From contig JADGDR010000011.1 of NCBI GenBank assembly GCA_016744795.1, positions 2,770-66,769 of the forward strand: a stretch of DNA of 64,000 nucleotides. The letters run 5' to 3'. The notes beneath the pieces were generated by a model. The model was not told where the DNA came from, ran no database searches, and was given only the letters and a program-made list of their open reading frames with translations. Shown here in pieces: positions 1-64,000 of the stretch; the stretch's first letter is position 1; every line of letters starts with the position of its first letter. Both the position numbers and the translations under genes were made by a program. The stretch comes from Sulfurospirillum sp. GTDB lineage: Bacteria > Campylobacterota > Campylobacteria > Campylobacterales > Sulfurospirillaceae.

Positions 1-2
1 GC

Positions 3-353
3 TTAAAGTGCAGCTTTAGCTTGTTTTACAACTAATGCAAAAGCTTCTGGGTCGTTCATAGCCATATCTGCAAGGATTTTTCTATCCAATTCGATGTTAG
101 CTTTGTTTAAAGCATTTATAAAGCGAGAATAACTTATATCGTTTAATCTACAAGCAGCATTGATTCTAGTGATCCAAAGTCTTCTGAAATCTCTTTTCTT
201 GTTTCTTCTATCTCTGTATGCATATACTAGAGATCTTTCAATCTGCTCTTTCGCTTTTCTAAAGTGCTTTCTTCTACCACTATAGAAACCTTTTGCTAAT
301 TTTAATATTTTTTTATGACGTCTTCTTCTAACTACGCCTGTTTTTACTCTCAT
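3..353 (-). CDS. rplT: 50S ribosomal protein L20
   Basis: 116-aa ORF with ATG at 351-353 and TAA at 3-5. The basic N-terminus [23 protein letters not shown] and the [21 protein letters not shown] segment are typical of bL20. It sits in the conserved infC-rpmI-rplT order. Confidence 0.97.
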
Positions 354-457
354 TTATGTCTCCTTGACCTTATTGGTGTCACATTTTGTGAACTTGCCCT
401 ATCTTTTGACAGGGGAACAATTAAATTAGTGTTTGAACACTAAAAAAACTTAAACTT

Positions 458-503
458 ACGCTTTTCCAAGCATACGTTTTACGCTTTTCCAAGCATACGT
501 TTT
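458..503. repeat. Perfect 23-bp tandem duplication (ACGCTTTTCCAAGCATACGTTTT x2) spanning the rpmI stop codon
   Basis: Positions 458-480 and 481-503 are identical when read directly. The unit encodes the last residues KRMLGKA plus the stop of rpmI on the minus strand. Confidence 0.9.
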
Positions 504-673
504 ACTCTTTTTAAATCACAACTATCGATAGTTTTATCTTCTTTAAGACCACGCATCTTTTTTGGTGATTTTTTAGTAAGAATGTGACTTCTAAACGCTG
601 CACCACGTTTTATGCTATTCTTTTTAACTTTAAAACGCTTTGCTGCACCACGTACCGTTTTCATTTTTGGCAT
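479..673 (-). CDS. rpmI: 50S ribosomal protein L35
   Basis: 64-aa ORF starting at ATG 671-673. [15 protein letters not shown] is the canonical bL35 N-terminus, and the gene lies between infC and rplT. Confidence 0.95.
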
Positions 674-800
674 AGTAACTCCTTGTAAAAATTATTTCAT
701 TATTAGATAAAAGAGTGAGAATATTCCACTCATTCTGTCTAAGAAACTTGCGATTATAGCTTAAAGTTCCTTAAGATGGAGTAAAATAGGGTTATATATT

Positions 801-844
801 TGAGTACAGGCTACTTTTACTTTTGTAAAAGCAACCTGTACTCA
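801..844 (-). other. Long stem-loop between infC and rpmI (possible processing or regulatory structure)
   Basis: A 10-bp outer stem pairs TGAGTACAGG (801-810) with CCTGTACTCA (835-844). An inner 7-bp stem pairs CTTTTAC with GTAAAAG around a TTTT loop, with a 3x3 internal loop between the two stems. On the transcribed strand no U-tract follows, so it does not look like a simple terminator. Confidence 0.4.
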
Positions 845-848
845 GGTT

Positions 849-1367
849 TTATTTTTGCTTTGGTAAAGCAAGCATATTAACGTATCTACCTTCAAACTTT
901 GGAGGCTTATCACGAACTGCAAGATCTTCAACCATAGGCCAAACTCTTTCAAGTACAGCTTTACCAGCATCAGGATTTGCCATTTCACGACCACGTAAAA
1001 ATACTCTAAATTTCACATGTTTTCCAGCTTCTAAAAACTCTCTTGCATGTTTGATTTTATAGCTAATATCATTCTCAGCAATTTTAACTGAAAGCTTAAT
1101 TTCTTTTACTTCAATTACTTTTTGCTTCTTCTTAGCTTCTTTTTTCTTCTTCTCTTCTTGATACTTAAACTTACCGTAGTCCATGATTTTACAAACTGGT
1201 GGTTTTGCATCAGGAGCTATCAAAACTAAGTCTAAACCTAGCTCTTCAGATTTGTCCAATGCCTCGTCACGAGAGATGATACCGTACTGAGTACCGTCAT
1301 CACCTAAACATCTTACTTCTCTCGCCCTGATCTCATCATTGAGAACTGCGTCTTTCTTTTTACTCAA
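849..1367 (-). CDS. infC: Translation initiation factor IF-3
   Basis: 172-aa ORF with the IF-3 N- and C-domain signatures ([11 protein letters not shown]-like [17 protein letters not shown]; [17 protein letters not shown]). The start codon read from the sequence is TTG (1365-1367) and overlaps the thrS TGA. A non-ATG start is the rule for infC. Confidence 0.95.
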
Positions 1368-3181
1368 AAGTGTACCTCATCAAGTTTTTCCTTTGTCAAC
1401 GATATAAATTCGTCTTTTGTTAGATTATACTGTTTTCTCTCTCTTCTGTCTCTTAAAGCAACAGTTTTTTGTTCAACTTCTTCGTCACCTATTACCAAAA
1501 TCATCGGAACACGCATTTTTTCAGCGTTTCTGATACGTTTGTTCAGACTCTCATTTTTCATAGAAATCTCTGAATCTATATCATTTTGAAGCAATTCTTG
1601 TGCCAATTCTTTAGCATAAGCTTGATGTGACTCGGCAATTGGAACAATTACAACTTGTGTTGGTGCAATGAAAAATGGAAATTCTCCAGCTGTATGCTCA
1701 ATGAGAATTCCTATGAATCTCTCAAATGAACCAAGAATAGCACGATGAAGCATAACTGGCCGAGCATGTTCATTATTTGCATCAACATAACTTAAATCAA
1801 ATCTTTCAGGTAAATTATAATCTACTTGGATTGTACTACATTGCCATTTTCTTTTAAGAGCATCTGTTATTTTAACATCAATCTTAGGACCATAAAATGC
1901 CCCACCACCCTCATCAATTTCATAAGAAATATCGTTTTCATCAAGTGCGTCTTTAAGACCTTGAGTCGCAGCTTCCCAAAAACTATCATCACCTATTGCT
2001 TTTTGAGGTTTTGTTGAAATCATAATTTCGTATTCAAATCCAAATGTTTTCATAATATCTTCAACAAAAGCCAACATTTCTATAACATTTTCTTTTATCT
2101 GTTCAGGTGTACAAAAAACATGTGCATCATCTTGAGTAAACTCTCGTACTCTAAAAAGACCATGCATAACCCCACTCATCTCATGACGGTGAACAACACC
2201 ATATTCAAAAAACTTTAGTGGTAAATCTCTATAACTTCTAACATCATTTTGATAAACTTTTATATGTCCAACACAGTTCATTGGTTTCATTCCGTACTCA
2301 GAACCATCAATTTCTGTAAAGTACATATTCTCACCATAGTTATCATAATGTCCACTTATTTTCCAAGCATCCGCTTTAAGTATTTCAGGACCACGAACTG
2401 GCTGATAACCTCTTAATCTATGTGCTTTATAAAGACGCTGTTCTAGTTTGCTTCTTAAACGACTACCATTTGTTAACCAAATAGGAAGTCCGGCCCCAAC
2501 TTCTTCATCAAAAGTAAATAGCTTAAGCTCATTTCCTAGTTTTCTATGATCTCTTTTTTTAGCCTGTTCAATCATTAAAGAGTATTCTTTAAGACTTACC
2601 TTATCTGCAAATGCAGTTCCATAAATACGAGTAAGCATTTCACGATTTTCATCGCCACCTAGATAAGCTCCAGCAACACGAGTAAGTTTAAAAAATCTTA
2701 GATATCTTGTGTTCGGAACATGAGGTCCACGACATAAATCTTCAAAATCACCTTGTTTATAAGTCGAAACTTCGCCATCAGGGATACGAAGAAGAACTTC
2801 TTGTTTTAAATCATCATCACTAAACTGTTCTAAAACTGCTTTTTTAGTTGTACAGGTTTTTTCTATCGGAAGTTTTTTCTTTGCAATCTCTTGCATCTTT
2901 TTCTCTATAGCTTTTAAATCTTCATCATTTATCTTTTCGCTTACACGAAAATCATAATAAAAACCATCTTCTATAACTGGTCCTACAAAAAACTTTACAT
3001 CAGGATATAGCTCTTTGATAGCTTGTGCCATCATATGCGCTGTTGAGTGACGAATTACATGTAAGGCATCATTAGAGTTGTCAAATAAAACTTCTTTAAA
3101 ATTAGATTGATTTTGTGAAGAAACGCTTTGTGTGTCAGTTAGAGTTACGCCATCTCTATAGGCGATAACTTCGTTTTGCAT
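1364..3181 (-). CDS. thrS: Threonine--tRNA ligase
   Basis: 605-aa ORF. It has the class II aaRS core ([21 protein letters not shown]), a TGS/second-additional-domain N-terminus ([10 protein letters not shown]) and a C-terminal anticodon-binding domain. Confidence 0.97.
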
Positions 3182-3228
3182 TTTAATCCTTTACTAATAG
3201 AACTCCCAAACAACGGAAGAACGAAATA

Positions 3229-3304
3229 TGGTGGCCACGATTGGACTTGAACCAACGACCACTACCATGTCAAGGTAGTGCTCTACCAACTGAGCTACGC
3301 GACC
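3229..3304 (-). tRNA. tRNA-Val (anticodon GAC)
   Basis: The reverse complement reads GGTCGCGTAGCTCAGTTGGTAGAGCACTACCTTGACATGGTAGTGGTCGTTGGTTCAAGTCCAATCGTGGCCACCA. It folds by eye into a cloverleaf with anticodon stem CTACC/GGTAG, loop TTGACAT, a GGTTCAAGTCC T-arm and an encoded CCA. Confidence 0.93.
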
Positions 3305-3350
3305 ATATATTTTAAAACGTGATGATACTTAAAAACAACATAAAAAAGGC

Positions 3351-5273
3351 TTAAATAATTAATTCTATATTAAACTGTGTCCCTTTTCCTAAAATACTTT
3401 TACATGCAATTGCACCATTAAACTTTCTTTTTACAATATTATATATTACATTTAGACCTAAACCACTCCCACCAAATTCTCTATTTGTTGTAAAAAAAGG
3501 ATTAAAAATTTTATCCATATTCTCTTCACTTATTCCTCTTCCATTATCTTTAATCTCAATTAATATCTTATTCTCTTCTTTCTTAGCATTTAGAAGTACT
3601 TCACCACTATCCTCTCTTTTAAAAGCATGATTTATGACATTCATAAAAAGATTTGTTATAATTTGTGAATATGCACCAGGATAACTATCTACATAGACAT
3701 CTTCACACTCTAAATTAAATACAATTTTTCTATTCTTAATAACATGTGTCAAACTAACTAAAATCTCTTTTGTATACGTTTTTAGATTAAAAGTTCTTTT
3801 TGCTTCACTAGTCTGATCAACTGAAATCTGTTTAAAACTTTTGACAAGTTCTGCTGATTTGTGTAAATTTGAAAATATCACTTCAGCTAAAGATTGTGAA
3901 TCTTCAAGATATTTTTCAAACTCTTCTTGTGATATGTTTTCATTTTTATAGTTGTTATTAATATTTTTAGTAATATCTAAAAAATGTGTAATACCAGTCA
4001 AACCAAGACCAATAGGAGTATTTATTTCATGTGAAACTCCAGCTACCAAACCACCTAATGCTGACATTTTTTCTGAATATACAAGTTGTTCTTGTGCTTT
4101 TTCTAAATTATCTATTGTTGATTTTAATTCCACTGTTCTATTTTCTACTTTTAACTCTAAGTTTTTTTCACTCTCTCTTAACTTTTTTTCTGCTTTTTTT
4201 CTTTTTTGAATATTTATTAAAAGAAATATTATAATTACTGAAAGAAGTATAACTATTCCCAATACTCCATATATCTCTTTTTTATACTCTTCGTAAAATG
4301 TTTTTTTGTAATTTATAAGAAAATAATCTTCTGGTAAATTTTCTACAAGAATATTGTGTTTTTTCATCTGTTTATAATCAAACATATATTTATTTGGGCT
4401 TTTATACAAAGTTTTTATTGTATTTATGTCTTCACCATAAATTACTCTTTTCGCTATATTTGCAGCTTCTTCTCCTTGATAATATCCACTCGTAAGATAT
4501 CCTCCTATAAGTCCATTACCAAAGTTTATATCCCAAAGTCCATAAAGAGGCAATTTAATAGTACTATTTAATCTTTTCACTAACTCATAATACTCATAAG
4601 TATCACCATAGCTGTCATTAAGAAAAACTGTTAGTAAAATTACTCCTTCTTTCCCTTTTAAAGATTTTTCTATCTCTTCGATACTATAACCTCTTAATAT
4701 ATGGTATCTAACCGTATCTTTAGGCATAATATCTAAAGCTCTTTTTATTTCTTTATTAATTATATTTCCTGTATTTGTCACATCGACTATTATATATACA
4801 TCTCTATTTTCAGGGTGAAGTTTTTTTATAAGTTCAAAATTCTTTAATAAATTAGGTTCTTCACTTACTCCAGCTGCATTATCGCACCCATATATATCAC
4901 TATTTTGAAGGCTATTTACCCCACAAAAGACCATTGGAACATCTTTAAAAATCTCTTCTCTATAAAATTTTAAAAAACTAAAGGCATTATTATCTATAGC
5001 TATAATCACATCAAATTTTGTATCTTTATATTTGTCTTTATATAATGGAATTAAATTTTGAAAGTTATCTGCACTGTGGTATCTTTTTGTATCCATATAC
5101 TCAATATGTACTTCATATTTATCTGTATTAAATACCGAGTTTATTCCTTTTTGTACTTTATTAGTCCAACTATATGCTTGGCTATAAGAGTGAAGTATAA
5201 GTATCCGTTTTAAAGATGGCATAGAAAAAACCATAGTATGTAATAAAAACAATACACACACAACTTTAAACAC
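3351..5273 (-). CDS. Sensor histidine kinase with a periplasmic ABC-substrate-binding-like domain
   Basis: 640 aa with a GTG start. It has an N-terminal signal/TM segment, a ~300-aa periplasmic domain, a second TM (VLGIVILLSVIIIFLLI), a coiled coil, an H-box (VSHEINTPIG) and N/G boxes (NLFMNVINHA, DNGRGI, GGSGLGL). Confidence 0.85.
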   Translation of the reverse strand: MFKVVCVLFLLHTMVFSMPSLKRILILHSYSQAYSWTNKVQKGINSVFNTDKYEVHIEYMDTKRYHSADNFQNLIPLYKDKYKDTKFDVIIAIDNNAFSFLKFYREEIFKDVPMVFCGVNSLQNSDIYGCDNAAGVSEEPNLLKNFELIKKLHPENRDVYIIVDVTNTGNIINKEIKRALDIMPKDTVRYHILRGYSIEEIEKSLKGKEGVILLTVFLNDSYGDTYEYYELVKRLNSTIKLPLYGLWDINFGNGLIGGYLTSGYYQGEEAANIAKRVIYGEDINTIKTLYKSPNKYMFDYKQMKKHNILVENLPEDYFLINYKKTFYEEYKKEIYGVLGIVILLSVIIIFLLINIQKRKKAEKKLRESEKNLELKVENRTVELKSTIDNLEKAQEQLVYSEKMSALGGLVAGVSHEINTPIGLGLTGITHFLDITKNINNNYKNENISQEEFEKYLEDSQSLAEVIFSNLHKSAELVKSFKQISVDQTSEAKRTFNLKTYTKEILVSLTHVIKNRKIVFNLECEDVYVDSYPGAYSQIITNLFMNVINHAFKREDSGEVLLNAKKEENKILIEIKDNGRGISEENMDKIFNPFFTTNREFGGSGLGLNVIYNIVKRKFNGAIACKSILGKGTQFNIELII

Positions 5274-5397
5274 TTCATATCCTTTGTAAATTACAATAAT
5301 ATTAACATAATTCTGGATAAAATAAAAAAAAATACAACAACAGTAAGATAAATTCTAGTCTAAAGAGTATATATTACACACATCTTAAAAAGAAGAC

Positions 5398-5850
5398 TTA
5401 ACCCTTAAAATCTTTAGATTTCCAATACGAAATTATAAGTATCAAAATAACAGAAAAGTTTATCATCACGTCAGCAAAATTAAACACTGCAAAACTAAAC
5501 CATTTATGCCAATAAAAGTAATCAACTACCCCACCATGAATAAATCTATCATAAAGATTACTGCACCCTGCTCCAAGTATAATTCCTGCTGGTAAAGAGT
5601 ACGTTTTAAAAACATCTCTATTAAATACCAAATAAATCAAAACTCCGCATAACAGAGCAACCTGAATATACTTAAGATTACCTTCTAAAAAAGAGAGCAT
5701 CGAGAATGCAACTCCTTTATTATATGTCAATATTAACGAAAAATAATCACCATACCACCTGAAACCTTCTAAAAAGATGGTTTTCAGATTTTGGTCAATA
5801 ATAAAAACACCTATAATAGCTAAAAGAAAAACTACTAACGATTTAACCAT
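5398..5850 (-). CDS. lspA: Lipoprotein signal peptidase (signal peptidase II)
   Basis: 150 aa with four TM segments and conserved LspA motifs ([20 protein letters not shown]). Its start overlaps the glmM stop. Confidence 0.9.
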
Positions 5851-7186
5851 TAAGCCTACTTTGAAGAAGCACCGTAACCTCTTGCATCATCTTTGCTAAT
5901 TGCTCTTCATTTTTCCCCTCTAGAAGTATACGCAGAAGGTTTTCAGTTCCTGAATAACGTATAAGTACTCTTATATTAAGTTTTTCTATTTTTTTAACTA
6001 ACTGTGTATATCCTTCAATCTTTTCAAGAGGTACTTTTTTCCCTACACTTAGGTTTTTTTGAAGTTGTGGATAAAGTTCAAATGGATTTAGAAGTTTGCT
6101 AACAGACTCTTTTTTTGTTAGTAAGTTTGCCATGACAGCAAGTGCAGCTACAAGAGCATCACCAGTTTTAGCAAAATCTGCAAGTATGATATGACCACTT
6201 TGTTCACCTCCAAAATTCAATCCCTCTTTTCTAAAAGTTTCAAGAATATACTTATCACCAACACTACATCTCAATAAATCTATGCCATTTGCATTTAGAT
6301 AGTCTTCTAGTGCTTGGTTGCTCATAACTGTTGCAACTGAACTATTTTTTTGTAATTTTCCATTCTCTTTTAGATACACACTTAGTGCTCCTATAAGTTT
6401 ATCGCCATGAATAACATCTCCATTTTCATCCACTACAACAAGTCTATCAGCATCACCATCAAATGCAAAACCTACATCTGCCCTTAGTTTTCTAACCTGT
6501 TCACCTAAGTTTTCAGGGTGAAGTGCTCCACAATTTAGATTTATATTGCTTCCATTTGGCTGATCATTTAATAAAACCACGTCAGCTCCAAGCTCACTAA
6601 ATATAGTTGGGGCTACTTTGTATGCCGCTCCATTGGCAGTATCTAAAACAACTCTAAATCCATGAAGCGTCAAGTTTTTTGGAAAAGAGTTTTTGATGTG
6701 CACAATATAACGACCGATAACATCATCAATACGCTTAGATCTCCCTATGCCAAAATCCTCTTTTTGATTCTCTTCAATCAACTCATCGCTATTATATATC
6801 TTTTCGATTTCAGCTTCTGCTTTTTCATTTAGCTTATTACCTTGTCCATCAAAAAACTTTACCCCATTGTCATAATATGGATTATGTGAAGCACTTATCA
6901 TGATTCCAGCATCGCATCTAAGGTCTTCTGTTAAAAAAGCTATTGCGGGAGTTGGCATAGGTCCAATTTGTCTTACATCATAACCAACAGCTGTTAATCC
7001 TGAGACAATAGCATTTTCTATCATATATCCACTTCTTCTTGTATCTTTTCCTACTATAATTTTATTATTTATTGAATTTTTACGAAAATATATCCCTGCT
7101 GCCATTGCTAGACGCATTGCATTCATAGCATTTAATTTTTTTCCAGCTCTTCCTCTTACACCATCAGTTCCAAAAAGTTTATTCAT
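5843..7186 (-). CDS. glmM: Phosphoglucosamine mutase
   Basis: 447 aa. It has the FGTDGVRG N-terminus, the active-site loop [15 protein letters not shown] and the metal loop FDGDADR. Confidence 0.95.
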
Positions 7187-7195
7187 TATTTTTCC

Positions 7196-7203
7196 TACAT
7201 GTA
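7196..7203. repeat. Intergenic copy of the iterated palindrome TACATGTA
   Basis: CCTACATGTAAAG read directly, 10 nt upstream of the glmM ATG and overlapping its AGGAAA ribosome-binding region on the minus strand. Confidence 0.8.
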
Positions 7204-7287
7204 AAGATTTTTGAAATTATAGCACAATAACTACAATATTTTTATAAAATGATACTTAAAATAAGGACGGTTTAATAATTACTTCTG

Positions 7288-7293
7288 TATAAT
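7288..7293 (+). promoter_or_regulatory. Candidate -10 box (TATAAT, preceded by TG) for rpsT
   Basis: CTGTATAAT lies 33 nt upstream of the rpsT ATG in an AT-rich intergenic region. This is a sequence match only. Confidence 0.35.
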
Positions 7294-7325
7294 CAATGCC
7301 TAAATTTTAAACGAAAGGCTTAGCG

Positions 7326-7592
7326 ATGGCTAACCATAAATCAGCGGAAAAACGCGCAAGACAAACACTAGTAAGAACAGAAAGAAATAGATTTTATAAG
7401 ACAAGAATTAAAAATCTAACTAAAGCTGTTAGAGTTGCAGTAGAAGCAGGCGATAAAGAAGCAGCAACAGTTGCACTTAAAGACGTAAACAAAAGTTTTC
7501 ACTCATATGCTACAAAAGGTATATTAAAGAAAAATACTGCTGCACGTCGTATCAGTAGACTATCTAAATTAGTTAACACAGTAGCTGCGTAA
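7326..7592 (+). CDS. rpsT: 30S ribosomal protein S20
   Basis: 88 aa. [13 protein letters not shown] is the canonical bS20 N-terminus. Confidence 0.95.
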
Positions 7593-7615
7593 TTCACGCG
7601 GCTTCCCTTTTTTTT
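7583..7615 (+). terminator. Possible intrinsic terminator after rpsT
   Basis: A 7-bp stem pairs AGCTGCG with CGCGGCT (one G-U pair) around the loop TAATTCA. A run of 8 T follows 4 nt downstream (7608-7615). Confidence 0.45.
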
Positions 7616-7643
7616 ACACCACACCTCTTTTTGAAAGACTCCT

Positions 7644-8711
7644 ATGTTAAAAGATAAACTTCAACCATTTCTAAATAGATATGATGAAATCAGTAAACTT
7701 CTTAGTGACCCAGATATCGCAACTAATATAAAAAAAATGACAGACCTATCTAAAGAACAATCTAATATAGAACCTGTTAGAGATAAAGCCATAGAGTATA
7801 TCGAGACTATAGAAGGCATAGAAGAAAATAAAATGCTTTTAGATGATGATGAATTAGGTGAACTTGCAAAAGAAGAACTTAAAGAACTTGAACCTCTAAA
7901 AATTCAAATTGAAGAAGATATTAAAGTACTTCTGCTTCCAAAAAATCCAAATGATGACAGAAATATATTTTTAGAGATTCGCGCAGGAACTGGTGGAGAT
8001 GAAGCAGCTCTTTTTGTAGCAGATATTTTTAAAGCATATGTTAGATATGCAGAAAACATGGGTTGGAAAGTCGAGATAGTAAGTTCTAGTGAGGGCGTAC
8101 TTGATGGATATAAAGAGATGATTGCTATCATAAAAGGACAAGGTGCTTATTCAAAACTCAAATATGAGGGTGGGGTTCATCGTGTTCAAAGAGTTCCAAA
8201 GACTGAATCTCAAGGAAGAGTTCATACTTCTGCTATAACAGTTGCTGTTATGCCAGAAGTTGATGACGTAGAAGTAAATATAGACCCTAAAGATTTAAAA
8301 ATTGATGTGATGAGAGCATCAGGAAATGGTGGACAATCAGTAAATACCACCGATAGTGCTGTAAGAGTTACTCACATTCCAAGTGGACTTGTTGTAACTA
8401 ATCAAGATGGGAAAAGCCAGCATAAAAATAAAGATGCTGCGATGAAGATTTTAAAAGCTCGTCTATTTGATAAGCAAGAAAAAGAGAGAAACTCAAAACT
8501 AAGTAAAGAGAGAAAAACTCAAGTAGGCTCAGGTGATAGAAGTGGAAGAATTAGAACCTACAACTATCCACAAAATAGAATCTCAGATCATAGAATAAAT
8601 TTAACACTATATAGACTAGATGCTATCATGGAGGGTGGACTACTTAATGAAATCATTGACCCATTAATAGCAAATGCTCAATCTGAAGCGATGAGTGCAG
8701 CAGGGTTATAA
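7644..8711 (+). CDS. prfA: Peptide chain release factor 1
   Basis: 355 aa with the GGQ motif ([16 protein letters not shown]), a PxT-type recognition region ([17 protein letters not shown]) and a typical RF1 length. Confidence 0.97.
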
Positions 8712-9449
8712 TAAGCCCTTTATCTTCTGCTTCTCCACCATATCATAATATAAAAGATGATGTTCTTTCATCATCTTATGAAGCATATTCACATACTTTT
8801 CTCTAAGTTCAGAGTAGTTTACCATAGTATCAGCAGCTTCATATCCTGTAATAATCTTCCCCTCTTCTCTTTTTTGTAATCTTGCTTTTCTAAAGTTCTT
8901 ATATGCATAGTGTCTATTTAAATTTAACACATAGGCATCAACAGAGTTTTGCATGGTATTAAAAATACGTATTTTATGTGTTTTACCCTCTGTTCTACCT
9001 AGTGGAACGAGTCCAACCTCTCCCCAGGTCCAATGACCAAAAATATTGTTAGCTTCTCGCACAAAACGGCTTTTACCCCATCCACTCTCAATAGCACCTT
9101 GCACAAGAGAGAGAGGAACAGGTACACTATCTACTCTTTCGAGGTAGGTATCTCTATCAAATATATTTTTAACTCTATATTTTTTTGAAATAATCACAAG
9201 CTTTTTCAAATCATTAGGATTTAAAAAACGAAAACCTCCAAGAAGGGCTTTATTGAAAAAGTTTTTTATAAAAACTCTCTCTTTCATTGTTTTTTCATTA
9301 CTTTTATCAATTAATGGTTTTAATATATTGATAAATTCTCTTTTTTGTGTTTTTCCATTTAATTTATAATATGAATCTGGAAAACCTTTTCCAAAAAGTA
9401 AAACTGAACCACACGTAAGTCCGATTATGATTTTATATATTGGTTTCAA
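8706..9449 (-). CDS. Glucosaminidase-domain (Bax-like) exported protein
   Basis: 247 aa with a TTG start and a signal-like N-terminus. The segment [13 protein letters not shown]...NNIFG matches the mannosyl-glycoprotein endo-beta-N-acetylglucosaminidase/Bax (COG2992) signature. Confidence 0.7.
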
Positions 9450-10170
9450 AAACTTTTTTCACCTTACCTTTAAAAAATAACCGCTCCCCAGCAATTCTTA
9501 AATTTACCTCTTCTTTACTCGTTGGATATACTTTTGAGTTATCTCCAACAAAACCATCTACATGTAAAGAGTAAAAACAAGCCGCCATGCCCGTACCACA
9601 TGCACCAGTTTCATCTTCCACGCCACGTTCATAAGTTCTTACATGTAAAGAAGTTCCATCATTCAAAACAAAATTTACATTTGCATTATACTTATGTCTC
9701 ATCTTTGAAGCTAACTCTTTATCATACTCATCCAAACTCTCTACGACACTAACAAGATGAGGAACACCTGTGTCATAAAAGCTCCACTCTCTTCCCATAT
9801 CTGTAAATTTGTCTGCTAACATTAAAACTTCTGTTAACTCTGATTCTACTATATTGCCATCGACTAAAGAGCTTATCAAACCGGCATCAGTTAAAAATTT
9901 CATATCACTGTTAGCTAATCCATTAGCAAACGCATAATGAGCACAAGCACGAGATCCATTACCACACATTGCGGCCTGACTTCCATCACTGTTATAAAAA
10001 AGCCATTTAAAATCAGCCTTATCACTAGGAACAAGGACTATAAGTCCATCAGCTCCTACACCATTTTGTCTATGGCATAACTCCACTGCTAGTGCACTGT
10101 AATCTTGGTCTTTAAATGTATGGAAAATAACAAAATCATTTCCACTCGCGTTATACTTTGATACCTGCAT
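9433..10170 (-). CDS. dapF: Diaminopimelate epimerase
   Basis: 245 aa. It has ASGNDFV at the N-terminus and both catalytic Cys motifs (MCGNGSRA and GACGTGMAA). Confidence 0.93.
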   Translation of the reverse strand: MQVSKYNASGNDFVIFHTFKDQDYSALAVELCHRQNGVGADGLIVLVPSDKADFKWLFYNSDGSQAAMCGNGSRACAHYAFANGLANSDMKFLTDAGLISSLVDGNIVESELTEVLMLADKFTDMGREWSFYDTGVPHLVSVVESLDEYDKELASKMRHKYNANVNFVLNDGTSLHVRTYERGVEDETGACGTGMAACFYSLHVDGFVGDNSKVYPTSKEEVNLRIAGERLFFKGKVKKVFETNI

Positions 10171-10756
10171 ACTGCCCTCTTATATACTCTACAAACTTTT
10201 CTACTTCATTTTGTAGGTGTTTTAAATCAAATGAGTTATCTACAACCCAGTCTGCCATCTCTTTTTTTTTGTCTATGTCTATTTGTGCATTTACTCTTTT
10301 ATTCGCCTCATCTAAGCTAAATCCTTCACGATTTATTAGACGATCTAATTGTATATTTTTTGGAGTATAGACCACCATACTCATTTTACACTCATAATCT
10401 CCACTCTCAAAAAACAGAGGAATATCCATAAGATATGGAAGCTCAAACTTCTCTTTTAGTTTTGCTTGTCTATTTATCTCTGCTCTTACTTTTGGATGAA
10501 TCAAAGTATTTAGTTTCTCTCTTTGAGTAGATGAAGAAAAAATAATATTTGCTAGCTTTTTTCTATCTACCTCATTTACATCAAAAATCTCATCACCAAA
10601 TATTTCTCTTAGTTCACCCTTGCTTACTTCAAGTTGCTCTTTTGCAATCACATCTGCATCAATAACACTAAAGCCATGCATCTTTAAAAGTGAACAGACT
10701 GTACTCTTTCCAGTTGCAATTCCTCCGGTCATAACATAAGCGTGATTAAGTTTCAT
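10151..10756 (-). CDS. coaE: Dephospho-CoA kinase
   Basis: 201 aa with P-loop GGIATGKST, CoaE-like length and the IHP motif (LIHPKV). Confidence 0.9.
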   Translation of the reverse strand: MKLNHAYVMTGGIATGKSTVCSLLKMHGFSVIDADVIAKEQLEVSKGELREIFGDEIFDVNEVDRKKLANIIFSSSTQREKLNTLIHPKVRAEINRQAKLKEKFELPYLMDIPLFFESGDYECKMSMVVYTPKNIQLDRLINREGFSLDEANKRVNAQIDIDKKKEMADWVVDNSFDLKHLQNEVEKFVEYIRGQYAGIKV

Positions 10757-11286
10757 TAGTTTTTTTGAATTCCCAGTAACTCTTTTCTAAGACTTGTTGG
10801 AAGAGCAAAAGAAGCTAAATGAATTTCTGCATTGTAGTAACTCAGATCTTCAATCAAATCTGCACGTTGTAAGATTATATCGGCTGTTGGATGATATTTT
10901 TTAGTTGCTATTATTGCTTTCTTATCTTCAATTTTATATGTCATAACAATTCCAAATAAACTTCCAAAGTTAGCTAATGGAGTTTTTAAATCATCTGTTG
11001 CTTTTAAAACAACTAAACCATTTTTACGTAAAACTCTATTTATCTGAGCTACAAATGTTGGTTCATAAAATCTATCTGAATTTACTATAACCACGTCTAA
11101 TGAGCTATCTTTGGCACTCTCTATAGATGAAACATTATTACCAAGGTCTACATGTAAACCCTCGTATCTATCAATTTCACTATTTATATAATCATGACTT
11201 CCTAAAATAAATACATCTTTTGGTTCTTTATGTGTGCACAATGCAACGTGTGTTAGCATCTCAGCGTTTATAACATCTTGATTCAC
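10756..11286 (-). CDS. Spermidine synthase-like protein (short, degenerate SAM-site)
   Basis: 176 aa with a GTG start. EMLTHVALCTHKEPKDVFILG and the C-terminal YYNAEIHLASFALP resemble the SpeE core. The N-terminal domain and the GGGDGG-type motif are absent. Confidence 0.5.
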   Translation of the reverse strand: MNQDVINAEMLTHVALCTHKEPKDVFILGSHDYINSEIDRYEGLHVDLGNNVSSIESAKDSSLDVVIVNSDRFYEPTFVAQINRVLRKNGLVVLKATDDLKTPLANFGSLFGIVMTYKIEDKKAIIATKKYHPTADIILQRADLIEDLSYYNAEIHLASFALPTSLRKELLGIQKN

Positions 11287-11361
11287 TACTCATACCTTTA
11301 TATTTTTAGCACGATTTTAACATAATTTTGTTAAAATAGTTTAAAAACATTTAGGATAGTT

Positions 11362-12357
11362 ATGAGCACAGTAAGTTATAAAGATGCAGGCGTTGATATA
11401 GACGCAGGAAATCAGTTCGTAGAAAACATCAAACCTTTAGTAAAATCAACCTTTGATTCAAATGTAATAGGGGGGATTGGCTCATTTGCTGGTGCTTATG
11501 AGATGCCAACAGGATATAAAAAACCTGTTATTCTAGGTGCAACTGATGGAGTTGGAACTAAACTAAAATTGGCAATTGACTCTGGTAAATATGACACAGT
11601 AGGTATTGACTTAGTGGCTATGTGTGTTAATGATTTAATTTGTAACTTTGGAACTCCACTTTTCTTTTTAGATTACTATGCTACAAGTAAACTAGATATT
11701 GAAGCTTCAACTGCTGTTGTAAAAGGCATAGCTGAGGGATGTATTGAGTCAGAGTGTTCACTTATTGGTGGTGAAACTGCTGAAATGCCAGGAATGTATA
11801 ATGGTAAAGATTTTGATTTAGCTGGTTTTTCTGTAGGAATCGCGGAAAAAGATGAAATGAACCGCCTAGTTCATGTCAAAGATGGAGATATTCTAGTAGC
11901 ACTTCCAAGCTCAGGCATACACTCAAACGGTTACTCACTTGTTAGAAAACTGTTCTTTGATAAGTTAGACTATAAGTTCGATACAATAGTTGATGGTAAA
12001 CCTCTTATAGACATACTTTTAACTCCTACAAAACTCTATGTTAAAACATTTAAAAAATTAAAATCTAAAATAAACGCGTTAGCTCACATTACTGGTGGTG
12101 GTATAGTTGAAAACCTACCAAGAGTTTTACCTGAGAATATGCAAGCAGTAGTTTATAAAGACAAGATTAAGACTCTACCTATTTTTGATATTATGGCTCA
12201 ACATGTTGAAGAGAGTGAAATGTACAGAACTTTCAATATGGGTGTTGGTATGGTTCTCGTTGTAAGTCCCCAAAATGTTGATGATGTTCTAGCTTCGTCT
12301 GATGGATACGTTATTGGTGAACTAAAAGAGGGTGAGAAAAAAGCAGTAATGATTTAA
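11362..12357 (+). CDS. purM: Phosphoribosylformylglycinamidine cyclo-ligase (AIR synthetase)
   Basis: 331 aa. Motifs SYKDAGVDIDAGN, DGVGTKL and GGETAEMPG are PurM hallmarks. Confidence 0.96.
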   Translation: MSTVSYKDAGVDIDAGNQFVENIKPLVKSTFDSNVIGGIGSFAGAYEMPTGYKKPVILGATDGVGTKLKLAIDSGKYDTVGIDLVAMCVNDLICNFGTPLFFLDYYATSKLDIEASTAVVKGIAEGCIESECSLIGGETAEMPGMYNGKDFDLAGFSVGIAEKDEMNRLVHVKDGDILVALPSSGIHSNGYSLVRKLFFDKLDYKFDTIVDGKPLIDILLTPTKLYVKTFKKLKSKINALAHITGGGIVENLPRVLPENMQAVVYKDKIKTLPIFDIMAQHVEESEMYRTFNMGVGMVLVVSPQNVDDVLASSDGYVIGELKEGEKKAVMI

Positions 12358-13151
12358 TGAACACTGTCTATATAGTCTCAAAAATATTTACATATCTAGT
12401 GTTATCTCCGATTATTTTTATAATCTTTTTTTTGATTGCCTCTTTTTATGTTCAAAAATTTCGTATAGTTTTTGTGACTATTGCCCTATGTTTTTATGCT
12501 CTTAGTATTTCATACGTATCTAATACTCTATTATTACCTTTAGAAAAGCCTTATAATAGAGTTTTAGAAAAAAGCAACATGGTAAATGCTGTTGTTGTAT
12601 TAAGTGGTGGGAATATAGAAGGAAGTGCTAACATTCCCATGAAAAGTGATGCATATAAAAGAGCTATGTGGGGGCTGATGATAGCAAAATCTAAAAATTT
12701 GCCTCTTTTGTTCTGTGGTGCTGGACTTGAACTCTATACAGAAGCCGATGCATTTTTAGATAGCATGAAAGAGATAACAAACAATCTACATGTAGACATT
12801 CCAATCTCTTCATCTTTGACACTAAACTCTTTTTCTTTACATGTAGAAGATAGAAGTTTAGATACATATCAAAATGCACAATTTGCAAAAGAAGAATTTG
12901 ATGCTATTGGCATCAATAGACCTGTTATCTATCTTGTTACTTCTGCTTTTCATATGAGACGTGCAATCTTGCTTTATGAATATTTTGGATTTCAAGCTAT
13001 ACCAGCTGCTACAAGCTTTAGATTAGACGATAAAGCTCAAGAAGTAGGCATATTATCTTTTGTACCAAGTTTTAAAGCTTTAAATAATAGTTACATTGCT
13101 CTTCACGAATATGCTGGACTACTTAGCTTAATTTTAAGAGGTATTATTTAA
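12357..13151 (+). CDS. YdcF/DUF218 family membrane-anchored protein
   Basis: 264 aa with two N-terminal TM segments followed by a DUF218-like core (VVVLSGG ... LVTSAFHMRRA). The ATG overlaps the purM TAA (TAATG). Confidence 0.75.
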   Translation: MNTVYIVSKIFTYLVLSPIIFIIFFLIASFYVQKFRIVFVTIALCFYALSISYVSNTLLLPLEKPYNRVLEKSNMVNAVVVLSGGNIEGSANIPMKSDAYKRAMWGLMIAKSKNLPLLFCGAGLELYTEADAFLDSMKEITNNLHVDIPISSSLTLNSFSLHVEDRSLDTYQNAQFAKEEFDAIGINRPVIYLVTSAFHMRRAILLYEYFGFQAIPAATSFRLDDKAQEVGILSFVPSFKALNNSYIALHEYAGLLSLILRGII

Positions 13152-13202
13152 TTAGGGAATATTATTTGCTTGTTATAAAGTATCTAATCAAAAGGATTCT
13201 TT

Positions 13203-13646
13203 ATGCAAATAAATACTTCAAATTTACATTCTCACTTAATGAGCACCGAAAAAAACAAACAAGCCAAAATAGCAGAATTTGCGAGTGAACTCGAGAAACA
13301 ACTCATCAACACTATAAAAACTCAAAAACCGCAAGAGCCTAAAAAAGATCCAGAAGTTGTAGAATTTTTAGAAAAACTCACTTCATATGGACCTGTTTCT
13401 TATCTTCAACAGTTAAATATTGAAAAAATAGAAAAACTATTGGAAGAAAAACGTGAAGAGTTAAAAAAATCCTTAGCTTTAGATGAAAATACTACTCCTC
13501 CATTAGAAGGAGTTAATAGAGAAAATGCATTGGCTTCACTTGAAGATATTATGAGTGCTTATGCTAAAGAATTGATGCGAAGAATGGAAGCAAAAGAACA
13601 ATTAGAAGATGAAAAGAAAAGTCCCATGACTCTTTTACTTAGTTAG
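13203..13646 (+). CDS. Hypothetical acidic, helical protein
   Basis: 147-aa ORF with an ATG start, flanked by a terminator hairpin. I recognise no motif, and the composition is Lys/Glu-rich and helical. Confidence 0.5.
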   Translation: MQINTSNLHSHLMSTEKNKQAKIAEFASELEKQLINTIKTQKPQEPKKDPEVVEFLEKLTSYGPVSYLQQLNIEKIEKLLEEKREELKKSLALDENTTPPLEGVNRENALASLEDIMSAYAKELMRRMEAKEQLEDEKKSPMTLLLS

Positions 13647-13647
13647 A

Positions 13648-13669
13648 AAATCCCCAAGTATGGGGATTT
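13648..13669. terminator. Bidirectional terminator hairpin between convergent genes
   Basis: A perfect 9-bp stem pairs AAATCCCCA with TGGGGATTT around the loop AGTA, with A/T runs on both sides. It lies between the 13203..13646 (+) ORF and the NfeD gene (-). Confidence 0.6.
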
Positions 13670-13670
13670 A

Positions 13671-14081
13671 TTATGTTTTAATCACAGCTTTATTTTTAAC
13701 AATTTCAACATTTACCTTATCTCCATCTCTGTAAGAACTAAGATCATCATGAGTATTCCAATAAGTCCCTTCAAACTTTATCTGCTTTCCATCAATGGTG
13801 CCAATGCCCTTAATATGAATTCTCTCTTCTTTATTGCTGCTACTTCTTCCAAGTAATTCTATAAACTTTTTTCTAAATAACAAGGTAAAAGATAATCCAA
13901 TAACAAGAACTGTCGCTATCTGAGAGAAAAGACTTTCAAAATTTAAAACCCAAAGTTCCAAAAATGCAACTACTAAAAAACCTAGTCCAACAGGAAACAA
14001 AAAGAATGAAAGCATAAGAGACTCTAGTCCAACCAATAATATACCAATTGCTAAAAGCCACTCAAAAGACAAGGCTTCCAT
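13671..14081 (-). CDS. NfeD family membrane protein
   Basis: 136 aa with three N-terminal TM helices plus a C-terminal OB-like soluble domain (GTIDGKQIKFEGTYWN...GDKVNVEIV). It is translationally coupled downstream of an SPFH gene, the classic NfeD-SPFH pair. Confidence 0.75.
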   Translation of the reverse strand: MEALSFEWLLAIGILLVGLESLMLSFFLFPVGLGFLVVAFLELWVLNFESLFSQIATVLVIGLSFTLLFRKKFIELLGRSSSNKEERIHIKGIGTIDGKQIKFEGTYWNTHDDLSSYRDGDKVNVEIVKNKAVIKT

Positions 14082-15004
14082 TATTTTTTGTTTTTACCAA
14101 AAAATTCTGAGACCATAGATAAAGAACCTATAAGTTCCGTTGCTTCATAAGGAACGATTACCTTATCTTTAGAATCACTCTTTGCAAGCTCTTTAAATGC
14201 TTCTATTCTATCTTTAATCAAAAGATACTCCGCACTTGCTCCATTTTGATTCATTGCTTCATTTATCATATCCATTGCCTCTTTTTGACCTTCTGCCAAA
14301 GCAATTTGTTCATACTTCTGTGCATCTGCCATTCTCTCAATTGCTTCTGCTTCAAGTACTTTTTTTTGTTTTAACGCTTCTGCCTCACGTATTACAGCTT
14401 CTTTATTTGCTATAGCGTTAAGTTCTATCGCTCTTTTTTCTCTCTCGGCTTTCATCTGCATATTCATCGCTTCTTCTATTTCAGCGGGAACAGAAATATC
14501 ACGAAGTTCAACTCTCATAGTTTTTACACCCCATTTTTGAGTCGCCTCATCGAGTGCTAAAAGAATTCTTTTATTTAAAGTATCTCTTGAAGAGAGTGTT
14601 TCATCTAAAGCTAACTGTCCTATCTCCGCTCTTAAAGATGTAGTAGAAAGATTCGAAATTGCTCTTTTAAAATCAACTATACCATAAACTGCTTCTTTTG
14701 CTATTTCAACTTGAATAAAAACAATCCCATCAACAGAAATATTTACATTGTCTTTGGTAATTACACTTTGTTGAGGAATATTTATGATTTGTTCTTGTTT
14801 TGTAAGTTTGTCTCTTACACTATCTAAAACAGGTATTATTAAATGCAAACCTCCATCAAGTGTAGTATGGTACTTTCCTAGTCTCTCAATAACCCAAGCA
14901 TCAGCCTGAGGGACAATTTTAACACCTTTGTATATAATTATACCAAGTGCTACTATTAAGGCAATAGGGATAATCATACTTGGATCTATATTTTGTGTGT
15001 ACAT
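14081..15004 (-). CDS. SPFH/band-7 (stomatin-like) protein
   Basis: 307 aa with an N-terminal TM, an SPFH core (VPQADAWVIERLGKYHTTL, ITKDNVNISVDG) and an Ala/Glu-rich coiled-coil tail. Confidence 0.9.
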   Translation of the reverse strand: MYTQNIDPSMIIPIALIVALGIIIYKGVKIVPQADAWVIERLGKYHTTLDGGLHLIIPVLDSVRDKLTKQEQIINIPQQSVITKDNVNISVDGIVFIQVEIAKEAVYGIVDFKRAISNLSTTSLRAEIGQLALDETLSSRDTLNKRILLALDEATQKWGVKTMRVELRDISVPAEIEEAMNMQMKAEREKRAIELNAIANKEAVIREAEALKQKKVLEAEAIERMADAQKYEQIALAEGQKEAMDMINEAMNQNGASAEYLLIKDRIEAFKELAKSDSKDKVIVPYEATELIGSLSMVSEFFGKNKK

Positions 15005-15095
15005 GTATACTCCTCGAATTTTTATTTATTATACTATTAAAAATCTAACAAATAAGAAAAATAGTTTCTATCTTTGCTATTTTAAAATTGCTTTT

Positions 15096-16427
15096 TTACA
15101 TTTCAGCTAATATCTGCTCAGCCATTTTTTTAGAGTTTCTGACACAATCATTTAGCCCAACACCATAATAAGCATTTGAACTTAAATATAGCCCTCGATG
15201 ATTTTTGAGTTTTTCAAAAAGTTCACCCATACTCTCCAAATGTCCTACTCTATAGTTAGGAATTCCTCTTTCAAATCTTTTTACATAACTCACATCAGGA
15301 AGCACGTCAAGCCCCATAGTCTCTTTTATCCCTCTAATTGCTATTTCTAAAAGCTCCTTATCACTTTTCATAGCTAGTTCAGGACTCCTTTGACCACCTA
15401 TCATAACTCTAAGTGATTTTTTACCTTTAGGAGCACGATCATGAAAAATTGAGCTATCCCATAAAACTCCTAGTACCTCTTTTTTAGCACTTGAAGTAGT
15501 AAGCAAACCAAAACCTTTTAAGTCATGAGAAAGTTCATTATAACCCAGTCCTACTATGCTTATAGGTGAGTATTCTATGGAATCGAGCATTTGTGCTAGA
15601 TTATCATCTATCTCTTTTATTATCTGTGCACTTTCATAAGCAGGAGTAGACAATATCACCCTATCAAAACTCTCTGTTTTACCATTTACATGTAGAGTAT
15701 ATTCCTCATCTACTTTATCTATTTTCTTTACATGTAAACCTGTTTTTATCTCTATATTGGTTGAACTTGCAAGTTTTTCTATAAAAGTACTAACACCACC
15801 TTTGAAGCTCATAAGAACTCCACCAGGACCAGCTTCTTTTTTTCTTTTTGCAATCATGCCTCGAAATAGTCCACCATAATCCTTTTCAAGTTTCACAACA
15901 GCAGGGAAGGCTGATTTAACTGAAATTTTATCGGGTGAAGAGGCAAAAATGCCTGCAACCATAGCATCTAAAAAAGTATCGGTCATCTCTTTGCCCACAC
16001 GTCTATAACCAAAACTCTGTAAAGTTTCATCTTTATCATCTTTTTTTGCTGCTCGAAAATACTCGCTAGCAACACGAAATTTGCCTTTACATGTAAGAAG
16101 AGGGGATTTTAAAAAAGCTATTGGGGATTCTGGAAGTTGATGAAGTGCATCTTTGTAAATAAATCTGATTCTAGCATTATCGTCACTTCTTATTAGTATG
16201 TCATCACAGCCAGAAGATTTTACAAGATTTAAAGTATCTGGTTTGTTCGACAAAAAACCATTACTTCCCTCTTCAAATAAAAATCCTTTCAGCTCTTTGG
16301 TTTTCATCTTACCACCAATTTGCTCATCTTTTTCAAATAGAGTTATGCTAACATCTGGATTTTTTTGACGTATATAAAACGCCGTAGCTAAACCACTAAT
16401 CCCACCACCAACAATAGCTATTTTCAT
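15096..16427 (-). CDS. hemY: HemY-type protoporphyrinogen/coproporphyrinogen oxidase (FAD)
   Basis: 443 aa with the dinucleotide fold KIAIVGGGISGLATAFY and EKDEQIGGK. Length and the C-terminal YYGVGLNDC match the PPOX family. Confidence 0.85.
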   Translation of the reverse strand: MKIAIVGGGISGLATAFYIRQKNPDVSITLFEKDEQIGGKMKTKELKGFLFEEGSNGFLSNKPDTLNLVKSSGCDDILIRSDDNARIRFIYKDALHQLPESPIAFLKSPLLTCKGKFRVASEYFRAAKKDDKDETLQSFGYRRVGKEMTDTFLDAMVAGIFASSPDKISVKSAFPAVVKLEKDYGGLFRGMIAKRKKEAGPGGVLMSFKGGVSTFIEKLASSTNIEIKTGLHVKKIDKVDEEYTLHVNGKTESFDRVILSTPAYESAQIIKEIDDNLAQMLDSIEYSPISIVGLGYNELSHDLKGFGLLTTSSAKKEVLGVLWDSSIFHDRAPKGKKSLRVMIGGQRSPELAMKSDKELLEIAIRGIKETMGLDVLPDVSYVKRFERGIPNYRVGHLESMGELFEKLKNHRGLYLSSNAYYGVGLNDCVRNSKKMAEQILAEM

Positions 16428-16498
16428 AAGTTGTAACCTTTAAAATAAAAAAATTACTTAATTATAGAACTATTTAAATAATAAAACAATAATAGAAG

Positions 16499-17191
16499 TT
16501 AATTTTTATCTTCTTCAGAAAACCATTCTATATTTTTAATAACTACATTACCTAGTTCTTTTGCTTCTTCTATTTCTTTAGCAGTCATTATTAAACTTAA
16601 TTCATCCAAACATTTTCTAGATGACCATTTTAAGTTCATATCCTTTGAGAATCCTGTATAAAATCTAACTAAATCTAGCCACTTATACGCCTGAACTAAA
16701 TTTTTATCCACTCCTTGCCCATATTTATATGATATCCCAAGGTTGTACATTGCTCTTATAGAACCTTTTAAAGCAGCTCTTTCATATAATTGAGAAGCTT
16801 TATTTTTATCTTTTTTTACACCTTTACCTAAATCATACATATAACCTAAATTATTAATGCCATCAAAATAACCATCATTAGAGCTTTTTTCATACCAATT
16901 AAATGCTTTTTTATAATTTTTTTTTGTCCCTCTACCTTCTAAATAATAATTACCTAATATATTTTTAGCAACTTTATTATTTCCTTTAGCAGATTTTAAA
17001 TACCAATTAAATGCCTCTTTAAAATTTTGTTGTTTTTCGTACAATAGAGCAAGCTTATACTGGTCAAAATAATTACCTGAATTTGCACTTTGTTCTAATT
17101 TTGTTACATCTACACTACTCATACTATTCGTACAAGCAGCTAAAAATAATATTATTAGACTTCCCATAAATAAGTTAAGCATTTTTTTCAC
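16499..17191 (-). CDS. Sel1-repeat lipoprotein
   Basis: 230 aa. A GTG start lies 5 nt after AAGGAG, and there is a lipobox (ILFLAAC). At least four Sel1/TPR-like repeats are present (A..WY.KSA..G...A...LG.MY..G.GV.K). Confidence 0.8.
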   Translation of the reverse strand: MKKMLNLFMGSLIILFLAACTNSMSSVDVTKLEQSANSGNYFDQYKLALLYEKQQNFKEAFNWYLKSAKGNNKVAKNILGNYYLEGRGTKKNYKKAFNWYEKSSNDGYFDGINNLGYMYDLGKGVKKDKNKASQLYERAALKGSIRAMYNLGISYKYGQGVDKNLVQAYKWLDLVRFYTGFSKDMNLKWSSRKCLDELSLIMTAKEIEEAKELGNVVIKNIEWFSEEDKN

Positions 17192-17232
17192 ATTTTCTCC
17201 TTAAATTTAATTTTCTTCAAACTATACAGTAA

Positions 17233-17320
17233 AGTTTTCATAAAAATACAGGTCTTTTTCAAGATAGTCCTGTTCTACCCAACCACCAAAGTCGTGAGAA
17301 TATTTATAGTTTTTTGGGCT
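17233..17320 (-). pseudogene. Degenerate duplicate of the rarA 3' end (gene remnant)
   Basis: This 88-bp stretch aligns without gaps to 17998-18085, the true rarA 3' end, with about 14 mismatches by hand. It translates to SPKNYKYSHDFGGWVEQDYLEKDLYFYEN, against SPKNYKYPHDFGGWVKQDYLEKNLHFYEN in rarA. Confidence 0.8.
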
Positions 17321-17395
17321 TTTTATAAGTTATAACCTTTATTAAACAATTACCATTTTTATAGTCTTATCCATTTAATACAGAGATAACATAAG

Positions 17396-17938
17396 TCAAT
17401 TTAAACGCAATAATTTAATCTGTTCTATATATGCTTCTTGATTGTAATTAGTCGAATAATAATTCATAAACCCATGCAAATAGTCTACTTTGAAGATTCG
17501 TACATTTTTCTTCTTAGAAAGCTTGTTTTGTAATTTTGCTACATCAAAGTATACTTCACTCTTAGGAAAAATTAATTTTATTTCAAAATTTGGACTTATG
17601 TCTATAAAATTTCTTATTTGTGAGCCATAAAAACAAATCGCTTTTTTGACATATTGGCTTGATGATATTTCAGATAACTTCCAAATTATAGAAGCACCTA
17701 CACTAAAACCTATTAAAATACTAGCCGAACTATTTAATTTAAGCACTTTTTGTAGTTTCTCTAAATAAGTATTTAGTCCTACTTTATCCATAAAATAAGA
17801 GTAAGCCTCACCTTCATCTAAAAAATTCATACTTTTACCATCATAGGGATCTACTATTTTACTTGCATTTATCTCATTAGCTAATTTTTCTAATGCAGGA
17901 GTTTTACCAAATATATCAGAAACTAAAATTATACTCAT
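17396..17938 (-). CDS. Alpha/beta hydrolase (dienelactone-hydrolase-like)
   Basis: 180 aa with a nucleophile elbow GFSVGAS, a short DLH-like fold and a C-terminal HGF motif. Confidence 0.65.
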   Translation of the reverse strand: MSIILVSDIFGKTPALEKLANEINASKIVDPYDGKSMNFLDEGEAYSYFMDKVGLNTYLEKLQKVLKLNSSASILIGFSVGASIIWKLSEISSSQYVKKAICFYGSQIRNFIDISPNFEIKLIFPKSEVYFDVAKLQNKLSKKKNVRIFKVDYLHGFMNYYSTNYNQEAYIEQIKLLRLN

Positions 17939-17941
17939 AAA

Positions 17942-19129
17942 TTAACCTTTGATTTTTCTCAACCAATCTTCTAAAGTCTTCTCAAATCCCATAGTAGAGT
18001 TTTCATAAAAATGCAAGTTTTTTTCAAGGTAATCTTGTTTTACCCAGCCACCAAAATCATGAGGGTATTTGTAATTTTTTGGGCTTGGACTTTTTAATTG
18101 AGGAGGGATTTTTAGAGCTTTTTCATTTTTAACATAAGCTAACGCTTCGTTTATTGCTTTATAACAACTATTTGATTTTGGACTGCAGGCTAAGTAAACT
18201 AAAGTCTGTGCTAAGATGATTCTAGATTCTGGAAAGCCTATCTTACTCACAGATTGGAAACAACTGTTAGCCAAGTTTAGTGCATTTGGGTTAGCATTTC
18301 CTATGTCTTCACTTGCTAAAATGACTAAACGACGTGCAATAAAATCAGCACTCTCTCCACCATCAATCAAACGTGCAAGATAGTACATTGCAGCGTCAAC
18401 ATCACTTCCTCTTACACTTTTTATCATAGCACTTATGAGGTTATAGTGACTATCGTCTGAGCTCACACCATCTTTGAGTGCATTTGGTCGTAAAGCTTTT
18501 AAGTTTTCATATGTTACATGTAAATCTACTTTGATAGCAAACTCTAACAAATTTAAAAGTGAGCGACTATCTCCAGCTGAGGAGCTTATAAGGTATTCTC
18601 TTGCATCATCATCAATTTCAAACTCTACTACTGTTTTCGCTCGCTCTATAACATCTTGTAAATCATCTACATGTAAAGAAAAAAATTCAAAAAGCATTGA
18701 ACGTGAACGTATGCCTGAAGAGAGGGTAAAGTAGGGGTTTTCAGTAGAAGCTCCAATGATGATAGCTTCTTTGTTTTCCATAGGGAGTAAAAGTACTTCT
18801 TGTTGAGTTTTACTAAGTCTATGCACCTCGTCTATGAAAATAAGAGGTTTTGCTAAAGAGTGCCTATGATCTGCAAAAATTTTTCTAAATGCATCTACTT
18901 TAACACTTGTGGCATCTAATTCAAAAAATGGAAGTTCAAGTTCACGAGAAACAATTCTAGCAAGCGTAGTTTTACCAACACCTGCTGGACCAAAAAAGAT
19001 ACAATGAGGAATAGTCCCTGATTTTAAAAGCTTAAAAAAAGGGCTATTTTCACTACATATATGCTTTTGCCCAGCCATTTCGCTAAGAGTAGTTGGGCGG
19101 AGTTTTAGAGCGAGATTATCTACTCTCAC
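17942..19129 (-). CDS. rarA: Replication-associated recombination protein A (AAA+ ATPase)
   Basis: 395 aa with a GTG start. It has LRPTTLSEMAGQ, Walker A GPAGVGKTTLA, Walker B IFIDEVHR and the MgsA C-terminal domain (DAAMYYLARL, IGNANP). Confidence 0.93.
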   Translation of the reverse strand: MRVDNLALKLRPTTLSEMAGQKHICSENSPFFKLLKSGTIPHCIFFGPAGVGKTTLARIVSRELELPFFELDATSVKVDAFRKIFADHRHSLAKPLIFIDEVHRLSKTQQEVLLLPMENKEAIIIGASTENPYFTLSSGIRSRSMLFEFFSLHVDDLQDVIERAKTVVEFEIDDDAREYLISSSAGDSRSLLNLLEFAIKVDLHVTYENLKALRPNALKDGVSSDDSHYNLISAMIKSVRGSDVDAAMYYLARLIDGGESADFIARRLVILASEDIGNANPNALNLANSCFQSVSKIGFPESRIILAQTLVYLACSPKSNSCYKAINEALAYVKNEKALKIPPQLKSPSPKNYKYPHDFGGWVKQDYLEKNLHFYENSTMGFEKTLEDWLRKIKG

Positions 19130-19898
19130 TCTCTTCTTCCATATATTTAAGATAATCTCTTAGACCTTTGTATTCGTTTGTTTCTAAGTACCTTGTTTTA
19201 CCAAGTTTTAACATACCTAAATCAACTATACCGTAGCTAACACGTTTTAAATCTACCACTTCAACATCGAAGTAACCAAAGAAACGTCTAAGTTCTCTGT
19301 TTTTACCCTCTTTAATAGTTACTTTTATAGTAGAAAAATTTGGTCTATTTTTAATAATACGATAATTTACAAATGGAGCAAAGTCCATGGAATAAATAGA
19401 ACTACTACTGTGTCCACCTTTTCTAGCATCCTCAGCATGAAGTCCTGTACGCATTGCATCTTCCATAGAAGGTGTGATTTCTCCATTTATCTTAACATAG
19501 TAAACTCTCTCTAAATCACCATGCATCAAGGCACTTACAACTTTTGGAGAGTCACATAACATTAGTAAACCTTCACTAGCGTAATCAAGTCTTCCAACAC
19601 TCAAATAGTGTGCGTACTTTGAAGGCAAAGAATCATAAATAGTTTTTCTACCTCTGTCATCTTTTTTACTAACTAACTCACCTTTTGGTTTGTTATAAAC
19701 GATAACCGTATATCCCTCTTTTTCATAAAGGTTTTTTCCATCAACATTTACTTTGTCATCAAAACTCACTTTAGTAGATAAATCAGTTACAACTTTTCCA
19801 CCTACTTTTATGAGACCTTTTTTTATAAGCTCATCTGCTTCTCTTCTCGAATAACGTGTGTTATGAGAAATTATTTTATTTAATCTAAATTTTTCCAT
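19116..19898 (-). CDS. RsuA/RluB-family pseudouridine synthase
   Basis: 260 aa with an N-terminal S4 domain (SRREADELIKKGLIKVGGK) and the catalytic motif GRLDYASEGLL. Confidence 0.85.
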   Translation of the reverse strand: MEKFRLNKIISHNTRYSRREADELIKKGLIKVGGKVVTDLSTKVSFDDKVNVDGKNLYEKEGYTVIVYNKPKGELVSKKDDRGRKTIYDSLPSKYAHYLSVGRLDYASEGLLMLCDSPKVVSALMHGDLERVYYVKINGEITPSMEDAMRTGLHAEDARKGGHSSSSIYSMDFAPFVNYRIIKNRPNFSTIKVTIKEGKNRELRRFFGYFDVEVVDLKRVSYGIVDLGMLKLGKTRYLETNEYKGLRDYLKYMEEESESR

Positions 19899-20860
19899 TA
19901 TTTTATGCCTGCTTCTACAAGGTCATGAATATGTAAAACACCATCAATTTGACCTTCTTTATTAGTTACAACTAAAAGTTGTATTTTATACTCTTCTACA
20001 ATTTTTAATGCATCACTTGCTAACAAGTTTGCGTCATTAAGTACTTTTGGATTCAGACAAGCGTAATCTAAAGCTCTATTTCCCAAAGAAAACTCTTCAC
20101 TTAAAAGTGCACGTCTTAAATCTCCATCACTAAGTAGTCCTACTAACTCATTAGTCTTGTTAGTTACAAGAACACTACCTAACCTACCCTCACTCATCGT
20201 AACAATTGCATCTTTAAGTTGCGTATCTTCACTAACAATTGGTAAGTTTTTAGTTCTCATTAAATCACTAACTTTAATAAAAAGTTGTTTACCTAAACTT
20301 CCTCCAGGATGAAATGATGCAAAGTCAGATTTTTGAAAATCTCTTTTTTTCATTAAACAAACAGCTAACGCATCACCAACACCAAGTGTTAGTGTAGTAG
20401 AAGAAGTTGGAGCAGTATCTAGGGGGCAAGCTTCTTTGTCTATAAATATAGACAAAAAGACATCACTATACTTCCCAAGGGAACTGTTTTTATCTCTAGC
20501 CATACCTATAAGAGGTATATCAAATCTCTTAATATGAGGAAGAATCTTGATAAGTTCTTCACTCTCTCCACTATAACTAATAGCCAAAACAGCATCATCT
20601 TTTCCAATCATTCCCAAATCACCATGCATGGCTTCTGTTGGATGTAAAAAGAAACTGCTTGTTCCTGTACTTGCTAAAGTAGCCGCTATCTTTGCTCCAA
20701 CTAAACCACTCTTGCCAACACCAGTAACAACAAGTTTGCCTTTGGTTTTCATGACTATATTTACAGCTTCTTCAATTTCAGAGCCTAAGTTCTCGGCACA
20801 TCTAAGTAACTCTTTAGCTTCAATTTCTAAAACTTCTCGTGCAATTTTTACAAAATCCAT
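19898..20860 (-). CDS. kdsD: Arabinose-5-phosphate isomerase (KpsF/GutQ family)
   Basis: 320 aa with a SIS domain (VTGVGKSGLVGAKIAATLASTG) followed by tandem CBS domains. Confidence 0.9.
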   Translation of the reverse strand: MDFVKIAREVLEIEAKELLRCAENLGSEIEEAVNIVMKTKGKLVVTGVGKSGLVGAKIAATLASTGTSSFFLHPTEAMHGDLGMIGKDDAVLAISYSGESEELIKILPHIKRFDIPLIGMARDKNSSLGKYSDVFLSIFIDKEACPLDTAPTSSTTLTLGVGDALAVCLMKKRDFQKSDFASFHPGGSLGKQLFIKVSDLMRTKNLPIVSEDTQLKDAIVTMSEGRLGSVLVTNKTNELVGLLSDGDLRRALLSEEFSLGNRALDYACLNPKVLNDANLLASDALKIVEEYKIQLLVVTNKEGQIDGVLHIHDLVEAGIK

Positions 20861-20869
20861 AAAATAACC

Positions 20870-22930
20870 TTACATTACAAATATCGTAGGAACGATAGTT
20901 GGGTATTTTTTCATCTTTCTAAATATATGTTTTCGTACAACAGCTCTCAACTCATTTTCAAAGGCTCTTGTATTTTGAATAAGATCTTTTTTTGCATTAA
21001 CAACAAATTGGTCTACAATGCCTTCCATATCTTTGCTAAACGCATGATCTTTAGCATCTGATACCAAACCATAACTAACTACTTTTGGCTTGCTTATAAG
21101 CTTGTGTTCGCTCTTATCAATCTGAGCTACTATCATTACAAGTCCAGCATCTGCCATATTTTGTCTGTCTATTACAACATCACTAGCAATCTGTTGATTT
21201 ATCTGATTGTCAATAAATACTTTTCCTACTTTTACACTTTTAACTTTTTTTATGTACTTAGGACATACTTCAATCTGATCACCATCGCCCATAAGAATTG
21301 TATTTCTAGCAGGAACACCACAACTAATACCTGTTTCTCTATGTTTTACAATGTGATTATATTCACCATGAACTGGTATAAAGAATTTAGGCTTAGTAAG
21401 TCTTAAAATAAGTTTTTGCTCTTCTTGTGCTGCGTGTCCACTTACGTGAATTTCACTAAAATCTTGATAAGCTACGCTTGCCCCACTCTTTAATAAGAAG
21501 TTAAGTACTTTTGATACACTTCCTTCATTACCAGGAATTGCCTTAGCTGAAATGATTATCTGGTCACTAGTTTTTATCTTTATATGTCTATGCTCATCAG
21601 TTGCCATTCTATAAAGTGCACTCATAGTTTCACCTTGGCTTCCTGTAGTAACTATCAATACTTCTTTGTCGTTATACTTATTTACCTCATGAGGGTCTAT
21701 AAAAATGCTTTTATCAAACTTAATATAACCCAAGTCCATAGCAGTAAAAAGGTTTCTCTCCATAGAGCGACCAATAACACAGACTTTTCTACCATGTTTT
21801 ACACCATAGTCTATAGCTTGATAAACTCTGTGGATATTTGATGAGAAAGTAGACATAATAACTCTACCTTTTGCTTTTGAAAAAATAGCATCAAAAGTTT
21901 TACCAACGGTACTCTCACTTCTTGTAATACCCTCTTTATATGAATTTGTACTATCACTTAAAAGTGCTAATACACCTTTTTCACCGTAGTAAGCGAAACG
22001 ATTTAAATCAGTTACATAACCATCTATGGGAGTGTGATCAATCTTAAAATCACCAGTATGAATGATTGTTCCTGCATCTGTTGTTATTGCTAAAGATGAG
22101 GCATCTATAATAGAGTGTGTTATATGTATCCACTCTACTTTAAAATCACCTATTTTAATTACTTTTCTTTTCTCTACTGGACGAAATAGTTTCTTCTGTG
22201 CTTTTAAACCATGTTCATCAAACTTATTTGCTATCATACCAAGAGGTAATGGAGTTGCATAAATAGGGAATTGCATCTCTTTAAAAAGATATGGTAATGC
22301 ACCTATGTGATCTTCATGTGCATGAGTAATAACAATACCTTTTATCTTTTTCTTTATGGTTCTAAGATAAGTAAAATCCGGAATTAGTATATCTACGCCA
22401 TGCATATCTTCGCTAGGAAAACTCATGCCAACATCAAGTATAATCGCACTTGTATCAGTCTCAAACACACAGATGTTTCCACCAATTTCACCAAGTCCTC
22501 CAAGAGGAGTTATGCGTATCTTAGCATCTGTTTTTAGATCTAACTGAGAAAATTTTTGAAGTCTTTCTTTGTGCATTTTTTCATTGGCTTCAATTGTTTT
22601 ACGCATATCATTTTGCCACTTCTCATTACCCTCTAAAGCACTAGGCTTAGTTCTTGCACTTTGAAATTTTCTATTATTTCTTTTTTGGTGTGGTTTTTTA
22701 GCATTGGGATTTATATTGCCATCTTTATCATTTGCAGCTTTTGCATTTGGATTTACATTACCATCTTTATCTTTAGGTTGCCCAGGTTTTTTATTACCAT
22801 TGTTATGTTGGGGTTTTCTTCTTTGTTGTGGCTTTTTTGCCTCATTATTTTGTGGTGTTTTTGCCTCGTTATTTTGTGGCTTTTTAATCTCGTTAGTTTG
22901 TGGTTTGTGTTCTTTCTTTTTCTCTTCCAT
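20870..22930 (-). CDS. rnj: Ribonuclease J with a Lys/Asn/Pro-rich repetitive N-terminal extension
   Basis: 686 aa. The MBL/beta-CASP core carries HAHEDHIG and an RNase J C-terminal domain. The first ~130 aa are low-complexity repeats. Confidence 0.93.
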   Translation of the reverse strand: MEEKKKEHKPQTNEIKKPQNNEAKTPQNNEAKKPQQRRKPQHNNGNKKPGQPKDKDGNVNPNAKAANDKDGNINPNAKKPHQKRNNRKFQSARTKPSALEGNEKWQNDMRKTIEANEKMHKERLQKFSQLDLKTDAKIRITPLGGLGEIGGNICVFETDTSAIILDVGMSFPSEDMHGVDILIPDFTYLRTIKKKIKGIVITHAHEDHIGALPYLFKEMQFPIYATPLPLGMIANKFDEHGLKAQKKLFRPVEKRKVIKIGDFKVEWIHITHSIIDASSLAITTDAGTIIHTGDFKIDHTPIDGYVTDLNRFAYYGEKGVLALLSDSTNSYKEGITRSESTVGKTFDAIFSKAKGRVIMSTFSSNIHRVYQAIDYGVKHGRKVCVIGRSMERNLFTAMDLGYIKFDKSIFIDPHEVNKYNDKEVLIVTTGSQGETMSALYRMATDEHRHIKIKTSDQIIISAKAIPGNEGSVSKVLNFLLKSGASVAYQDFSEIHVSGHAAQEEQKLILRLTKPKFFIPVHGEYNHIVKHRETGISCGVPARNTILMGDGDQIEVCPKYIKKVKSVKVGKVFIDNQINQQIASDVVIDRQNMADAGLVMIVAQIDKSEHKLISKPKVVSYGLVSDAKDHAFSKDMEGIVDQFVVNAKKDLIQNTRAFENELRAVVRKHIFRKMKKYPTIVPTIFVM
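22688..22771. repeat. 2 x 42-bp in-frame tandem repeat in the rnj 5' region
   Basis: It encodes DKDGNVNPNAKAAN followed by DKDGNINPNAKKPH. The near-identical DNA units were read directly. Confidence 0.7.
22835..22906. repeat. 3 x 24-bp in-frame tandem repeat in the rnj 5' region
   Basis: It encodes KPQTNEIK, KPQNNEAK and TPQNNEAK. The repeat overlaps the 3' tail of rsmA. Confidence 0.7.
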
Positions 22931-23744
22931 CTTCTTTATTCCTTAAATCATTAAATAGTAGATGATGAGACATGACGCTTATTTCATGAGGTCTGATAGT
23001 AAGTGGAAATTCATATTTATCTAAAAGTGAATTGGCATATTTTTTGTCAACCCACTGCGAAATATTTTTCAACCATGTTTTTCTTGGAGCTGTAAACGAA
23101 CGTTTTAGATACTTTTCAAACATCTTTAACTCTTCATTTGTCTCAAAAACTCCAGGAAATTCACCTTTGATGAATTCTCTCTCTTTTTTAATCATAAGTA
23201 TAGACGAGGTTACTTTCGGTTGTGGTTCAAAAGCTTCAGGAGGAACATCAAACAGAATCTTAGACTTACCAACACTTTGTGCCAAGATAGCTAACGATGT
23301 AAACTCTTTTGTCTTGTGAGGTGCTGCAAATTTCATAGCAACCTCTTTTTGAATCATAACGACCAAACTCTTGCACAGTGGGTCTTTCAAAGCTTCAAGG
23401 ATAATAGTAGTGGCAATATAATATGGTAAATTCGCTACCAAATCATAAGGCTCATTACTTAAACTACCCTGTGGAAATTTTTCTAACACGTCACCTTCGA
23501 CGATAGAAAATTTCCCCTCATTTATCTCTTTTGAGAATTTATCTTTTAGATAAGCTATTAAATCCCTATCTATCTCATACGCTACTACAGGCTTAACCTC
23601 TAGTAATCTTTGCGTCAAATCACCTAAACCAGGTCCGATTTCGATAAGTTTTCTATCGTTCACGGGCATCGATTGGATGATCCTATGTAAAACCGAGGTA
23701 TCCTTTAAAAAATTCTGTCCAAATCTCTTTCTTGCTTCAATCAT
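22893..23744 (-). CDS. rsmA: 16S rRNA (adenine1518/1519-N6)-dimethyltransferase
   Basis: 283 aa with the RFGQNFL N-terminus, SAM motif EIGPGLGDLT and NLPYYI. The 3' end overlaps the rnj start by 38 nt. Confidence 0.93.
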   Translation of the reverse strand: MIEARKRFGQNFLKDTSVLHRIIQSMPVNDRKLIEIGPGLGDLTQRLLEVKPVVAYEIDRDLIAYLKDKFSKEINEGKFSIVEGDVLEKFPQGSLSNEPYDLVANLPYYIATTIILEALKDPLCKSLVVMIQKEVAMKFAAPHKTKEFTSLAILAQSVGKSKILFDVPPEAFEPQPKVTSSILMIKKEREFIKGEFPGVFETNEELKMFEKYLKRSFTAPRKTWLKNISQWVDKKYANSLLDKYEFPLTIRPHEISVMSHHLLFNDLRNKEDGREKERTQTTN

Positions 23745-23864
23745 AATACTACCTCTAAATTTAGGCGATTGTACCCAAATTTTACTTACATATAGATTAT
23801 GTAATAATTATTCAGTAATTATTTTGCCTTTTTTTAGTATTATGAGAGAAAATAAAGAGTTAAT

Positions 23865-24623
23865 ATGGACTATTTCGCAAAAAGAATCATACCTTGTTTG
23901 GATGTAAAAGATGGGCGCGTTGTGAAAGGTGTAAACTTTGTTGGTTTGCGTGATGCAGGAAATCCTGTTGAAGTGGCTAAACGTTACAATGATGAAGGTG
24001 CAGATGAGATTACTTTTTTAGATATCACTGCAACTCATGAGAATAGGAATACCATGGTTGACATGGTAGAAGAGGTTGCTAAAGAAGTTTTTATCCCACT
24101 TACAGTTGGTGGAGGTATACGAACTTTAGATGATATCTACAAACTTCTTAAAGTTGGTTGCGACAAAATAAGCATCAACTCTCATGCTATTAAAAATCCA
24201 GATTTTATAAACGAAGCTTCTAAACGTTTTGGTTCACAATGTATTGTTGTAGCAATAGACGCTAAAAGAACAGGAGAAAGTTGGAACGTCTATGTAAGTG
24301 GTGGTAGAATTGATACTGGACTAGATGCACTTGAATGGGCAAAGGAAGTTCAAAAACGTGGAGCAGGTGAAATACTTTTAACTTCCATGGATTGTGATGG
24401 AGTAAAAACTGGATATGACATTGAGTTAACTTCTAAGATGAGTCGTATGCTTAATATTCCTGTTATTGCAAGTGGTGGAGCGGGAACTATGGAACACATA
24501 AAAGAAGCATTTCAAAATGATGCAGATGCTGCACTTGCTGCTTCTATTTTTCATTTTAAAGAGATAGATATAATGGATTTAAAACATTATCTAAAAAAGG
24601 AAGGGATACCCGTAAGAATATGA
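23865..24623 (+). CDS. hisF: Imidazole glycerol phosphate synthase, cyclase subunit
   Basis: 252 aa. [25 protein letters not shown] and ASGGAG are HisF hallmarks. Confidence 0.96.
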
Positions 24624-25165
24624 TAGTTTGTGCAGGTAGAAACGAAATATTTGATTTTGCTCATCCAATTGGAGTAGGGCTTATAGAAAGTACAATGAAT
24701 TTAACTAGACTTGTTCTGTTTGATAAACCTGATTTTTTGCTTTTTATTGGTAGTGCTGGAAGCTATGGAAATCACAAGATTTTTGATATAGTGAAATCAA
24801 AAACAGCAGCAAATATAGAGTTGGGTTTTTTAGATAACAGATGTTATACTCCATTAGAAAATGTAGTTTCAGCCGAAGAAAATCAAAATGTTCCACGTGA
24901 AACACTCAATATTGTAAACTCTAGTAATTACATAACTACTGACAGTGTTAGCTCAAAAAAGTTTATAACACTTGGCTTGGAGTTAGAAAATATGGAGTTT
25001 TTTGCACTTTTGAGTGTAGCTAAGGAGTATGATATACCAGTCGCTGGTGTCTTTATAGTAACTAACTACTGTGATACTAACGCACATAAAGATTTTGGAA
25101 AAAATCATAAAAAAGCAAAAGAGTTATTAACAATATATATGAGGAATTACCGTGGAAATAAGTAA
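24620..25165 (+). CDS. PNP/UDP-fold nucleosidase-like protein (possible futalosine/MTA-type hydrolase)
   Basis: 181 aa with IGSAGSYG and ENMEFFA motifs resembling the nucleoside phosphorylase-I/MTAN fold. The exact substrate cannot be assigned. Confidence 0.55.
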
Positions 25166-26237
25166 TATATTAGACTACTCAAAAGAAGAGTTAGCTGAAA
25201 TAATCAAGCCCTCTTTTAGAGCAAAACAAATTTACCAATGGATATATTGCAAGTATGTCAATTCATATGATGATATGAAAAATATACCAAAAGAGATGAG
25301 AGAAAATCTAAAAAAGAACTATGTACTCAATCCATTAAAATTTGTAAAAAAAGAGATTAGCAGCGATGAGAGTATAAAATATCTCTTTGCTCTGCATGAT
25401 GGATATACTGTCGAAGCTGTACTTTTACCTATGAAAAAAGAGAAAGTTGATGAAGATGGTAAACTAATACACCTCACAAAATACACTATCTGTATCTCAT
25501 CTCAAGTGGGCTGTAAAATAGGATGTAGTTTTTGTCTAACAGCAAAAGAGGGTTTTAAAAGAAACCTCACTGCTGGAGAGATAACAGCTCAGGTTCTTGA
25601 AATTAAAAAAGATAATAATATTGCACAAAACAGAAGAGTCAATATAGTATATATGGGTATGGGTGAACCCTTAGATAACATACAAAGTGTAGCAAAAGCA
25701 GTCAAGATATTCTCTGATCCTGATGGGCTTGCAATTAGCCCAAGACGACAAACTATCTCAACAAGTGGATTAAGTAAACAGATAGAAAAACTAGGAAAAA
25801 TGGACTTAGGAATTCTTTTAGCAATATCACTTCACGCAGTAGATGATGAACTAAGGGAAAAACTAATGCCCATAAATAAAGCCTATAATATAGAATCAAT
25901 CATTAATGCTGTTAAAGCTTTTCCAATAGATGCAAGAAAAAGAGTAATGTTTGAATATCTTGTAATGCAAAATGTAAATGACGATATCAAAAGTGCGAAA
26001 AAGCTAGTAAAACTTCTTCATGGTATAAAAGCAAAAGTAAATCTAATATACTTTAACCCACACATTGGAAGCCAATTCCAAAGACCATCACGAAATTCGG
26101 TTGTAGCTTTTCAACAATATCTTACAGATCATGGAGTACTTTGTACCATAAGACAATCTAAAGGCTTAGATATAAGTGCAGCATGTGGTCAATTAAAAGA
26201 AAAAACAGATAGGGAGTTAGCAAATGACAAGTCTTGA
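25152..26237 (+). CDS. rlmN: 23S rRNA/tRNA (adenine-C2)-methyltransferase, radical SAM
   Basis: 361 aa with a GTG start. It has the radical-SAM cluster motif [10 protein letters not shown], the GMGEPL motif and the C-terminal catalytic Cys (SAACGQL). Confidence 0.93.
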
Positions 26238-26319
26238 CTTGGGAGAAGTAGGGTTTTTAATAATAGTGATTTTAATTGGAGTAGGTGGACTAATAAAAGT
26301 TCTGCTTATAGATAAATAA
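26224..26319 (+). CDS. Possible 31-aa small membrane peptide
   Basis: An ATG at 26224 overlaps the rlmN 3' end. It reads [31 protein letters not shown], which has one clear hydrophobic helix, and is followed by the terminator hairpin. It is below the ORF-track cutoff and no homology evidence is available to me. Confidence 0.3.
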
Positions 26320-26328
26320 TAAGACATC

Positions 26329-26362
26329 ATTTCACAGTGAAATCACGACTTCACTGTGAAAT
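26329..26362. terminator. Bidirectional terminator hairpin
   Basis: A perfect 13-bp stem pairs ATTTCACAGTGAA with TTCACTGTGAAAT around an 8-nt loop, between the convergent rlmN (+) and FAH-family (-) genes. Confidence 0.65.
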
Positions 26363-26364
26363 TA

Positions 26365-26976
26365 TTAGTTTGCAATCCACTCTTTTTGAATAAGAAGTTT
26401 ATCATCTTGATAAATCTCTCCTATAAATTTATCTCCTTGATTTACAATTCCAACTCCTTTTGGAGTTCCACTCATAACTATATCACCATTTTGCAAGCAA
26501 GAAAAACTCTCTATCTCTTCTAATATATCTTCTGGTCTATAAAGCATATGAGTAACTGAGCCATTTTGTATGAGTTTATCATTTATAAAAAGCTTTACAT
26601 GTAAAGAACTTGTGTCTCCACTAAACTTTACAAAATCACTAAAAACAGAAGCGCCATCAAATGCTTTTGCTCTCTCCCAAGGAAGCCCTTTTTCTTTTAG
26701 TTTACTCTGAATCCCTCGTTTAGTTAGATCTAGTCCAAAACCAACTCCAGCTATCTTTGAATTAATTATCAGAAAAGAAATCTCTCCTTCATAGTGAATT
26801 GGCTCATCTTTACATGTAAAGAGTTTCTCGTCAATAGATGAATTTGGTTTCATAAAAATTACCATAGAAGAGGGTATCTCATTGCCTAACTCTTTTATAT
26901 GTTCAACATAGTTTCTTCCTATGCAAACTATCTTTGCAGGTGCTATCTTTTTACTTTCAAAATTTACAGTTTTCAT
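26365..26976 (-). CDS. Fumarylacetoacetate hydrolase (FAH) family protein
   Basis: 203 aa with an FAH-family C-terminal domain pattern (KIVCIGRNY..H..E, HYEGEI, GDIVMSGTPKGVG). Confidence 0.85.
   Translation of the reverse strand: MKTVNFESKKIAPAKIVCIGRNYVEHIKELGNEIPSSMVIFMKPNSSIDEKLFTCKDEPIHYEGEISFLIINSKIAGVGFGLDLTKRGIQSKLKEKGLPWERAKAFDGASVFSDFVKFSGDTSSLHVKLFINDKLIQNGSVTHMLYRPEDILEEIESFSCLQNGDIVMSGTPKGVGIVNQGDKFIGEIYQDDKLLIQKEWIAN
26593..26606. repeat. Perfect 14-nt palindrome CTTTACATGTAAAG (iterated motif copy)
   Basis: Read directly, inside the FAH-family CDS (encodes SLHVKL on the minus strand). Confidence 0.85.
26808..26821. repeat. Perfect 14-nt palindrome CTTTACATGTAAAG (iterated motif copy)
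   Basis: Read directly, inside the FAH-family CDS (encodes LFTCKD on the minus strand). Confidence 0.85.
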
Positions 26977-27931
26977 AAAATTCCTTTTTTATATCTGTTT
27001 TAGATTCTATATCATACTTGACATCTTTATATGTAAAAGAGATTCTAGAAGCATGAAGTAACAACCTTTTTGCCCTAGTTAACTCTGTACTTTTTTCAGA
27101 ACTCATAAGCCCATCAAGATACTCTTCTGCTAAATTTTCATCTAGACCATAAAGTGTATCTCCGATTATTGAATGTTCCACGTGAAACAAATGTACTCTT
27201 ATTTGATGTTGTCTTCCTGTTTTTGGAATTGCTTTGACTAATGTAACATCATTTTTTTCATCATAACTTATTGGTTCAATCCTAGTAAAAGAGTCTTTTC
27301 CATCTTCATGAACATGTACCTTGATTCTTATTTTTGAACTAGGCAAATCAACTAGTAGTTTTTCATTTATATCTAATGCAACTTTAACTGTTCCATTAAC
27401 TAAAGCAATATACTCTTTATATACTTTTTTCTCTTCAAATAGTTGCTTTAACGTTACTTCACTTTTTTTGTTTTTACTAATGACTATTAATCCACTAGTT
27501 CCTTTATCAATACGATGAACGGCATTTGCATCTCTTCCAAAAAGATATTTTATATCATCATTAAGAGTTTGTACCTCTTCACGTTTTCTTGGGTGAACTA
27601 AGATACCGCTTGGTTTTTCAAATACTGCAAAATCTTCCGTTTCAAAAACTGGTTTCAATCCTATAGGATTTGGTTTAAAAACAACAACTTCAATCTCTCC
27701 TTGAATTTCACCACTTTTATGTTCAAGTAAAACTCCATTTACAAATACTCTTTTTCTATCTACTGTTTTTTGTGCTTCATGAATTGAAATTCCTAATTCA
27801 TCCATCAAAACTTTAAATGTTTTTTTTAACTCTTTTTGAAAAAACTTTTTCGTGACATACGCCAAAATTAACCTCTTTGTAACTAATAATTTGCTAAAAT
27901 AAATACCCTTAGATATAAGGTATTTTAACAT
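26957..27931 (-). CDS. RluA-family pseudouridine synthase
   Basis: 324 aa with an S4-like N-terminus, catalytic HRIDKGTSGL and GRQHQIRVH. Confidence 0.88.
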   Translation of the reverse strand: MLKYLISKGIYFSKLLVTKRLILAYVTKKFFQKELKKTFKVLMDELGISIHEAQKTVDRKRVFVNGVLLEHKSGEIQGEIEVVVFKPNPIGLKPVFETEDFAVFEKPSGILVHPRKREEVQTLNDDIKYLFGRDANAVHRIDKGTSGLIVISKNKKSEVTLKQLFEEKKVYKEYIALVNGTVKVALDINEKLLVDLPSSKIRIKVHVHEDGKDSFTRIEPISYDEKNDVTLVKAIPKTGRQHQIRVHLFHVEHSIIGDTLYGLDENLAEEYLDGLMSSEKSTELTRAKRLLLHASRISFTYKDVKYDIESKTDIKKEFYENCKF

Positions 27932-27966
27932 AAAAATAAATTAAATATATATAAAAGGTGATAAGA

Positions 27967-29295
27967 ATGGTTGAACGTTATGCTAGAGAAGAGATGACAA
28001 AACATTGGACACAAAAAGCTAGATATCAAGCATGGCTTGATGTTGAGAAAGCAGCCGTTAAAGCTTGGAATAAAATTGGATTAATCCCTGATGAAGATTG
28101 CAAAAAAATTGTAGAAAATGCTGGATTTTCAGTTGAGAGAATCGAAGAGATAGAAGCTGTTACAAGACACGATCTTATAGCCTTTACAACTAGTGTCTCC
28201 GAAACTCTTGGAAGTGAGTCAAGATGGTTTCACTATGGGATGACAAGTTCCGATGCTGTTGATACTGGTGTAGCTATTCAAATGAAGCATTCACTTGAAA
28301 TCATCATTAATGATACAAAAATGTTAATGGAGTCTATTAAAAAAAGAGCCTTAGAACATAAAATGACCCTTATGGTTGGACGTAGTCATGGAATTCATGG
28401 CGAGCCTATAACCTTTGGTTTAACTCTTGCAGTTTGGTACGATGAAATGGCAAGACATTTAGAAAACTTGAACCAAACTATGGACGTTATCTGCGTAGGT
28501 CAAATAAGTGGTGCTATGGGTAACTTTGCACACGCTCCATTAGAACTTGAAGAGTATGCTATGAAAGAGTTAGGGCTAAAACCTGCTCCAGCATCTAATC
28601 AAGTAATCCAACGAGACAGATACGCTAGACTAGCAACTACTTTGGCCTTGTTGGCTTCAACAATAGAAAAGTTTGCTGTTCAGATTAGACACCTTCAAAG
28701 AACTGAAGTTTATGAGTGTGAAGAGTTTTTTGCTAAAGGGCAAAAAGGCAGCTCTGCTATGCCTCATAAAAGAAATCCAATCCTAACAGAAAACATAACA
28801 GGACTTGCAAGAATGATAAGATCTTATGCAGCTCCTGCTATGGAAAATGTAGCACTTTGGCATGAGAGAGACATCAGCCACTCTTCTACTGAAAGATTTT
28901 GGTTACCAGATGCTTTCATAACAACAAACTTTATGATGCACAGAATAAACAATGTAATTGCTAACCTAACAGTAATGCCAAAAAATATGATGAAAAATCT
29001 CAACTTAACTGGTGGGCTAGTATTTTCTCAAAGAGTTTTACTAGAACTTCCACTTCAAGGCGTAAGTAGAGAAGATGCTTATAGAATTGTTCAAAGAAAT
29101 GCTATGAAAGTTTGGGAAGAGATTGGGCAAGGCAAACCAACAACAAATGAAAAAGGTGAAAGCCTATATCTTAACCATCTCTTAAATGATGAAGAGTTAA
29201 GAGAAAAACTAAGCGAAGAAAAAATAAGAGAGTGTTTTGATTATGATTATTACACTAAAAACGTAGATAAAATCTTTGCAAGAGTATTTATATAA
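27967..29295 (+). CDS. purB: Adenylosuccinate lyase
   Basis: The N-terminus MVERYAREEM, the signature GSSAMPHKRNP and the fumarate-lyase fold support the call. I prefer ATG 27967 (AAAAGG 8 nt upstream) over the track's GTG at 27958. Confidence 0.95.
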   Translation: MVERYAREEMTKHWTQKARYQAWLDVEKAAVKAWNKIGLIPDEDCKKIVENAGFSVERIEEIEAVTRHDLIAFTTSVSETLGSESRWFHYGMTSSDAVDTGVAIQMKHSLEIIINDTKMLMESIKKRALEHKMTLMVGRSHGIHGEPITFGLTLAVWYDEMARHLENLNQTMDVICVGQISGAMGNFAHAPLELEEYAMKELGLKPAPASNQVIQRDRYARLATTLALLASTIEKFAVQIRHLQRTEVYECEEFFAKGQKGSSAMPHKRNPILTENITGLARMIRSYAAPAMENVALWHERDISHSSTERFWLPDAFITTNFMMHRINNVIANLTVMPKNMMKNLNLTGGLVFSQRVLLELPLQGVSREDAYRIVQRNAMKVWEEIGQGKPTTNEKGESLYLNHLLNDEELREKLSEEKIRECFDYDYYTKNVDKIFARVFI

Positions 29296-29311
29296 CTTTA
29301 TAGGACAATTA

Positions 29312-31678
29312 ATGATAACTGTACAAAAACGTAATGGAAGAACTGAAACATTAGATATATCAAAGATACAAAAGCATACAAGTAGAGCAGTTGCAGGTCT
29401 TAATAATGTTAGTCAAAGTGAACTAGAAGTTGATGCTAAAATTCAATTTCGTGACATGATTACAACTAAAGAGATTCAAATTACTTTGATAAAAACTGCT
29501 GTTGAGAAAATAGACATCGATCGTCCTGATTGGACTTTTGTTGCAGCTCGTCTTTTTCTTTATGATTTATATCATAGAGTAAATCAATTTAGTGGGTATT
29601 GTAAACTTGAAAACTACTTTGAAAGAGGAGAGGACGAGGGGCGTTTGGTTCTTGGACTTAAAGAAAAATATGACTTAGAAGATTTGGATGCATATATAAG
29701 ACCTGAACGAGATTTACAGTTTAACTATCTTGGTATGAAAACATTACATGACAGATACCTTATAAAAGACCGTCAAGGAAACCCCATAGAGCTTCCTCAG
29801 CACATGTTTATGGCTATAGCAATGTTCTTAGCTCAAAACGAACTAAACTGCCAAGATTGGGCTAAAAAATTCTATGACTTAATTTCAAAGTTTGAAGTAA
29901 TGCTTGCAACCCCAACTTTGTCAAATGCAAGAACGCATAGACATCAACTTAGCTCTTGTTATATTGGAAGTACTCCTGATAATATAGAAGGCATATTTGA
30001 TGCATATAAAGAGATGGCATTACTTAGTAAATTTGGTGGTGGTATTGGTTGGGATTGGAACTTAGTTCGGTCTATGGGTGGTAGCATTGATGGACACAAA
30101 AATGCCGCTGGTGGTATAATCCCATTTTTAAAGATAACCAATGACATCGCAATAGCTGTTGACCAACTAGGAACCAGAAAAGGTGCAATTGCAGTTTATA
30201 TAGAACCATGGCATATGGATATAGCTGACTTTTTAGATTTAAAGAAAAACTCAGGAGAAGAGAGAAGAAGAACACATGACCTTTTTCCTGCTTTATGGCT
30301 AAATGACCTTTTTATGGAACGAGCTAGTAAAGATGAGATTTGGACTCTATTTGATCCTTATGAAGTACAAGACTTACCAACTCTTTATGGTGAAGCCTTT
30401 GAAAAACGATACAAAGAGTATGAGAATGACCCAACTATAGCAAAAGAGAGAATTAGAGCAAAAGAGTTATGGAAAAAAATGCTTACAGAACTTTTTGAAA
30501 CTGGAAATCCTTTTCTTTGTTTTAAAGATAGTGCAAATAGAACCAACCCAAATAATCACACAGGAACCATAAGAAGCTCAAACCTTTGTACTGAAATTTT
30601 TCAAAACACTGAACCAAATCACTATAAAACAAAAATAGTCTTTGAAGATACGAGCATAGAAGTTTTTGAGGAGAGTGATTTAATCAAAGTAGATAATGGA
30701 ACTACAAAAGAAGCTAAAAAAGTTACAGCTCTTGACTCAATAAATGGCAAAAAAATCTTTATCGTAGAAAAAGAGATGAGCGAAGGAAAAACAGCCGTTT
30801 GTAACCTAGCAAGCATAAACCTCTCAAAAATCAATACAAAAGAAGAGATAGAAAGAGTTGTCCCAATAGCTGTAAGAATGCTAGATAACGTAATAGATTT
30901 AAACTTCTATCCACATGCAAAAGTAAAACACACTAACATGAAATCACGTTCAATTGGTTTAGGTGTTATGGGTGAAGCTCAAATGATAGCAGAACAACAA
31001 CTAGAGTGGGGAAGTTATGAACACTTTGCAAAAATAGATGAAATCATGGAGACTGTTAGCTACAACGCTATACACTCTTCAGCAAATCTATCCATAGAAA
31101 AAGGGAAATACCCAGAGTTTGATGGTTCAAAATGGAGTCAAGGAATATTCCCAATAGACACAGCGAATGAAGAAGCAAAAAAACTAGTAGACCGTGGTGG
31201 TCTTTTTGGCTACACATACAACTGGGAAGAGTTACGTGAATATGTTAAGAAAAATGGTATGAGAAATGGTTACTTGATGGCAATAGCACCAACAAGCTCA
31301 ATCTCAATCCTAGTAGGAACAACTCAAGCAATAGAACCCATATACAAAAGAAAATGGTTTGAAGAGAATCTCTCAGGTATGATTCCTGTAGTAGCTCCAA
31401 AACTAAGTCCAGACACTTGGCAATTCTATACTCCTGCATATGATTTAGACCAAAGACTATTAATAAAAGCTGGAGCCATTAGACAAAAATGGATTGACCA
31501 AGGACAGAGTCTAAATATATTTATGAGCTTAGACAAAGCTAGTGGAAAAGTTCTAAATGACATCTATATGCTTGGATGGAAACTTGGAATTAAATCAACA
31601 TACTACCTTAGAAGTCAATCTCCAGAAAATAAAATTGATGTTGCTGATAGAAGTATCGAATGTGATAGTTGCCAATAA
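29312..31678 (+). CDS. nrdA: Class Ia ribonucleoside-diphosphate reductase, alpha subunit
   Basis: It has an ATP-cone N-terminus (VQKRNGRTETLDISKIQ), catalytic SNLCTEI, CNLASINL and a C-terminal redox tail CDSCQ. I prefer ATG 29312 (AGGA upstream) over the track start 29276, which overlaps purB. Confidence 0.95.
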   Translation: MITVQKRNGRTETLDISKIQKHTSRAVAGLNNVSQSELEVDAKIQFRDMITTKEIQITLIKTAVEKIDIDRPDWTFVAARLFLYDLYHRVNQFSGYCKLENYFERGEDEGRLVLGLKEKYDLEDLDAYIRPERDLQFNYLGMKTLHDRYLIKDRQGNPIELPQHMFMAIAMFLAQNELNCQDWAKKFYDLISKFEVMLATPTLSNARTHRHQLSSCYIGSTPDNIEGIFDAYKEMALLSKFGGGIGWDWNLVRSMGGSIDGHKNAAGGIIPFLKITNDIAIAVDQLGTRKGAIAVYIEPWHMDIADFLDLKKNSGEERRRTHDLFPALWLNDLFMERASKDEIWTLFDPYEVQDLPTLYGEAFEKRYKEYENDPTIAKERIRAKELWKKMLTELFETGNPFLCFKDSANRTNPNNHTGTIRSSNLCTEIFQNTEPNHYKTKIVFEDTSIEVFEESDLIKVDNGTTKEAKKVTALDSINGKKIFIVEKEMSEGKTAVCNLASINLSKINTKEEIERVVPIAVRMLDNVIDLNFYPHAKVKHTNMKSRSIGLGVMGEAQMIAEQQLEWGSYEHFAKIDEIMETVSYNAIHSSANLSIEKGKYPEFDGSKWSQGIFPIDTANEEAKKLVDRGGLFGYTYNWEELREYVKKNGMRNGYLMAIAPTSSISILVGTTQAIEPIYKRKWFEENLSGMIPVVAPKLSPDTWQFYTPAYDLDQRLLIKAGAIRQKWIDQGQSLNIFMSLDKASGKVLNDIYMLGWKLGIKSTYYLRSQSPENKIDVADRSIECDSCQ

Positions 31679-31705
31679 GTAACAATTTTACTAAAAGGAT
31701 ATTTA

Positions 31706-32686
31706 ATGTTATATAAAGCTTTACATGTAGAAGAACTTGACGGAAAATTTACAAAAGAAATAAAAGAACTGTCTCTTAAAACATTAGATATAAATGATGT
31801 GCTGATACGTGTAAAGTATAGTGCATTAAACTTCAAAGATGCCCTAAGTGCCACTGGAAACAAGGGAATTACTAAAGAATTCCCCCATACTCCAGGTATT
31901 GATGGAGCTGGAATAGTCCAAAGAAGTAGTAGTGATAAATTCAAAAAAGGTGACGAAGTAATTGTTACTAGTTTTGACTTAGGCATGAATACAAATGGAG
32001 CATTTAGTGAATATATATCTGTGCCTGAATCTTGGGTTATTCCTCTTCCAAAAACTCTTACGTTAAAAGAGGCTGTTGCTATTGGAACAGCTGGGCTTAC
32101 CTCAGCAATAGGCACATTTAAACTAATGAGCAATGGACAAAAAAAAGGTGACAACATCTTAGTTACAGGCTCAACTGGAGCAGTTGGTAGTTTTAGTGTT
32201 AAACTTCTTTCTCATCTTGGATTCAAAGTAAGTGCACTTAGCAGTAAAATAGATAAAAAAGAGTTTTTAACTTCTATTGGGGCTAATGAAGTTGTTTTAA
32301 AAAATGAGTTTGAAATGCATGCAAAAAGACCTTTGCTAAAAGCAAAATATGATGGAGCCATAGATGTAGTTGGTGGTGAACTTTTAGAAAATATACTCAA
32401 ACAAATAAGACCTGAAGGAAGTGTTTCAATTTGTGGTTTAGTAGGCTCTGCTCAACTAAATACTACTGTTTTTCCATTTATACTTAGGGGAATAAATCTC
32501 TTAGGAATCAACTCAGCAGAACTTGATAATGAATTTAGAAAAACTCTTTGGAATATGTTAGCAAATGAGTGGAAAATTGACTTAAATAACATAATTCACG
32601 AGCATAGTTTAGAAGAACTTCCTAAACTAATAGATGAAATGCTAGCAGGAAAGAGTACAGGAAGAGCTATTATAAAAATAAATTAG
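31706..32686 (+). CDS. YhdH/AcuI-type zinc-independent MDR quinone oxidoreductase
   Basis: 326 aa. SALNFKDALSATG, PHTPGIDGAG and the NADPH fold VTGSTGAVGS are typical of the YhdH/YhfP subfamily. Confidence 0.85.
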   Translation: MLYKALHVEELDGKFTKEIKELSLKTLDINDVLIRVKYSALNFKDALSATGNKGITKEFPHTPGIDGAGIVQRSSSDKFKKGDEVIVTSFDLGMNTNGAFSEYISVPESWVIPLPKTLTLKEAVAIGTAGLTSAIGTFKLMSNGQKKGDNILVTGSTGAVGSFSVKLLSHLGFKVSALSSKIDKKEFLTSIGANEVVLKNEFEMHAKRPLLKAKYDGAIDVVGGELLENILKQIRPEGSVSICGLVGSAQLNTTVFPFILRGINLLGINSAELDNEFRKTLWNMLANEWKIDLNNIIHEHSLEELPKLIDEMLAGKSTGRAIIKIN

Positions 32687-32743
32687 CAATTTTTTTCTAT
32701 AGTAATACAATATTTTTTGTTATAATACTAGCAAAGGAAAGCT

Positions 32744-33499
32744 ATGATAAGTTTACTAGAAGCATCATTCCAAAACAAAACATTTGCTCCTCACTTTCAT
32801 AACGAATACTCTATTGCCCTTATTACCTCTGGTAATCATAACTTTACATGTAACAAAAATGATTTTGTAGCACATCCAGGAGATATACGACTGATAAACC
32901 CTGGAGACATTCATGTTTGTAAAAGTAAATCATGGGCTTACATAACCTTTACTCCTGATACAAATTTTGTAGAAGCTTTTAGTGAATCTTGCCAAAAAGA
33001 GTTACACAATATAACTTTTGCAAACCCCGTAATCAATAACCAAAAACTTACTAAACTTTTTATAGATTTAAACTATGCTAAAAAAGAGTGGCAAGATGAA
33101 CTTATGGCTGAAAATATCCTAGAAGAATTAGTTGTAAATCTTATCTCATTTTACTCAAACTGTTCAATAAAAACAAAAAATATAAGTTATTCAAGAGTTA
33201 AACTAAATCAAACCGTGGAGTTTATGAAAACGAATTTTGATGAGAGTCTAAAACTTGAAACATTGGCACACATAAGTGGACTTAGTAAGTATCATTTTTT
33301 GAGAAAATTTAAAGAAGAGTTCGGAATGACTCCTCATGCTTATCTACTCCAAATTCGTATACAAAAGGCAAAAAATATGTTAACACAAAACAGAGCACTG
33401 ACAGATATCGCATACTCTTGTGGTTTTAGTGACCAATCACACTTTACAAGAGTCTTTAACAAAATATATGGCATGAGTCCCAAAAAGTTAGTTTCATGA
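32744..33499 (+). CDS. AraC-family transcriptional regulator (cupin + HTH)
   Basis: 251 aa with an N-terminal cupin-like domain (HFHNEYSIALI) and a C-terminal dual HTH (LSKYHFLRKFKEEFGMTPHAYL; GFSDQSHFTRVF). Confidence 0.88.
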   Translation: MISLLEASFQNKTFAPHFHNEYSIALITSGNHNFTCNKNDFVAHPGDIRLINPGDIHVCKSKSWAYITFTPDTNFVEAFSESCQKELHNITFANPVINNQKLTKLFIDLNYAKKEWQDELMAENILEELVVNLISFYSNCSIKTKNISYSRVKLNQTVEFMKTNFDESLKLETLAHISGLSKYHFLRKFKEEFGMTPHAYLLQIRIQKAKNMLTQNRALTDIAYSCGFSDQSHFTRVFNKIYGMSPKKLVS

Positions 33500-34188
33500 A
33501 AACCATAGGACTTCTTGGTGGTATGAGTTGGGAGTCAACTTTGAGTTACTATAAACTTCTTAATGAAGGAACAAGAGATGCACTTGGTGGTGTTCATAGT
33601 GCTAAGATAGTCATGCATTCTGTAGACTTTTATAAGATTTATCAACTTCAAAATGAAGGTAAATGGGATGAAGCTGGAGAAATTTTAGCAAATTTAGCTC
33701 ACTCTCTTGAAATTGCAGGAGCTGATTTTATACTCATCTGCACAAATACTATGCACAAAGTAGCAGATGAAATCAAACAAAAAATAGATATACCACTTCT
33801 TCATATAGCAGATGCCACAGCACAAGCTTTAGTAGAAAAAAAATGCAAAAAAACCATTCTTTTAGGTACTCGTTTTACAATGGAAGAGGATTTTTATAAA
33901 AAAATAATAAACTCCTATGGAATTGAAGTTGTTACACCCAATATACAAGAGAGGAAAGAGATAGATAGAATCATCTTTAAGGAGTTAGTTATTGGAAAGA
34001 TTCTTGAAGAATCTAGAAGTAAATATATAAAAATTATAGAAAATCTATATGAACAAGATACTCAAATCGATTCCGTTATACTAGGTTGTACCGAAATTGG
34101 TCTACTGCTCAAAAAAAACGATATTAATCTCAAAATTTTTGATACAACTTCTTTACATGTAAAAAGTGCACTTGAACTCGCACTTTGA
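33496..34188 (+). CDS. Aspartate/glutamate racemase family protein
   Basis: 230 aa with IGLLGGMSWEST and both catalytic Cys regions (ILICTNTMH, ILGCTEIGLL). Confidence 0.85.
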   Translation: MKTIGLLGGMSWESTLSYYKLLNEGTRDALGGVHSAKIVMHSVDFYKIYQLQNEGKWDEAGEILANLAHSLEIAGADFILICTNTMHKVADEIKQKIDIPLLHIADATAQALVEKKCKKTILLGTRFTMEEDFYKKIINSYGIEVVTPNIQERKEIDRIIFKELVIGKILEESRSKYIKIIENLYEQDTQIDSVILGCTEIGLLLKKNDINLKIFDTTSLHVKSALELAL

Positions 34189-34390
34189 TAGGATTATGGA
34201 AAATTAAACTATAATAATAAATTATAATACTATTAATATAAAAATTTAAGTTAATATTTCTAATTAATTACAATATTCTCTCTATATAGGGTTCAAAAGA
34301 GTTAAGCAAAACTGGCATTTTTGCACTATTTTAACACGTGACAAAACAATAGTACTTTAATTTTTAAGTTTTAGTTTACATTTTTTAGAG

Positions 34391-34396
34391 TATAAT
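34391..34396 (+). promoter_or_regulatory. Candidate -10 box (TATAAT) for nrdD
   Basis: GAGTATAAT lies 25 nt upstream of the nrdD ATG, with AAGGA in between as a ribosome-binding site. This is a sequence match only. Confidence 0.35.
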
Positions 34397-34421
34397 CGCA
34401 TTTTTACACTCAAGGAATATA

Positions 34422-36530
34422 ATGTTAACAAAACTACTCAAAAGAGATGGAAATACAGAAGATTTTCATGCTTACAAAATAGAAGATGCAATCAAAAAAG
34501 CTTTTAAAAGTGTAAGGGTTATTTACGATGAAAGTGTATTTAAAAATCTTATGGATAGAGTTAATGCAAAAAGAGTTGCTGCTGTTGAAGATGTACAAGA
34601 TTTAATAGAACAAGAGTTATATAAAGCAAGATATTTTGATGTTATGCGCTCATTTATGATATATCGTCATACTCACAAAATGCAAAGAGAACATGTAAGC
34701 GGACTCAATGAAGACACTACATTCATAGACTCAACTCAAACAATAGAAGAATACATAGGAAAAAGTGATTGGAGAATTAAAGCAAATTCAAATACTGGTT
34801 ACTCAAATGCAGGACTTGTAAATAATACAGCTGGAAAAGTTATAGCAAACTATTGGTTAGATAAAATCTACTCAAAAGAAGAGGGTTGGGCTCATAGGAA
34901 TGGTGATTATCATATCCATGATCTTGATTGTTTAACTGCTTATTGTGCTGGATGGAGCTTAAGAGCCTTACTAAATGAAGGTTTTAATGGAGTTAGGGGA
35001 AGAGTAGAATCTCGTCCTCCACAACACTTCCGTGAAGCTCTTGGTCAGATGGCTAACTTCTTAGGAATTTTACAGAGTGAGTGGGCTGGTGCTCAAGCAT
35101 TTAGCTCATTTGATACCTATCTTGCACCTTTTGTATTTAAAGACAATTTGCCATTTAAAGAAATTAAAAAAGCTATTAGAAGTTTTGTTTATAATCTAAA
35201 TGTACCTGCTCGTTGGGGACAAAGTCCTTTTACAAATGTAACTATAGATTGGACTGTTCCAAGTGATTTGGCTGACCAAACTCCAACTTCAGATGATATA
35301 CATCTATTTAAAAACATACAAAATAAACAACTTTTAGAAAAGGCAAATCAAAGAGGTGTTAAGGCTCTTGAAGATATGACTTACAAAAACTTCCAAAATG
35401 AGATGGATCTTATAAACCAAGCATTTTATGAAGTTATGACAGAAGGCGATAGAACAGGGCAACCTTTTACTTTTCCAATCCCAACCGTAAACATTACAGA
35501 AGATTTTAACTGGCATGGTAAAAATACTGACTTGCTTTTCGAAAATACTGCAAAAATGGGTTCATCTTACTTCCAAAACTTTATAGGAAGCCAATACAAA
35601 CGAGACGAAAATGGTAAGCTTGTAGAAGATCCTAATGCTTACAAACCAGAAAATGTAAGAAGCATGTGTTGTAGACTTCAACTTGACCTGCGTGAACTTC
35701 TAAAACGTGGTGGTGGGCTTTTTGGTAGTGCTGAGATGACAGGAAGTATTGGTGTTGTTACACTAAATCTTGCTCGTATAGGTTTTACATGTAAAGGTCA
35801 AAGAGAGTTAGTATTCAAGCAAGTTGAACGCCTTATGAATTTAGCAAAATCAACGCTAGAGAAAAAACGTGTTTTTGTTCAAGAGATGTATGATAGAGGA
35901 CTTTATCCTTACACTCAAAGATACCTTCCAGGATTTGCCAACCATTTTTCAACCATTGGTATTAATGGGATGAATGAAATGATAAGAAACTTCACTGAAG
36001 ATAATCACAACATAGCTGACGAATTTGGAATGAAATTTGCTGATGAACTCATAGAGTTTATGCGTACAAAAATGGTTGAGTATCAAGAAGAGACAGGTAA
36101 CTTATATAACCTAGAAGCAACTCCAGCTGAGGGAACTACTTATCGTTTTGCGAAAGAAGATAAGAAGAGATACCCTGAAATTTTACAAGCTGGATTTGGC
36201 GACAATATTTACTATACAAACTCTTCACAGCTACCAGCAGACTACACATCTGACCCATTTGAAGCACTTGATTTGCAAGATGAACTACAGTGTTCATATA
36301 CAGGGGGAACAGTTCTTCACCTCTATATGAAAGAGCGTATAAGTTCGGCTGAAGCTTGTAGAAAAATGGTTAAAAATGTAATTTCAAATTATAGGATGCC
36401 ATATATCACAATGACACCAGTGTTTTCTGTATGTGAAAAACATGGTTATGTAAATGGCGAGCATGAGTTTTGTCCAAAGTGCGACGAAGAACTCATAGAA
36501 AATTTCAATAAAGAGAGGGAAGAAGTATGA
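34422..36530 (+). CDS. nrdD: Anaerobic (class III) ribonucleoside-triphosphate reductase, large polypeptide lacking the glycyl-radical segment
   Basis: 702 aa with an ATP-cone N-terminus (LKRDGNTEDFHAYKIEDAI), the NrdD core (MCCRLQLDL region, thiyl-loop context) and a Zn-site-like C/H cluster CEKHGY...CPKC at the end. The ORF stops before any RVxGY glycyl-radical motif. Confidence 0.93.
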   Translation: MLTKLLKRDGNTEDFHAYKIEDAIKKAFKSVRVIYDESVFKNLMDRVNAKRVAAVEDVQDLIEQELYKARYFDVMRSFMIYRHTHKMQREHVSGLNEDTTFIDSTQTIEEYIGKSDWRIKANSNTGYSNAGLVNNTAGKVIANYWLDKIYSKEEGWAHRNGDYHIHDLDCLTAYCAGWSLRALLNEGFNGVRGRVESRPPQHFREALGQMANFLGILQSEWAGAQAFSSFDTYLAPFVFKDNLPFKEIKKAIRSFVYNLNVPARWGQSPFTNVTIDWTVPSDLADQTPTSDDIHLFKNIQNKQLLEKANQRGVKALEDMTYKNFQNEMDLINQAFYEVMTEGDRTGQPFTFPIPTVNITEDFNWHGKNTDLLFENTAKMGSSYFQNFIGSQYKRDENGKLVEDPNAYKPENVRSMCCRLQLDLRELLKRGGGLFGSAEMTGSIGVVTLNLARIGFTCKGQRELVFKQVERLMNLAKSTLEKKRVFVQEMYDRGLYPYTQRYLPGFANHFSTIGINGMNEMIRNFTEDNHNIADEFGMKFADELIEFMRTKMVEYQEETGNLYNLEATPAEGTTYRFAKEDKKRYPEILQAGFGDNIYYTNSSQLPADYTSDPFEALDLQDELQCSYTGGTVLHLYMKERISSAEACRKMVKNVISNYRMPYITMTPVFSVCEKHGYVNGEHEFCPKCDEELIENFNKEREEV

Positions 36531-36688
36531 GTAGAGAAGCAATTTTAAAAAAATTAGAAGCTAAACGAACAAAGTGTATAGTTTACACTAGAGTTATGGG
36601 TTACCATCGCCCTGTAGAGAGTTTTAATGTTGGTAAAACAGGAGAACATAAAGAGAGAGTAAAGTTTGAAGAACAACTTTCTTGCTAA
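36527..36688 (+). CDS. 53-aa glycyl-radical peptide (NrdD C-terminal segment encoded as a separate ORF)
   Basis: The ATG overlaps the nrdD TGA (ATGA). My translation is MSREAILKKLEAKRTKCIVYTRVMGYHRPVESFNVGKTGEHKERVKFEEQLSC*. TRVMGYHRPV...N.GK..E...R matches the conserved glycyl-radical tail of NrdD proteins. It is missing from the ORF track only because it is shorter than 60 aa. Confidence 0.75.
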   Translation: MSREAILKKLEAKRTKCIVYTRVMGYHRPVESFNVGKTGEHKERVKFEEQLSC

Positions 36689-37361
36689 GAAATCTGTTTA
36701 CGATATAACAAAATTTACTACGCTTGATTACAAAGACCATCTTGCGTGCATAATTTGGTTTGTAAAATGCAATATGAGATGCTCTTACTGTTACAATTCT
36801 AAAATTGTAGAGGGTGAGGGTGTCTTAAGCAACAAAGAACTATTTGACTTTTTAAAAACTAGAATTGGAAAACTTGACGCAGTTGTTCTTAGTGGGGGAG
36901 AATGCACTATAAATCCTGACATAGTAGAACTTTGTGAAGAGATAAAAGAACTTGGTTTTAAAATAAAAATTGATACAAATGGACTAAATCCAGATATTCT
37001 TAGAGATTTAATAGACTTCAGCTTAGTTGATTTTATTGCCCTTGACTATAAAGCTCCATCAGAAAAGTTTAAGCTCATCACAAAAAACAGTTCAATAGAA
37101 AAATTTTTTAAAACGCTAGATATGCTTATAGATAAAAAGTTTCCATTTGAAGTAAGGACAACAATCCACTCTGGGCTTCTTGATGAAGATGATATTAACT
37201 CCATCATAATAGACCTCAATAATAGAAGATATGAAGGAACTTACTATATACAAAACTATCTACATGTAGAAGACACAATTGACAAACTTCCTGAATTTTC
37301 AAGAGCGATGAATAAAAGTTTAATTAACAATGTAATTCCCATAGATTTTAGAAATCAATAA
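36666..37361 (+). CDS. nrdG: Anaerobic RNR activating protein (radical SAM)
   Basis: 231 aa with a TTG start preceded by a purine-rich stretch. It has DYKDHLACIIWFVKCNMRCSYCYN (CxxxCxxC cluster) and LSGGEC. Confidence 0.9.
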   Translation: MKNNFLAKKSVYDITKFTTLDYKDHLACIIWFVKCNMRCSYCYNSKIVEGEGVLSNKELFDFLKTRIGKLDAVVLSGGECTINPDIVELCEEIKELGFKIKIDTNGLNPDILRDLIDFSLVDFIALDYKAPSEKFKLITKNSSIEKFFKTLDMLIDKKFPFEVRTTIHSGLLDEDDINSIIIDLNNRRYEGTYYIQNYLHVEDTIDKLPEFSRAMNKSLINNVIPIDFRNQ

Positions 37362-37477
37362 AAAGACTTCGTAAATATTTTTTATTAACTGAAACCATAA
37401 ACAATTAAGGCAAGTTAAGATAAAATTAATATTATACGCTTCTTAAATGAAGCCTAATTTATTATGAATGGATATTT

Positions 37478-38308
37478 TTGTTAAAAACTATAAAAAGTGT
37501 TTTGATCTTATCATTTTTCTCTAGTTTAAGTGCAAAAGATATCTTAGTGTTTGCTCCTCTTCCCATGGAAAATAGAAAAACTATCTTTACTCAATTTTTC
37601 CCAATGGTAAAATATTTAGAAAATAAACTAAACAAAAAAATCACAATTAATTACAGCAAAAATTATACCAATATGCTAAAAAAAATAAAACAAGGTAAAA
37701 TAGATATAGCTTATCTTGGACCACTTCCTTATATTGAATTAAAAAAAAATTACCCTGCTATCTTGCCATTGGTACACTTTAACAACAGTGATGGAAATCA
37801 ATTTTATACATGTTCAATTGTAACTCTTATCAATAACTACACAAAAATAAAAAATATTAGAAACAAAAAAATAGCCCTTACTCAATCTCTTTCTACCTGT
37901 GGTTTTTTGAGTGTTGATGCTCTTTTACAAAAATCAAAAAATAGTTTAAACAATAATAAATATAGATACATTGGAAGACATGATAAAGTTGCTCTTAGCA
38001 TTATTAAAGGAGAATATGACTTTGGTGGAGTTAAAAGTAGTATTGCCAAAAAATACTCTAATCTTGGTCTAAAAGAGATAGCCAAAACATCTCCCCTACC
38101 AAATTTTGCACTCATAGGGAACAAAGCAACACTATCTAAAAAAACTTTACAAGATATCCAAAAAATTATGAAAAACGTAAAAAAAGAAGAATTCCAATTA
38201 TGGGGAAAGAACATTAGCTATGGCTGTAGCGAAGCTAAAGATGAAGACTATAACAATCTTAGAAAATTAAAAAGTAATATACAAATTCCTATAAAAGGTA
38301 ACTTCTAG
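37478..38308 (+). CDS. PhnD-like periplasmic substrate-binding protein
   Basis: 276 aa with a TTG start and a signal peptide (LILSFFSSLSA). The PhnD/type-2 periplasmic-binding-protein pattern is present (DIAYLGPLPY, GGVKSS). Confidence 0.75.
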   Translation: MLKTIKSVLILSFFSSLSAKDILVFAPLPMENRKTIFTQFFPMVKYLENKLNKKITINYSKNYTNMLKKIKQGKIDIAYLGPLPYIELKKNYPAILPLVHFNNSDGNQFYTCSIVTLINNYTKIKNIRNKKIALTQSLSTCGFLSVDALLQKSKNSLNNNKYRYIGRHDKVALSIIKGEYDFGGVKSSIAKKYSNLGLKEIAKTSPLPNFALIGNKATLSKKTLQDIQKIMKNVKKEEFQLWGKNISYGCSEAKDEDYNNLRKLKSNIQIPIKGNF

Positions 38309-40656
38309 TGGTAAAAAAGTCATTTGATAATTTATATCTTATTGTAATTTCTGTAACTTGTATAGTTGCAGGAACTTTAATTTTTTATATAAATCAAATT
38401 AAAATAGATAAAGAAACAACTTATTTTACTAAAAGTATTTCTACGCTAGATATTGCATATAGGGCAAGTATGGAAAAATACAAACTTCTTGCTCAAAATG
38501 TTTTTGAAGAGAAAATAAACCAAAAAAAAGTATTAGAACTCTTTTATAAAGGGACTATTGCAAAAGGCGATCAACAGAATTTATATAGAGGTATGCTATA
38601 TAAAGAGCTATATCCTCTTTATATAAAATTGAAATCTCTAAATATAATACAACTGCACTTTCATCTTAAAGATGGTGAAAGTTTTCTTAGATTTAATCAA
38701 CCAAATAAGTCTGGAGACAAACTTTTTGATAGTAGAGAAAGTATAAAAATTGCCAATACAAAAAAAGTTCATGTTGATGGGTTTGAAACAGGTAGGGTGA
38801 TTTCTGGATTTCGAAATGTTTTTCCAATTAGTTATAAAAACCAACATATTGGAAGCATCGAAATTAGTTTATCAACAAAAGCTATCATAGGTACACTAAC
38901 AAAACTTGATAAAAATAGAGAATACACAATAATTGTAAATAAGGCACAAATCAATTCAAAAATATTCAAAAAACAAAAATATTTATATAGTGAATCTATT
39001 ATAAACGCAGATTATCTACAAGAAGATTCTAAAAAGTATTTAAAAGATTCTCCTAAAATACTCTCAGATATGGCAAATAAAATCAACCAAAAACTCCACT
39101 TAGATACAAAACTTCTTATTGCCATGAAAAATGGGCAGACTTATGGAACTTTTGTCGAAATTAACAACACCTACCATGAAGTATCATTTTTACCAATGAT
39201 AGGACTTGCCAAGCAAATAGAAGGTTATCTAATATCTTATCAAACCATTACAGATATTCCAATTCTTATAAAATTTTTTATTTTCTTTCCTATTGTTATA
39301 ACAATAGGAACTATTGTATTTATACAATTGCTTTTAATTATTAGAAAAAAAGCAAATACTTTAGATTACCAAAAAAAGTGGTTTAACTCCATAACTGATT
39401 CATTAGCAGAGGGAATGTACGTTATGAATACTAGTGGAATAATAGAATATGCAAACCCTATGGCATGTAAAATTTTAGGATACAATAAAAAAGAGTTAAT
39501 TGGAAAATGTGCACATAACCTTTTTCATTCTCACTATGTAAATAATCATCTAGCTCAAAAAGATTGTCCTATATATAAGGGCGTTATAAACAATCAAGAA
39601 TTTTATAGTTCAAAAGAGTTCTTTACATGTAAAGATAATACAATGATTTGTGTTGATATTTGTAGTAAATCTATTGTTAAAAATACTGATATATCCCAAA
39701 TAGTTACTGTTTTTAGAGATATAAGTGAAAAAAAAGAGATAGAAAAAAACATGCTTATTTTAACAAAAGCTCTTGAAGCAAGTACAAATACCATAATCAT
39801 AACTGATAAAGATGCCATTGTTCAATGGGCAAATCCAGCTTTTGAAGAACTCACAGGTTATACAATGAAAGATATCCTTGGTAAAAATCCAAAAGAATTA
39901 ATAAATTCAGGAGAACAAACAAAAGAGTTTTATGAGGATTTGTGGAAAACCATACTAAATAAGAAACCATGGAAAAGTGAACTTATAAATAAGAAGCAAG
40001 ATGGTAGTTTTTATCATGAAGAGTTAAGCATAACACCTGTTCTTGATGAGAATAAAGAGATTCAAAATTTCATTGCTATAAAACAAGATATAAGTGAAAG
40101 AAAAAAGAGAGAAAATGATGTTAAACATTTTGCTTTTTATGACGCTCTTACTGAACTACCAAATCGAAGACTTCTGATTGAGCATTTAGAACAAATTATT
40201 AATACCTTAGCAAGAGTTCGTAAAAGCGTAGCCGTACTATTTTTAGATTTAGATAAATTCAAATCTTTAAACGATACATATGGACATGATGCAGGAGATG
40301 ATCTGCTTATACAAGTAGCAAGTAGATTAAATAGTACTGTAAGAAAACAAGATATTGTAGCGCGTATTGGTGGAGATGAATTTATAATCGTTTTAGATGA
40401 TTTACCAACTGATTTTTATCAAGCTAAAGAGTACGCAAAAACTATATCTGAAAAAATTAGCACTAATATAAAAACTCCTTTTAAGTTATGCAGCACAACA
40501 TATAAGATAACAACTAGCATAGGTATTTGTATATTTAACGATGAGTTATTAAGAATAGATGCCATACTAAAACGTGCCGATATAGCTCTTTATAAAGCTA
40601 AAGATACAGGTAGAGACAATGTCTGTTTTTATAGAGACCTAGTTAGCTATAAATAA
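38308..40656 (+). CDS. Membrane sensor diguanylate cyclase (periplasmic sensor domain - PAS - PAS - GGDEF)
   Basis: 782 aa with a GTG start and two TM segments bracketing a ~290-aa periplasmic domain. Two PAS domains follow, then a GGDEF domain with an intact active site (RIGGDEFIIV) and an RxxD I-site (RKQD) 5 residues upstream. Confidence 0.9.
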   Translation: MVKKSFDNLYLIVISVTCIVAGTLIFYINQIKIDKETTYFTKSISTLDIAYRASMEKYKLLAQNVFEEKINQKKVLELFYKGTIAKGDQQNLYRGMLYKELYPLYIKLKSLNIIQLHFHLKDGESFLRFNQPNKSGDKLFDSRESIKIANTKKVHVDGFETGRVISGFRNVFPISYKNQHIGSIEISLSTKAIIGTLTKLDKNREYTIIVNKAQINSKIFKKQKYLYSESIINADYLQEDSKKYLKDSPKILSDMANKINQKLHLDTKLLIAMKNGQTYGTFVEINNTYHEVSFLPMIGLAKQIEGYLISYQTITDIPILIKFFIFFPIVITIGTIVFIQLLLIIRKKANTLDYQKKWFNSITDSLAEGMYVMNTSGIIEYANPMACKILGYNKKELIGKCAHNLFHSHYVNNHLAQKDCPIYKGVINNQEFYSSKEFFTCKDNTMICVDICSKSIVKNTDISQIVTVFRDISEKKEIEKNMLILTKALEASTNTIIITDKDAIVQWANPAFEELTGYTMKDILGKNPKELINSGEQTKEFYEDLWKTILNKKPWKSELINKKQDGSFYHEELSITPVLDENKEIQNFIAIKQDISERKKRENDVKHFAFYDALTELPNRRLLIEHLEQIINTLARVRKSVAVLFLDLDKFKSLNDTYGHDAGDDLLIQVASRLNSTVRKQDIVARIGGDEFIIVLDDLPTDFYQAKEYAKTISEKISTNIKTPFKLCSTTYKITTSIGICIFNDELLRIDAILKRADIALYKAKDTGRDNVCFYRDLVSYK
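39621..39634. repeat. Perfect 14-nt palindrome CTTTACATGTAAAG (iterated motif copy)
   Basis: Read directly, inside the diguanylate cyclase CDS (encodes FFTCKD). Confidence 0.85.
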
Positions 40657-40728
40657 AAAATTTAAGCCTACTTTAGATAAAATCATTTATTAAAAAACAA
40701 AAAATTCTTAAAGAAGGAGACAATTAAT

Positions 40729-41751
40729 ATGAACCGTAAAAAAATATATAATCCAAGTTCTGATGAAACTTTGAACGACAGAAAAGTTTTTGGCGGAAAT
40801 CCTCACGGAATTTTGAACTTTACAAAAGCAAGATACACTTGGGCACTAAATCTTTGGGATATGATGGAAGCAAATACTTGGTTTCCAAAAGAAGTTGATA
40901 CTACAAAAGACGTTATTGATTACAATAAAAACCTAACTGATGCTGAAAAACGTATGTATGACCTAGTTTGGTCTCAGCTTATTAGCATGGATAGTTTTCA
41001 AACAAATAACCTTGCTGATAATATCAATCCATACATAACTGCACCAGAAATCAATGCACTTTTGGCTCGTCAAGCGTATGAAGAAGCAAACCATTCAAAA
41101 AGTTATGCAGTTATGGCAGAAGCTATTTGTGATAATACAGATTTAATATATGAGATGGAAAAGCATGATGAAGTTTTAAGACGAAAAAACGCTTATATCT
41201 CTAGTGTATATGAGGAACTTGCAGGTAACGTGACAGAAGAAAAACTTCTATTAGCAATGTTTGCAAATCAGATTTTAGAAGGAGTATACTTTTACTCTGG
41301 ATTTACTGCTATATATTCACTTGCACGAGCGGGACGTATGCTTGGAAGTGCACAAATGATTCGTTTTATCCAAAGAGATGAGATAACCCATCTTCTTCTT
41401 TTTCAAAACATGATTAATTCAGTAAGAAAAGAGAAACCAGAACTTTTTACAGATGAACTTAAAGCAAAAGTATTTAAGATGTTTAAAGAAGCTGGTGATT
41501 TAGAGATAGAATGGGGTCAATACATAACACAAAACCAAATCATGGGTTTTACTGATGATATCATAGAAGAGTATATTCACTTTTTAATAGATGAAAGACT
41601 TAGTGCTGTGGGATTTGAGAAAATGTACAATGCAGATCACCCTATAAAATGGGTTGAAGATTTTTCAAAATTTAATGAGCAAAAAACAAACTTTTTTGAA
41701 GGCAATGTAGCAAACTATAGTAAAGGTAGTCTGTCGTTTAATGACTTCTAA
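40729..41751 (+). CDS. nrdB: Class Ia ribonucleoside-diphosphate reductase, beta subunit
   Basis: 340 aa with di-iron/tyrosyl radical ligand motifs ([24 protein letters not shown]) and an acidic C-terminal tail. A strong AAGGAG ribosome-binding site lies upstream. Confidence 0.96.
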
Positions 41752-42469
41752 AAAAACTTTAGTTGCACTTCAATTTGACTATGAAAACAAGAGTCTTGAG
41801 AATAATTTCAAGACTCTAAAACGTTTAATAACCCTAACACCTAAGGAATCCATTAATTTGGCTCCTGAACTATGTCTAAGTGGCTATAAATATGATTCGT
41901 TAAAAGAATCCGCAAGTTTTTCAAACAAAATCATACCTGAACTAAAAAAGCTATCTACATGTAAAACTATAGCACTAACTCTAATTGAAGAGATTGATGG
42001 CAATTATTTTAATAATCTTAAAATATTTCATAACGGTGATGTAATCCAATCTCGTCCAAAAGCAAAACTATTCCCTCTTGGAGATGAAGAGAAGTTTTTC
42101 ACCACAGGAACGATAAACGATATAAACACAATAGAAATAGATGGAATAAAAATTGCTACGCTTATATGTTTTGAATTACGGTTCAGTGAACTATGGCAAA
42201 AAATTTTAGGAGCAGATATAATCTTGGTTCCATCTTTTTGGGGAAAACTAAGAAAAGAGCACCTAAAAGTACTCTCTCAAGCTCTAGCAGTCACAAACCA
42301 AGCTTTTGTTATAGTTGCTAATAGTAGCGATGAAGATATGGCAAGCAGTAGTGCTATAATAACTCCTTTTGGAAACGTTTATAGAGATGACTCTACTTTT
42401 ATGCTAAAGCATGAAATAGATTTAAATGAGATAAAAAAAATGAGAAAATATATAAATATAGGGTTATGA
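41741..42469 (+). CDS. Carbon-nitrogen hydrolase (nitrilase superfamily) protein
   Basis: 242 aa. The catalytic Cys context ([11 protein letters not shown]), a Glu near the N-terminus (APELCLSGY) and the length are typical of the family. Confidence 0.8.
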
Positions 42470-43119
42470 TGAGTGATTTTGGTACAAAAATAAAACTACA
42501 AAAATGTAAAAATATGGCAGATGAAATAAAAAAAGTTTGCAACATAAATGATGATATATACAAAGCACTAATATCCAGTGAAAGAGAGCAGTTTGTTCCA
42601 AAAGGCTTTTCAAGACATGCCTATAAACTAGATGCTCTTCCAATGGTTGCGGATCAGTGGATAAGCTCTCCTTTAACAGTGGCAAAGATGAGCCAAGCCC
42701 TTACATGTAAAGGTGCTGATAGTATTTTAGAGATAGGTTGTGGTAGTGGTTATCAAGCTTTGGTTTTAAGCAGACTTATTAGACGTGTATTTACTATAGA
42801 AAGAGTCGAAAGACTTCTGATTGAAGCAAGACAGCGGTTTAAAACTCTTGGCATACATAATATTCATACTAGATTCGATGATGGACAAAATGGGTGGAGG
42901 GAGTATGCCCCTTATGATAGGATTCTTTTCTCAGCATCAACGCCTAAAATTCCAGAAAAGCTTTTTGAGCAACTAAGCGATGGTGGCATATTGGTTGCAC
43001 CTATAGAAAAAGCAAATAAACAGATTATAACAAGATTTATAAAGAAAGGAAACTCTATAAAAGTAGAAGAGTTAGATGAGTGCCTTTTTGTACCTGTAAA
43101 AGATGGAAAAGGTTTTTAA
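42466..43119 (+). CDS. pcm: Protein-L-isoaspartate O-methyltransferase
   Basis: 217 aa with the SAM motif ILEIGCGSGYQA and the ISSP and YDRI motifs. Confidence 0.9.
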   Translation: MMSDFGTKIKLQKCKNMADEIKKVCNINDDIYKALISSEREQFVPKGFSRHAYKLDALPMVADQWISSPLTVAKMSQALTCKGADSILEIGCGSGYQALVLSRLIRRVFTIERVERLLIEARQRFKTLGIHNIHTRFDDGQNGWREYAPYDRILFSASTPKIPEKLFEQLSDGGILVAPIEKANKQIITRFIKKGNSIKVEELDECLFVPVKDGKGF

Positions 43120-43349
43120 CCTTTTCTTATAAATAATCCTATAATAAAACCAATAATTTTTCTAATTATAAAAAGAACTACATAAACTCCAAAAGTAAAA
43201 AAGAGTGGATGAAAAGGACCAAATTGACTTCCACTAAGATGTTCAATATGTTCAATAGGATGAGAAATCCACTGTTTCATATGCATACCAAGTGTTAAAA
43301 ATAGAAATAATCCTACAAAAATTACTACTTCTTTACCTACTTTTGACAT
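43116..43349 (-). CDS. Small two-TM membrane protein (unknown function)
   Basis: 77-aa ORF with two clear hydrophobic helices. I recognise no family. Confidence 0.5.
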   Translation of the reverse strand: MSKVGKEVVIFVGLFLFLTLGMHMKQWISHPIEHIEHLSGSQFGPFHPLFFTFGVYVVLFIIRKIIGFIIGLFIRKG

Positions 43350-43398
43350 TAATAATCCTAAATTGAAATTTTAATGATTATAACAAAGAATGGTAAAC

Positions 43399-43424
43399 AA
43401 AAAGGAAAGGCTTTCAACTTTCCC
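43399..43424 (-). terminator. Possible intrinsic terminator after the cytochrome c gene
   Basis: On the minus strand a GGAAAG/CTTTCC stem (extendable with one mismatch) with an 8-nt loop is followed by TTTTT. Confidence 0.4.
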
Positions 43425-43438
43425 TTTGTATAAATTTA

Positions 43439-44110
43439 CTATTTTTTAGCGTCTGCATTGAAGTTAAAGTAAATATATGATGCCATATCTTCTGGATGGT
43501 ATTCCATACCTTTATCTTCTATCTTTTTTTGATTATGAGTCATTACTTCATTACCTGCTCCTGACGATTGAAAACCATCAGATTGTAAATCATATAACTC
43601 CATTTCAAGTTCATTCTTAGTCATGTCATTTATAGCAGGACCTTTTTTCTTAGGATTTCCCTGTGCGTTCATTCCATGACATTTTGAACACATTGTTTTA
43701 TATATCTCTGATACACTATAAGATTTAACATCCTTATTTGTCATACTTAACTTACTTTTATTTATTCCAAAAGTACTATAGATATATAAAGCCATATCAT
43801 CAGGATGATAAGTCATACCTTTTTTAATGATTTTTTTCTGATTATGTTCCATCACATCATGATCGCTTCCTGAAGATTGTGAACCATTTGCTACTAAATC
43901 AAAAAGTTCATAAGCCAACTCATCTTTACTCATATCATTAAGTGACGGTCCTTTTTTTTCAGGATTTCCTTCTGCATTCATACCATGACATTTTGAACAC
44001 ATTTGATAATAAATATCTGATACACTATACTGCTTTGCATGTGAAAAACTTACACAAAATCCAAGTATAAAAATCCCATAAAAAACTTTTTTATATATAT
44101 TAGTTTTCAT
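43439..44110 (-). CDS. Diheme c-type cytochrome (internally duplicated)
   Basis: There are two CSKCHG heme-binding motifs in two ~95-aa homologous halves, plus a signal peptide MKTNIYKKVFYGIFILGFCVSFSHA. I place the start at ATG 44108-44110, which overlaps the upstream TAA (TAATG), rather than the track's 44185. Confidence 0.85.
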   Translation of the reverse strand: MKTNIYKKVFYGIFILGFCVSFSHAKQYSVSDIYYQMCSKCHGMNAEGNPEKKGPSLNDMSKDELAYELFDLVANGSQSSGSDHDVMEHNQKKIIKKGMTYHPDDMALYIYSTFGINKSKLSMTNKDVKSYSVSEIYKTMCSKCHGMNAQGNPKKKGPAINDMTKNELEMELYDLQSDGFQSSGAGNEVMTHNQKKIEDKGMEYHPEDMASYIYFNFNADAKK

Positions 44111-45555
44111 TACGCTCTTCCTTTTAGCATCCCATAAAAGTACATAGGCTTGAGCATATAGACTTTTAAAATCCACCATATCCAACGCTCTTTTGTGGGA
44201 TCAAGTGGGAAAGATGGCGTAGGTTTTTTACTCCAATCAAACTCAGCAAGCATAACAGTACCAATACCAGTTATCAACGGACAAACCGTATATCCACCAT
44301 ACTTGGCACTAGGAGATTTACCCTCCATAACATCAATTAAGTTTTGGGCTGCAACTGTGTACTGTTTTCGCACACTTCCACCAGTCTTGCCCATTGGTAT
44401 TCCAGCAACATCACCTAAACCAAAAACGTTAGCATACCTTGTGTGCTGAAGAGTCTCTTTATGTAGTTCTACCCAACCACCTTTACTAGCACTTCCTCTT
44501 TGCCATGCTAATGGTGAAGCTTTAACAACATCAGGAGCACTCATAGGAGGTGTTACATGTAAAAAATCAAATGGAACATCCACTTGCTTAACTTGAGGAA
44601 TCATATCAAACTCTTCCAAATCAGCGTCCCACTCACCTTTTACTAGGTACTTATGATCAAAAGTAGCCATTTTTTTACCAATATCTACGGCAACTAAGTT
44701 ATGCTTATAGTGCCATTTCATATCACGAGCTTCAAACTGTTTTACTATAGCATCATGGTACTCAGGAACACCAAACATCTTTCCACCATTTGGATAAAAA
44801 GTTAAGGTTGCATTTTTTCTTGCATCTGCTTCTTTTAGACGAGCGTGAGTTAAATACATAATTTTTTTAGGAGCTCCACCGCATTTAATGGGAGTATTTG
44901 GATGAGAGAAAACTCCCTCAACTTTTTTTCCACTCTTTGCACTAGTTATAAATTCTTGCATAAGTGGCCAAGTTTTTGCAGCTCCTTCTGGAAAATAAAC
45001 CGAACTTATTCCATTTGTTCCAATAATATCACGACTTAAACCCTCTATCTTTTCATAGTTAAGTTGTAGTCCTGTTGCTACTATTAAAAAATCATATTTT
45101 ATCTCACCATTGTTTGCCGTTACTACTTTGCTGTGATCTGGATCAAACTCCACTACAGAGTCTTTTACCCACTTAGCTTCACTAGGTAAAAAGTCTTTAC
45201 TCTCACCTACTATATCTTCTGGATTCCAAACACCAGCAGCTATCAAAGTTTGCCCAGGTTGATAACTTACACTTTGTGGATTTGGTTCAATCACAGTAAC
45301 ATCGGGATTATTAAGTTTGTTTACAAGTAATGAAGCAATAGAACAACCAGCTGCTCCACCTCCTACTATAACAATCTTGGCTTTTATGTCAGAAGAGGCT
45401 ACAGCCTTAGTCGCTGCGCTTGCTTGGGAAGGATTTAGTAAAAATGATGCTGCACCAACGCCCGCTAGTTTTAATGCATCACGCCTTGATAATCCCCTCT
45501 TGATTAACTCCTGATCTAGCTGCTTACATATCTGATCAACATTATCTTCTATCAT
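44110..45555 (-). CDS. Tat-signal SQR/FCSD-family flavoprotein (type II SQR-like)
   Basis: 481 aa with a twin-arginine motif (LSRRDALKLAGVGAASFLL), the FAD fold KIVIVGGGAAG, PIKCGGAPKKIMY and GYTVCPLITG...LAEFDW motifs like SQOR/type II SQR, and an amphipathic Trp-rich C-terminus. Confidence 0.85.
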   Translation of the reverse strand: MIEDNVDQICKQLDQELIKRGLSRRDALKLAGVGAASFLLNPSQASAATKAVASSDIKAKIVIVGGGAAGCSIASLLVNKLNNPDVTVIEPNPQSVSYQPGQTLIAAGVWNPEDIVGESKDFLPSEAKWVKDSVVEFDPDHSKVVTANNGEIKYDFLIVATGLQLNYEKIEGLSRDIIGTNGISSVYFPEGAAKTWPLMQEFITSAKSGKKVEGVFSHPNTPIKCGGAPKKIMYLTHARLKEADARKNATLTFYPNGGKMFGVPEYHDAIVKQFEARDMKWHYKHNLVAVDIGKKMATFDHKYLVKGEWDADLEEFDMIPQVKQVDVPFDFLHVTPPMSAPDVVKASPLAWQRGSASKGGWVELHKETLQHTRYANVFGLGDVAGIPMGKTGGSVRKQYTVAAQNLIDVMEGKSPSAKYGGYTVCPLITGIGTVMLAEFDWSKKPTPSFPLDPTKERWIWWILKVYMLKPMYFYGMLKGRA

Positions 45556-45609
45556 TGCTTCTCCTTATAAGTAGTTTACCTAATTATCAGGTTAGCACAT
45601 TTAACTTTA

Positions 45610-48850
<3,241 letters not shown>

Positions 48851-48902
48851 TTATATCTCATTTAACATAATAAAGCGTTTATCTGTTGTGTATACTTTTT
48901 TT

Positions 48903-50708
48903 TCAAAGTAAGTCGTACTTGTCTAAATTACACCCAATATATACCAAGAAATTGTCTTTTCCTTTTGTTTTTTCCATTTCTATAAATTCATATTTTCCAT
49001 TAACAAATTGAATAACAAATTGATTATCAAAATTTTTAAATTTTATAATTCCTTTGATTCTAAAAATATCTTTTGGTATAGCCTCAAGATATGATTTAAA
49101 AATATCTTTATCTATGGGTTCAAAAATATCTATTTTTTTACTAGATATCCCATCTTGTATATGTGTCCTTTCTAGTGGAGTTTCTTCTGTAAACATTGTT
49201 GAGATATGAGACGTACTTGATTTGATTAATCTTGCAGAATTAGCAATACTAGTTGGATTTATATCGCAATTTATGGTTTTAATTATATTTGCACATTGAT
49301 TGTTTGAGACTAAAAGATGTTCTACTTTTTTAATTTCTTCATTACTCATCAAGTCTATTTTATTAAGTAAAATAACATCAGCAGCTCTTACTTGATCTTT
49401 AAAAATAGCATATTTATCCCATAATTCAATTGCATTTACTCCATCAATTACACTGACAATAGAATCAAATTCTACTACATTATTTAATTCATTTAACTCA
49501 GAAAGAAGATTAAAAGGGTTAGCAACACCTGTTGTTTCAACTAAAATAGTATCAGGCTGAGAATTTTTCATTAGTGTGGCGACACCTGCTTTTAATTGCC
49601 CTGCTAAACTACAACAAACACAACCTTCATCAATCTCAACTAATGAATAATCATAGTTTAATAATTGTCCATCTAATCCAATTTTTCCAATCTCATTTTG
49701 AATAATGCCTACAAATCTATTTTTACTATTTTCATACTCTATATAATTTTGTAAAAATTTGGTTTTACCAGAGCCTAAAAAGCCAGTAACTAAGATTAAT
49801 TTAGGTTTTAAACTATTGTTAGAAAAAGTTTTATTATATTTTTCAAAATCTACTTTATTAGTTTTCCAACTTGATGATTCCAAAAAACAATGAAGTATAT
49901 TTGTATTTTTTAATCTTTTTTTTGTTTTTAAATTTGTCTCAAAATGTCTAAAATCAAACTTTCCATAACCAAGTGATAAAAATAAGTTAAAAACATCTGA
50001 ACTCTCCTGTTTTTCAAAAGAACCATCTTGTGAATAAGACACCACTTCGCTCTTAGTTTTATAAATCTCAAAGGAATCAGGTTTATCACCATTTATTCTA
50101 GTTAAAAGTGTATTGAAAAAATTGAAAAATTGTAACATTACTCTAAAAGCTGGAAAATTTTTATCTATACTAGATGGCTTAAGTATAAATTTTTCATTAG
50201 TAATATTATGCAAATCTAATACACCATCTTTTGTGTATGTTTTTTCTCTATTTTGCACTTCATAGTTTACATGTAAATTATTTTTTGTTTTATCTATAAA
50301 AAGTTTAATGCAACTAATATAGAAATTTTTTGTTAATTCTGGATAAGATGAAAATGATCTAACCTTTTCTATAAAATTCTCTTGTGTTGCTATATACTCT
50401 TCAAACAAAGAACATTTTGAGAGATATTTATCATCATTAGAAGGAAAATAATACAAGTTAAATTTTCCTAAATAACCATCACTTTTATCTTGTACATTTG
50501 ATAAAACTAATCCAAAAATTCCTTTAAAATTTTCAAATTTTAGTGTCCAACACTCTTGATTCTTTTCACAAAGATACATACCTTTGTAATCTGTTATTTT
50601 TTTTAATATTCCATCATAACTAGCCTTTATAAGCAGTGATCTCATGATAGAATTAAAAGCTTTACTAGAAGCATCGATTTTTGCAGGGTAAAAATCATTT
50701 ATATTCAT
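48903..50708 (-). CDS. COG0523 (CobW/ZigA-like G3E) GTPase fused to an unrecognised ~300-aa N-terminal domain
   Basis: 601 aa. The C-terminal ~300 aa carry P-loop GFLGSGKT, the metal motif GCVCCS, the NKxD-like LLNKIDL and a CobW_C-like end (IFRIKGII...). In the N-terminal ~300 aa I recognise no motif. Confidence 0.8.
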   Translation of the reverse strand: MNINDFYPAKIDASSKAFNSIMRSLLIKASYDGILKKITDYKGMYLCEKNQECWTLKFENFKGIFGLVLSNVQDKSDGYLGKFNLYYFPSNDDKYLSKCSLFEEYIATQENFIEKVRSFSSYPELTKNFYISCIKLFIDKTKNNLHVNYEVQNREKTYTKDGVLDLHNITNEKFILKPSSIDKNFPAFRVMLQFFNFFNTLLTRINGDKPDSFEIYKTKSEVVSYSQDGSFEKQESSDVFNLFLSLGYGKFDFRHFETNLKTKKRLKNTNILHCFLESSSWKTNKVDFEKYNKTFSNNSLKPKLILVTGFLGSGKTKFLQNYIEYENSKNRFVGIIQNEIGKIGLDGQLLNYDYSLVEIDEGCVCCSLAGQLKAGVATLMKNSQPDTILVETTGVANPFNLLSELNELNNVVEFDSIVSVIDGVNAIELWDKYAIFKDQVRAADVILLNKIDLMSNEEIKKVEHLLVSNNQCANIIKTINCDINPTSIANSARLIKSSTSHISTMFTEETPLERTHIQDGISSKKIDIFEPIDKDIFKSYLEAIPKDIFRIKGIIKFKNFDNQFVIQFVNGKYEFIEMEKTKGKDNFLVYIGCNLDKYDLL

Positions 50709-50718
50709 AATATATCCT

Positions 50719-50746
50719 AATAAAACCGAAGCAAAAGCTTCGGTTT
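50719..50746 (-). terminator. Strong intra-cluster hairpin with U-tract (terminator/attenuator) directly upstream of the COG0523 gene RBS
   Basis: A perfect 10-bp stem pairs AAACCGAAGC with GCTTCGGTTT around the loop AAAA. On the minus strand it is followed by TTTTATTAGGATATATTATG, so the U-tract runs into the ribosome-binding site and start of the next gene. Confidence 0.65.
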
Positions 50747-50753
50747 ATAAATT

Positions 50754-51917
50754 TTATCCAAAAGTAATAATATCTCCATTACCAAGATATGAAGTACTTT
50801 TTGATCTATGTTGAGCTGTTCCTCGTATAACAGGATAACCAGCGCGAATAAATTTTTCAGCAGTTAAAAGACCCGTACAATGATTGCATCCAACTTTTTT
50901 GAAATCCCACTTGCCTAATGAGATAACAAGATCATCATACTTTGGATCCCAATCATCAAAAGGAGATATATGTAATCCTCCATAGATTCCATACATCTGG
51001 TCATTGTCATATTTCAGTTCATTGTAAGCAGTATTTGCAAACTTAATAATACCTTGATGACAACACCCTGTTACACTTACCAAACCTTTATCTTTTACAT
51101 TTACAAAGATTGACTGCTCTCCAAAAACTCTACAAATAATAGGTACATCAAAGATATAAGTTGAAAGACCAGGTTCTATTTCAAATAAACCTTTTTTTGC
51201 AATTACTAATTCACCCGTATGTCCAGAATCTTTGATATATTGTAAACCTTCTTCATAAAATCCCTCAGGAATAATAACTTTTAAATTAGGATTATATTTC
51301 ATTGCAACAGGAAATCCCCAAAAGTGATCCCAATGCTCATGAGAAATAATTAAAGTATCTATCTCTCCACTAGCAAGCATTTTATCAATACCTTCACGCT
51401 TAAAAGATTTTTCCATCCACTCATATGACCAACCCACATCTAAGAGATATTTTTTCTTTGTGCCATTTAATCTTTCAATTTCAACCAAAGCTGCAAATCC
51501 ACCTGCATTCTCAGGATTTACAGAGTTCTTTTTTGCTATGTCCCAAGCTTCTTCAAGTCTATTAGGCAGAAGATGTTTGATATTTGCTATACCTTTTTCA
51601 TAACTACCTTTTGCTAAACCTGTACCATCGCCAAAAGGAGGCCAATTTATTTCATATTGATTTACTAATAAACCTCCAGATCCTTTAATATTTCCCATAA
51701 GAGTAGCATTATCAAACCAACTTGTTTCAGATATATTAGTCACTTTTACACTCTTACATGTTCCAAAATCTGTAAATTTTCTCTCTACTTGAGGAAGGAA
51801 AAACTCCCTTAAAGGAGAGTATGAAAATAGTCCCATGGAAGCAAATGTTCCAAGACCTATCCCAGTTACTGTTCCTTTTAAGAAATCTCTTCTTCCTTTT
51901 TCGTTTGTATTAGTCAT
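50754..51917 (-). CDS. Tat-exported metallo-beta-lactamase-fold protein (COG1237-like)
   Basis: 387 aa with the twin-arginine motif GRRDFLKG plus an h-region. It has the MBL motif ISHEHWDH, then TGCCHQGI, GGLHI and CNHCTG, as in the COG1237 MBL subfamily. Confidence 0.85.
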   Translation of the reverse strand: MTNTNEKGRRDFLKGTVTGIGLGTFASMGLFSYSPLREFFLPQVERKFTDFGTCKSVKVTNISETSWFDNATLMGNIKGSGGLLVNQYEINWPPFGDGTGLAKGSYEKGIANIKHLLPNRLEEAWDIAKKNSVNPENAGGFAALVEIERLNGTKKKYLLDVGWSYEWMEKSFKREGIDKMLASGEIDTLIISHEHWDHFWGFPVAMKYNPNLKVIIPEGFYEEGLQYIKDSGHTGELVIAKKGLFEIEPGLSTYIFDVPIICRVFGEQSIFVNVKDKGLVSVTGCCHQGIIKFANTAYNELKYDNDQMYGIYGGLHISPFDDWDPKYDDLVISLGKWDFKKVGCNHCTGLLTAEKFIRAGYPVIRGTAQHRSKSTSYLGNGDIITFG

Positions 51918-51928
51918 TTCATCCTCCT

Positions 51929-53317
51929 TTAATTAAATATCGTTAATAAGTTACCAAAAGTAGGTAAAAAATACACCACCGCAAAGTAAATCATAATTCC
52001 ACAAACAACTCCAGCTAATATTCCCATTTTAAATTTAGGAGTAATGCTTGTTTCATCGTTAATAGATTCTTTACTTTGTTCAACTTCTTCTGGTTTTTGC
52101 AATCTCCAGCCTGGCCATCCATCCATAAACCAATAATTTATAAGCATTACATTAATAAGCCAAATCATAGGTATCATAGGAAATTGTTGTGGATGTGAAA
52201 AACCTTTTTGAGTTCCTAAAAATAAATGAGCTGTTTTGTAATAAACATAGTATAAAATAACAGCTGCAATAATAGAAATTACTGTTCTAAGAAAAGCATT
52301 TACTGGTTTTGAATATCCATTGATTACATTTTTCATATAAAAGTGCATAAACAAGGCTGGAACTAACCAAAAAATTGCCATTTCACCAACATGGAGCCAT
52401 CTCCAATCTGGTGACATCAATCTTCTTGTTCCTCTTACTGCCTCTCCCCATACTAATTCTTGTCCATAATAAAGGAAAAAACTAAGAGCAACAGCAACAG
52501 CAATAATTCCAAAAAATGAAGCAAATCTTCTTAACCAATCCGTCTTAATCATACAAAATGGATATCTTTCCCAAAGGGTTTCATACATCCATACAATAAC
52601 AGTACAACACATAATCCAAGCTATGTTAAAATTCCCATGAACTGTATTTGCAAAATCTTCCCACCAAGGAGGAGTTATTGCTGTAAATTGTTGCCAAGGG
52701 TCAAATAAAATTGCCATATGAGAGTGAAATACTACAAAATAAACAAGCATACTTAGAAAAAAGGTAAACATTAAAACTGTAAAACCTTTAACTGGTTGAG
52801 TTAATTTTCTCCAAGGTGCATTTTCTGCAGCCACTACCCACGCAGGACTAATCCATGAGGCAATTGCAGCAAACATCAAAATAGCTTGAGCAGAATACTC
52901 TTCAGCATAAAATTCTACAAGTCCAAGTTCTTGAAGTCTACGTGGGCTAAAATATGCAATTGAAAGTTCACCTAGTATAGTTTCAAAAAATACTTTTAAA
53001 ATTATTGCAAAAAACAGAACAGTAATAGTAGTTAAAATAACCCCTTTAACCATAGGGTGAGTACTATTTAACCATTTCCTTTTAAACGGCCAAAAATCAA
53101 AAATATATGCTATCCAAATCATGATAACTAATAACCATCTACACCACATATAACCCACATAAGGTGTGTACATTCTCATAATACCTCTAGGGTCTTGAAA
53201 AATCCACCAACTTGCATAAAACAGCGCTAATACAAAAGCGGTATTTATCAGAATAGACCATGGTCCATTCCATCTTTTAACCAAACTTCTCTCTTCGAGA
53301 TAAAGCTTTTGGTTCAT
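51929..53317 (-). CDS. Polytopic Trp-rich integral membrane protein (unknown family)
   Basis: 462 aa with about 11-12 hydrophobic segments by eye. A strong AAGGAGGA ribosome-binding site precedes the ATG. It lies 11 nt upstream of the Tat-MBL gene. Confidence 0.7.
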   Translation of the reverse strand: MNQKLYLEERSLVKRWNGPWSILINTAFVLALFYASWWIFQDPRGIMRMYTPYVGYMWCRWLLVIMIWIAYIFDFWPFKRKWLNSTHPMVKGVILTTITVLFFAIILKVFFETILGELSIAYFSPRRLQELGLVEFYAEEYSAQAILMFAAIASWISPAWVVAAENAPWRKLTQPVKGFTVLMFTFFLSMLVYFVVFHSHMAILFDPWQQFTAITPPWWEDFANTVHGNFNIAWIMCCTVIVWMYETLWERYPFCMIKTDWLRRFASFFGIIAVAVALSFFLYYGQELVWGEAVRGTRRLMSPDWRWLHVGEMAIFWLVPALFMHFYMKNVINGYSKPVNAFLRTVISIIAAVILYYVYYKTAHLFLGTQKGFSHPQQFPMIPMIWLINVMLINYWFMDGWPGWRLQKPEEVEQSKESINDETSITPKFKMGILAGVVCGIMIYFAVVYFLPTFGNLLTIFN

Positions 53318-53345
53318 AACATCCTCCTTAATTATATTTCAATTA

Positions 53346-53351
53346 ATTATA
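53346..53351 (-). promoter_or_regulatory. Candidate -10 box (TATAAT on the minus strand) for the membrane protein/MBL/COG0523 cassette
   Basis: The minus strand reads TCTTTTTTTATAATTAATTG, about 29 nt upstream of the ATG, with a T-rich stretch upstream. This is a sequence match only. Confidence 0.35.
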
Positions 53352-53359
53352 AAAAAAGA

Positions 53360-53410
53360 GTGTCTAGTAAGTGTCTATTTTACATACGAAAGGGGGAAAT
53401 AAATTGTCTA
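53360..53410 (-). promoter_or_regulatory. Direct repeats GTGTCTA-N4-GTGTCTA (plus TTGTCTA 44 bp from the first repeat); candidate response-regulator binding sites
   Basis: GTGTCTA occurs at 53360-53366 and 53371-53377, an 11-bp register. They cover roughly -21 to -38 relative to the candidate -10 box. A third copy, TGTCTA, is at 53405-53410. Confidence 0.35.
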
Positions 53411-53411
53411 T

Positions 53412-54545
53412 TTAAAGAGGTATCGTTACTAAAAACAAGGCACCTTCATCCTCATTTTTAACGTTTAATGAGCCTTTACAATTATGTTCTATAATTGTTT
53501 TTGACATACAAAGCCCCACACCAGTACCATCTTGAGTAATTTTTGTTGTAAAATAAGGATCGAAAATTTTATCTATAATTTTATTGGATATTCCACCTCC
53601 ATTGTCACTTATCTCAAAAATAGCACTATTGTTACTTTTATACGTTTTTATAGTTATAGTTGGAGTTTGTATCTTTTTTTCAACAAGTACATCTTCTGCA
53701 TTTTTTATTAAATTCAAAACAACTTGACCAATTTCATTGGCATAACTATGTATCGTTTCATTACATCTGTAATCAAGTTTTACAGATATATTGTTATTTG
53801 AGAGTATAGGAGTTACAATATCAAGTGTAGTATTTATAATCGTTTCTAAGGTTGTATACTCTTTTTGTTTATTTGGTTTAAAAAAGTTTCTAAAATCATC
53901 TATTGTTTTAGAAAGGTGTTTTGAGTAATCTTCAATATGTTGAAGCTCATCTATAAATTCATCTCTATTAAATTCATCTACTACTAATTTACCAAACATA
54001 TAACTTGTTGTAGCACTAATAGCAGTAAGAGGTTGCCTCCATTGATGTGCAATCATACTAAGCATCTCTCCCATTTTTGCCAAACGTGCTTGGTATTGAA
54101 GCTGTCTATCTTTCTCTCTTAAAACAGTTAACTGCTCTTTTATCTCTAAATTAAGCCTACTGTTTAAGTATTTTATCTCTTTTTCTACTTCCACTCTTTG
54201 TGTTATATCTGTTACTGTCCACAACACTTCATGATTTGATTCAATAGAGTCTCCTGCTATTCTTACCCAAAAATGACTACCATCTTTACGTTTAAATTCA
54301 TACTCCAAATTTAATGATTCATTATTTAATACCTTATCAAAAGCTATATTTGCGAAATTATCGAACCTCTCTTTTGATACATGTAGGTACTCTGCTGATT
54401 GGGGTATAAGCTCATCATAGGAATAGCCAAACATTTTACAAAGAGCATCGTTAACTTCAAGTATTTTTCTGTTTCGATCAACTATAAATATACCCACTCC
54501 ACTATTATTAAAAAGTTGTTCAAACCACTCTACTTTTTTTAACAT
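53412..54545 (-). CDS. Cytoplasmic PAS-domain sensor histidine kinase
   Basis: 377 aa with no TM segment. It has an N-terminal PAS domain (GIFIVDRNRKILEVNDALCKMFGY), an H-box SMIAHQWRQPL and N/G boxes (NLIKNAED, DNGGGI, GTGVGL). Confidence 0.88.
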   Translation of the reverse strand: MLKKVEWFEQLFNNSGVGIFIVDRNRKILEVNDALCKMFGYSYDELIPQSAEYLHVSKERFDNFANIAFDKVLNNESLNLEYEFKRKDGSHFWVRIAGDSIESNHEVLWTVTDITQRVEVEKEIKYLNSRLNLEIKEQLTVLREKDRQLQYQARLAKMGEMLSMIAHQWRQPLTAISATTSYMFGKLVVDEFNRDEFIDELQHIEDYSKHLSKTIDDFRNFFKPNKQKEYTTLETIINTTLDIVTPILSNNNISVKLDYRCNETIHSYANEIGQVVLNLIKNAEDVLVEKKIQTPTITIKTYKSNNSAIFEISDNGGGISNKIIDKIFDPYFTTKITQDGTGVGLCMSKTIIEHNCKGSLNVKNEDEGALFLVTIPL

Positions 54546-55258
54546 GCTTGTCTCAGATTTAGTTTATATCCTTGCGAATAGATTGATTGCATCAAATCAC
54601 AACCAACTCTGCATCTAAGTCGAGACAAAAGACTTCTTACTCTTTTGTTATCACTATAATCATCATCAAAAAGTGCTATTTCAATATCATCAAAACTAAC
54701 AACTCTATGCATTGAGGAAGCAAGAAGTTCGAATAAAATCTTCTCTTTTTTTGTTAATTGAATTTCCTTATCATCTTGATAAAGGTTTGTATTTATTTTG
54801 TCCCAATGAAAACCATTTATTAACTCTATTTTTGCATTTGATTCTTTAAGCTCTATTAATTTAAAAACTACTTTTTCTACTATTTTTTTAATCTCTTCAA
54901 AACTAAATGGTTTTAAAATATAACCATCAATACCACACTCAATTGTTTGCAAAAAATACTCTGTATTATCATATGCAGAAAATATCACTATAGGAATTTT
55001 TACGTCTGTTTTTCTTATCTCTTTAATCATAGATATACCATCCATAACAGACATATTTATATCGGTAAAAATTACATCAAACTTACTATTATTAAATTTA
55101 TCTAACCCATCTTTTCCATCAGCTGCCACGGTTACACTCTTAAAATAGATACTTAGCATCTTAGAAATTTGAGATCGTACCTCATAATCATCTTCTACAT
55201 ATAAAATATCTAACTCTTTACATATAGATATTAAAAACTTAAATCCTTTAGAATCCAC
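54539..55258 (-). CDS. Response regulator with winged-helix DNA-binding output
   Basis: 239 aa with a GTG start. The receiver domain has the acidic pocket (YVEDD), the phospho-Asp context (VIFTDINMSVMDG) and a conserved Lys (YILKP). The C-terminus is trans_reg_C-like (LTKKEKILFELL...GYKL). Confidence 0.88.
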   Translation of the reverse strand: MDSKGFKFLISICKELDILYVEDDYEVRSQISKMLSIYFKSVTVAADGKDGLDKFNNSKFDVIFTDINMSVMDGISMIKEIRKTDVKIPIVIFSAYDNTEYFLQTIECGIDGYILKPFSFEEIKKIVEKVVFKLIELKESNAKIELINGFHWDKINTNLYQDDKEIQLTKKEKILFELLASSMHRVVSFDDIEIALFDDDYSDNKRVRSLLSRLRCRVGCDLMQSIYSQGYKLNLRQAC

Positions 55259-55374
55259 AACTTACCTCTCTTCTTCTTTATAACAATATAAAATCATAAG
55301 AATATAAGACAATTTTGCTTAAAAACCATTTACTTTAATATGATAAAATCAATAATCACACCATAAGGATAATC

Positions 55375-56805
55375 ATGAAAAAAATTTCATTGCTGTTTCT
55401 AGCCTCTACTGTCGGTCTTATCGCCAATACTCAGGCTCTACATGTAAATTTAGATATTTATGCGAATAAATCATTTCTAAATAAAACTTTTGAATTAACC
55501 CAAACGGGAGAAATAAATATAAAAGTACCTACATACATTAATCTTAAAGACATAAGATACAAGATAGACAAACAGTGTCAAGTAGATAAGAGTCTCTTAT
55601 CAAATGTAAAAAAAGAGATAGATCCAAATATGGAAAATCTAAGAGAACAAAGAGCTAAAAAAGTTCTTGAAATTAAAGTTCTTAAGGCAAAAGGCTCTCT
55701 TTTTAAAACACTCTCATTAGAAAAAGTGGAAGACATGTCAAAAATAGATAAAATTTCATTATATCTAAGCAAAAACTTAATAGAAAACTTAACACACATT
55801 GCCAATCTTCAAAAAGAGATAATTAAAATAGATAAAAAATTAAAAGAAACAAACTCAATTAATGAAGAGTACAAAATACTTAAAACAGTATATACATGCA
55901 ACTCTACGCAAAAAGAGTTAAAAATTTCATATCCACAAGAAGGTATTAAATACACTCCTTATTACAATATAAGTGCAAATATCAGTAACAAATCTGTAAC
56001 TATAGAAAAAAAAGCAACTCTATTTTATAGAGGTGTAGAAAACTATCAAAATATAGATTTAAATATATACTCATATAGATATAATCAAAATGTAGCTCCT
56101 CAATACTTCTATCCAGAGTACCTAGGTCAAAAAAGAGAAGTACTCTATGCTCAAAAGGCAATGGCAATGAAAATGGATACTATGAAAGAATCAGCTATGA
56201 ATAGTCCCATAGTTCAACATGAAGAATTAGCTACAAAATCTGTATATAAAATCAAAGAAGCAAAGCTAAAATCTGGTGAAAAAAATCTTTTACATGTAGA
56301 CAAAGAGATTGTTGATGCTTCTTTTAAAACTACAATAGATGCTTATGGCTCAAACAAAGCCTATTTAGAAGCAATATTTAAAAGTAAAAAAGAGTATAGT
56401 GAAGCATATGCCAACTTCTTTTTAAACCAAAATCCAATTGCATCAAGATATATGGAAAAAATCCAAAAAAACAGAGAGACAAAATTATATTTTGGAGAAG
56501 ATGAACATATTCAGATAAAAAAAGAGTTAATTAAAACACTTGATGAAAAAACTTTTTTTGGTGACAAAAAAATCTCAACTCAAAACTGGGAATACACTAT
56601 CACAAATACAAAACCTTACAACACAAAAATAGAGTTTATAACAAGAGTTCCTGTATCAAAAGATGGTGATATAAAAGTTAAAACATTGGCACAACCAAAG
56701 TTTGATTCTCAAAATGCTGAAGGTAAAACAATTTGGAAGTTTAATTTAAACCCAAAGACGAATAAAAAAATCATCTTTGGATTTGAGGTTTCAAATAGTA
56801 AATAA
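55375..56805 (+). CDS. Secreted DUF4139/MuiA-like protein
   Basis: 476 aa with a signal peptide, an N-terminal beta-rich segment, a central coiled coil, and a C-terminal pattern (VPVSKDGDIKVK...GKTIWKFNLNPKTNKKIIFGFEV) resembling the DUF4139 family. Confidence 0.65.
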   Translation: MKKISLLFLASTVGLIANTQALHVNLDIYANKSFLNKTFELTQTGEINIKVPTYINLKDIRYKIDKQCQVDKSLLSNVKKEIDPNMENLREQRAKKVLEIKVLKAKGSLFKTLSLEKVEDMSKIDKISLYLSKNLIENLTHIANLQKEIIKIDKKLKETNSINEEYKILKTVYTCNSTQKELKISYPQEGIKYTPYYNISANISNKSVTIEKKATLFYRGVENYQNIDLNIYSYRYNQNVAPQYFYPEYLGQKREVLYAQKAMAMKMDTMKESAMNSPIVQHEELATKSVYKIKEAKLKSGEKNLLHVDKEIVDASFKTTIDAYGSNKAYLEAIFKSKKEYSEAYANFFLNQNPIASRYMEKIQKNRETKLYFGEDEHIQIKKELIKTLDEKTFFGDKKISTQNWEYTITNTKPYNTKIEFITRVPVSKDGDIKVKTLAQPKFDSQNAEGKTIWKFNLNPKTNKKIIFGFEVSNSK

Positions 56806-56807
56806 GC

Positions 56808-58301
56808 TTACTTTATATCAAATGCCCAGATGTAATTATTTACTCTTGGTTCAAATTTGATTTTTTTGCTTGAAGCATATAAATTTACAGTGTAATAAAG
56901 AGGTAGGTAAGCTACTTCTTTCATTGCAATTTCGTTTATCTCTTTGAGTTGATTAAGTCTTTCTTTAGTATCCATTGTACTAGATGAATTCTCAATCAAC
57001 TCATCTGTTTTGGCATTAGAAAAATTACCCCAGTTATATTTTCCATAACCTTTATCAGAATTTACAGAGTGAACAATACTATCATAGAATGAACTTGCAT
57101 CACCAGAACCACTTGCCCAACCAATAAGGCTAAAACTTGTCTCTCTCTTCCCCATTTTTCCAAAGAATAATGACCCTGGAGTTACATTTACTTTTACCTT
57201 AATACCTACGCGAGCTAAATCAGAAGCTACTGCTTGAGCAACTTTTGGATAATCTCCGCTATTTAGTGCATCTAATTGAATTTTAAATCCGTCCTTATAA
57301 CCAGCCTCTGCAAGTAATTCTTTAGCTTTTTTAGGATTATATTCAAAACTTTTAAGACTCTTGTCATATCCATATATTGTACTAGCATTTATTTGTGATG
57401 CTGTTACTGCAAAACCTTTCATAATGTACTTTGTAATTGATTTACGGTTAATAGCATAAGAGAATGCTTGACGAACACGCTTATCAAGAAATGGAGATTT
57501 TTCACGATGTTGATCCATATGAATATAGATTGTACGCAAAGATGGAAGCATAAAAAAGTTTAATTTATCGCTTTTTTGTATTCTTGCAACATCAACTGCT
57601 GGAACTTTATTTATGATATCAACGGCACCACTTAAAAGACCCGCTATACGAGTTGCATCATTCGTTAATGGCTTAAAAACAACTTTATCATATGTTGAGT
57701 TCCCTTTCCAGTAGCTATTATTTACCTTCAGTTTTAAATATGAACCTTTGCTCCATGAATCTAATGTATATGGTCCTGTTCCAATGGGATGTAAACCAAC
57801 CCATTGATCAGTCTTACCTTTTAATGTTTCTTTATCCATAATACTTACATATGTAAGTTGACGCAAGAAAATAGGATATGGCTTTACTGTAGTCATTTTG
57901 ACAGTAAAATCATCAATTTTTTCAACTTTTTCAAGCATATTAATCTTACTTTTGAATGCAGATTTTTTCCAATTTTTTACTCTATTGTAAGAAAAAACAA
58001 CATCATCTGCATTAAATGTACTGCCATTATGGAATTTAACACCTTTTCTTAGTTTTAATATCCACACTTTTGGACTTGGATTTGACCAAGATACTGCTAA
58101 ATTAGATTGTATTTTTATATCTTTATCAAACATAACCAAATTATCAAATATATTGCTTAAAACGGAATTTGTATCATCATTGTTTATAAAATATGGATCC
58201 ATACTTTGAACTTCAGTAGACGTACCTATTCTCAAAGTTTTTGCATTAGTAAGCGAACAAAGTAAAGCTACCGTAGCCAAACCAACTATAATTTTTTTCA
58301 T
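56808..58301 (-). CDS. ABC transporter substrate-binding protein, family 5 (peptide/nickel)
   Basis: 497 aa with a signal peptide and the SBP_bac_5 pattern (LVMFDKD..I...LA.SW, GTGPY). Confidence 0.9.
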   Translation of the reverse strand: MKKIIVGLATVALLCSLTNAKTLRIGTSTEVQSMDPYFINNDDTNSVLSNIFDNLVMFDKDIKIQSNLAVSWSNPSPKVWILKLRKGVKFHNGSTFNADDVVFSYNRVKNWKKSAFKSKINMLEKVEKIDDFTVKMTTVKPYPIFLRQLTYVSIMDKETLKGKTDQWVGLHPIGTGPYTLDSWSKGSYLKLKVNNSYWKGNSTYDKVVFKPLTNDATRIAGLLSGAVDIINKVPAVDVARIQKSDKLNFFMLPSLRTIYIHMDQHREKSPFLDKRVRQAFSYAINRKSITKYIMKGFAVTASQINASTIYGYDKSLKSFEYNPKKAKELLAEAGYKDGFKIQLDALNSGDYPKVAQAVASDLARVGIKVKVNVTPGSLFFGKMGKRETSFSLIGWASGSGDASSFYDSIVHSVNSDKGYGKYNWGNFSNAKTDELIENSSSTMDTKERLNQLKEINEIAMKEVAYLPLYYTVNLYASSKKIKFEPRVNNYIWAFDIK

Positions 58302-58311
58302 AGAAACTCCT

Positions 58312-59046
58312 TTAAATTTTTGCTTCTTTAATTAATCTTCTAAATATCTTCAACATGTCTTCGTCATCACAAGCTGCCATCATTTCAGGATGCCACTGAA
58401 CTGATAGAAAAAAGTATTGTGCATTTTCATATTCAAAAGACTCTATTGCTCCATCAGTTGAAACCGCAGATACTTTAAAACCTTTTGGCATATCTTTTAC
58501 TATTTGATGATGAAAAGAGTTTACCTTTAATCTATCTTTTTTCAATATATCATATAGTAAACTACCTTTACTTATTTTTATTTCATGGGCTAAAAATGAG
58601 GGAGTGGAGTATTGGTCATGTTTAAATGTGATATTTTTTGAATAAGAAAGGTCTTGGTATAAAGTCCCTCCATCAAGAACAGCAGCAATCTGATGCCCTC
58701 TACAAATGCAAAGAGTTGGTATTTTTAACTCTTTTGCAAGTTTTGCAAGTTTTAAATCAAACCAATCTCTTTTTTTATCTATTTCTATTGTTTTTTCTGA
58801 AACTTCTTCACCATATTCTTCAGGATTTATATCCACTCCACCAGAAAAAATAATAGCGTCTAAATTTTTAATTTGTGCTCTTATAACTTCTTCATTATCA
58901 ACGACAGGAATAACCAAAGGAACTCCTCCTGCTTTTAATACAGAAGTTATATAATCTTCATTTAAACAAACTTTCCAATAATTCTCAAACCTTATTACTG
59001 GGTCTATCATTAAACCAGCAGAAATACCAACTATTACTTTGCTCAA
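58312..59046 (-). CDS. Peptidase C26 / gamma-glutamyl hydrolase-type class I glutamine amidotransferase
   Basis: 244 aa with a TTG start. The catalytic triad context is CICRGHQ and QWHPE, with a PuuD-like length. Confidence 0.85.
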   Translation of the reverse strand: MSKVIVGISAGLMIDPVIRFENYWKVCLNEDYITSVLKAGGVPLVIPVVDNEEVIRAQIKNLDAIIFSGGVDINPEEYGEEVSEKTIEIDKKRDWFDLKLAKLAKELKIPTLCICRGHQIAAVLDGGTLYQDLSYSKNITFKHDQYSTPSFLAHEIKISKGSLLYDILKKDRLKVNSFHHQIVKDMPKGFKVSAVSTDGAIESFEYENAQYFFLSVQWHPEMMAACDDEDMLKIFRRLIKEAKI

Positions 59047-60024
59047 TTAAAACTCTCCTATTCTAGGACATCTTGCCAAATGATTTGCACCTAAATCAAT
59101 CAATAAAGGATGTTCCTTTTCACAAACATCCTCTTTATATGGACATCTATTTGCAAAAAAACATCCAATTGGTAAATCAATTGGACTTTGAATCTCTCCT
59201 GTTTTTAATACACTCTCAGTGGCTAAAGGAGTGTGAATATCTGGTACAGTTGAAAAAAGCATTTTTGTATAAGGATGTTGAGGAGATTTAAATAGTTCTT
59301 TTTTTGAAGCATACTCTACAATCTCTCCAAGATACATTACAGCTACATAATCACTCAGGTGCTTAACAACACTTATATCATGAGTTATAAAAAGCATTGT
59401 CATCTTATATTTTTCTTTTAAATCCATCATCAAATTTAAAATTTGTGCTTGAATAGAAACATCTAAGGCTGAAATTGGCTCATCTGCTAAAATAATCTCA
59501 GGCTTTAGTATCATAGCTCTTGCTATTGCTATTCTTTGTCTTTGTCCACCTGAAAACTGATGAGGATACCGTCCTAAATAACTATGATCAATTCCTACAT
59601 CATCACATAGTTCCAATATGGTTTCTAATCTCTCTTTTTTATTCATTTTAGTATGAATTTTCAAAGGTTGTTCTAGTATTGTTTTTATCTTTTTTCTAGG
59701 GTTCAAAGAAGAGTAAGGATCTTGGAAAATCATCTGAATATCTTTTTGAAGACTTCCTCTTTGTGCTGGTGAAAGTTGAGCTATATCTCTGTTTTGAAAA
59801 TCTACAGAACCATTTGAGGCTTGATATAGACCTAAAATTACCTTTCCAACAGTTGTTTTACCACAACCACTTTCACCGACTAAGGAGAGAGTTTTACCTT
59901 TAAAAATATCAAAGCTAACTTTATTTAATGCATGCAAATCTTTTTTTTCAAAAGTTCCTACTTTGACATTAAAAATTTTCTCTACGTCTTTTACTTCTAA
60001 TAATTTCACTTCACTTTGTGACAA
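59047..60024 (-). CDS. Peptide ABC transporter ATP-binding protein (DppF/OppF-like)
   Basis: 325 aa with Walker A GESGCGKT, signature FSGGQRQR, Walker B ILADEP and the oligopeptide-type C-terminal Cys-rich extension. Confidence 0.93.
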   Translation of the reverse strand: MSQSEVKLLEVKDVEKIFNVKVGTFEKKDLHALNKVSFDIFKGKTLSLVGESGCGKTTVGKVILGLYQASNGSVDFQNRDIAQLSPAQRGSLQKDIQMIFQDPYSSLNPRKKIKTILEQPLKIHTKMNKKERLETILELCDDVGIDHSYLGRYPHQFSGGQRQRIAIARAMILKPEIILADEPISALDVSIQAQILNLMMDLKEKYKMTMLFITHDISVVKHLSDYVAVMYLGEIVEYASKKELFKSPQHPYTKMLFSTVPDIHTPLATESVLKTGEIQSPIDLPIGCFFANRCPYKEDVCEKEHPLLIDLGANHLARCPRIGEF

Positions 60025-60962
60025 AATATTCTCCTTCCATTTATCTCTTGTTCTGGAGGATACACATCACACTCTCCATCTGCATATTCACATCTATCTT
60101 TAAAATAGCATCCTTTTGGAAGACTCAAAAGTGAGGGCATGATGCCAGGAATTTGATACAATCGTTCTTTATCGTCATCTAGCTTAGGTAAACACTCAAT
60201 TAAGCCCTTTGTATAGGGATGTTGTGGATTAAATATAATATCTTCTTTTTTACCATATTCTACAATTCTTCCTGCATACATAACTGCAATTTTGTCACAG
60301 AGTTGAGAAACAACTGCAATATCATGCGTAATCAAAATCAAAGAAGAGTTAAAATTACTACTAAGTTTTTTCATTAAATATAAAATTTGTGCTTGAATTG
60401 TTACATCAAGAGCAGTTGTAGGCTCATCTGCAATTAATAATTTTGGATTATTTAAAAGTGCCATAGCAATTACAACTCTTTGTTTCATTCCTCCAGAGAG
60501 TTGGTGAGGGTAACTTTTCATTCTTTTATCTGCAGCAGGAAGTCCTACAAGTTTTAAAATGTCTATACAGGCATTATAAGCATCTTTTTTACTTACACTT
60601 GGATTATGATATAAAATTGTTTCCATTAGTTGATGACCAATATTTATAACAGGATTTAGTGAAGTCTGAGGGTCTTGAAAAATCATAGCTATTTCATTTC
60701 CTCTAATTTTTTGTAACTCTTCCTCACTTTTTTTTACTAAATCTTCACCATTAAAGATTATCTCACCCTCAACAATTTTCCCCGGTTTGTCAATAAGCCC
60801 TAACATTGAAAATCCAGTTATAGATTTTCCAGCTCCAGACTCTCCCACTATTCCTAATATTTCACCTTCTTCTAGTGAAAAACTAATTCCATCAACTGCT
60901 TTTATTACTCCATTTCTTGTAAAAAAATGTGTATTTAAATTATTTACTTCTAATAGTGCCAT
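60006..60962 (-). CDS. Peptide ABC transporter ATP-binding protein (DppD/OppD-like)
   Basis: 318 aa with Walker A GESGAGKS, signature LSGGMKQR and Walker B LIADEP. Confidence 0.93.
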   Translation of the reverse strand: MALLEVNNLNTHFFTRNGVIKAVDGISFSLEEGEILGIVGESGAGKSITGFSMLGLIDKPGKIVEGEIIFNGEDLVKKSEEELQKIRGNEIAMIFQDPQTSLNPVINIGHQLMETILYHNPSVSKKDAYNACIDILKLVGLPAADKRMKSYPHQLSGGMKQRVVIAMALLNNPKLLIADEPTTALDVTIQAQILYLMKKLSSNFNSSLILITHDIAVVSQLCDKIAVMYAGRIVEYGKKEDIIFNPQHPYTKGLIECLPKLDDDKERLYQIPGIMPSLLSLPKGCYFKDRCEYADGECDVYPPEQEINGRRIFCHKVK

Positions 60963-61819
60963 TATCTTTTTAACCTCGGATTCATTATATCTCTTGCTCT
61001 ATCGCCTATAAGGTTTATTGAGATGATTAATACCATTAAGATGATACCAGGGAAGACTGATGTCCACCAATACCCACTAAATAAAACTTGGTATCCATTT
61101 GCTATGAGTGAGCCTAAAGATGGCTCAGTAATAGGAACACCAAGACCCAAGAAACTTAGCGTTGCTTCAAGAATGATTGCAACTGCTATTCTTACTGTTG
61201 CAATAACTATAATCGGAGCAGTTACATTTGGCATAATCTCAGTAAAAATAATCGCAAAACTATTCATTCCTAAGGCTTTAGCTGATTGTGCATAATCTTT
61301 CTCTTTTTCACTAAGAACAACACCTCTCGCCGTTCTTGCGTAATAAACCCAACTCACTATAGTAATGGCTATAATTATCTTACCGATGCCAGCACCCCAA
61401 AGTGCCATGATGATTAAAGCAATTAAAATAGCAGGAAAAGAGAGTTGAATATCTGCAATTCTCATAATTACAGTATCAACCCAACCGCCATAATAGCCTG
61501 AGATTAGCCCCAAAGAAAAACCTATAATTACAGAAAGAATAGTACTTGCAAAACCTACATATAAAGATATTCTTAAACCATATATAATGGCTGATAATAT
61601 ATCTCTTCCTTGTTCATCAGTACCTAATAAAAAATTTGGATTTGGAGATTGAAAACTATTTTCTAAAAATAATTGTGCTAAATCATAAGGATTTTGAGGA
61701 GAAAAAAGAGCAGGAGCACATGCTAAAATAGCAAGTATGATAAACACAACAAGCCCAACTACTGCTAATTTATCTTCAAAATACTCTACTAATAATTCAT
61801 TTTTAAAAAATTTCATCAT
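60962..61819 (-). CDS. Peptide ABC transporter permease (DppC/OppC-like)
   Basis: 285 aa with six TM segments and an EAA-type loop (YAQSAKALGMNSFAIIFTEIMPN). Confidence 0.93.
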   Translation of the reverse strand: MMKFFKNELLVEYFEDKLAVVGLVVFIILAILACAPALFSPQNPYDLAQLFLENSFQSPNPNFLLGTDEQGRDILSAIIYGLRISLYVGFASTILSVIIGFSLGLISGYYGGWVDTVIMRIADIQLSFPAILIALIIMALWGAGIGKIIIAITIVSWVYYARTARGVVLSEKEKDYAQSAKALGMNSFAIIFTEIMPNVTAPIIVIATVRIAVAIILEATLSFLGLGVPITEPSLGSLIANGYQVLFSGYWWTSVFPGIILMVLIISINLIGDRARDIMNPRLKR

Positions 61820-62766
61820 ACCCTCACTCTTGGATCAACAAATGTATATAATACATCAACTATAAAATTAATAGCTACAAAAATAAACGAGATAACTAAT
61901 AAATAAGCTACAACTATTGGACGGTCTAGATTTTGAATAGAATCTATAATAAGTTTTCCAGTCCCCGGCCAGGCAAAAATGGTTTCAGTGACTATGGTAA
62001 AAGCCACGAGCTGTCCAAATTGAATACCAATAACAGTTATTAAAGGTATAAGCGTATTTTTCAAAGCATGGTAATAAACTATTACTTTTCTAGGAACTCC
62101 TTTGGCAGCGGCTAGTTTTATGTAATCTTGCATTAAAACCTCCATCATACCTGTTCTTGTAAGTCTTAAAATAAGAGCTAACTGAAAAATAGAAAGCGTA
62201 AGAACTGGCATAATAAGATGTTTTATTCCATCCACTGTAAAAGCACTTGTAAAAAGATAGACTTCTCCTCGTCCAGAACTAGGCAATACTCCCAAAATAA
62301 CAGAGAATATAAGTACAAGTATCATTCCAGTCCAAAAGACAGGCACTGAAATACCTGTTAATGAGAAGAACATGATAATCCTACTTAGTATAGAATTTGG
62401 TTTAATTGAAGATATTATGCCAAGAGGAATCCCAATTATAATTGAGAGCAACATAGATATAATGGCTAATTCCATGGTTGCTGGCATTCGTTCAAATACA
62501 ATGTCTAATGCAGGTTGCCCATATATAAAAGAATTCCCTAAGTTACCTTTCGAAACATTTACTAAAAATTTTTGATACTGAACAAGAAAAGATTTATCAA
62601 GTCCAAGAGTTGCTCTCATTTCAATTACTTCTTGTTGCGTTGCATCAGGTGGGAGCATTAGCTCAACTGGATCACCCGCTTTGAACATTATAAAAAATAC
62701 TATAAAACTTATAGTAAACATAACTAAAGCAGAATGAAAAAGTCTATTTAAAATATATTTAGTCAT
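61816..62766 (-). CDS. Peptide ABC transporter permease (DppB/OppB-like)
   Basis: 316 aa with the typical N-terminus (YILNRL), an EAA loop (YIKLAAAKGVPRKVIVYYHALKN) and a C-terminal DPRVR. Confidence 0.93.
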   Translation of the reverse strand: MTKYILNRLFHSALVMFTISFIVFFIMFKAGDPVELMLPPDATQQEVIEMRATLGLDKSFLVQYQKFLVNVSKGNLGNSFIYGQPALDIVFERMPATMELAIISMLLSIIIGIPLGIISSIKPNSILSRIIMFFSLTGISVPVFWTGMILVLIFSVILGVLPSSGRGEVYLFTSAFTVDGIKHLIMPVLTLSIFQLALILRLTRTGMMEVLMQDYIKLAAAKGVPRKVIVYYHALKNTLIPLITVIGIQFGQLVAFTIVTETIFAWPGTGKLIIDSIQNLDRPIVVAYLLVISFIFVAINFIVDVLYTFVDPRVRV

Positions 62767-63039
62767 AATTTTTCCATAAATAAACCTAGCTTAGAAAAAG
62801 GTAGATTTATATTTTATTTATATCAAATACTCAGATATTACTATCTATTTGTAGTCCAAGTTGAACTTTTTACTAAAAATGTAAATATTAACTTTAGAAT
62901 TTGAAAATTTAACTATTATATCGTTCATATCCTTTATTTTTATCAAAATATAGGTATTTAACATTATATACAAAATATGTATACATTTTTTGATAAATAT
63001 AATTTATTAGCGTATACTAGTAAAAAAGGACATTTATTT

Positions 63040-63927
63040 ATGAAAAAAATCAAGAAAATAGCTATTACAGGTGGCACACACGGTAATGAATTAACAGGCA
63101 TATATTTAATAAATAAATTTTTAAAAAATCCCACTTTAGTAAAAAGAGATAGTTTTAAAACATTTTTGATGCACACAAATGTAAAGGCAATCAAGCAAGG
63201 TACAAGATATGTTCAAAGAGATTTAAATCGTACTTTTACACAAAAAGAGTTAGAAAATAAGTCACTTAAAACTTACGAAGATATTCTTGCAAAAAAAATA
63301 AATAAAGAACTAGGACCAAAAGGAAGTAAGAATCCAAATATTGATTTCATAATGGATTTACACTCAACAACAGCAAATATGGGTTTATCTCTAGGAGTCA
63401 ATCTAAAAGATAAACTATCTTTACAAGTAGCAACTTATGTAAAAGAGCACATACCAGAACTTAAAATATATAGTTGGAGAGGTGAATTAAAAGATGCTTC
63501 TTTTGTAAGTTCAATTTCACCTAGTGGTTTTACCATTGAAGTAGGTTCAATTTCCCAAGGAATACTTAGGGCAGATATATTTTTTAAAACTGAAAAACTG
63601 ATTCAAACAATTTTAGATTTTTTTGAATTATACAATACAAATAGTCTTAAAAAAACTTGTTCTCAAATAGATATTTATTGTAATGCAAAAATTATTGATT
63701 TTCCCAAAGACAAAAATGGAAACATTGAAGCAATGGTTCATCCAAATTTGCAAGAAAATGGATATTTGAAACTTAAAAAGGGAGATCCTCTTTTTGTAAG
63801 CTTAAATGGTAATAATATATATTATGAAGATATAACAGAGGTATATCCAATATTTGTAAATGAAGCAGCATATTATGAAAAGGGTATAGCTATGTTTTTT
63901 ACTGAGAAAAAAACAATTAAAATATAA
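63040..63927 (+). CDS. Aspartoacylase / succinylglutamate desuccinylase (AstE-AspA) family zinc hydrolase
   Basis: The N-terminus IAITGGTHGNELTG, RDLNR and DLHSTT motifs support the call. I prefer ATG 63040 (AAAAGGA 9 nt upstream) over the track start 62977. Confidence 0.8.
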   Translation: MKKIKKIAITGGTHGNELTGIYLINKFLKNPTLVKRDSFKTFLMHTNVKAIKQGTRYVQRDLNRTFTQKELENKSLKTYEDILAKKINKELGPKGSKNPNIDFIMDLHSTTANMGLSLGVNLKDKLSLQVATYVKEHIPELKIYSWRGELKDASFVSSISPSGFTIEVGSISQGILRADIFFKTEKLIQTILDFFELYNTNSLKKTCSQIDIYCNAKIIDFPKDKNGNIEAMVHPNLQENGYLKLKKGDPLFVSLNGNNIYYEDITEVYPIFVNEAAYYEKGIAMFFTEKKTIKI

Positions 63928-63946
63928 ACAGAGATTAACTCTCTGT
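63926..63946 (+). terminator. Weak hairpin after the aspartoacylase-family gene
   Basis: An 8-bp stem pairs AAACAGAG with CTCTGTTT around the loop ATTAA. It overlaps the stop codon, and the downstream T-run is interrupted (ATGACTTTTT). Confidence 0.35.
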
Positions 63947-64000
63947 TTATGACTTTTTCAAAAAACAAGTTAAAAGCACTATTTTAACTCCGTTTACTAG

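Follow-up and report, generated by a model that had tools for sequence, protein, structure and literature searches.

A highly iterated palindromic octamer of Sulfurospirillum that resembles HIP1 and DNA uptake sequences

The closest described counterparts of the word analysed here are HIP1 (GCGATCGC) and the alternate HIPs of cyanobacteria, perfect palindromic octamers with weaker symmetric extensions, 15–300-fold over-represented, and the DNA uptake sequences of Neisseriaceae (DUS) and Pasteurellaceae (USS), asymmetric words that occur in both orientations and whose carrier DNA competent cells take up preferentially by way of a specific receptor. Among Campylobacterota, Campylobacter jejuni needs methylated RAATTY (CtsM) for DNA uptake; methylation of this palindrome identifies DNA as self in natural transformation, and the word is short and common by composition rather than hyper-enriched. 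Cognate methyltransferases co-occur with HIPs (PMC4390886), the DNA-uptake machinery co-varies with HIP1 abundance (bioRxiv 10.64898/2026.06.24.733823) and methylated HIP1 has been found to enhance natural transformation by over 100-fold (bioRxiv 10.1101/2024.09.10.611283). Helicobacter genomes over-represent CCGG, an unexplained excess with Kr of about 1.4–1.5 (Rusinov et al. 2015, PMC4687349).

Here we describe TACATGTA, found in a 64-kb window (the whole stretch of DNA analysed) of a Sulfurospirillum recovered by metagenomics that belongs to the S. arcachonense clade. A sequence-only reading had counted 29 copies, and a DNA search and a regular expression both return 29, every coordinate exact (Table 1); its estimate of about 40 ACATGT hexamers, 29 with T...A flanks, is likewise exactly 40 and 29. 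TACATGTA is the most over-represented 8-mer of the window. Dinucleotide shuffles give an expectation of 1.46 copies (maximum 5) and an order-3 Markov model 1.1, so that the 2–4 copies first guessed for chance were too many against a computed 1.1–1.5, and the observed/expected ratio (O/E) is about 27. In 24 motif-rich related loci (420 kb) there are 196 sites, with an O/E of about 22. The density, about one site per 2 kb, extrapolates from the 64 kb and these 24 loci to some 1,300 sites per genome of about 2.9 Mb; on the same extrapolation the genome-wide enrichment, 20–27-fold, exceeds the 15-fold from which palindromic octamers are counted as HIPs.

Table 1. The 29 copies of TACATGTA in the window, with host genes, translated readings and states in relatives
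Position	Host or context	Gene coordinates	Strand	Reading	State in relatives
3056..3063	thrS	1364-3181	-	A-L-H-V-I	
7196..7203	intergenic, 10 nt upstream of glmM start	5843-7186	-		
9559..9566	dapF	9433-10170	-	L-H-V	kept in L002, L003
9640..9647	dapF	9433-10170	-	L-H-V	L003 keeps; L002 TATATGTA
11149..11156	ORF	10756-11286	-	L-H-V	L002 TACACGTA
12787..12794	DUF218 gene	12357-13151	+	L-H-V	kept in L002, L003
12838..12845	DUF218 gene	12357-13151	+	L-H-V	kept in L002, L003
15000..15007	internal ATG is SPFH/Band-7 start codon	14081-15004	-		
15687..15694	HemY-like amine oxidase gene	15096-16427	-	L-H-V	kept in L002, L003, L004
15729..15736	HemY-like gene	15096-16427	-	L-H-V	kept in L001, L002, L003; L004 TATATGTA
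16088..16095	HemY-like gene	15096-16427	-	T-C-K	kept in all four relatives L001-L004
18515..18522	rarA/mgsA	17942-19129	-	L-H-V	
18668..18675	rarA	17942-19129	-	L-H-V	L003 L-S-N, L004 L-T-K (4-5 nt differences, no indel)
26596..26603	FAA-hydrolase gene; core of 14-mer CTTTACATGTAAAG	26365-26976	-	L-H-V	
26811..26818	FAA-hydrolase gene; core of 14-mer CTTTACATGTAAAG	26365-26976	-	T-C-K	
31722..31729	Zn-dependent dehydrogenase gene	31706-32686	+	L-H-V	
32845..32852	AraC-family regulator gene	32744-33499	+	T-C-N	
34154..34161	Asp/Glu racemase gene	33496-34188	+	L-H-V	
35786..35793	nrdD	34422-36530	+	F-T-C-K	nearly all other lineages Y/F-L-Y-K
37261..37268	nrdG	36666-37361	+	L-H-V	
39624..39631	PAS-GGDEF gene; core of 14-mer CTTTACATGTAAAG	38308-40656	+	T-C-K	
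41956..41963	CN-hydrolase gene	41741-42469	+	T-C-K	
42702..42709	pcm	42466-43119	+	T-C-K	
44554..44561	FAD oxidoreductase gene	44110-45555	-	L-H-V	
46948..46955	recJ	45610-47190	-	L-H-V	
50268..50275	CobW-like GTPase gene	48903-50708	-	L-H-V	
54378..54385	PAS histidine kinase gene	53412-54545	-	L-H-V	
55439..55446	DUF4139 gene	55375-56805	+	L-H-V	
56291..56298	DUF4139 gene	55375-56805	+	L-H-V	

The word is the invariant core of a 12–14 bp dyad, (C)TTTACATGTAAA(G). Within the window, the 12-nt palindrome TYTACATGTARA fits 19 of the 29 copies, 7 being TTTACATGTAAA and 2 TCTACATGTAGA, and the 14-mer CTTTACATGTAAAG occurs three times (26593, 26808 and 39621), tallies that match those first reported. 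Copies outside ORFs (n = 30) carry the same symmetric TT/AA flanks, with T at −2 in 26/30 and A at +2 in 23/30, and similarity among copies stops beyond 12–14 bp. A strict core with graded symmetric flanks suggests recognition by a sequence-specific, homodimeric protein. Periodic spacing of HIPs is a matter of the 10–90 kb scale; at the local scale covered here, up to the 64 kb of the window, the spacing of sites looks random (coefficient of variation (CV) 0.91–0.95; 0.91 within the window) and so gives no evidence of positional function.

Just as HIP1 contains CGATCG/GATC, the core of TACATGTA holds a classic Type II restriction–modification target, ACATGT/CATG. The expectation that CATG-type sites are normally avoided holds in these Campylobacterota loci, where CATG is generally under-represented (O/E 0.6–0.7). 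We rejected a restriction–modification target under avoidance as the identity of TACATGTA, which is enriched 20–27-fold although CATG is mildly avoided. Among palindromic hexamers, ACATGT shows the strongest enrichment in the motif-rich loci, nearly all of its excess lying in T..A-flanked copies. No depletion is seen among the one-off neighbours of TACATGTA, where the C>T variant TATATGTA has an O/E of 1.0, and these neighbours lack the outer-position bias that Elhai describes for HIPs. Helicobacter CCGG is likewise a palindromic restriction–modification-type site of Campylobacterota that is over-represented rather than avoided, but it is a 4-mer in mild excess with known restriction–modification systems; C. 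jejuni RAATTY, from the same phylum, also differs from an 8–14 bp word enriched 20-fold.

Could proteins, codon usage, codon-pair bias or base composition account for the word? The 27 window copies inside ORFs are read as L-H-V (20) or T-C-K/N (7) and never in the TAC-ATG-TA frame, as the sequence-only reading had described, together with the copies 10 nt 5′ of the glmM ATG (7196) and over the SPFH start codon (15000). The L-H-V reading of 20 of the 29 copies would fit selection for a functional Leu-His-Val, the most over-represented tripeptide of the window (21 against 2.3 expected). Yet LHV is encoded by xTA-CAT-GTA in 20 of 21 cases, where codon usage predicts about 16%; the claim that every LHV is motif-encoded thus stands for 20 and fails for one, which uses CTCCATGTT. 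The second frame is enriched too (TCK, 7 against 0.9 expected), non-coding copies share the symmetric flanks, and the residues at the site positions differ in orthologues from other lineages. The host proteins are unrelated: Pfam bears out the names thrS, dapF, hemY (a HemY-like amine oxidase), rarA, nrdD, nrdG, recJ and pcm, and also glmM and SPFH as site-linked genes. Shuffles never approach the 27 copies in coding sequence (CDS); synonymous shuffling with proteins fixed yields 6.8 ± 2.2 (maximum 14) and permuting codons within genes 1.5. We regard an origin in protein or codon selection, or in chance, as already refuted. What is enriched belongs to the duplex DNA and is a feature neither of peptides nor of codon usage, and the proposal of a DNA word that is selected or propagated in its own right, and that sets the protein sequence where it falls, is supported by the shuffles, the LHV excess with its near-exclusive codons, the non-coding flanks, and the word-only conservation and convergent NrdD changes described below. 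Transcription-factor operators or regulon sites, which number tens per genome and cluster in promoter or intergenic DNA, were rejected on the location of 27 of 29 copies inside genes at about one per 2 kb.

Comparison of orthologous positions, which the sequence-only reading had proposed as a check, revealed conservation of the word above controls. Within the S. arcachonense clade 39 of 51 sites are kept, against 16–32% of control 8-mers, and at genus scale 12 of 44, against 5–10%, a retention 2–3 times better than that of controls. Nucleotide identity within ±60 nt equals that around controls, so conservation is confined to the word. About 70% of individual sites are nevertheless not common to lineages at genus scale, and because copies turn over between species groups, it is density rather than individual sites that is shown here to be maintained. 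Substitution creates the sites and insertion does not: none of the 34 orthologous comparisons needs an indel, each aligning codon by codon, and alternative states differ at 1–7 of the 8 positions (mean about 3.6). REP, MITE and other inserted repeats (longer than about 20 bp) were rejected on these indel-free alignments and on a similarity of only 12–14 bp. In nrdD, sites were created convergently at alignment column 863 in L017, L055, L063, L064/L066 and L075, and at column 1370 Y/F-L-Y-K became F-T-C-K. With 16 of 21 sites in the less conserved half of genes (p = 7e-4), our data show that base substitution makes copies at any place that protein constraint leaves free, chiefly in the two stop-avoiding frames.

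TACATGTA is equally dense, about one per 2 kb, throughout the clade containing all Sulfurospirillum-named sequences. The Sulfurimonas-containing clade also has dense lineages, few and scattered, whose sister lineages are without the word, and Arcobacteraceae do not have it among the related loci compared. The 44 zero-copy loci (620 kb), chosen for having none, contain 0 copies, and all 51 non-rich loci together contain 13 against 13.9 expected under a maximum-order Markov model. L075 carries a dialect, GACATGTY, with the same hexamer and different flanks, and the half-site ACATGTA is enriched in L041. The comparison shows independent origins of the word, or of an ACATGT-based dialect, in a handful of lineages within the Sulfurimonas-containing clade that have sisters without it, a patchiness that suggests a horizontally mobile determinant. 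A tailed-phage fragment, L191, has three sites, in terminase and portal genes.

Likening TACATGTA to HIP1 and to DNA uptake sequences, as the initial reading did, is apt as resemblance. HIP1 proper was rejected; the word is not GCGATCGC and the host is not a cyanobacterium. TACATGTA shares with HIPs the perfect palindromic octamer, weaker symmetric extensions, about one site per 1–2 kb in both coding and non-coding DNA, conservation at orthologous positions above control words, and replacement of the word by lineage, for which GACATGTY is the counterpart. It differs in being an AT-rich word of Campylobacterota, in a genome whose GC content is about 32%, with scattered occurrence in a second family; and whereas HIPs have a cognate methyltransferase, none was identified for TACATGTA in the window or related loci. 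With DUS and USS it shares density (about one per 1–2 kb), a strict core with weaker flanks, core-sharing dialects, accumulation by point substitution, a preference for tolerant frames and less conserved proteins, a gain/loss equilibrium and, now and then, a site within a terminator-like hairpin that follows a stop codon. In L018–L024, hairpins centred on the motif lie immediately 3′ of stop codons. Unlike DUS and USS, TACATGTA is palindromic with symmetric flanks and does not strongly favour intergenic DNA (2 of its 29 copies in the window, about 5% of which is non-coding).

What maintains the word can be weighed on this evidence. In Elhai's HIP model, a rather unlikely explanation here, it would be a functionless by-product of methyltransferase-linked biased repair, an ACATGT/CATG methyltransferase with methyl-directed nicking or repair activity ratcheting near-sites to the full palindrome. 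To our knowledge, Campylobacterota such as Helicobacter and Campylobacter are without MutS1/MutL mismatch repair, which speaks against such a ratchet, as do the undepleted one-off neighbours, the mean of about 3.6 differences in alternative states, and convergent creation that required several position changes, including amino-acid replacements. The model does accommodate the T..A-flanked ACATGT excess, a patchy distribution (through a mobile methyltransferase) and the L075 dialect, which fits an inner methylation site with outer bases from a secondary process (PMC4390886); however, Xu et al. read conservation above controls, as found here, as selection and not replenishment (PMC5861425).

Their own view of HIP1, that an abundant nucleoid-associated or chromosome-organising protein binds the sites and the word is kept for chromosome structure, is unlikely for TACATGTA: homodimeric DNA-binding proteins typically recognise dyads of this kind, 12–14 bp long with a strict core and graded flanks, and the word alone is conserved, in coding and non-coding DNA alike, but most sites turn over at genus scale, spacing within the 64 kb is indistinguishable from random and no candidate protein was identified. 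Improbable, too, is a role like that of Chi, in which the word would alter the activity of a recombination nuclease of the AddAB/RecBCD class or otherwise shield or activate linear self DNA; known Chi sites lack symmetry and favour one strand, and their enrichment is much below the 20–27-fold of this symmetrically flanked palindrome. In its favour, density, intragenic occurrence and lineage specificity resemble those of Chi sites, and a Chi-like function has already been suggested for HIP1 (bioRxiv 10.1101/2024.09.10.611283).

The uptake-tag reading faces contrary evidence of its own: known uptake sequences are asymmetric, site spacing looks random, and the phage sites follow from no specific prediction of transformation-based drive. 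No gene for a methyltransferase, for restriction, for competence or for a candidate DNA-binding protein was found in the window; the 58 ORFs used in the analysis were all covered by Pfam scans (49) or the Pfam labels of identical genes in L211 (9), 4 of the 58 having no match, and a regular-expression screen of the related loci, a weak test, was also negative. The literature consulted held no documentation of natural competence in Sulfurospirillum, and the papers open to search no description of TACATGTA as an iterated element.

TACATGTA is a real element of the HIP1/DUS class, to which both its word and its phylum, Campylobacterota, are new. By analogy with those systems we tentatively favour a genome-wide highly iterated palindrome of Sulfurospirillum that acts as a 'self' tag for uptake and/or recombination. 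A homodimeric protein would read the dyad, whose CATG/ACATGT core is plausibly methylated, and the tag would favour uptake and/or recombination of conspecific DNA; the word would then spread through molecular drive and selection, opposed by purifying selection on the proteins in which it lands.

The palindromic octamer TACATGTA occurs 29 times in the window: a pattern search and an independent regular expression both return the number claimed in the sequence-only reading, at the same 29 coordinates. The window has a G+C content of 31.8%, and the copies expected are 1.46 in dinucleotide-preserving shuffles (largest count 5) and 1.4 and 1.1 under order-1 and order-3 Markov models, respectively. 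Under the order-3 model TACATGTA ranks first among all 8-mers of the window, with an observed-to-expected ratio (O/E) of about 27; ranks 2–9 are all overlapping extensions of it, and every other palindromic octamer is about as frequent as expected. The flank tallies were also exact on recounting, with 19 copies fitting the 12-nt degenerate palindrome TYTACATGTARA, 7 the full 12-nt form TTTACATGTAAA, 2 TCTACATGTAGA and 3 the 14-mer CTTTACATGTAAAG, as was the estimate of about 40 ACATGT hexamers (40, of which 29 are flanked by T and A). Genome-wide statements are an extrapolation from these 64 kb and some 1.2 Mb of related loci around two neighbourhoods.

The signal resides in the DNA and not in peptides or codon usage, which bears out the suggestion that a DNA word dictates protein sequence here. 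The word is read 20 times as Leu-His-Val and 7 times as Thr-Cys-Lys/Asn, never in the TAC-ATG-TA frame, and 2 copies lie outside open reading frames (ORFs), all as claimed; Pfam matches likewise agree with the gene names proposed (thrS, glmM, dapF, a HemY-like amine oxidase, SPFH, rarA, nrdD, nrdG, pcm and recJ). Permuting codons within each gene leaves 1.5 copies expected, and the codon-preserving check, with proteins fixed and synonymous codons shuffled, gives 6.8 ± 2.2 (maximum 14 in 500 shuffles) against 27 observed in ORFs. Among the tripeptides of the window proteins, LHV shows the greatest excess (21 versus 2.3 expected), and TCK is enriched too (7 versus 0.9). The word therefore both biases codon choice and alters amino acids; of the window's codons for His and Cys, about 5% and 3%, respectively, fall inside it. 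That every LHV is encoded by the motif holds for 20 of 21 tripeptides and fails for one, encoded by CTCCATGTT.

The flanks of the window copies are symmetric: of 58 half-sites, 55 have Y at −1 and 47 have T at −2. Among 196 pooled sites from related genomes, the 30 copies outside any ORF of at least 100 codons carry the same TT...AA flanks (T at −2 in 26/30, A at +2 in 23/30); the unit is therefore a dyad of 12–14 bp, (C)TTTACATGTAAA(G), built on 8 bp that do not vary. Neither the window nor the pooled loci show an excess of words one mismatch away from this core, so the 8 bp are recognised strictly, and the word on duplex DNA combines a strict core with graded symmetric flanks. Chance, composition and selection on peptides or codons are excluded by the shuffles, the tripeptide excess and the flanks of the non-coding copies. 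A transcription-factor regulon is excluded by location (93% of copies lie within genes) and by number.

The closest genome matches to a window protein are metagenome-assembled genomes (MAGs) of the Sulfurospirillum arcachonense clade, at 84–87% amino-acid identity, and ENA metagenome scaffolds encode a protein with 100% identity to the window NrdD. In near-identical strain variants (L211–L214, 99.5% nucleotide identity) 11 of 11 overlapping sites are intact, which carries little weight at this identity, as only about 0.4 mutational hits would be expected in them; four syntenic relatives (L001–L004) carry 3–15 copies in 12–21 kb, and the unrelated gammaproteobacterial loci compared carry none. 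A metagenome scan by NrdD yielded 80 loci at 74–93% identity, which we arranged in a neighbour-joining tree of that one gene. One coherent clade, comprising the window and sequences named Sulfurospirillum or Sulfurospirillaceae, is almost uniformly motif-rich (2.5–10 copies per 10 kb, at a G+C content of 29 to 40%). Sequences named Halarcobacter/Arcobacter (L060) and Arcobacteraceae (L044) fall outside it, and in a second large clade, including sequences named Sulfurimonas (L034, L054), the word is missing from most lineages. Strong enrichment recurs in scattered lineages (L041, L052, L055/L056, L063 and L064/L066), each nested among zero-copy relatives; L041, Sulfurimonas sp. RIFOXYD12_FULL_33_39, has 22 ACATGT in 22 kb, mostly ACATGTA half-sites. 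The metagenome contig L075 (Ga0193961_1000741, 12.2 kb) has one TACATGTA only and 14 ACATGT, mostly flanked as GACATGTY (GACATGTC/T), a pattern that looks like a dialect sharing the core and differing in the outer bases. Together, the 24 motif-rich loci span 420 kb and contain 196 sites (O/E about 22). The zero count of 44 loci (620 kb) is partly built in, because these were chosen for having no copy; across all 51 non-rich loci the count equals the maximum-order Markov expectation.

The sequence-only reading had added that CATG-type sites are normally avoided. This stands for CATG as such, with an O/E of 0.6–0.7 in these loci, and is reversed for the word itself, which is enriched. Under an order-2 model CATG is under-represented in the Campylobacterota loci (L001–L004 and L011–L090), with an O/E of about 0.63 for the motif-poor loci and 0.72 for the motif-rich ones without their motif copies; certain lineages of the clade with Sulfurimonas go down to 0.27–0.4. 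Such a deficit would be consistent with CATG-specific restriction being widespread in the phylum. Restriction avoidance as an explanation of the word predicts the opposite of what is seen. An order-2 hint of specific ACATGT avoidance in motif-poor lineages became, under the maximum-order model, a general CATG deficit only.

In the proposed check at orthologous positions, sites are kept above control 8-mers. In comparisons with L001–L004, 34 of 34 orthologous positions align codon for codon, and sites are therefore gained and lost by substitution, not insertion; the absence of indels and the 12–14-bp extent rule out inserted repeats. In the S. arcachonense clade, where four-fold degenerate third positions are 48–67% identical, 39 of 51 site comparisons are conserved, versus 16–32% of same-frame control 8-mers and 26–41% of controls whose amino acids are also conserved. 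In other Sulfurospirillum groups (73–77% amino-acid identity) the figures are 12 of 44 versus 5–10%; all these comparisons share phylogeny and are not independent. Single sites are thus protected yet turn over, at a density that stays steady at about one per 2 kb. Within ±60 nt of shared sites, nucleotide identity is the same as next to conserved control 8-mers of these genes, so conservation is limited to the word and reflects neither locally constrained protein nor recent import by recombination. Where a relative lacks a site, its sequence differs at 1–7 of the 8 positions (mean about 3.6), far above background divergence, so creation or decay passes through several substitutions.

Gains can be read at the level of residues. 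At nrdD alignment column 863, TACATGTA arose independently from AACAAGTAA-like sequences, turning T-S-K into T-C-K, in L017, L055, L063, L064/L066 and L075. At column 1370, the Y/F-L-Y-K of nearly all 81 sequences becomes F-T-C-K in the window and L011. Protein constraint opposes the word: 16 of 21 sites fall in the less conserved half of genes (39% of length; p = 7e-4), and the highly conserved rplT, infC, prfA, pyrG, rnj, nrdA, nrdB, purB and purM have none. The emptiness of the motif-free stretch beginning at 18676 fits this effect.

Other features were noted in the window and related loci (Table). The palindrome after a stop codon is followed by a T-rich run and so resembles a terminator hairpin with the motif at its centre; dyads of 8–11 bp per side surround a few further sites. 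The Rfam match to HPnc0260 was an early pointer to Campylobacterota as the origin of the window. The ORF between nrdD and nrdG matches NRDD weakly and overlaps the nrdD stop and the nrdG start, so a C-terminal piece of NrdD may be separately encoded. In a scan of viral contigs for CTTTACATGTAAAG, most matches were single chance occurrences. The L112 cluster is unrelated and resembles an array of iterons or operators on a phage contig; the adjoining ORFs gave no informative PHROG matches. Viral contig L170 has sites in its integrase and none in inovirus genes, and the tailed-phage fragment L191 has 3, in terminase and portal genes. These viral occurrences do not favour one explanation of the word over another.

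Table. Coordinates of motif-free stretches, motif arrangements and neighbouring features.
Feature	Position	Strand	Observation
Motif-free stretch	window 18676-26595		7.9 kb, among the two longest; very conserved housekeeping genes (rnj, ksgA, hisF, rlmN and others)
Motif-free stretch	window 56299-64000		7.7 kb, among the two longest; oligopeptide ABC transporter operon
Candidate HPnc0260 (Helicobacter pylori antisense RNA family)	window 3129-3267	+	Full-length Rfam match, 66.8 bits (gathering score 59); between thrS and a histidine kinase gene; overlaps and is partly antisense to tRNA-Val(GAC)
tRNA-Val	window 3229-3304	-	
53-aa ORF	window 36527-36688	+	Between nrdD and nrdG, overlapping nrdD stop and nrdG start; weak NRDD (PF13597) match; from gene calls on identical contigs; arrangement kept in L215
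20-nt palindrome GAGCTTTACATGTAAAGCTC	L018:3646, L019:3646, L020:3674, L024:3703		Perfect; directly after stop codon
Half-site array, viral contig	L112:330-560 (IMG/VR 3300012979_000276, GC 28.5%)		Dense CTTTACA half-sites, direct and inverted, yielding five TACATGTA within 180 nt
Viral contig with defence-like island	L163:1-11868		7 sites within a 6-kb island (PLD nuclease, Mrr-type endonuclease); none in adjoining IS256-family transposase and inovirus module (Zot, secretin)

A directional force thus makes sites despite protein-level selection, sites already present are protected, and separate lineages have repeatedly acquired the same word or a dialect centred on ACATGT. The site is presumably read by a homodimeric sequence-specific protein; the patchy distribution points to a horizontally mobile determinant, for which methyltransferases of restriction-modification systems are the obvious class. 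Neither the 58 window ORFs (49 scanned against Pfam, 9 through Pfam labels on identical genes in L211) nor the analysed loci yielded a methyltransferase, a competence gene or a candidate reader, and regular expressions for the DPPY and PCQ motifs, a weak test, found nothing in the analysed Campylobacterota loci.

In its behaviour the word matches both known classes of hyper-abundant words, the highly iterated palindromes (HIPs) and the DNA uptake sequences (DUS/USS) of Neisseriaceae and Pasteurellaceae, which recent work suggests may be one phenomenon. It has the testable defining features of a HIP, namely a palindromic octamer, an excess of at least 15-fold and orthologous conservation, and is not the cyanobacterial HIP1 itself because word and phylum differ. 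It resembles DUS/USS in density, core-plus-flank anatomy, dialects, effects of frame and constraint, and occasional terminator-like hairpins; unlike those asymmetric sequences, TACATGTA is palindromic, and a role in uptake would here be by analogy. In Campylobacter jejuni, of the same phylum, methylated RAATTY is required for uptake. Methylated HIP1 raises natural transformation more than 100-fold (bioRxiv 10.1101/2024.09.10.611283), and the abundance of HIP1 co-varies with the machinery for DNA uptake (bioRxiv 10.64898/2026.06.24.733823). On the strength of these parallels we tentatively favour a methylation-linked self-DNA tag that would promote uptake and/or recombination and spread by drive and selection. 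The fuller version is doubtful: that the word would be a palindromic methylation-dependent uptake or recombination signal, the first uptake-sequence-like element in Campylobacterota, with a determinant (methyltransferase and/or receptor) moving between Sulfurospirillum and Sulfurimonas.

Elhai's model, in which such a word would be a functionless by-product of methyl-directed repair (PMC4390886), we consider improbable. A simple very-short-patch-like C>T repair ratchet is rejected: the C>T variant TATATGTA is not depleted (10 versus 4–7 in the window and, in the pooled loci, an O/E of 1.0), new sites need changes at several positions, and no one-mismatch neighbour class is depleted beyond noise in the window or in the pooled motif-rich and zero-copy loci. 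A binding site for a chromosome-organising protein, after the view of Xu et al. (PMC5861425), might also use such a word, and we give this a distinctly low probability; a Chi-like signal seems very improbable.

Full-text literature searches turned up no account of hyper-abundance of TACATGTA or ACATGT in any bacterium. For three decades HIP1 has stood as a cyanobacterial oddity without an explanation, its link to methylation-dependent transformation being recent, and a palindrome that is independent of it, just as extreme and from a different phylum would provide a second system for asking what such words do. This one offers several cultured Sulfurospirillum species, sister lineages with and without the word for finding the determinant, and convergent gains at identical codons; the share of His and Cys codons inside the word illustrates how far a force acting on DNA can prevail over protein sequence. 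The word also serves as a marker by which these MAGs can be binned and classified and, if the transformation hypothesis holds, would be useful for designing transforming DNA. Were a determinant indeed moving between Sulfurospirillum and Sulfurimonas, the same word would have been imprinted on unrelated genomes, rewriting conserved protein residues, and HIP1 and the TACATGTA element would be two independent inventions of one mechanism.

Follow-up and report, generated by a model that had tools for sequence, protein, structure and literature searches.

A locus within the window (the whole stretch of Sulfurospirillum sp. DNA that was analysed, 64,000 nt) very probably encodes a functional class III ribonucleotide reductase (RNR) made of two polypeptides plus an activase, arranged as a three-cistron operon of nrdD-large, a radical peptide and nrdG (Table 1). 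The radical loop that is the hallmark of class III RNRs is not on the 702-aa chain; it lies in trans on a separate 53-aa ORF, whose RVMG25Y motif is, from the profile and alignment data, the sole predicted glycyl-radical loop of the system. Because the large chain lacks any radical loop, the peptide would be an obligate subunit rather than a back-up for a damaged domain. Oxygen destroys all glycyl-radical enzymes via cleavage at the radical glycine, and here the radical loop of an essential anaerobic RNR appears to be already naturally separated onto a 6-kDa peptide.

Table 1. Features of the split nrdD locus and its 3' flank (positions in the window).
Feature	Position	Strand	Basis or remark
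nrdD large subunit, 702 aa	34422..36530	+	TGA 36528-36530; ATP-cone, catalytic barrel, putative zinc ribbon
Finger loop M415-C-C-R418	35664..35675	+	motif position; invariant among close homologues
Zinc-ribbon-like cluster C671-E-K-H674 ... C684-P-K-C687	36432..36482	+	alignment to T. maritima NrdD
Acidic C-terminal tail of NrdD-large, DEELIENFNKEREEV, net charge -5	36483..36527	+	charge count
Shine-Dalgarno-like GAGGG, 7 nt 5' of small-ORF ATG	36515..36519	+	sequence inspection
ATGA overlap, small-ORF start on nrdD stop	36527..36530	+	translational coupling; sequence inspection
Small subunit (radical peptide), 53 aa, stop TAA	36527..36688	+	matches C-terminal end of NrdD models
Cys17 codon	36575..36577	+	nearly invariant fifth cysteine just ahead of the beta-strand
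RVMGY motif; Gly25 codon 36599-36601	36590..36604	+	predicted glycyl-radical site
nrdG activase, 231 aa, TTG start 36666, radical-SAM	36666..37361	+	TIGR02495 NrdG2 185 bits (cut-off 131), PF04055
Terminator-like hairpin 3' of nrdG	37438..37453	+	consensus scan only

In the large chain, the Pfam scan places an ATP-cone (PF03477) at residues 6-86 and the NRDD model PF13597 at residues 122-690 (profile 2-532 of 562, E 5e-163), and in the NCBIfam scan NF006126 reaches 1084 bits against a cut-off of 548 (profile 2-658 of 684). Its matches in the PDB are 8p23 (E 2e-35) and 4coi. The triphosphate-binding HxHD motif is present as YHIHD at 163-167 and, like the zinc-ribbon-like cluster, is invariant among close homologues. 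A double-cysteine MCCR finger-loop motif class has been described (PMC9669993), and by homology the MCCR of this chain would be the site of the thiyl-radical cysteine, expected to take the radical from Gly25 of the peptide. The cysteine cluster (C-x2-H...C-P-x-C) aligns with the Zn-domain segment SVCEDGH...CPVCG of T. maritima 4coi, and forms a putative zinc ribbon. The chain stops 15 residues past this ribbon with no glycyl-radical loop (RVxGY) anywhere on it, and the Pfam and NCBIfam profiles both break off before their own ends, in agreement with the sequence-only reading, which had described, with the same coordinates, a 702-aa nrdD ending after a Zn-site-like cluster and lacking the radical motif. 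The best 120 homologues of NrdD-large are all ~700 aa long, covering ~93% of a concatenate of the large and small chains.

The small ORF supplies what the large chain lacks: it matches, beyond chance, the missing end of the same Pfam model (PF13597 positions 531-562, E 3e-7) and positions 549-580 of TIGR02487 in the NCBIfam scan, which bears out the earlier proposal that it carries the NrdD glycyl-radical tail. Among the Pfam and NCBIfam models it matched only those of NrdD, and neither GrcA nor the PFL-type Gly_radical model. The peptide consists of a basic N-terminal helix, Cys17, and a beta-hairpin tipped by R22-V-M-G25-Y26, followed by HRPVESFNVGKTGEHKERVKF. Across 69 aligned small proteins, T21 to P29 are invariant; Cys17 is replaced by Thr in a few variants, and its counterpart in fused relatives lies 3-11 residues past the zinc-ribbon CxxC. 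Modelled alone with AF2 (pLDDT 73.7), the peptide is predicted to form a helix at 3-13 and a hairpin at 20-23/26-29 with Gly25 at its tip, and a Foldseek search of this model against the PDB gave nothing better than E 0.9. Homologues are numerous and small: one set numbers 1198, of which the best 120 are all 48-73 aa, and a profile search found 2280 clusters (50% identity, E<=1e-3), whose top 150 almost all fall within 49-145 aa. The peptide core has a dN/dS of 0.076, indicating strong purifying selection, and entropy at codon positions 1, 2 and 3 is 0.33, 0.19 and 1.11.

Downstream, the 3' end of the small ORF overlaps nrdG by 23 nt, in line with the earlier observation that it runs into the TTG start of that gene. 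The CxxxCxxC motif of nrdG lies at 36768-36791, and the distance from the small-ORF stop to this motif is 64-83 nt in most related loci. The hairpin 3' of nrdG is probably the end of the operon, a weak assignment. Elsewhere in the window, weak tblastn matches to the peptide and NrdG near 58.7-59.3 kb were considered as a second glycyl-radical system and set aside as chance, because that region encodes a C26 peptidase/GATase and an ABC transporter.

The proposed enzyme would work as follows. NrdG would abstract a hydrogen atom from the peptide's Gly25, and the beta-hairpin would enter the NrdD-large barrel beside Cys416/417, in the manner of the covalent loop of the enzymes from T4, T. maritima and P. 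copri. The basic N-terminal helix of the peptide could pair with the acidic NrdD-large tail near the zinc ribbon and so join the two chains. The charges are consistent with such a docking contact, if circumstantially: the tail is negative in 79 of 82 loci, with mean charges of -3.5 for the tail and +2.5 for the peptide N-terminus in loci that are phylogenetically related, and in the proteobacterial split versions the charges of tail and peptide are swapped. Docking is without support from modelling, because the AF2 model of the concatenated chains, built with 32 close homologues, was of low quality (mean pLDDT 56.9). In an alignment with the 755-aa query, MAFFT put the small proteins in the wrong place, which made the mixed alignment unusable.

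The split is not particular to this contig. The two-ORF layout, whose conservation the sequence-only reading had suggested checking, is present in every one of the 77 scorable related loci from Campylobacterota, with no fused case among them; the ATGA-type (-4) overlap is present in 22 of the 77. Junctions in these loci range from overlaps of 4-26 nt or more to gaps of 10-131 nt, two loci have an insert of ~800 nt with two genes between nrdD-large and the small ORF, and the relative frames 0, 1 and 2 of the two ORFs occur in 10, 34 and 33 loci. An AGGAG/GGAG-type Shine-Dalgarno-like sequence and an ATG precede the small ORF throughout the related loci shown. Split forms also occur in Alpha- and Betaproteobacteria and in phages. 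The order large subunit, peptide, nrdG is found in Cupriavidus necator H16 (pHG1), Bradyrhizobium, Aquabacterium and Ralstonia, with both pieces annotated as genes, as well as in Paracoccus, Cereibacter, C. metallidurans and on a 69%-GC contig; RefSeq annotates two genes for the layout in C. necator H16, Ralstonia, Paracoccus and Bradyrhizobium. In C. necator H16, nrdDG is reported to be necessary for anaerobic denitrifying growth, in a passage of PMC2864759 that cites Siedow 1999, and to the extent of that report the split system therefore works in vivo. Taken together, the comparative data show a split that is ancient, widespread and under selection, and neither an error nor a recoding site. 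A genuine two-piece NrdD, one of three possibilities raised earlier and the one then leaned towards, is thus firmly upheld by its distribution, by purifying selection and by the small ORFs' own Shine-Dalgarno sequences and start codons.

Fused relatives exist, with linkers mostly of 6-14 residues, and the same subfamily holds both forms (58 fused and 62 stand-alone among the top 120 matches). For one fused relative, whose linker is 6 residues long, the alignment to both the zinc ribbon and the RIVGY loop of T. maritima NrdD is free of gaps, so that the break falls after the ribbon and before the strand that leads into the radical loop. In the Sulfurospirillum locus, C687 and Gly25 are 39 residues apart, as opposed to 6-14 in most fused relatives, so the unusually long linker remarked on earlier is real; extra terminal segments of 15 and 19 residues flank the break on the two chains. 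The 'DEER..C' motif is shared by fused long-linker forms and so is no marker of assembly in trans. A second kind of split was considered for the many matches of 100-130 aa that span the zinc ribbon and Gly loop and was rejected: in the three loci inspected (L168-L170) the break is an N run or ambiguous base, and these matches are fragments of fused genes, that is, assembly artefacts.

Phage copies bear on whether the peptide could be exchanged. Of 80 viral contigs, drawn from IMG/VR and from metagenomic prophages, 79 have a peptide gene with neither nrdD-large nor nrdG within +-10 kb. Separately, a fused form is present in one phage (L178), and tblastn with the 53-aa peptide against the GenBank phage collection gave no match. 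The orphan genes lie in holin/endolysin/tail-fibre neighbourhoods (tail or lysis modules) or at a prophage end, and retain every invariant residue. Such genes are hard to explain if the peptide cannot join a large subunit that is already there, which suggests that it works in trans, and by analogy with GrcA for pyruvate formate-lyase it may be replaceable. We rate it just short of an even chance that the peptide is exchangeable, such that oxygen cuts at the radical glycine, only the 6-kDa piece is replaced, and phages exploit this with their own copy. A fuller version is offered tentatively: the 53-aa protein would be a diffusible cofactor, activated by NrdG off the enzyme, plugged into the large subunit and sacrificed at Gly25, so that the 80-kDa chain survives oxic episodes and Campylobacterota phages recharge a putatively split host NrdD from a copy in their lysis or tail module.

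On the other hand, the split may be a neutral gene fission, with one-time stable assembly equal to the fused enzyme and no exchange and no repair or regulatory gain. This explanation accepts the two-polypeptide core and disputes only that the peptide is a replaceable fuse. It agrees with the mixture of fused and stand-alone forms in one subfamily and with the fused phage L178; translational coupling suggests roughly 1:1 synthesis, and the split class II NrdJa/NrdJb of P. aeruginosa is a precedent. However, it sits poorly with the orphan viral genes that keep all invariant residues, and with a split maintained in Campylobacterota and in three or more classes of Proteobacteria, with no reversion in any of the 77 loci. 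We consider neutral fission a real contender, if one to which we give somewhat under half of our credence.

Much less probable is that the small protein is a regulator or decoy that titrates NrdG or blocks the barrel, with phage copies inhibiting host dNTP synthesis. In favour of such a role, the phage relatives of the small protein are filed in PHROGs as phrog_4132, 'unknown function'. Yet a decoy would leave the large subunit with no glycyl-radical motif, the residues kept by the peptide and its phage copies are just those that fused NrdDs conserve in their radical loop, and a system of the same layout is reportedly needed for anaerobic growth of C. necator, making this highly unlikely as an alternative to a radical carrier.

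Programmed recoding, by a -1/+2 frameshift or readthrough that would fuse both ORFs into one NrdD, fares worse still. The ATG within ATGA, the extent of the 53-aa ORF and its frame, open upstream from 36512 only, were all confirmed as first read. The small ORF sits in the -1 frame, and an X-XXY-YYZ heptamer, A-AAT-TTC, lies at 36500-36506 in the right phase for a -1 shift. The sequence-only reading had missed this heptamer, and its verdict against -1 frameshifting stands for a different reason: a slip at this site cannot give a fusion because the -1 frame hits a TAA at 36509-36511. No slippery site was found in 36512-36527, nor is there an intron or intein at the nrdD/small-ORF junction; an intein-bearing nrdD adjoins a small ORF in two other loci (L166 and L167). 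In relatives, each of the three possible frame relations between the two ORFs is represented, the distance between them reaches 131 nt or takes in two complete genes, and every small ORF has its own Shine-Dalgarno sequence and ATG; therefore no single recoding mechanism fits, and recoding, as raised earlier, is scarcely tenable. The last of the earlier possibilities, that a 1-nt indel broke a ~750-aa nrdD by sequencing error or recent pseudogenisation, draws on the purine-rich stretch at the junction and the short upstream extent of the small frame, but is refuted by the comparative data: the split is universal in the 77 loci with diverse junctions (in-frame stops, gaps, inserted genes), occurs in complete RefSeq genomes and plasmids, has a peptide core under purifying selection, and the identical 53-aa sequence is present on seven independent contigs.

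Our literature search covered split NrdD, class III spare parts, the N. bacilliformis NrdD paper, the RNRdb paper and a phage RNR census, and found no description of a split or separate NrdD architecture; an earlier mention in Siedow 1999 or Wei 2014 is possible. A 2026 review lists spare parts for formate lyases only, and it is still regarded as open whether glycyl-radical enzymes beyond pyruvate formate-lyase (GrcA/YfiD) have a replacement part (PMC13450708, PMC8683613). If the peptide is indeed an exchangeable cofactor, this would be the first such spare-part system, and class III RNR would formally be a two-component enzyme, catalytic and radical-carrying, like class I. The split is found in many microaerophiles and denitrifiers, including the tractable C. 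necator H16, Paracoccus, Ralstonia, Bradyrhizobium and Sulfurospirillum multivorans, and opens several matters to experiment: the action of the activase on a free peptide, docking of a radical loop without a covalent tether, oxygen tolerance via peptide exchange, and phage control of host dNTP supply by a gene of ~150 nt. For annotation, pipelines omit the small ORF or name both genes 'nrdD', and RNR censuses that demand a C-terminal glycine may misclassify split large subunits as defective.

Among known systems, the locus is closest in parts to canonical single-chain class III RNR (NrdD of phage T4, E. coli, T. maritima 4coi/4u3e and P. copri 8p23, with the activase NrdG), with which it has in common the ATP-cone, barrel, HxHD motif, finger-loop cysteine(s), a zinc-ribbon-like cluster, RVxGY and, directly downstream as expected of this class, a dedicated radical-SAM NrdG. 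It differs in that the canonical loop is the covalent C-terminus, 6-14 residues past the zinc ribbon, and here a separate gene product. Phage nrdD genes split by group I introns, inteins and homing endonucleases (Dwivedi et al. 2013, PMC3653736) also comprise more than one annotated ORF, but splicing yields one chain, whereas the products here would stay separate. Split class II RNR (NrdJa/NrdJb of Pseudomonas aeruginosa; Thermus phage phiYS40) likewise has two consecutive ORFs for a catalytic chain that must assemble, yet it is B12-dependent, is broken at another point, and its C-terminal piece holds redox cysteines rather than the radical site. The likeness to class I NrdA/NrdB is conceptual, a stable radical on a polypeptide apart from the catalytic barrel. 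The two are related neither in sequence nor in chemistry: NrdB is a metalloprotein of the ferritin-like kind, with a tyrosyl radical and electron transfer over a long range, whereas the 6-kDa peptide is expected to go straight into the active site. GrcA/YfiD of E. coli and Y06I of phage T4 are, like the peptide, small stand-alone proteins with a glycyl-radical loop and known phage copies, a trait seen here in all loci and on the viral contigs; they are activated by the parent enzyme's own activase and then dock, and counterpart steps would be expected for the peptide. GrcA-type proteins also have an N-terminal extension with no counterpart in the parent enzyme, as does the peptide (PMC13450708, PMC8683613). 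However, GrcA is a PFL-family protein of ~127 aa that substitutes a domain PFL normally has, whereas the peptide belongs to the NrdD family and its partner large subunit is always without the loop. The GrcA/YfiD analogy drawn earlier consequently fails for the obligate subunit and holds for the orphan phage copies, which behave like spare parts; judged by its sequence, the peptide is an analogue of GrcA and not a member of the GrcA family.

The locus in the window very probably encodes a real two-polypeptide enzyme. It belongs, as an unexceptional case, to a large and apparently so far undescribed family of natural two-piece class III RNRs. By every sequence criterion but one, the location of the radical loop off the catalytic chain, it is a class III RNR. 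In profile searches the large ORF is composed of an ATP-cone and an NrdD barrel, covers positions 2–532 of 562 of PF13597, and matches NF006126 at 1084 bits over positions 2–658 of 684. The small ORF covers PF13597 positions 531–562 (E 3e-7), the end that is absent from the large ORF match, as well as TIGR02487 positions 549–580, and the third ORF is NrdG by TIGR02495 (185 bits). In the large chain the catalytic motifs are intact, with YHIHD at 163 and the MCCR finger loop at 415, and the cluster C671-x2-H...C684-P-K-C687 is present. The stop, the ATGA overlap, the 53-aa ORF, its frame being open 5'-ward only from 36512, and the TTG overlap all match the sequence as they had been described in the sequence-only reading. 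Immediately 3' of the operon (37478–40656) lie a phosphonate-binding-type periplasmic protein of 276 aa (PF12974) and an overlapping 782-aa ORF that, judged by eye, resembles a membrane sensor with PAS and GGDEF domains; nothing in that stretch points to a link of either with nrdDG.

Coordinates of the two-piece nrdD locus in the window and of features in the loci fetched for comparison (L-numbers)
Feature	Location	Strand	Remark
nrdD large chain, 702 aa	34422–36530	+	TGA stop 36528–36530
Small ORF, 53 aa	36527–36688	+	ATG at 36527 overlaps nrdD stop (ATGA)
nrdG, 231 aa	TTG start at 36666	+	23-nt overlap with small-ORF end
Two-gene insert between nrdD and small ORF	L047:5094–5919		Arcobacteraceae/Campylobacteraceae MAG
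Two-gene insert between nrdD and small ORF	L052:5103–5888		Arcobacteraceae/Campylobacteraceae MAG
N run or ambiguous base in fused-type nrdD	L168:5786–5902, L169:4830–4932, L170:about 305		
Orphan peptide genes, 47–60 aa	IMG/VR L081–L160, L183–L254		Phage tail/lysis modules
Orphan examples	L186:10001–10150; L231/L133:10001–10141; L197:10001–10147; L249:10001–10114		
C. showae prophage-type peptide gene	L161–L164:8001–8177		
Intein-interrupted nrdD, 825–834 aa	L166:3432–5909, L167:3405–5909		

Comparison with related loci decides between a genuine split and its alternatives. With a single genome scanned for each species, 80 loci with NrdD 72–94% identical were obtained, from Sulfurospirillum, Sulfurimonas, Arcobacter/Halarcobacter, and related MAGs, the closest being a Sulfurospirillum MAG and S. 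arcachonense. The radical loop was on a separate small ORF, typically of 49–55 aa, in 77/77 loci with sequence beyond nrdD, and a fused nrdD was found in none of these scorable loci. The two-ORF layout favored by the sequence-only reading is thus conserved throughout, while the ATGA overlap is present in only 22 of the 77. Elsewhere the two ORFs overlap by 8 nt up to 26 nt or more or, in about 30 loci, are separated by 10 to 131 nt; their relative frames 0/1/2 are distributed over 10/34/33 loci. All related loci have an AGGAG-like sequence ahead of the small-ORF ATG, and in two Arcobacteraceae loci two whole genes separate nrdD from the small ORF. Because the junctions vary so widely, neither one indel nor one recoding event can account for these loci.

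Recoding, in which the ribosome would join the two frames, had been doubted on the grounds that no X-XXY-YYZ heptamer was present. That statement was incorrect, as A-AAT-TTC, which looks like a canonical -1 slippery site, lies in the correct phase near the nrdD end (36500–36506). It is unable to yield a fusion, because the -1 frame meets a TAA stop at 36509–36511, and it probably arose by chance in AT-rich DNA. Together with all three relative frames, the gaps, and the inserted genes, this refutes recoding. A frameshift from sequencing error or pseudogenization is likewise refuted by the 77 split loci with differing junctions and by the small-ORF core, which is under strong purifying selection (dN/dS 0.076; entropy at codon positions 1/2/3 of 0.33/0.19/1.11). 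The exact 53-aa sequence is found on seven independent contigs, and its 90%-identity cluster includes S. arcachonense WP_024954520.

The inserted gene pair has its order reversed between the two Arcobacteraceae loci. In L047 the genes are, by Pfam, a NifU_N-like Fe-S scaffold protein and a PAC_bac (proteasome-assembly-chaperone-like) protein; the pair in L052 was assigned from sequence resemblance only. On Cupriavidus necator pHG1, a “metal-sulfur cluster assembly factor” directly follows nrdG (L171:4481–4834). These neighbors hint that the activase has Fe-S maintenance proteins of its own.

Fused relatives show where the chain is broken in the two-piece enzyme. Zinc ribbon and Gly loop were on one ORF in 58 of the top 120 matches to a fused fragment, for example in Actinomyces, Propionibacteriaceae, Dermabacteraceae, and a Burkholderiales MAG. 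Their linkers are of 6 residues in 23, 11–14 in 30, and 18–31 in 5. A relative with a 6-residue linker gives a gap-free alignment with T. maritima NrdD residues 592–645 (zinc ribbon and RIVGY loop), which places the break between the ribbon's last CxxC and the beta-strand entering the radical loop. The equivalent in the window is 34 residues (15 ending the large chain and 19 opening the peptide), which bears out the earlier impression of a linker longer than in canonical NrdD. In three independent high-GC assemblies, a fused-type nrdD has an N run or ambiguous base just before the GGTVLHLYM strand, with flanking sequence duplicated in L168 and L169, as in strain-variant scaffolding or masking; the resulting 100–130-aa “genes” in protein databases are spurious.

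AlphaFold2 modeling of the peptide alone (69 homologues) gave a pLDDT of 73.7 overall and 82–86 over residues 1–30, with a helix at 3–13 and a beta-hairpin at 20–23/26–29. The predicted hairpin, with M24-G25 at its tip, is the shape expected of a glycyl-radical finger. A Foldseek search of this very small model against the PDB gave no match. Directly before the strand entering the loop is a fifth, nearly invariant cysteine, Cys17 (codon 36575–36577), replaced by Thr in a few variants. Its counterpart in fused relatives (P0412–P0461) is 3–11 residues after the ribbon CxxC, in the pattern C-x2-C-G-x2-C; T. maritima NrdD lacks it. Cys17 may serve as a further metal ligand that links the two chains, or have a redox function.

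Given this short spacing in fused enzymes, the start of the peptide strand would have to adjoin the zinc ribbon in the complex, and both extra terminal segments would leave from the same spot. In Campylobacterota, an acidic large-chain tail (mean net charge -3.5, below zero in 79/82 loci) goes with a basic peptide N-terminus (mean +2.5, above zero in 75/82). The polarity is reversed in Alpha- and Betaproteobacteria, with a K(K/R)R patch on the tail and a DDE/DEE patch on the peptide. These complementary, swapped charges have the appearance of compensatory changes on the two sides of one interface, although the evidence is circumstantial; the AlphaFold2 model of the concatenated chains (pLDDT 56.9) was too poor to judge charge pairing.

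The two-piece layout is widespread. The 53-aa ORF has 1198 homologues in a set of 5.8 billion proteins, the best 120 all of 48–73 aa, and when 1.84 billion cluster representatives were searched with a peptide profile, 2280 clusters passed E<=1e-3 and 536 passed E<=1e-10. Nearly all of the 150 strongest are 49–145 aa long, many of them from high-GC organisms. With the concatenated large and small chains as query, the best 120 matches were proteins of ~700 aa covering ~93% of the query, with no fused form among them. The order nrdD-large, small ORF, nrdG also occurs on a 69%-GC contig, adjoining an FNR/CRP regulator. A plasmid collection held 162 matching records, including Ralstonia, Bradyrhizobium, C. 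necator H16 pHG1, C. metallidurans CH34, Paracoccus, Cereibacter, Aquabacterium, Allochromatium, and others. RefSeq names the large plasmid gene (~676 aa) “ribonucleoside triphosphate reductase” and the small one (63–66 aa) “nrdD: anaerobic ribonucleoside-triphosphate reductase”; one GenBank Ralstonia record labels the small gene hypothetical. The CH34 genome paper gives NrdDG as Rmet_5137 and Rmet_5139, passing over the intervening gene. A passage in PMC2864759, citing Siedow 1999, reports that C. necator H16 nrdDG is needed for anaerobic denitrifying growth, which is indirect evidence that the split system works in vivo.

Peptide genes also occur on phages. An IMG/VR scan found 120 viral contigs with the gene; among the 80 fetched, it was a short ORF in 78, and a large subunit or NrdG was within ±5 kb in one, and likewise within ±10 kb. 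Inspected orphan contigs were phage-like (terminase, tail-fibre proteins, internal virion protein), with a holin immediately upstream and an endolysin or lysozyme immediately downstream of the peptide gene; orphan genes lie in such a position or adjoin a terminase. In Campylobacter showae, the 58-aa WP_122867024, named “anaerobic ribonucleoside-triphosphate reductase”, is encoded at one end of a prophage-like region, following a gene for 1846 aa without a Pfam domain, with an integrase adjoining in one of the four places shown. Only 10 viral contigs matched the large subunit, none bearing an orphan: five split, one fused (L178), and four without the radical-loop motif in the fetched stretch. 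In addition, two metagenomic contigs with phage-like genes (a family-B DNA polymerase and a Tn7 TnsA-like protein) have an intein-containing nrdD adjoining the small ORF; the 57-aa peptide is 91 nt past nrdD, and in L166 nrdG is ~2 kb further. The orphan copies retain every invariant residue, which supports action in trans, because intact orphans fit a peptide joining a large subunit of another maker, and suggests that the peptide may be exchangeable. That phages use it as an exchangeable “fuse” is a tentative idea, to which we give slightly less credence than to its contrary.

Gene models of the two-piece layout are already in databases, so that the arrangement has been “seen” yet unremarked. 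We found no paper on a class III RNR whose radical loop is carried by a peptide of its own; a passing mention in older work is possible. In phage nrdD genes called “split” elsewhere, the interruption is an intron, an intein, or a homing endonuclease (PMC3653736). According to a 2026 review (PMC13450708), spare parts are known only for formate lyases, in agreement with Andorfer et al. 2021 (PMC8683613), and with the present layout it can be tested directly, in tractable organisms, whether spare parts exist beyond PFL. The nearest functional analogues of the radical peptide are GrcA/YfiD and T4 Y06I of PFL; however, the peptide is not a member of the GrcA family, and it is an obligate part whereas GrcA is a back-up. 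The nearest genetic analogue of the two-ORF nrdD is the split class II NrdJa/NrdJb.
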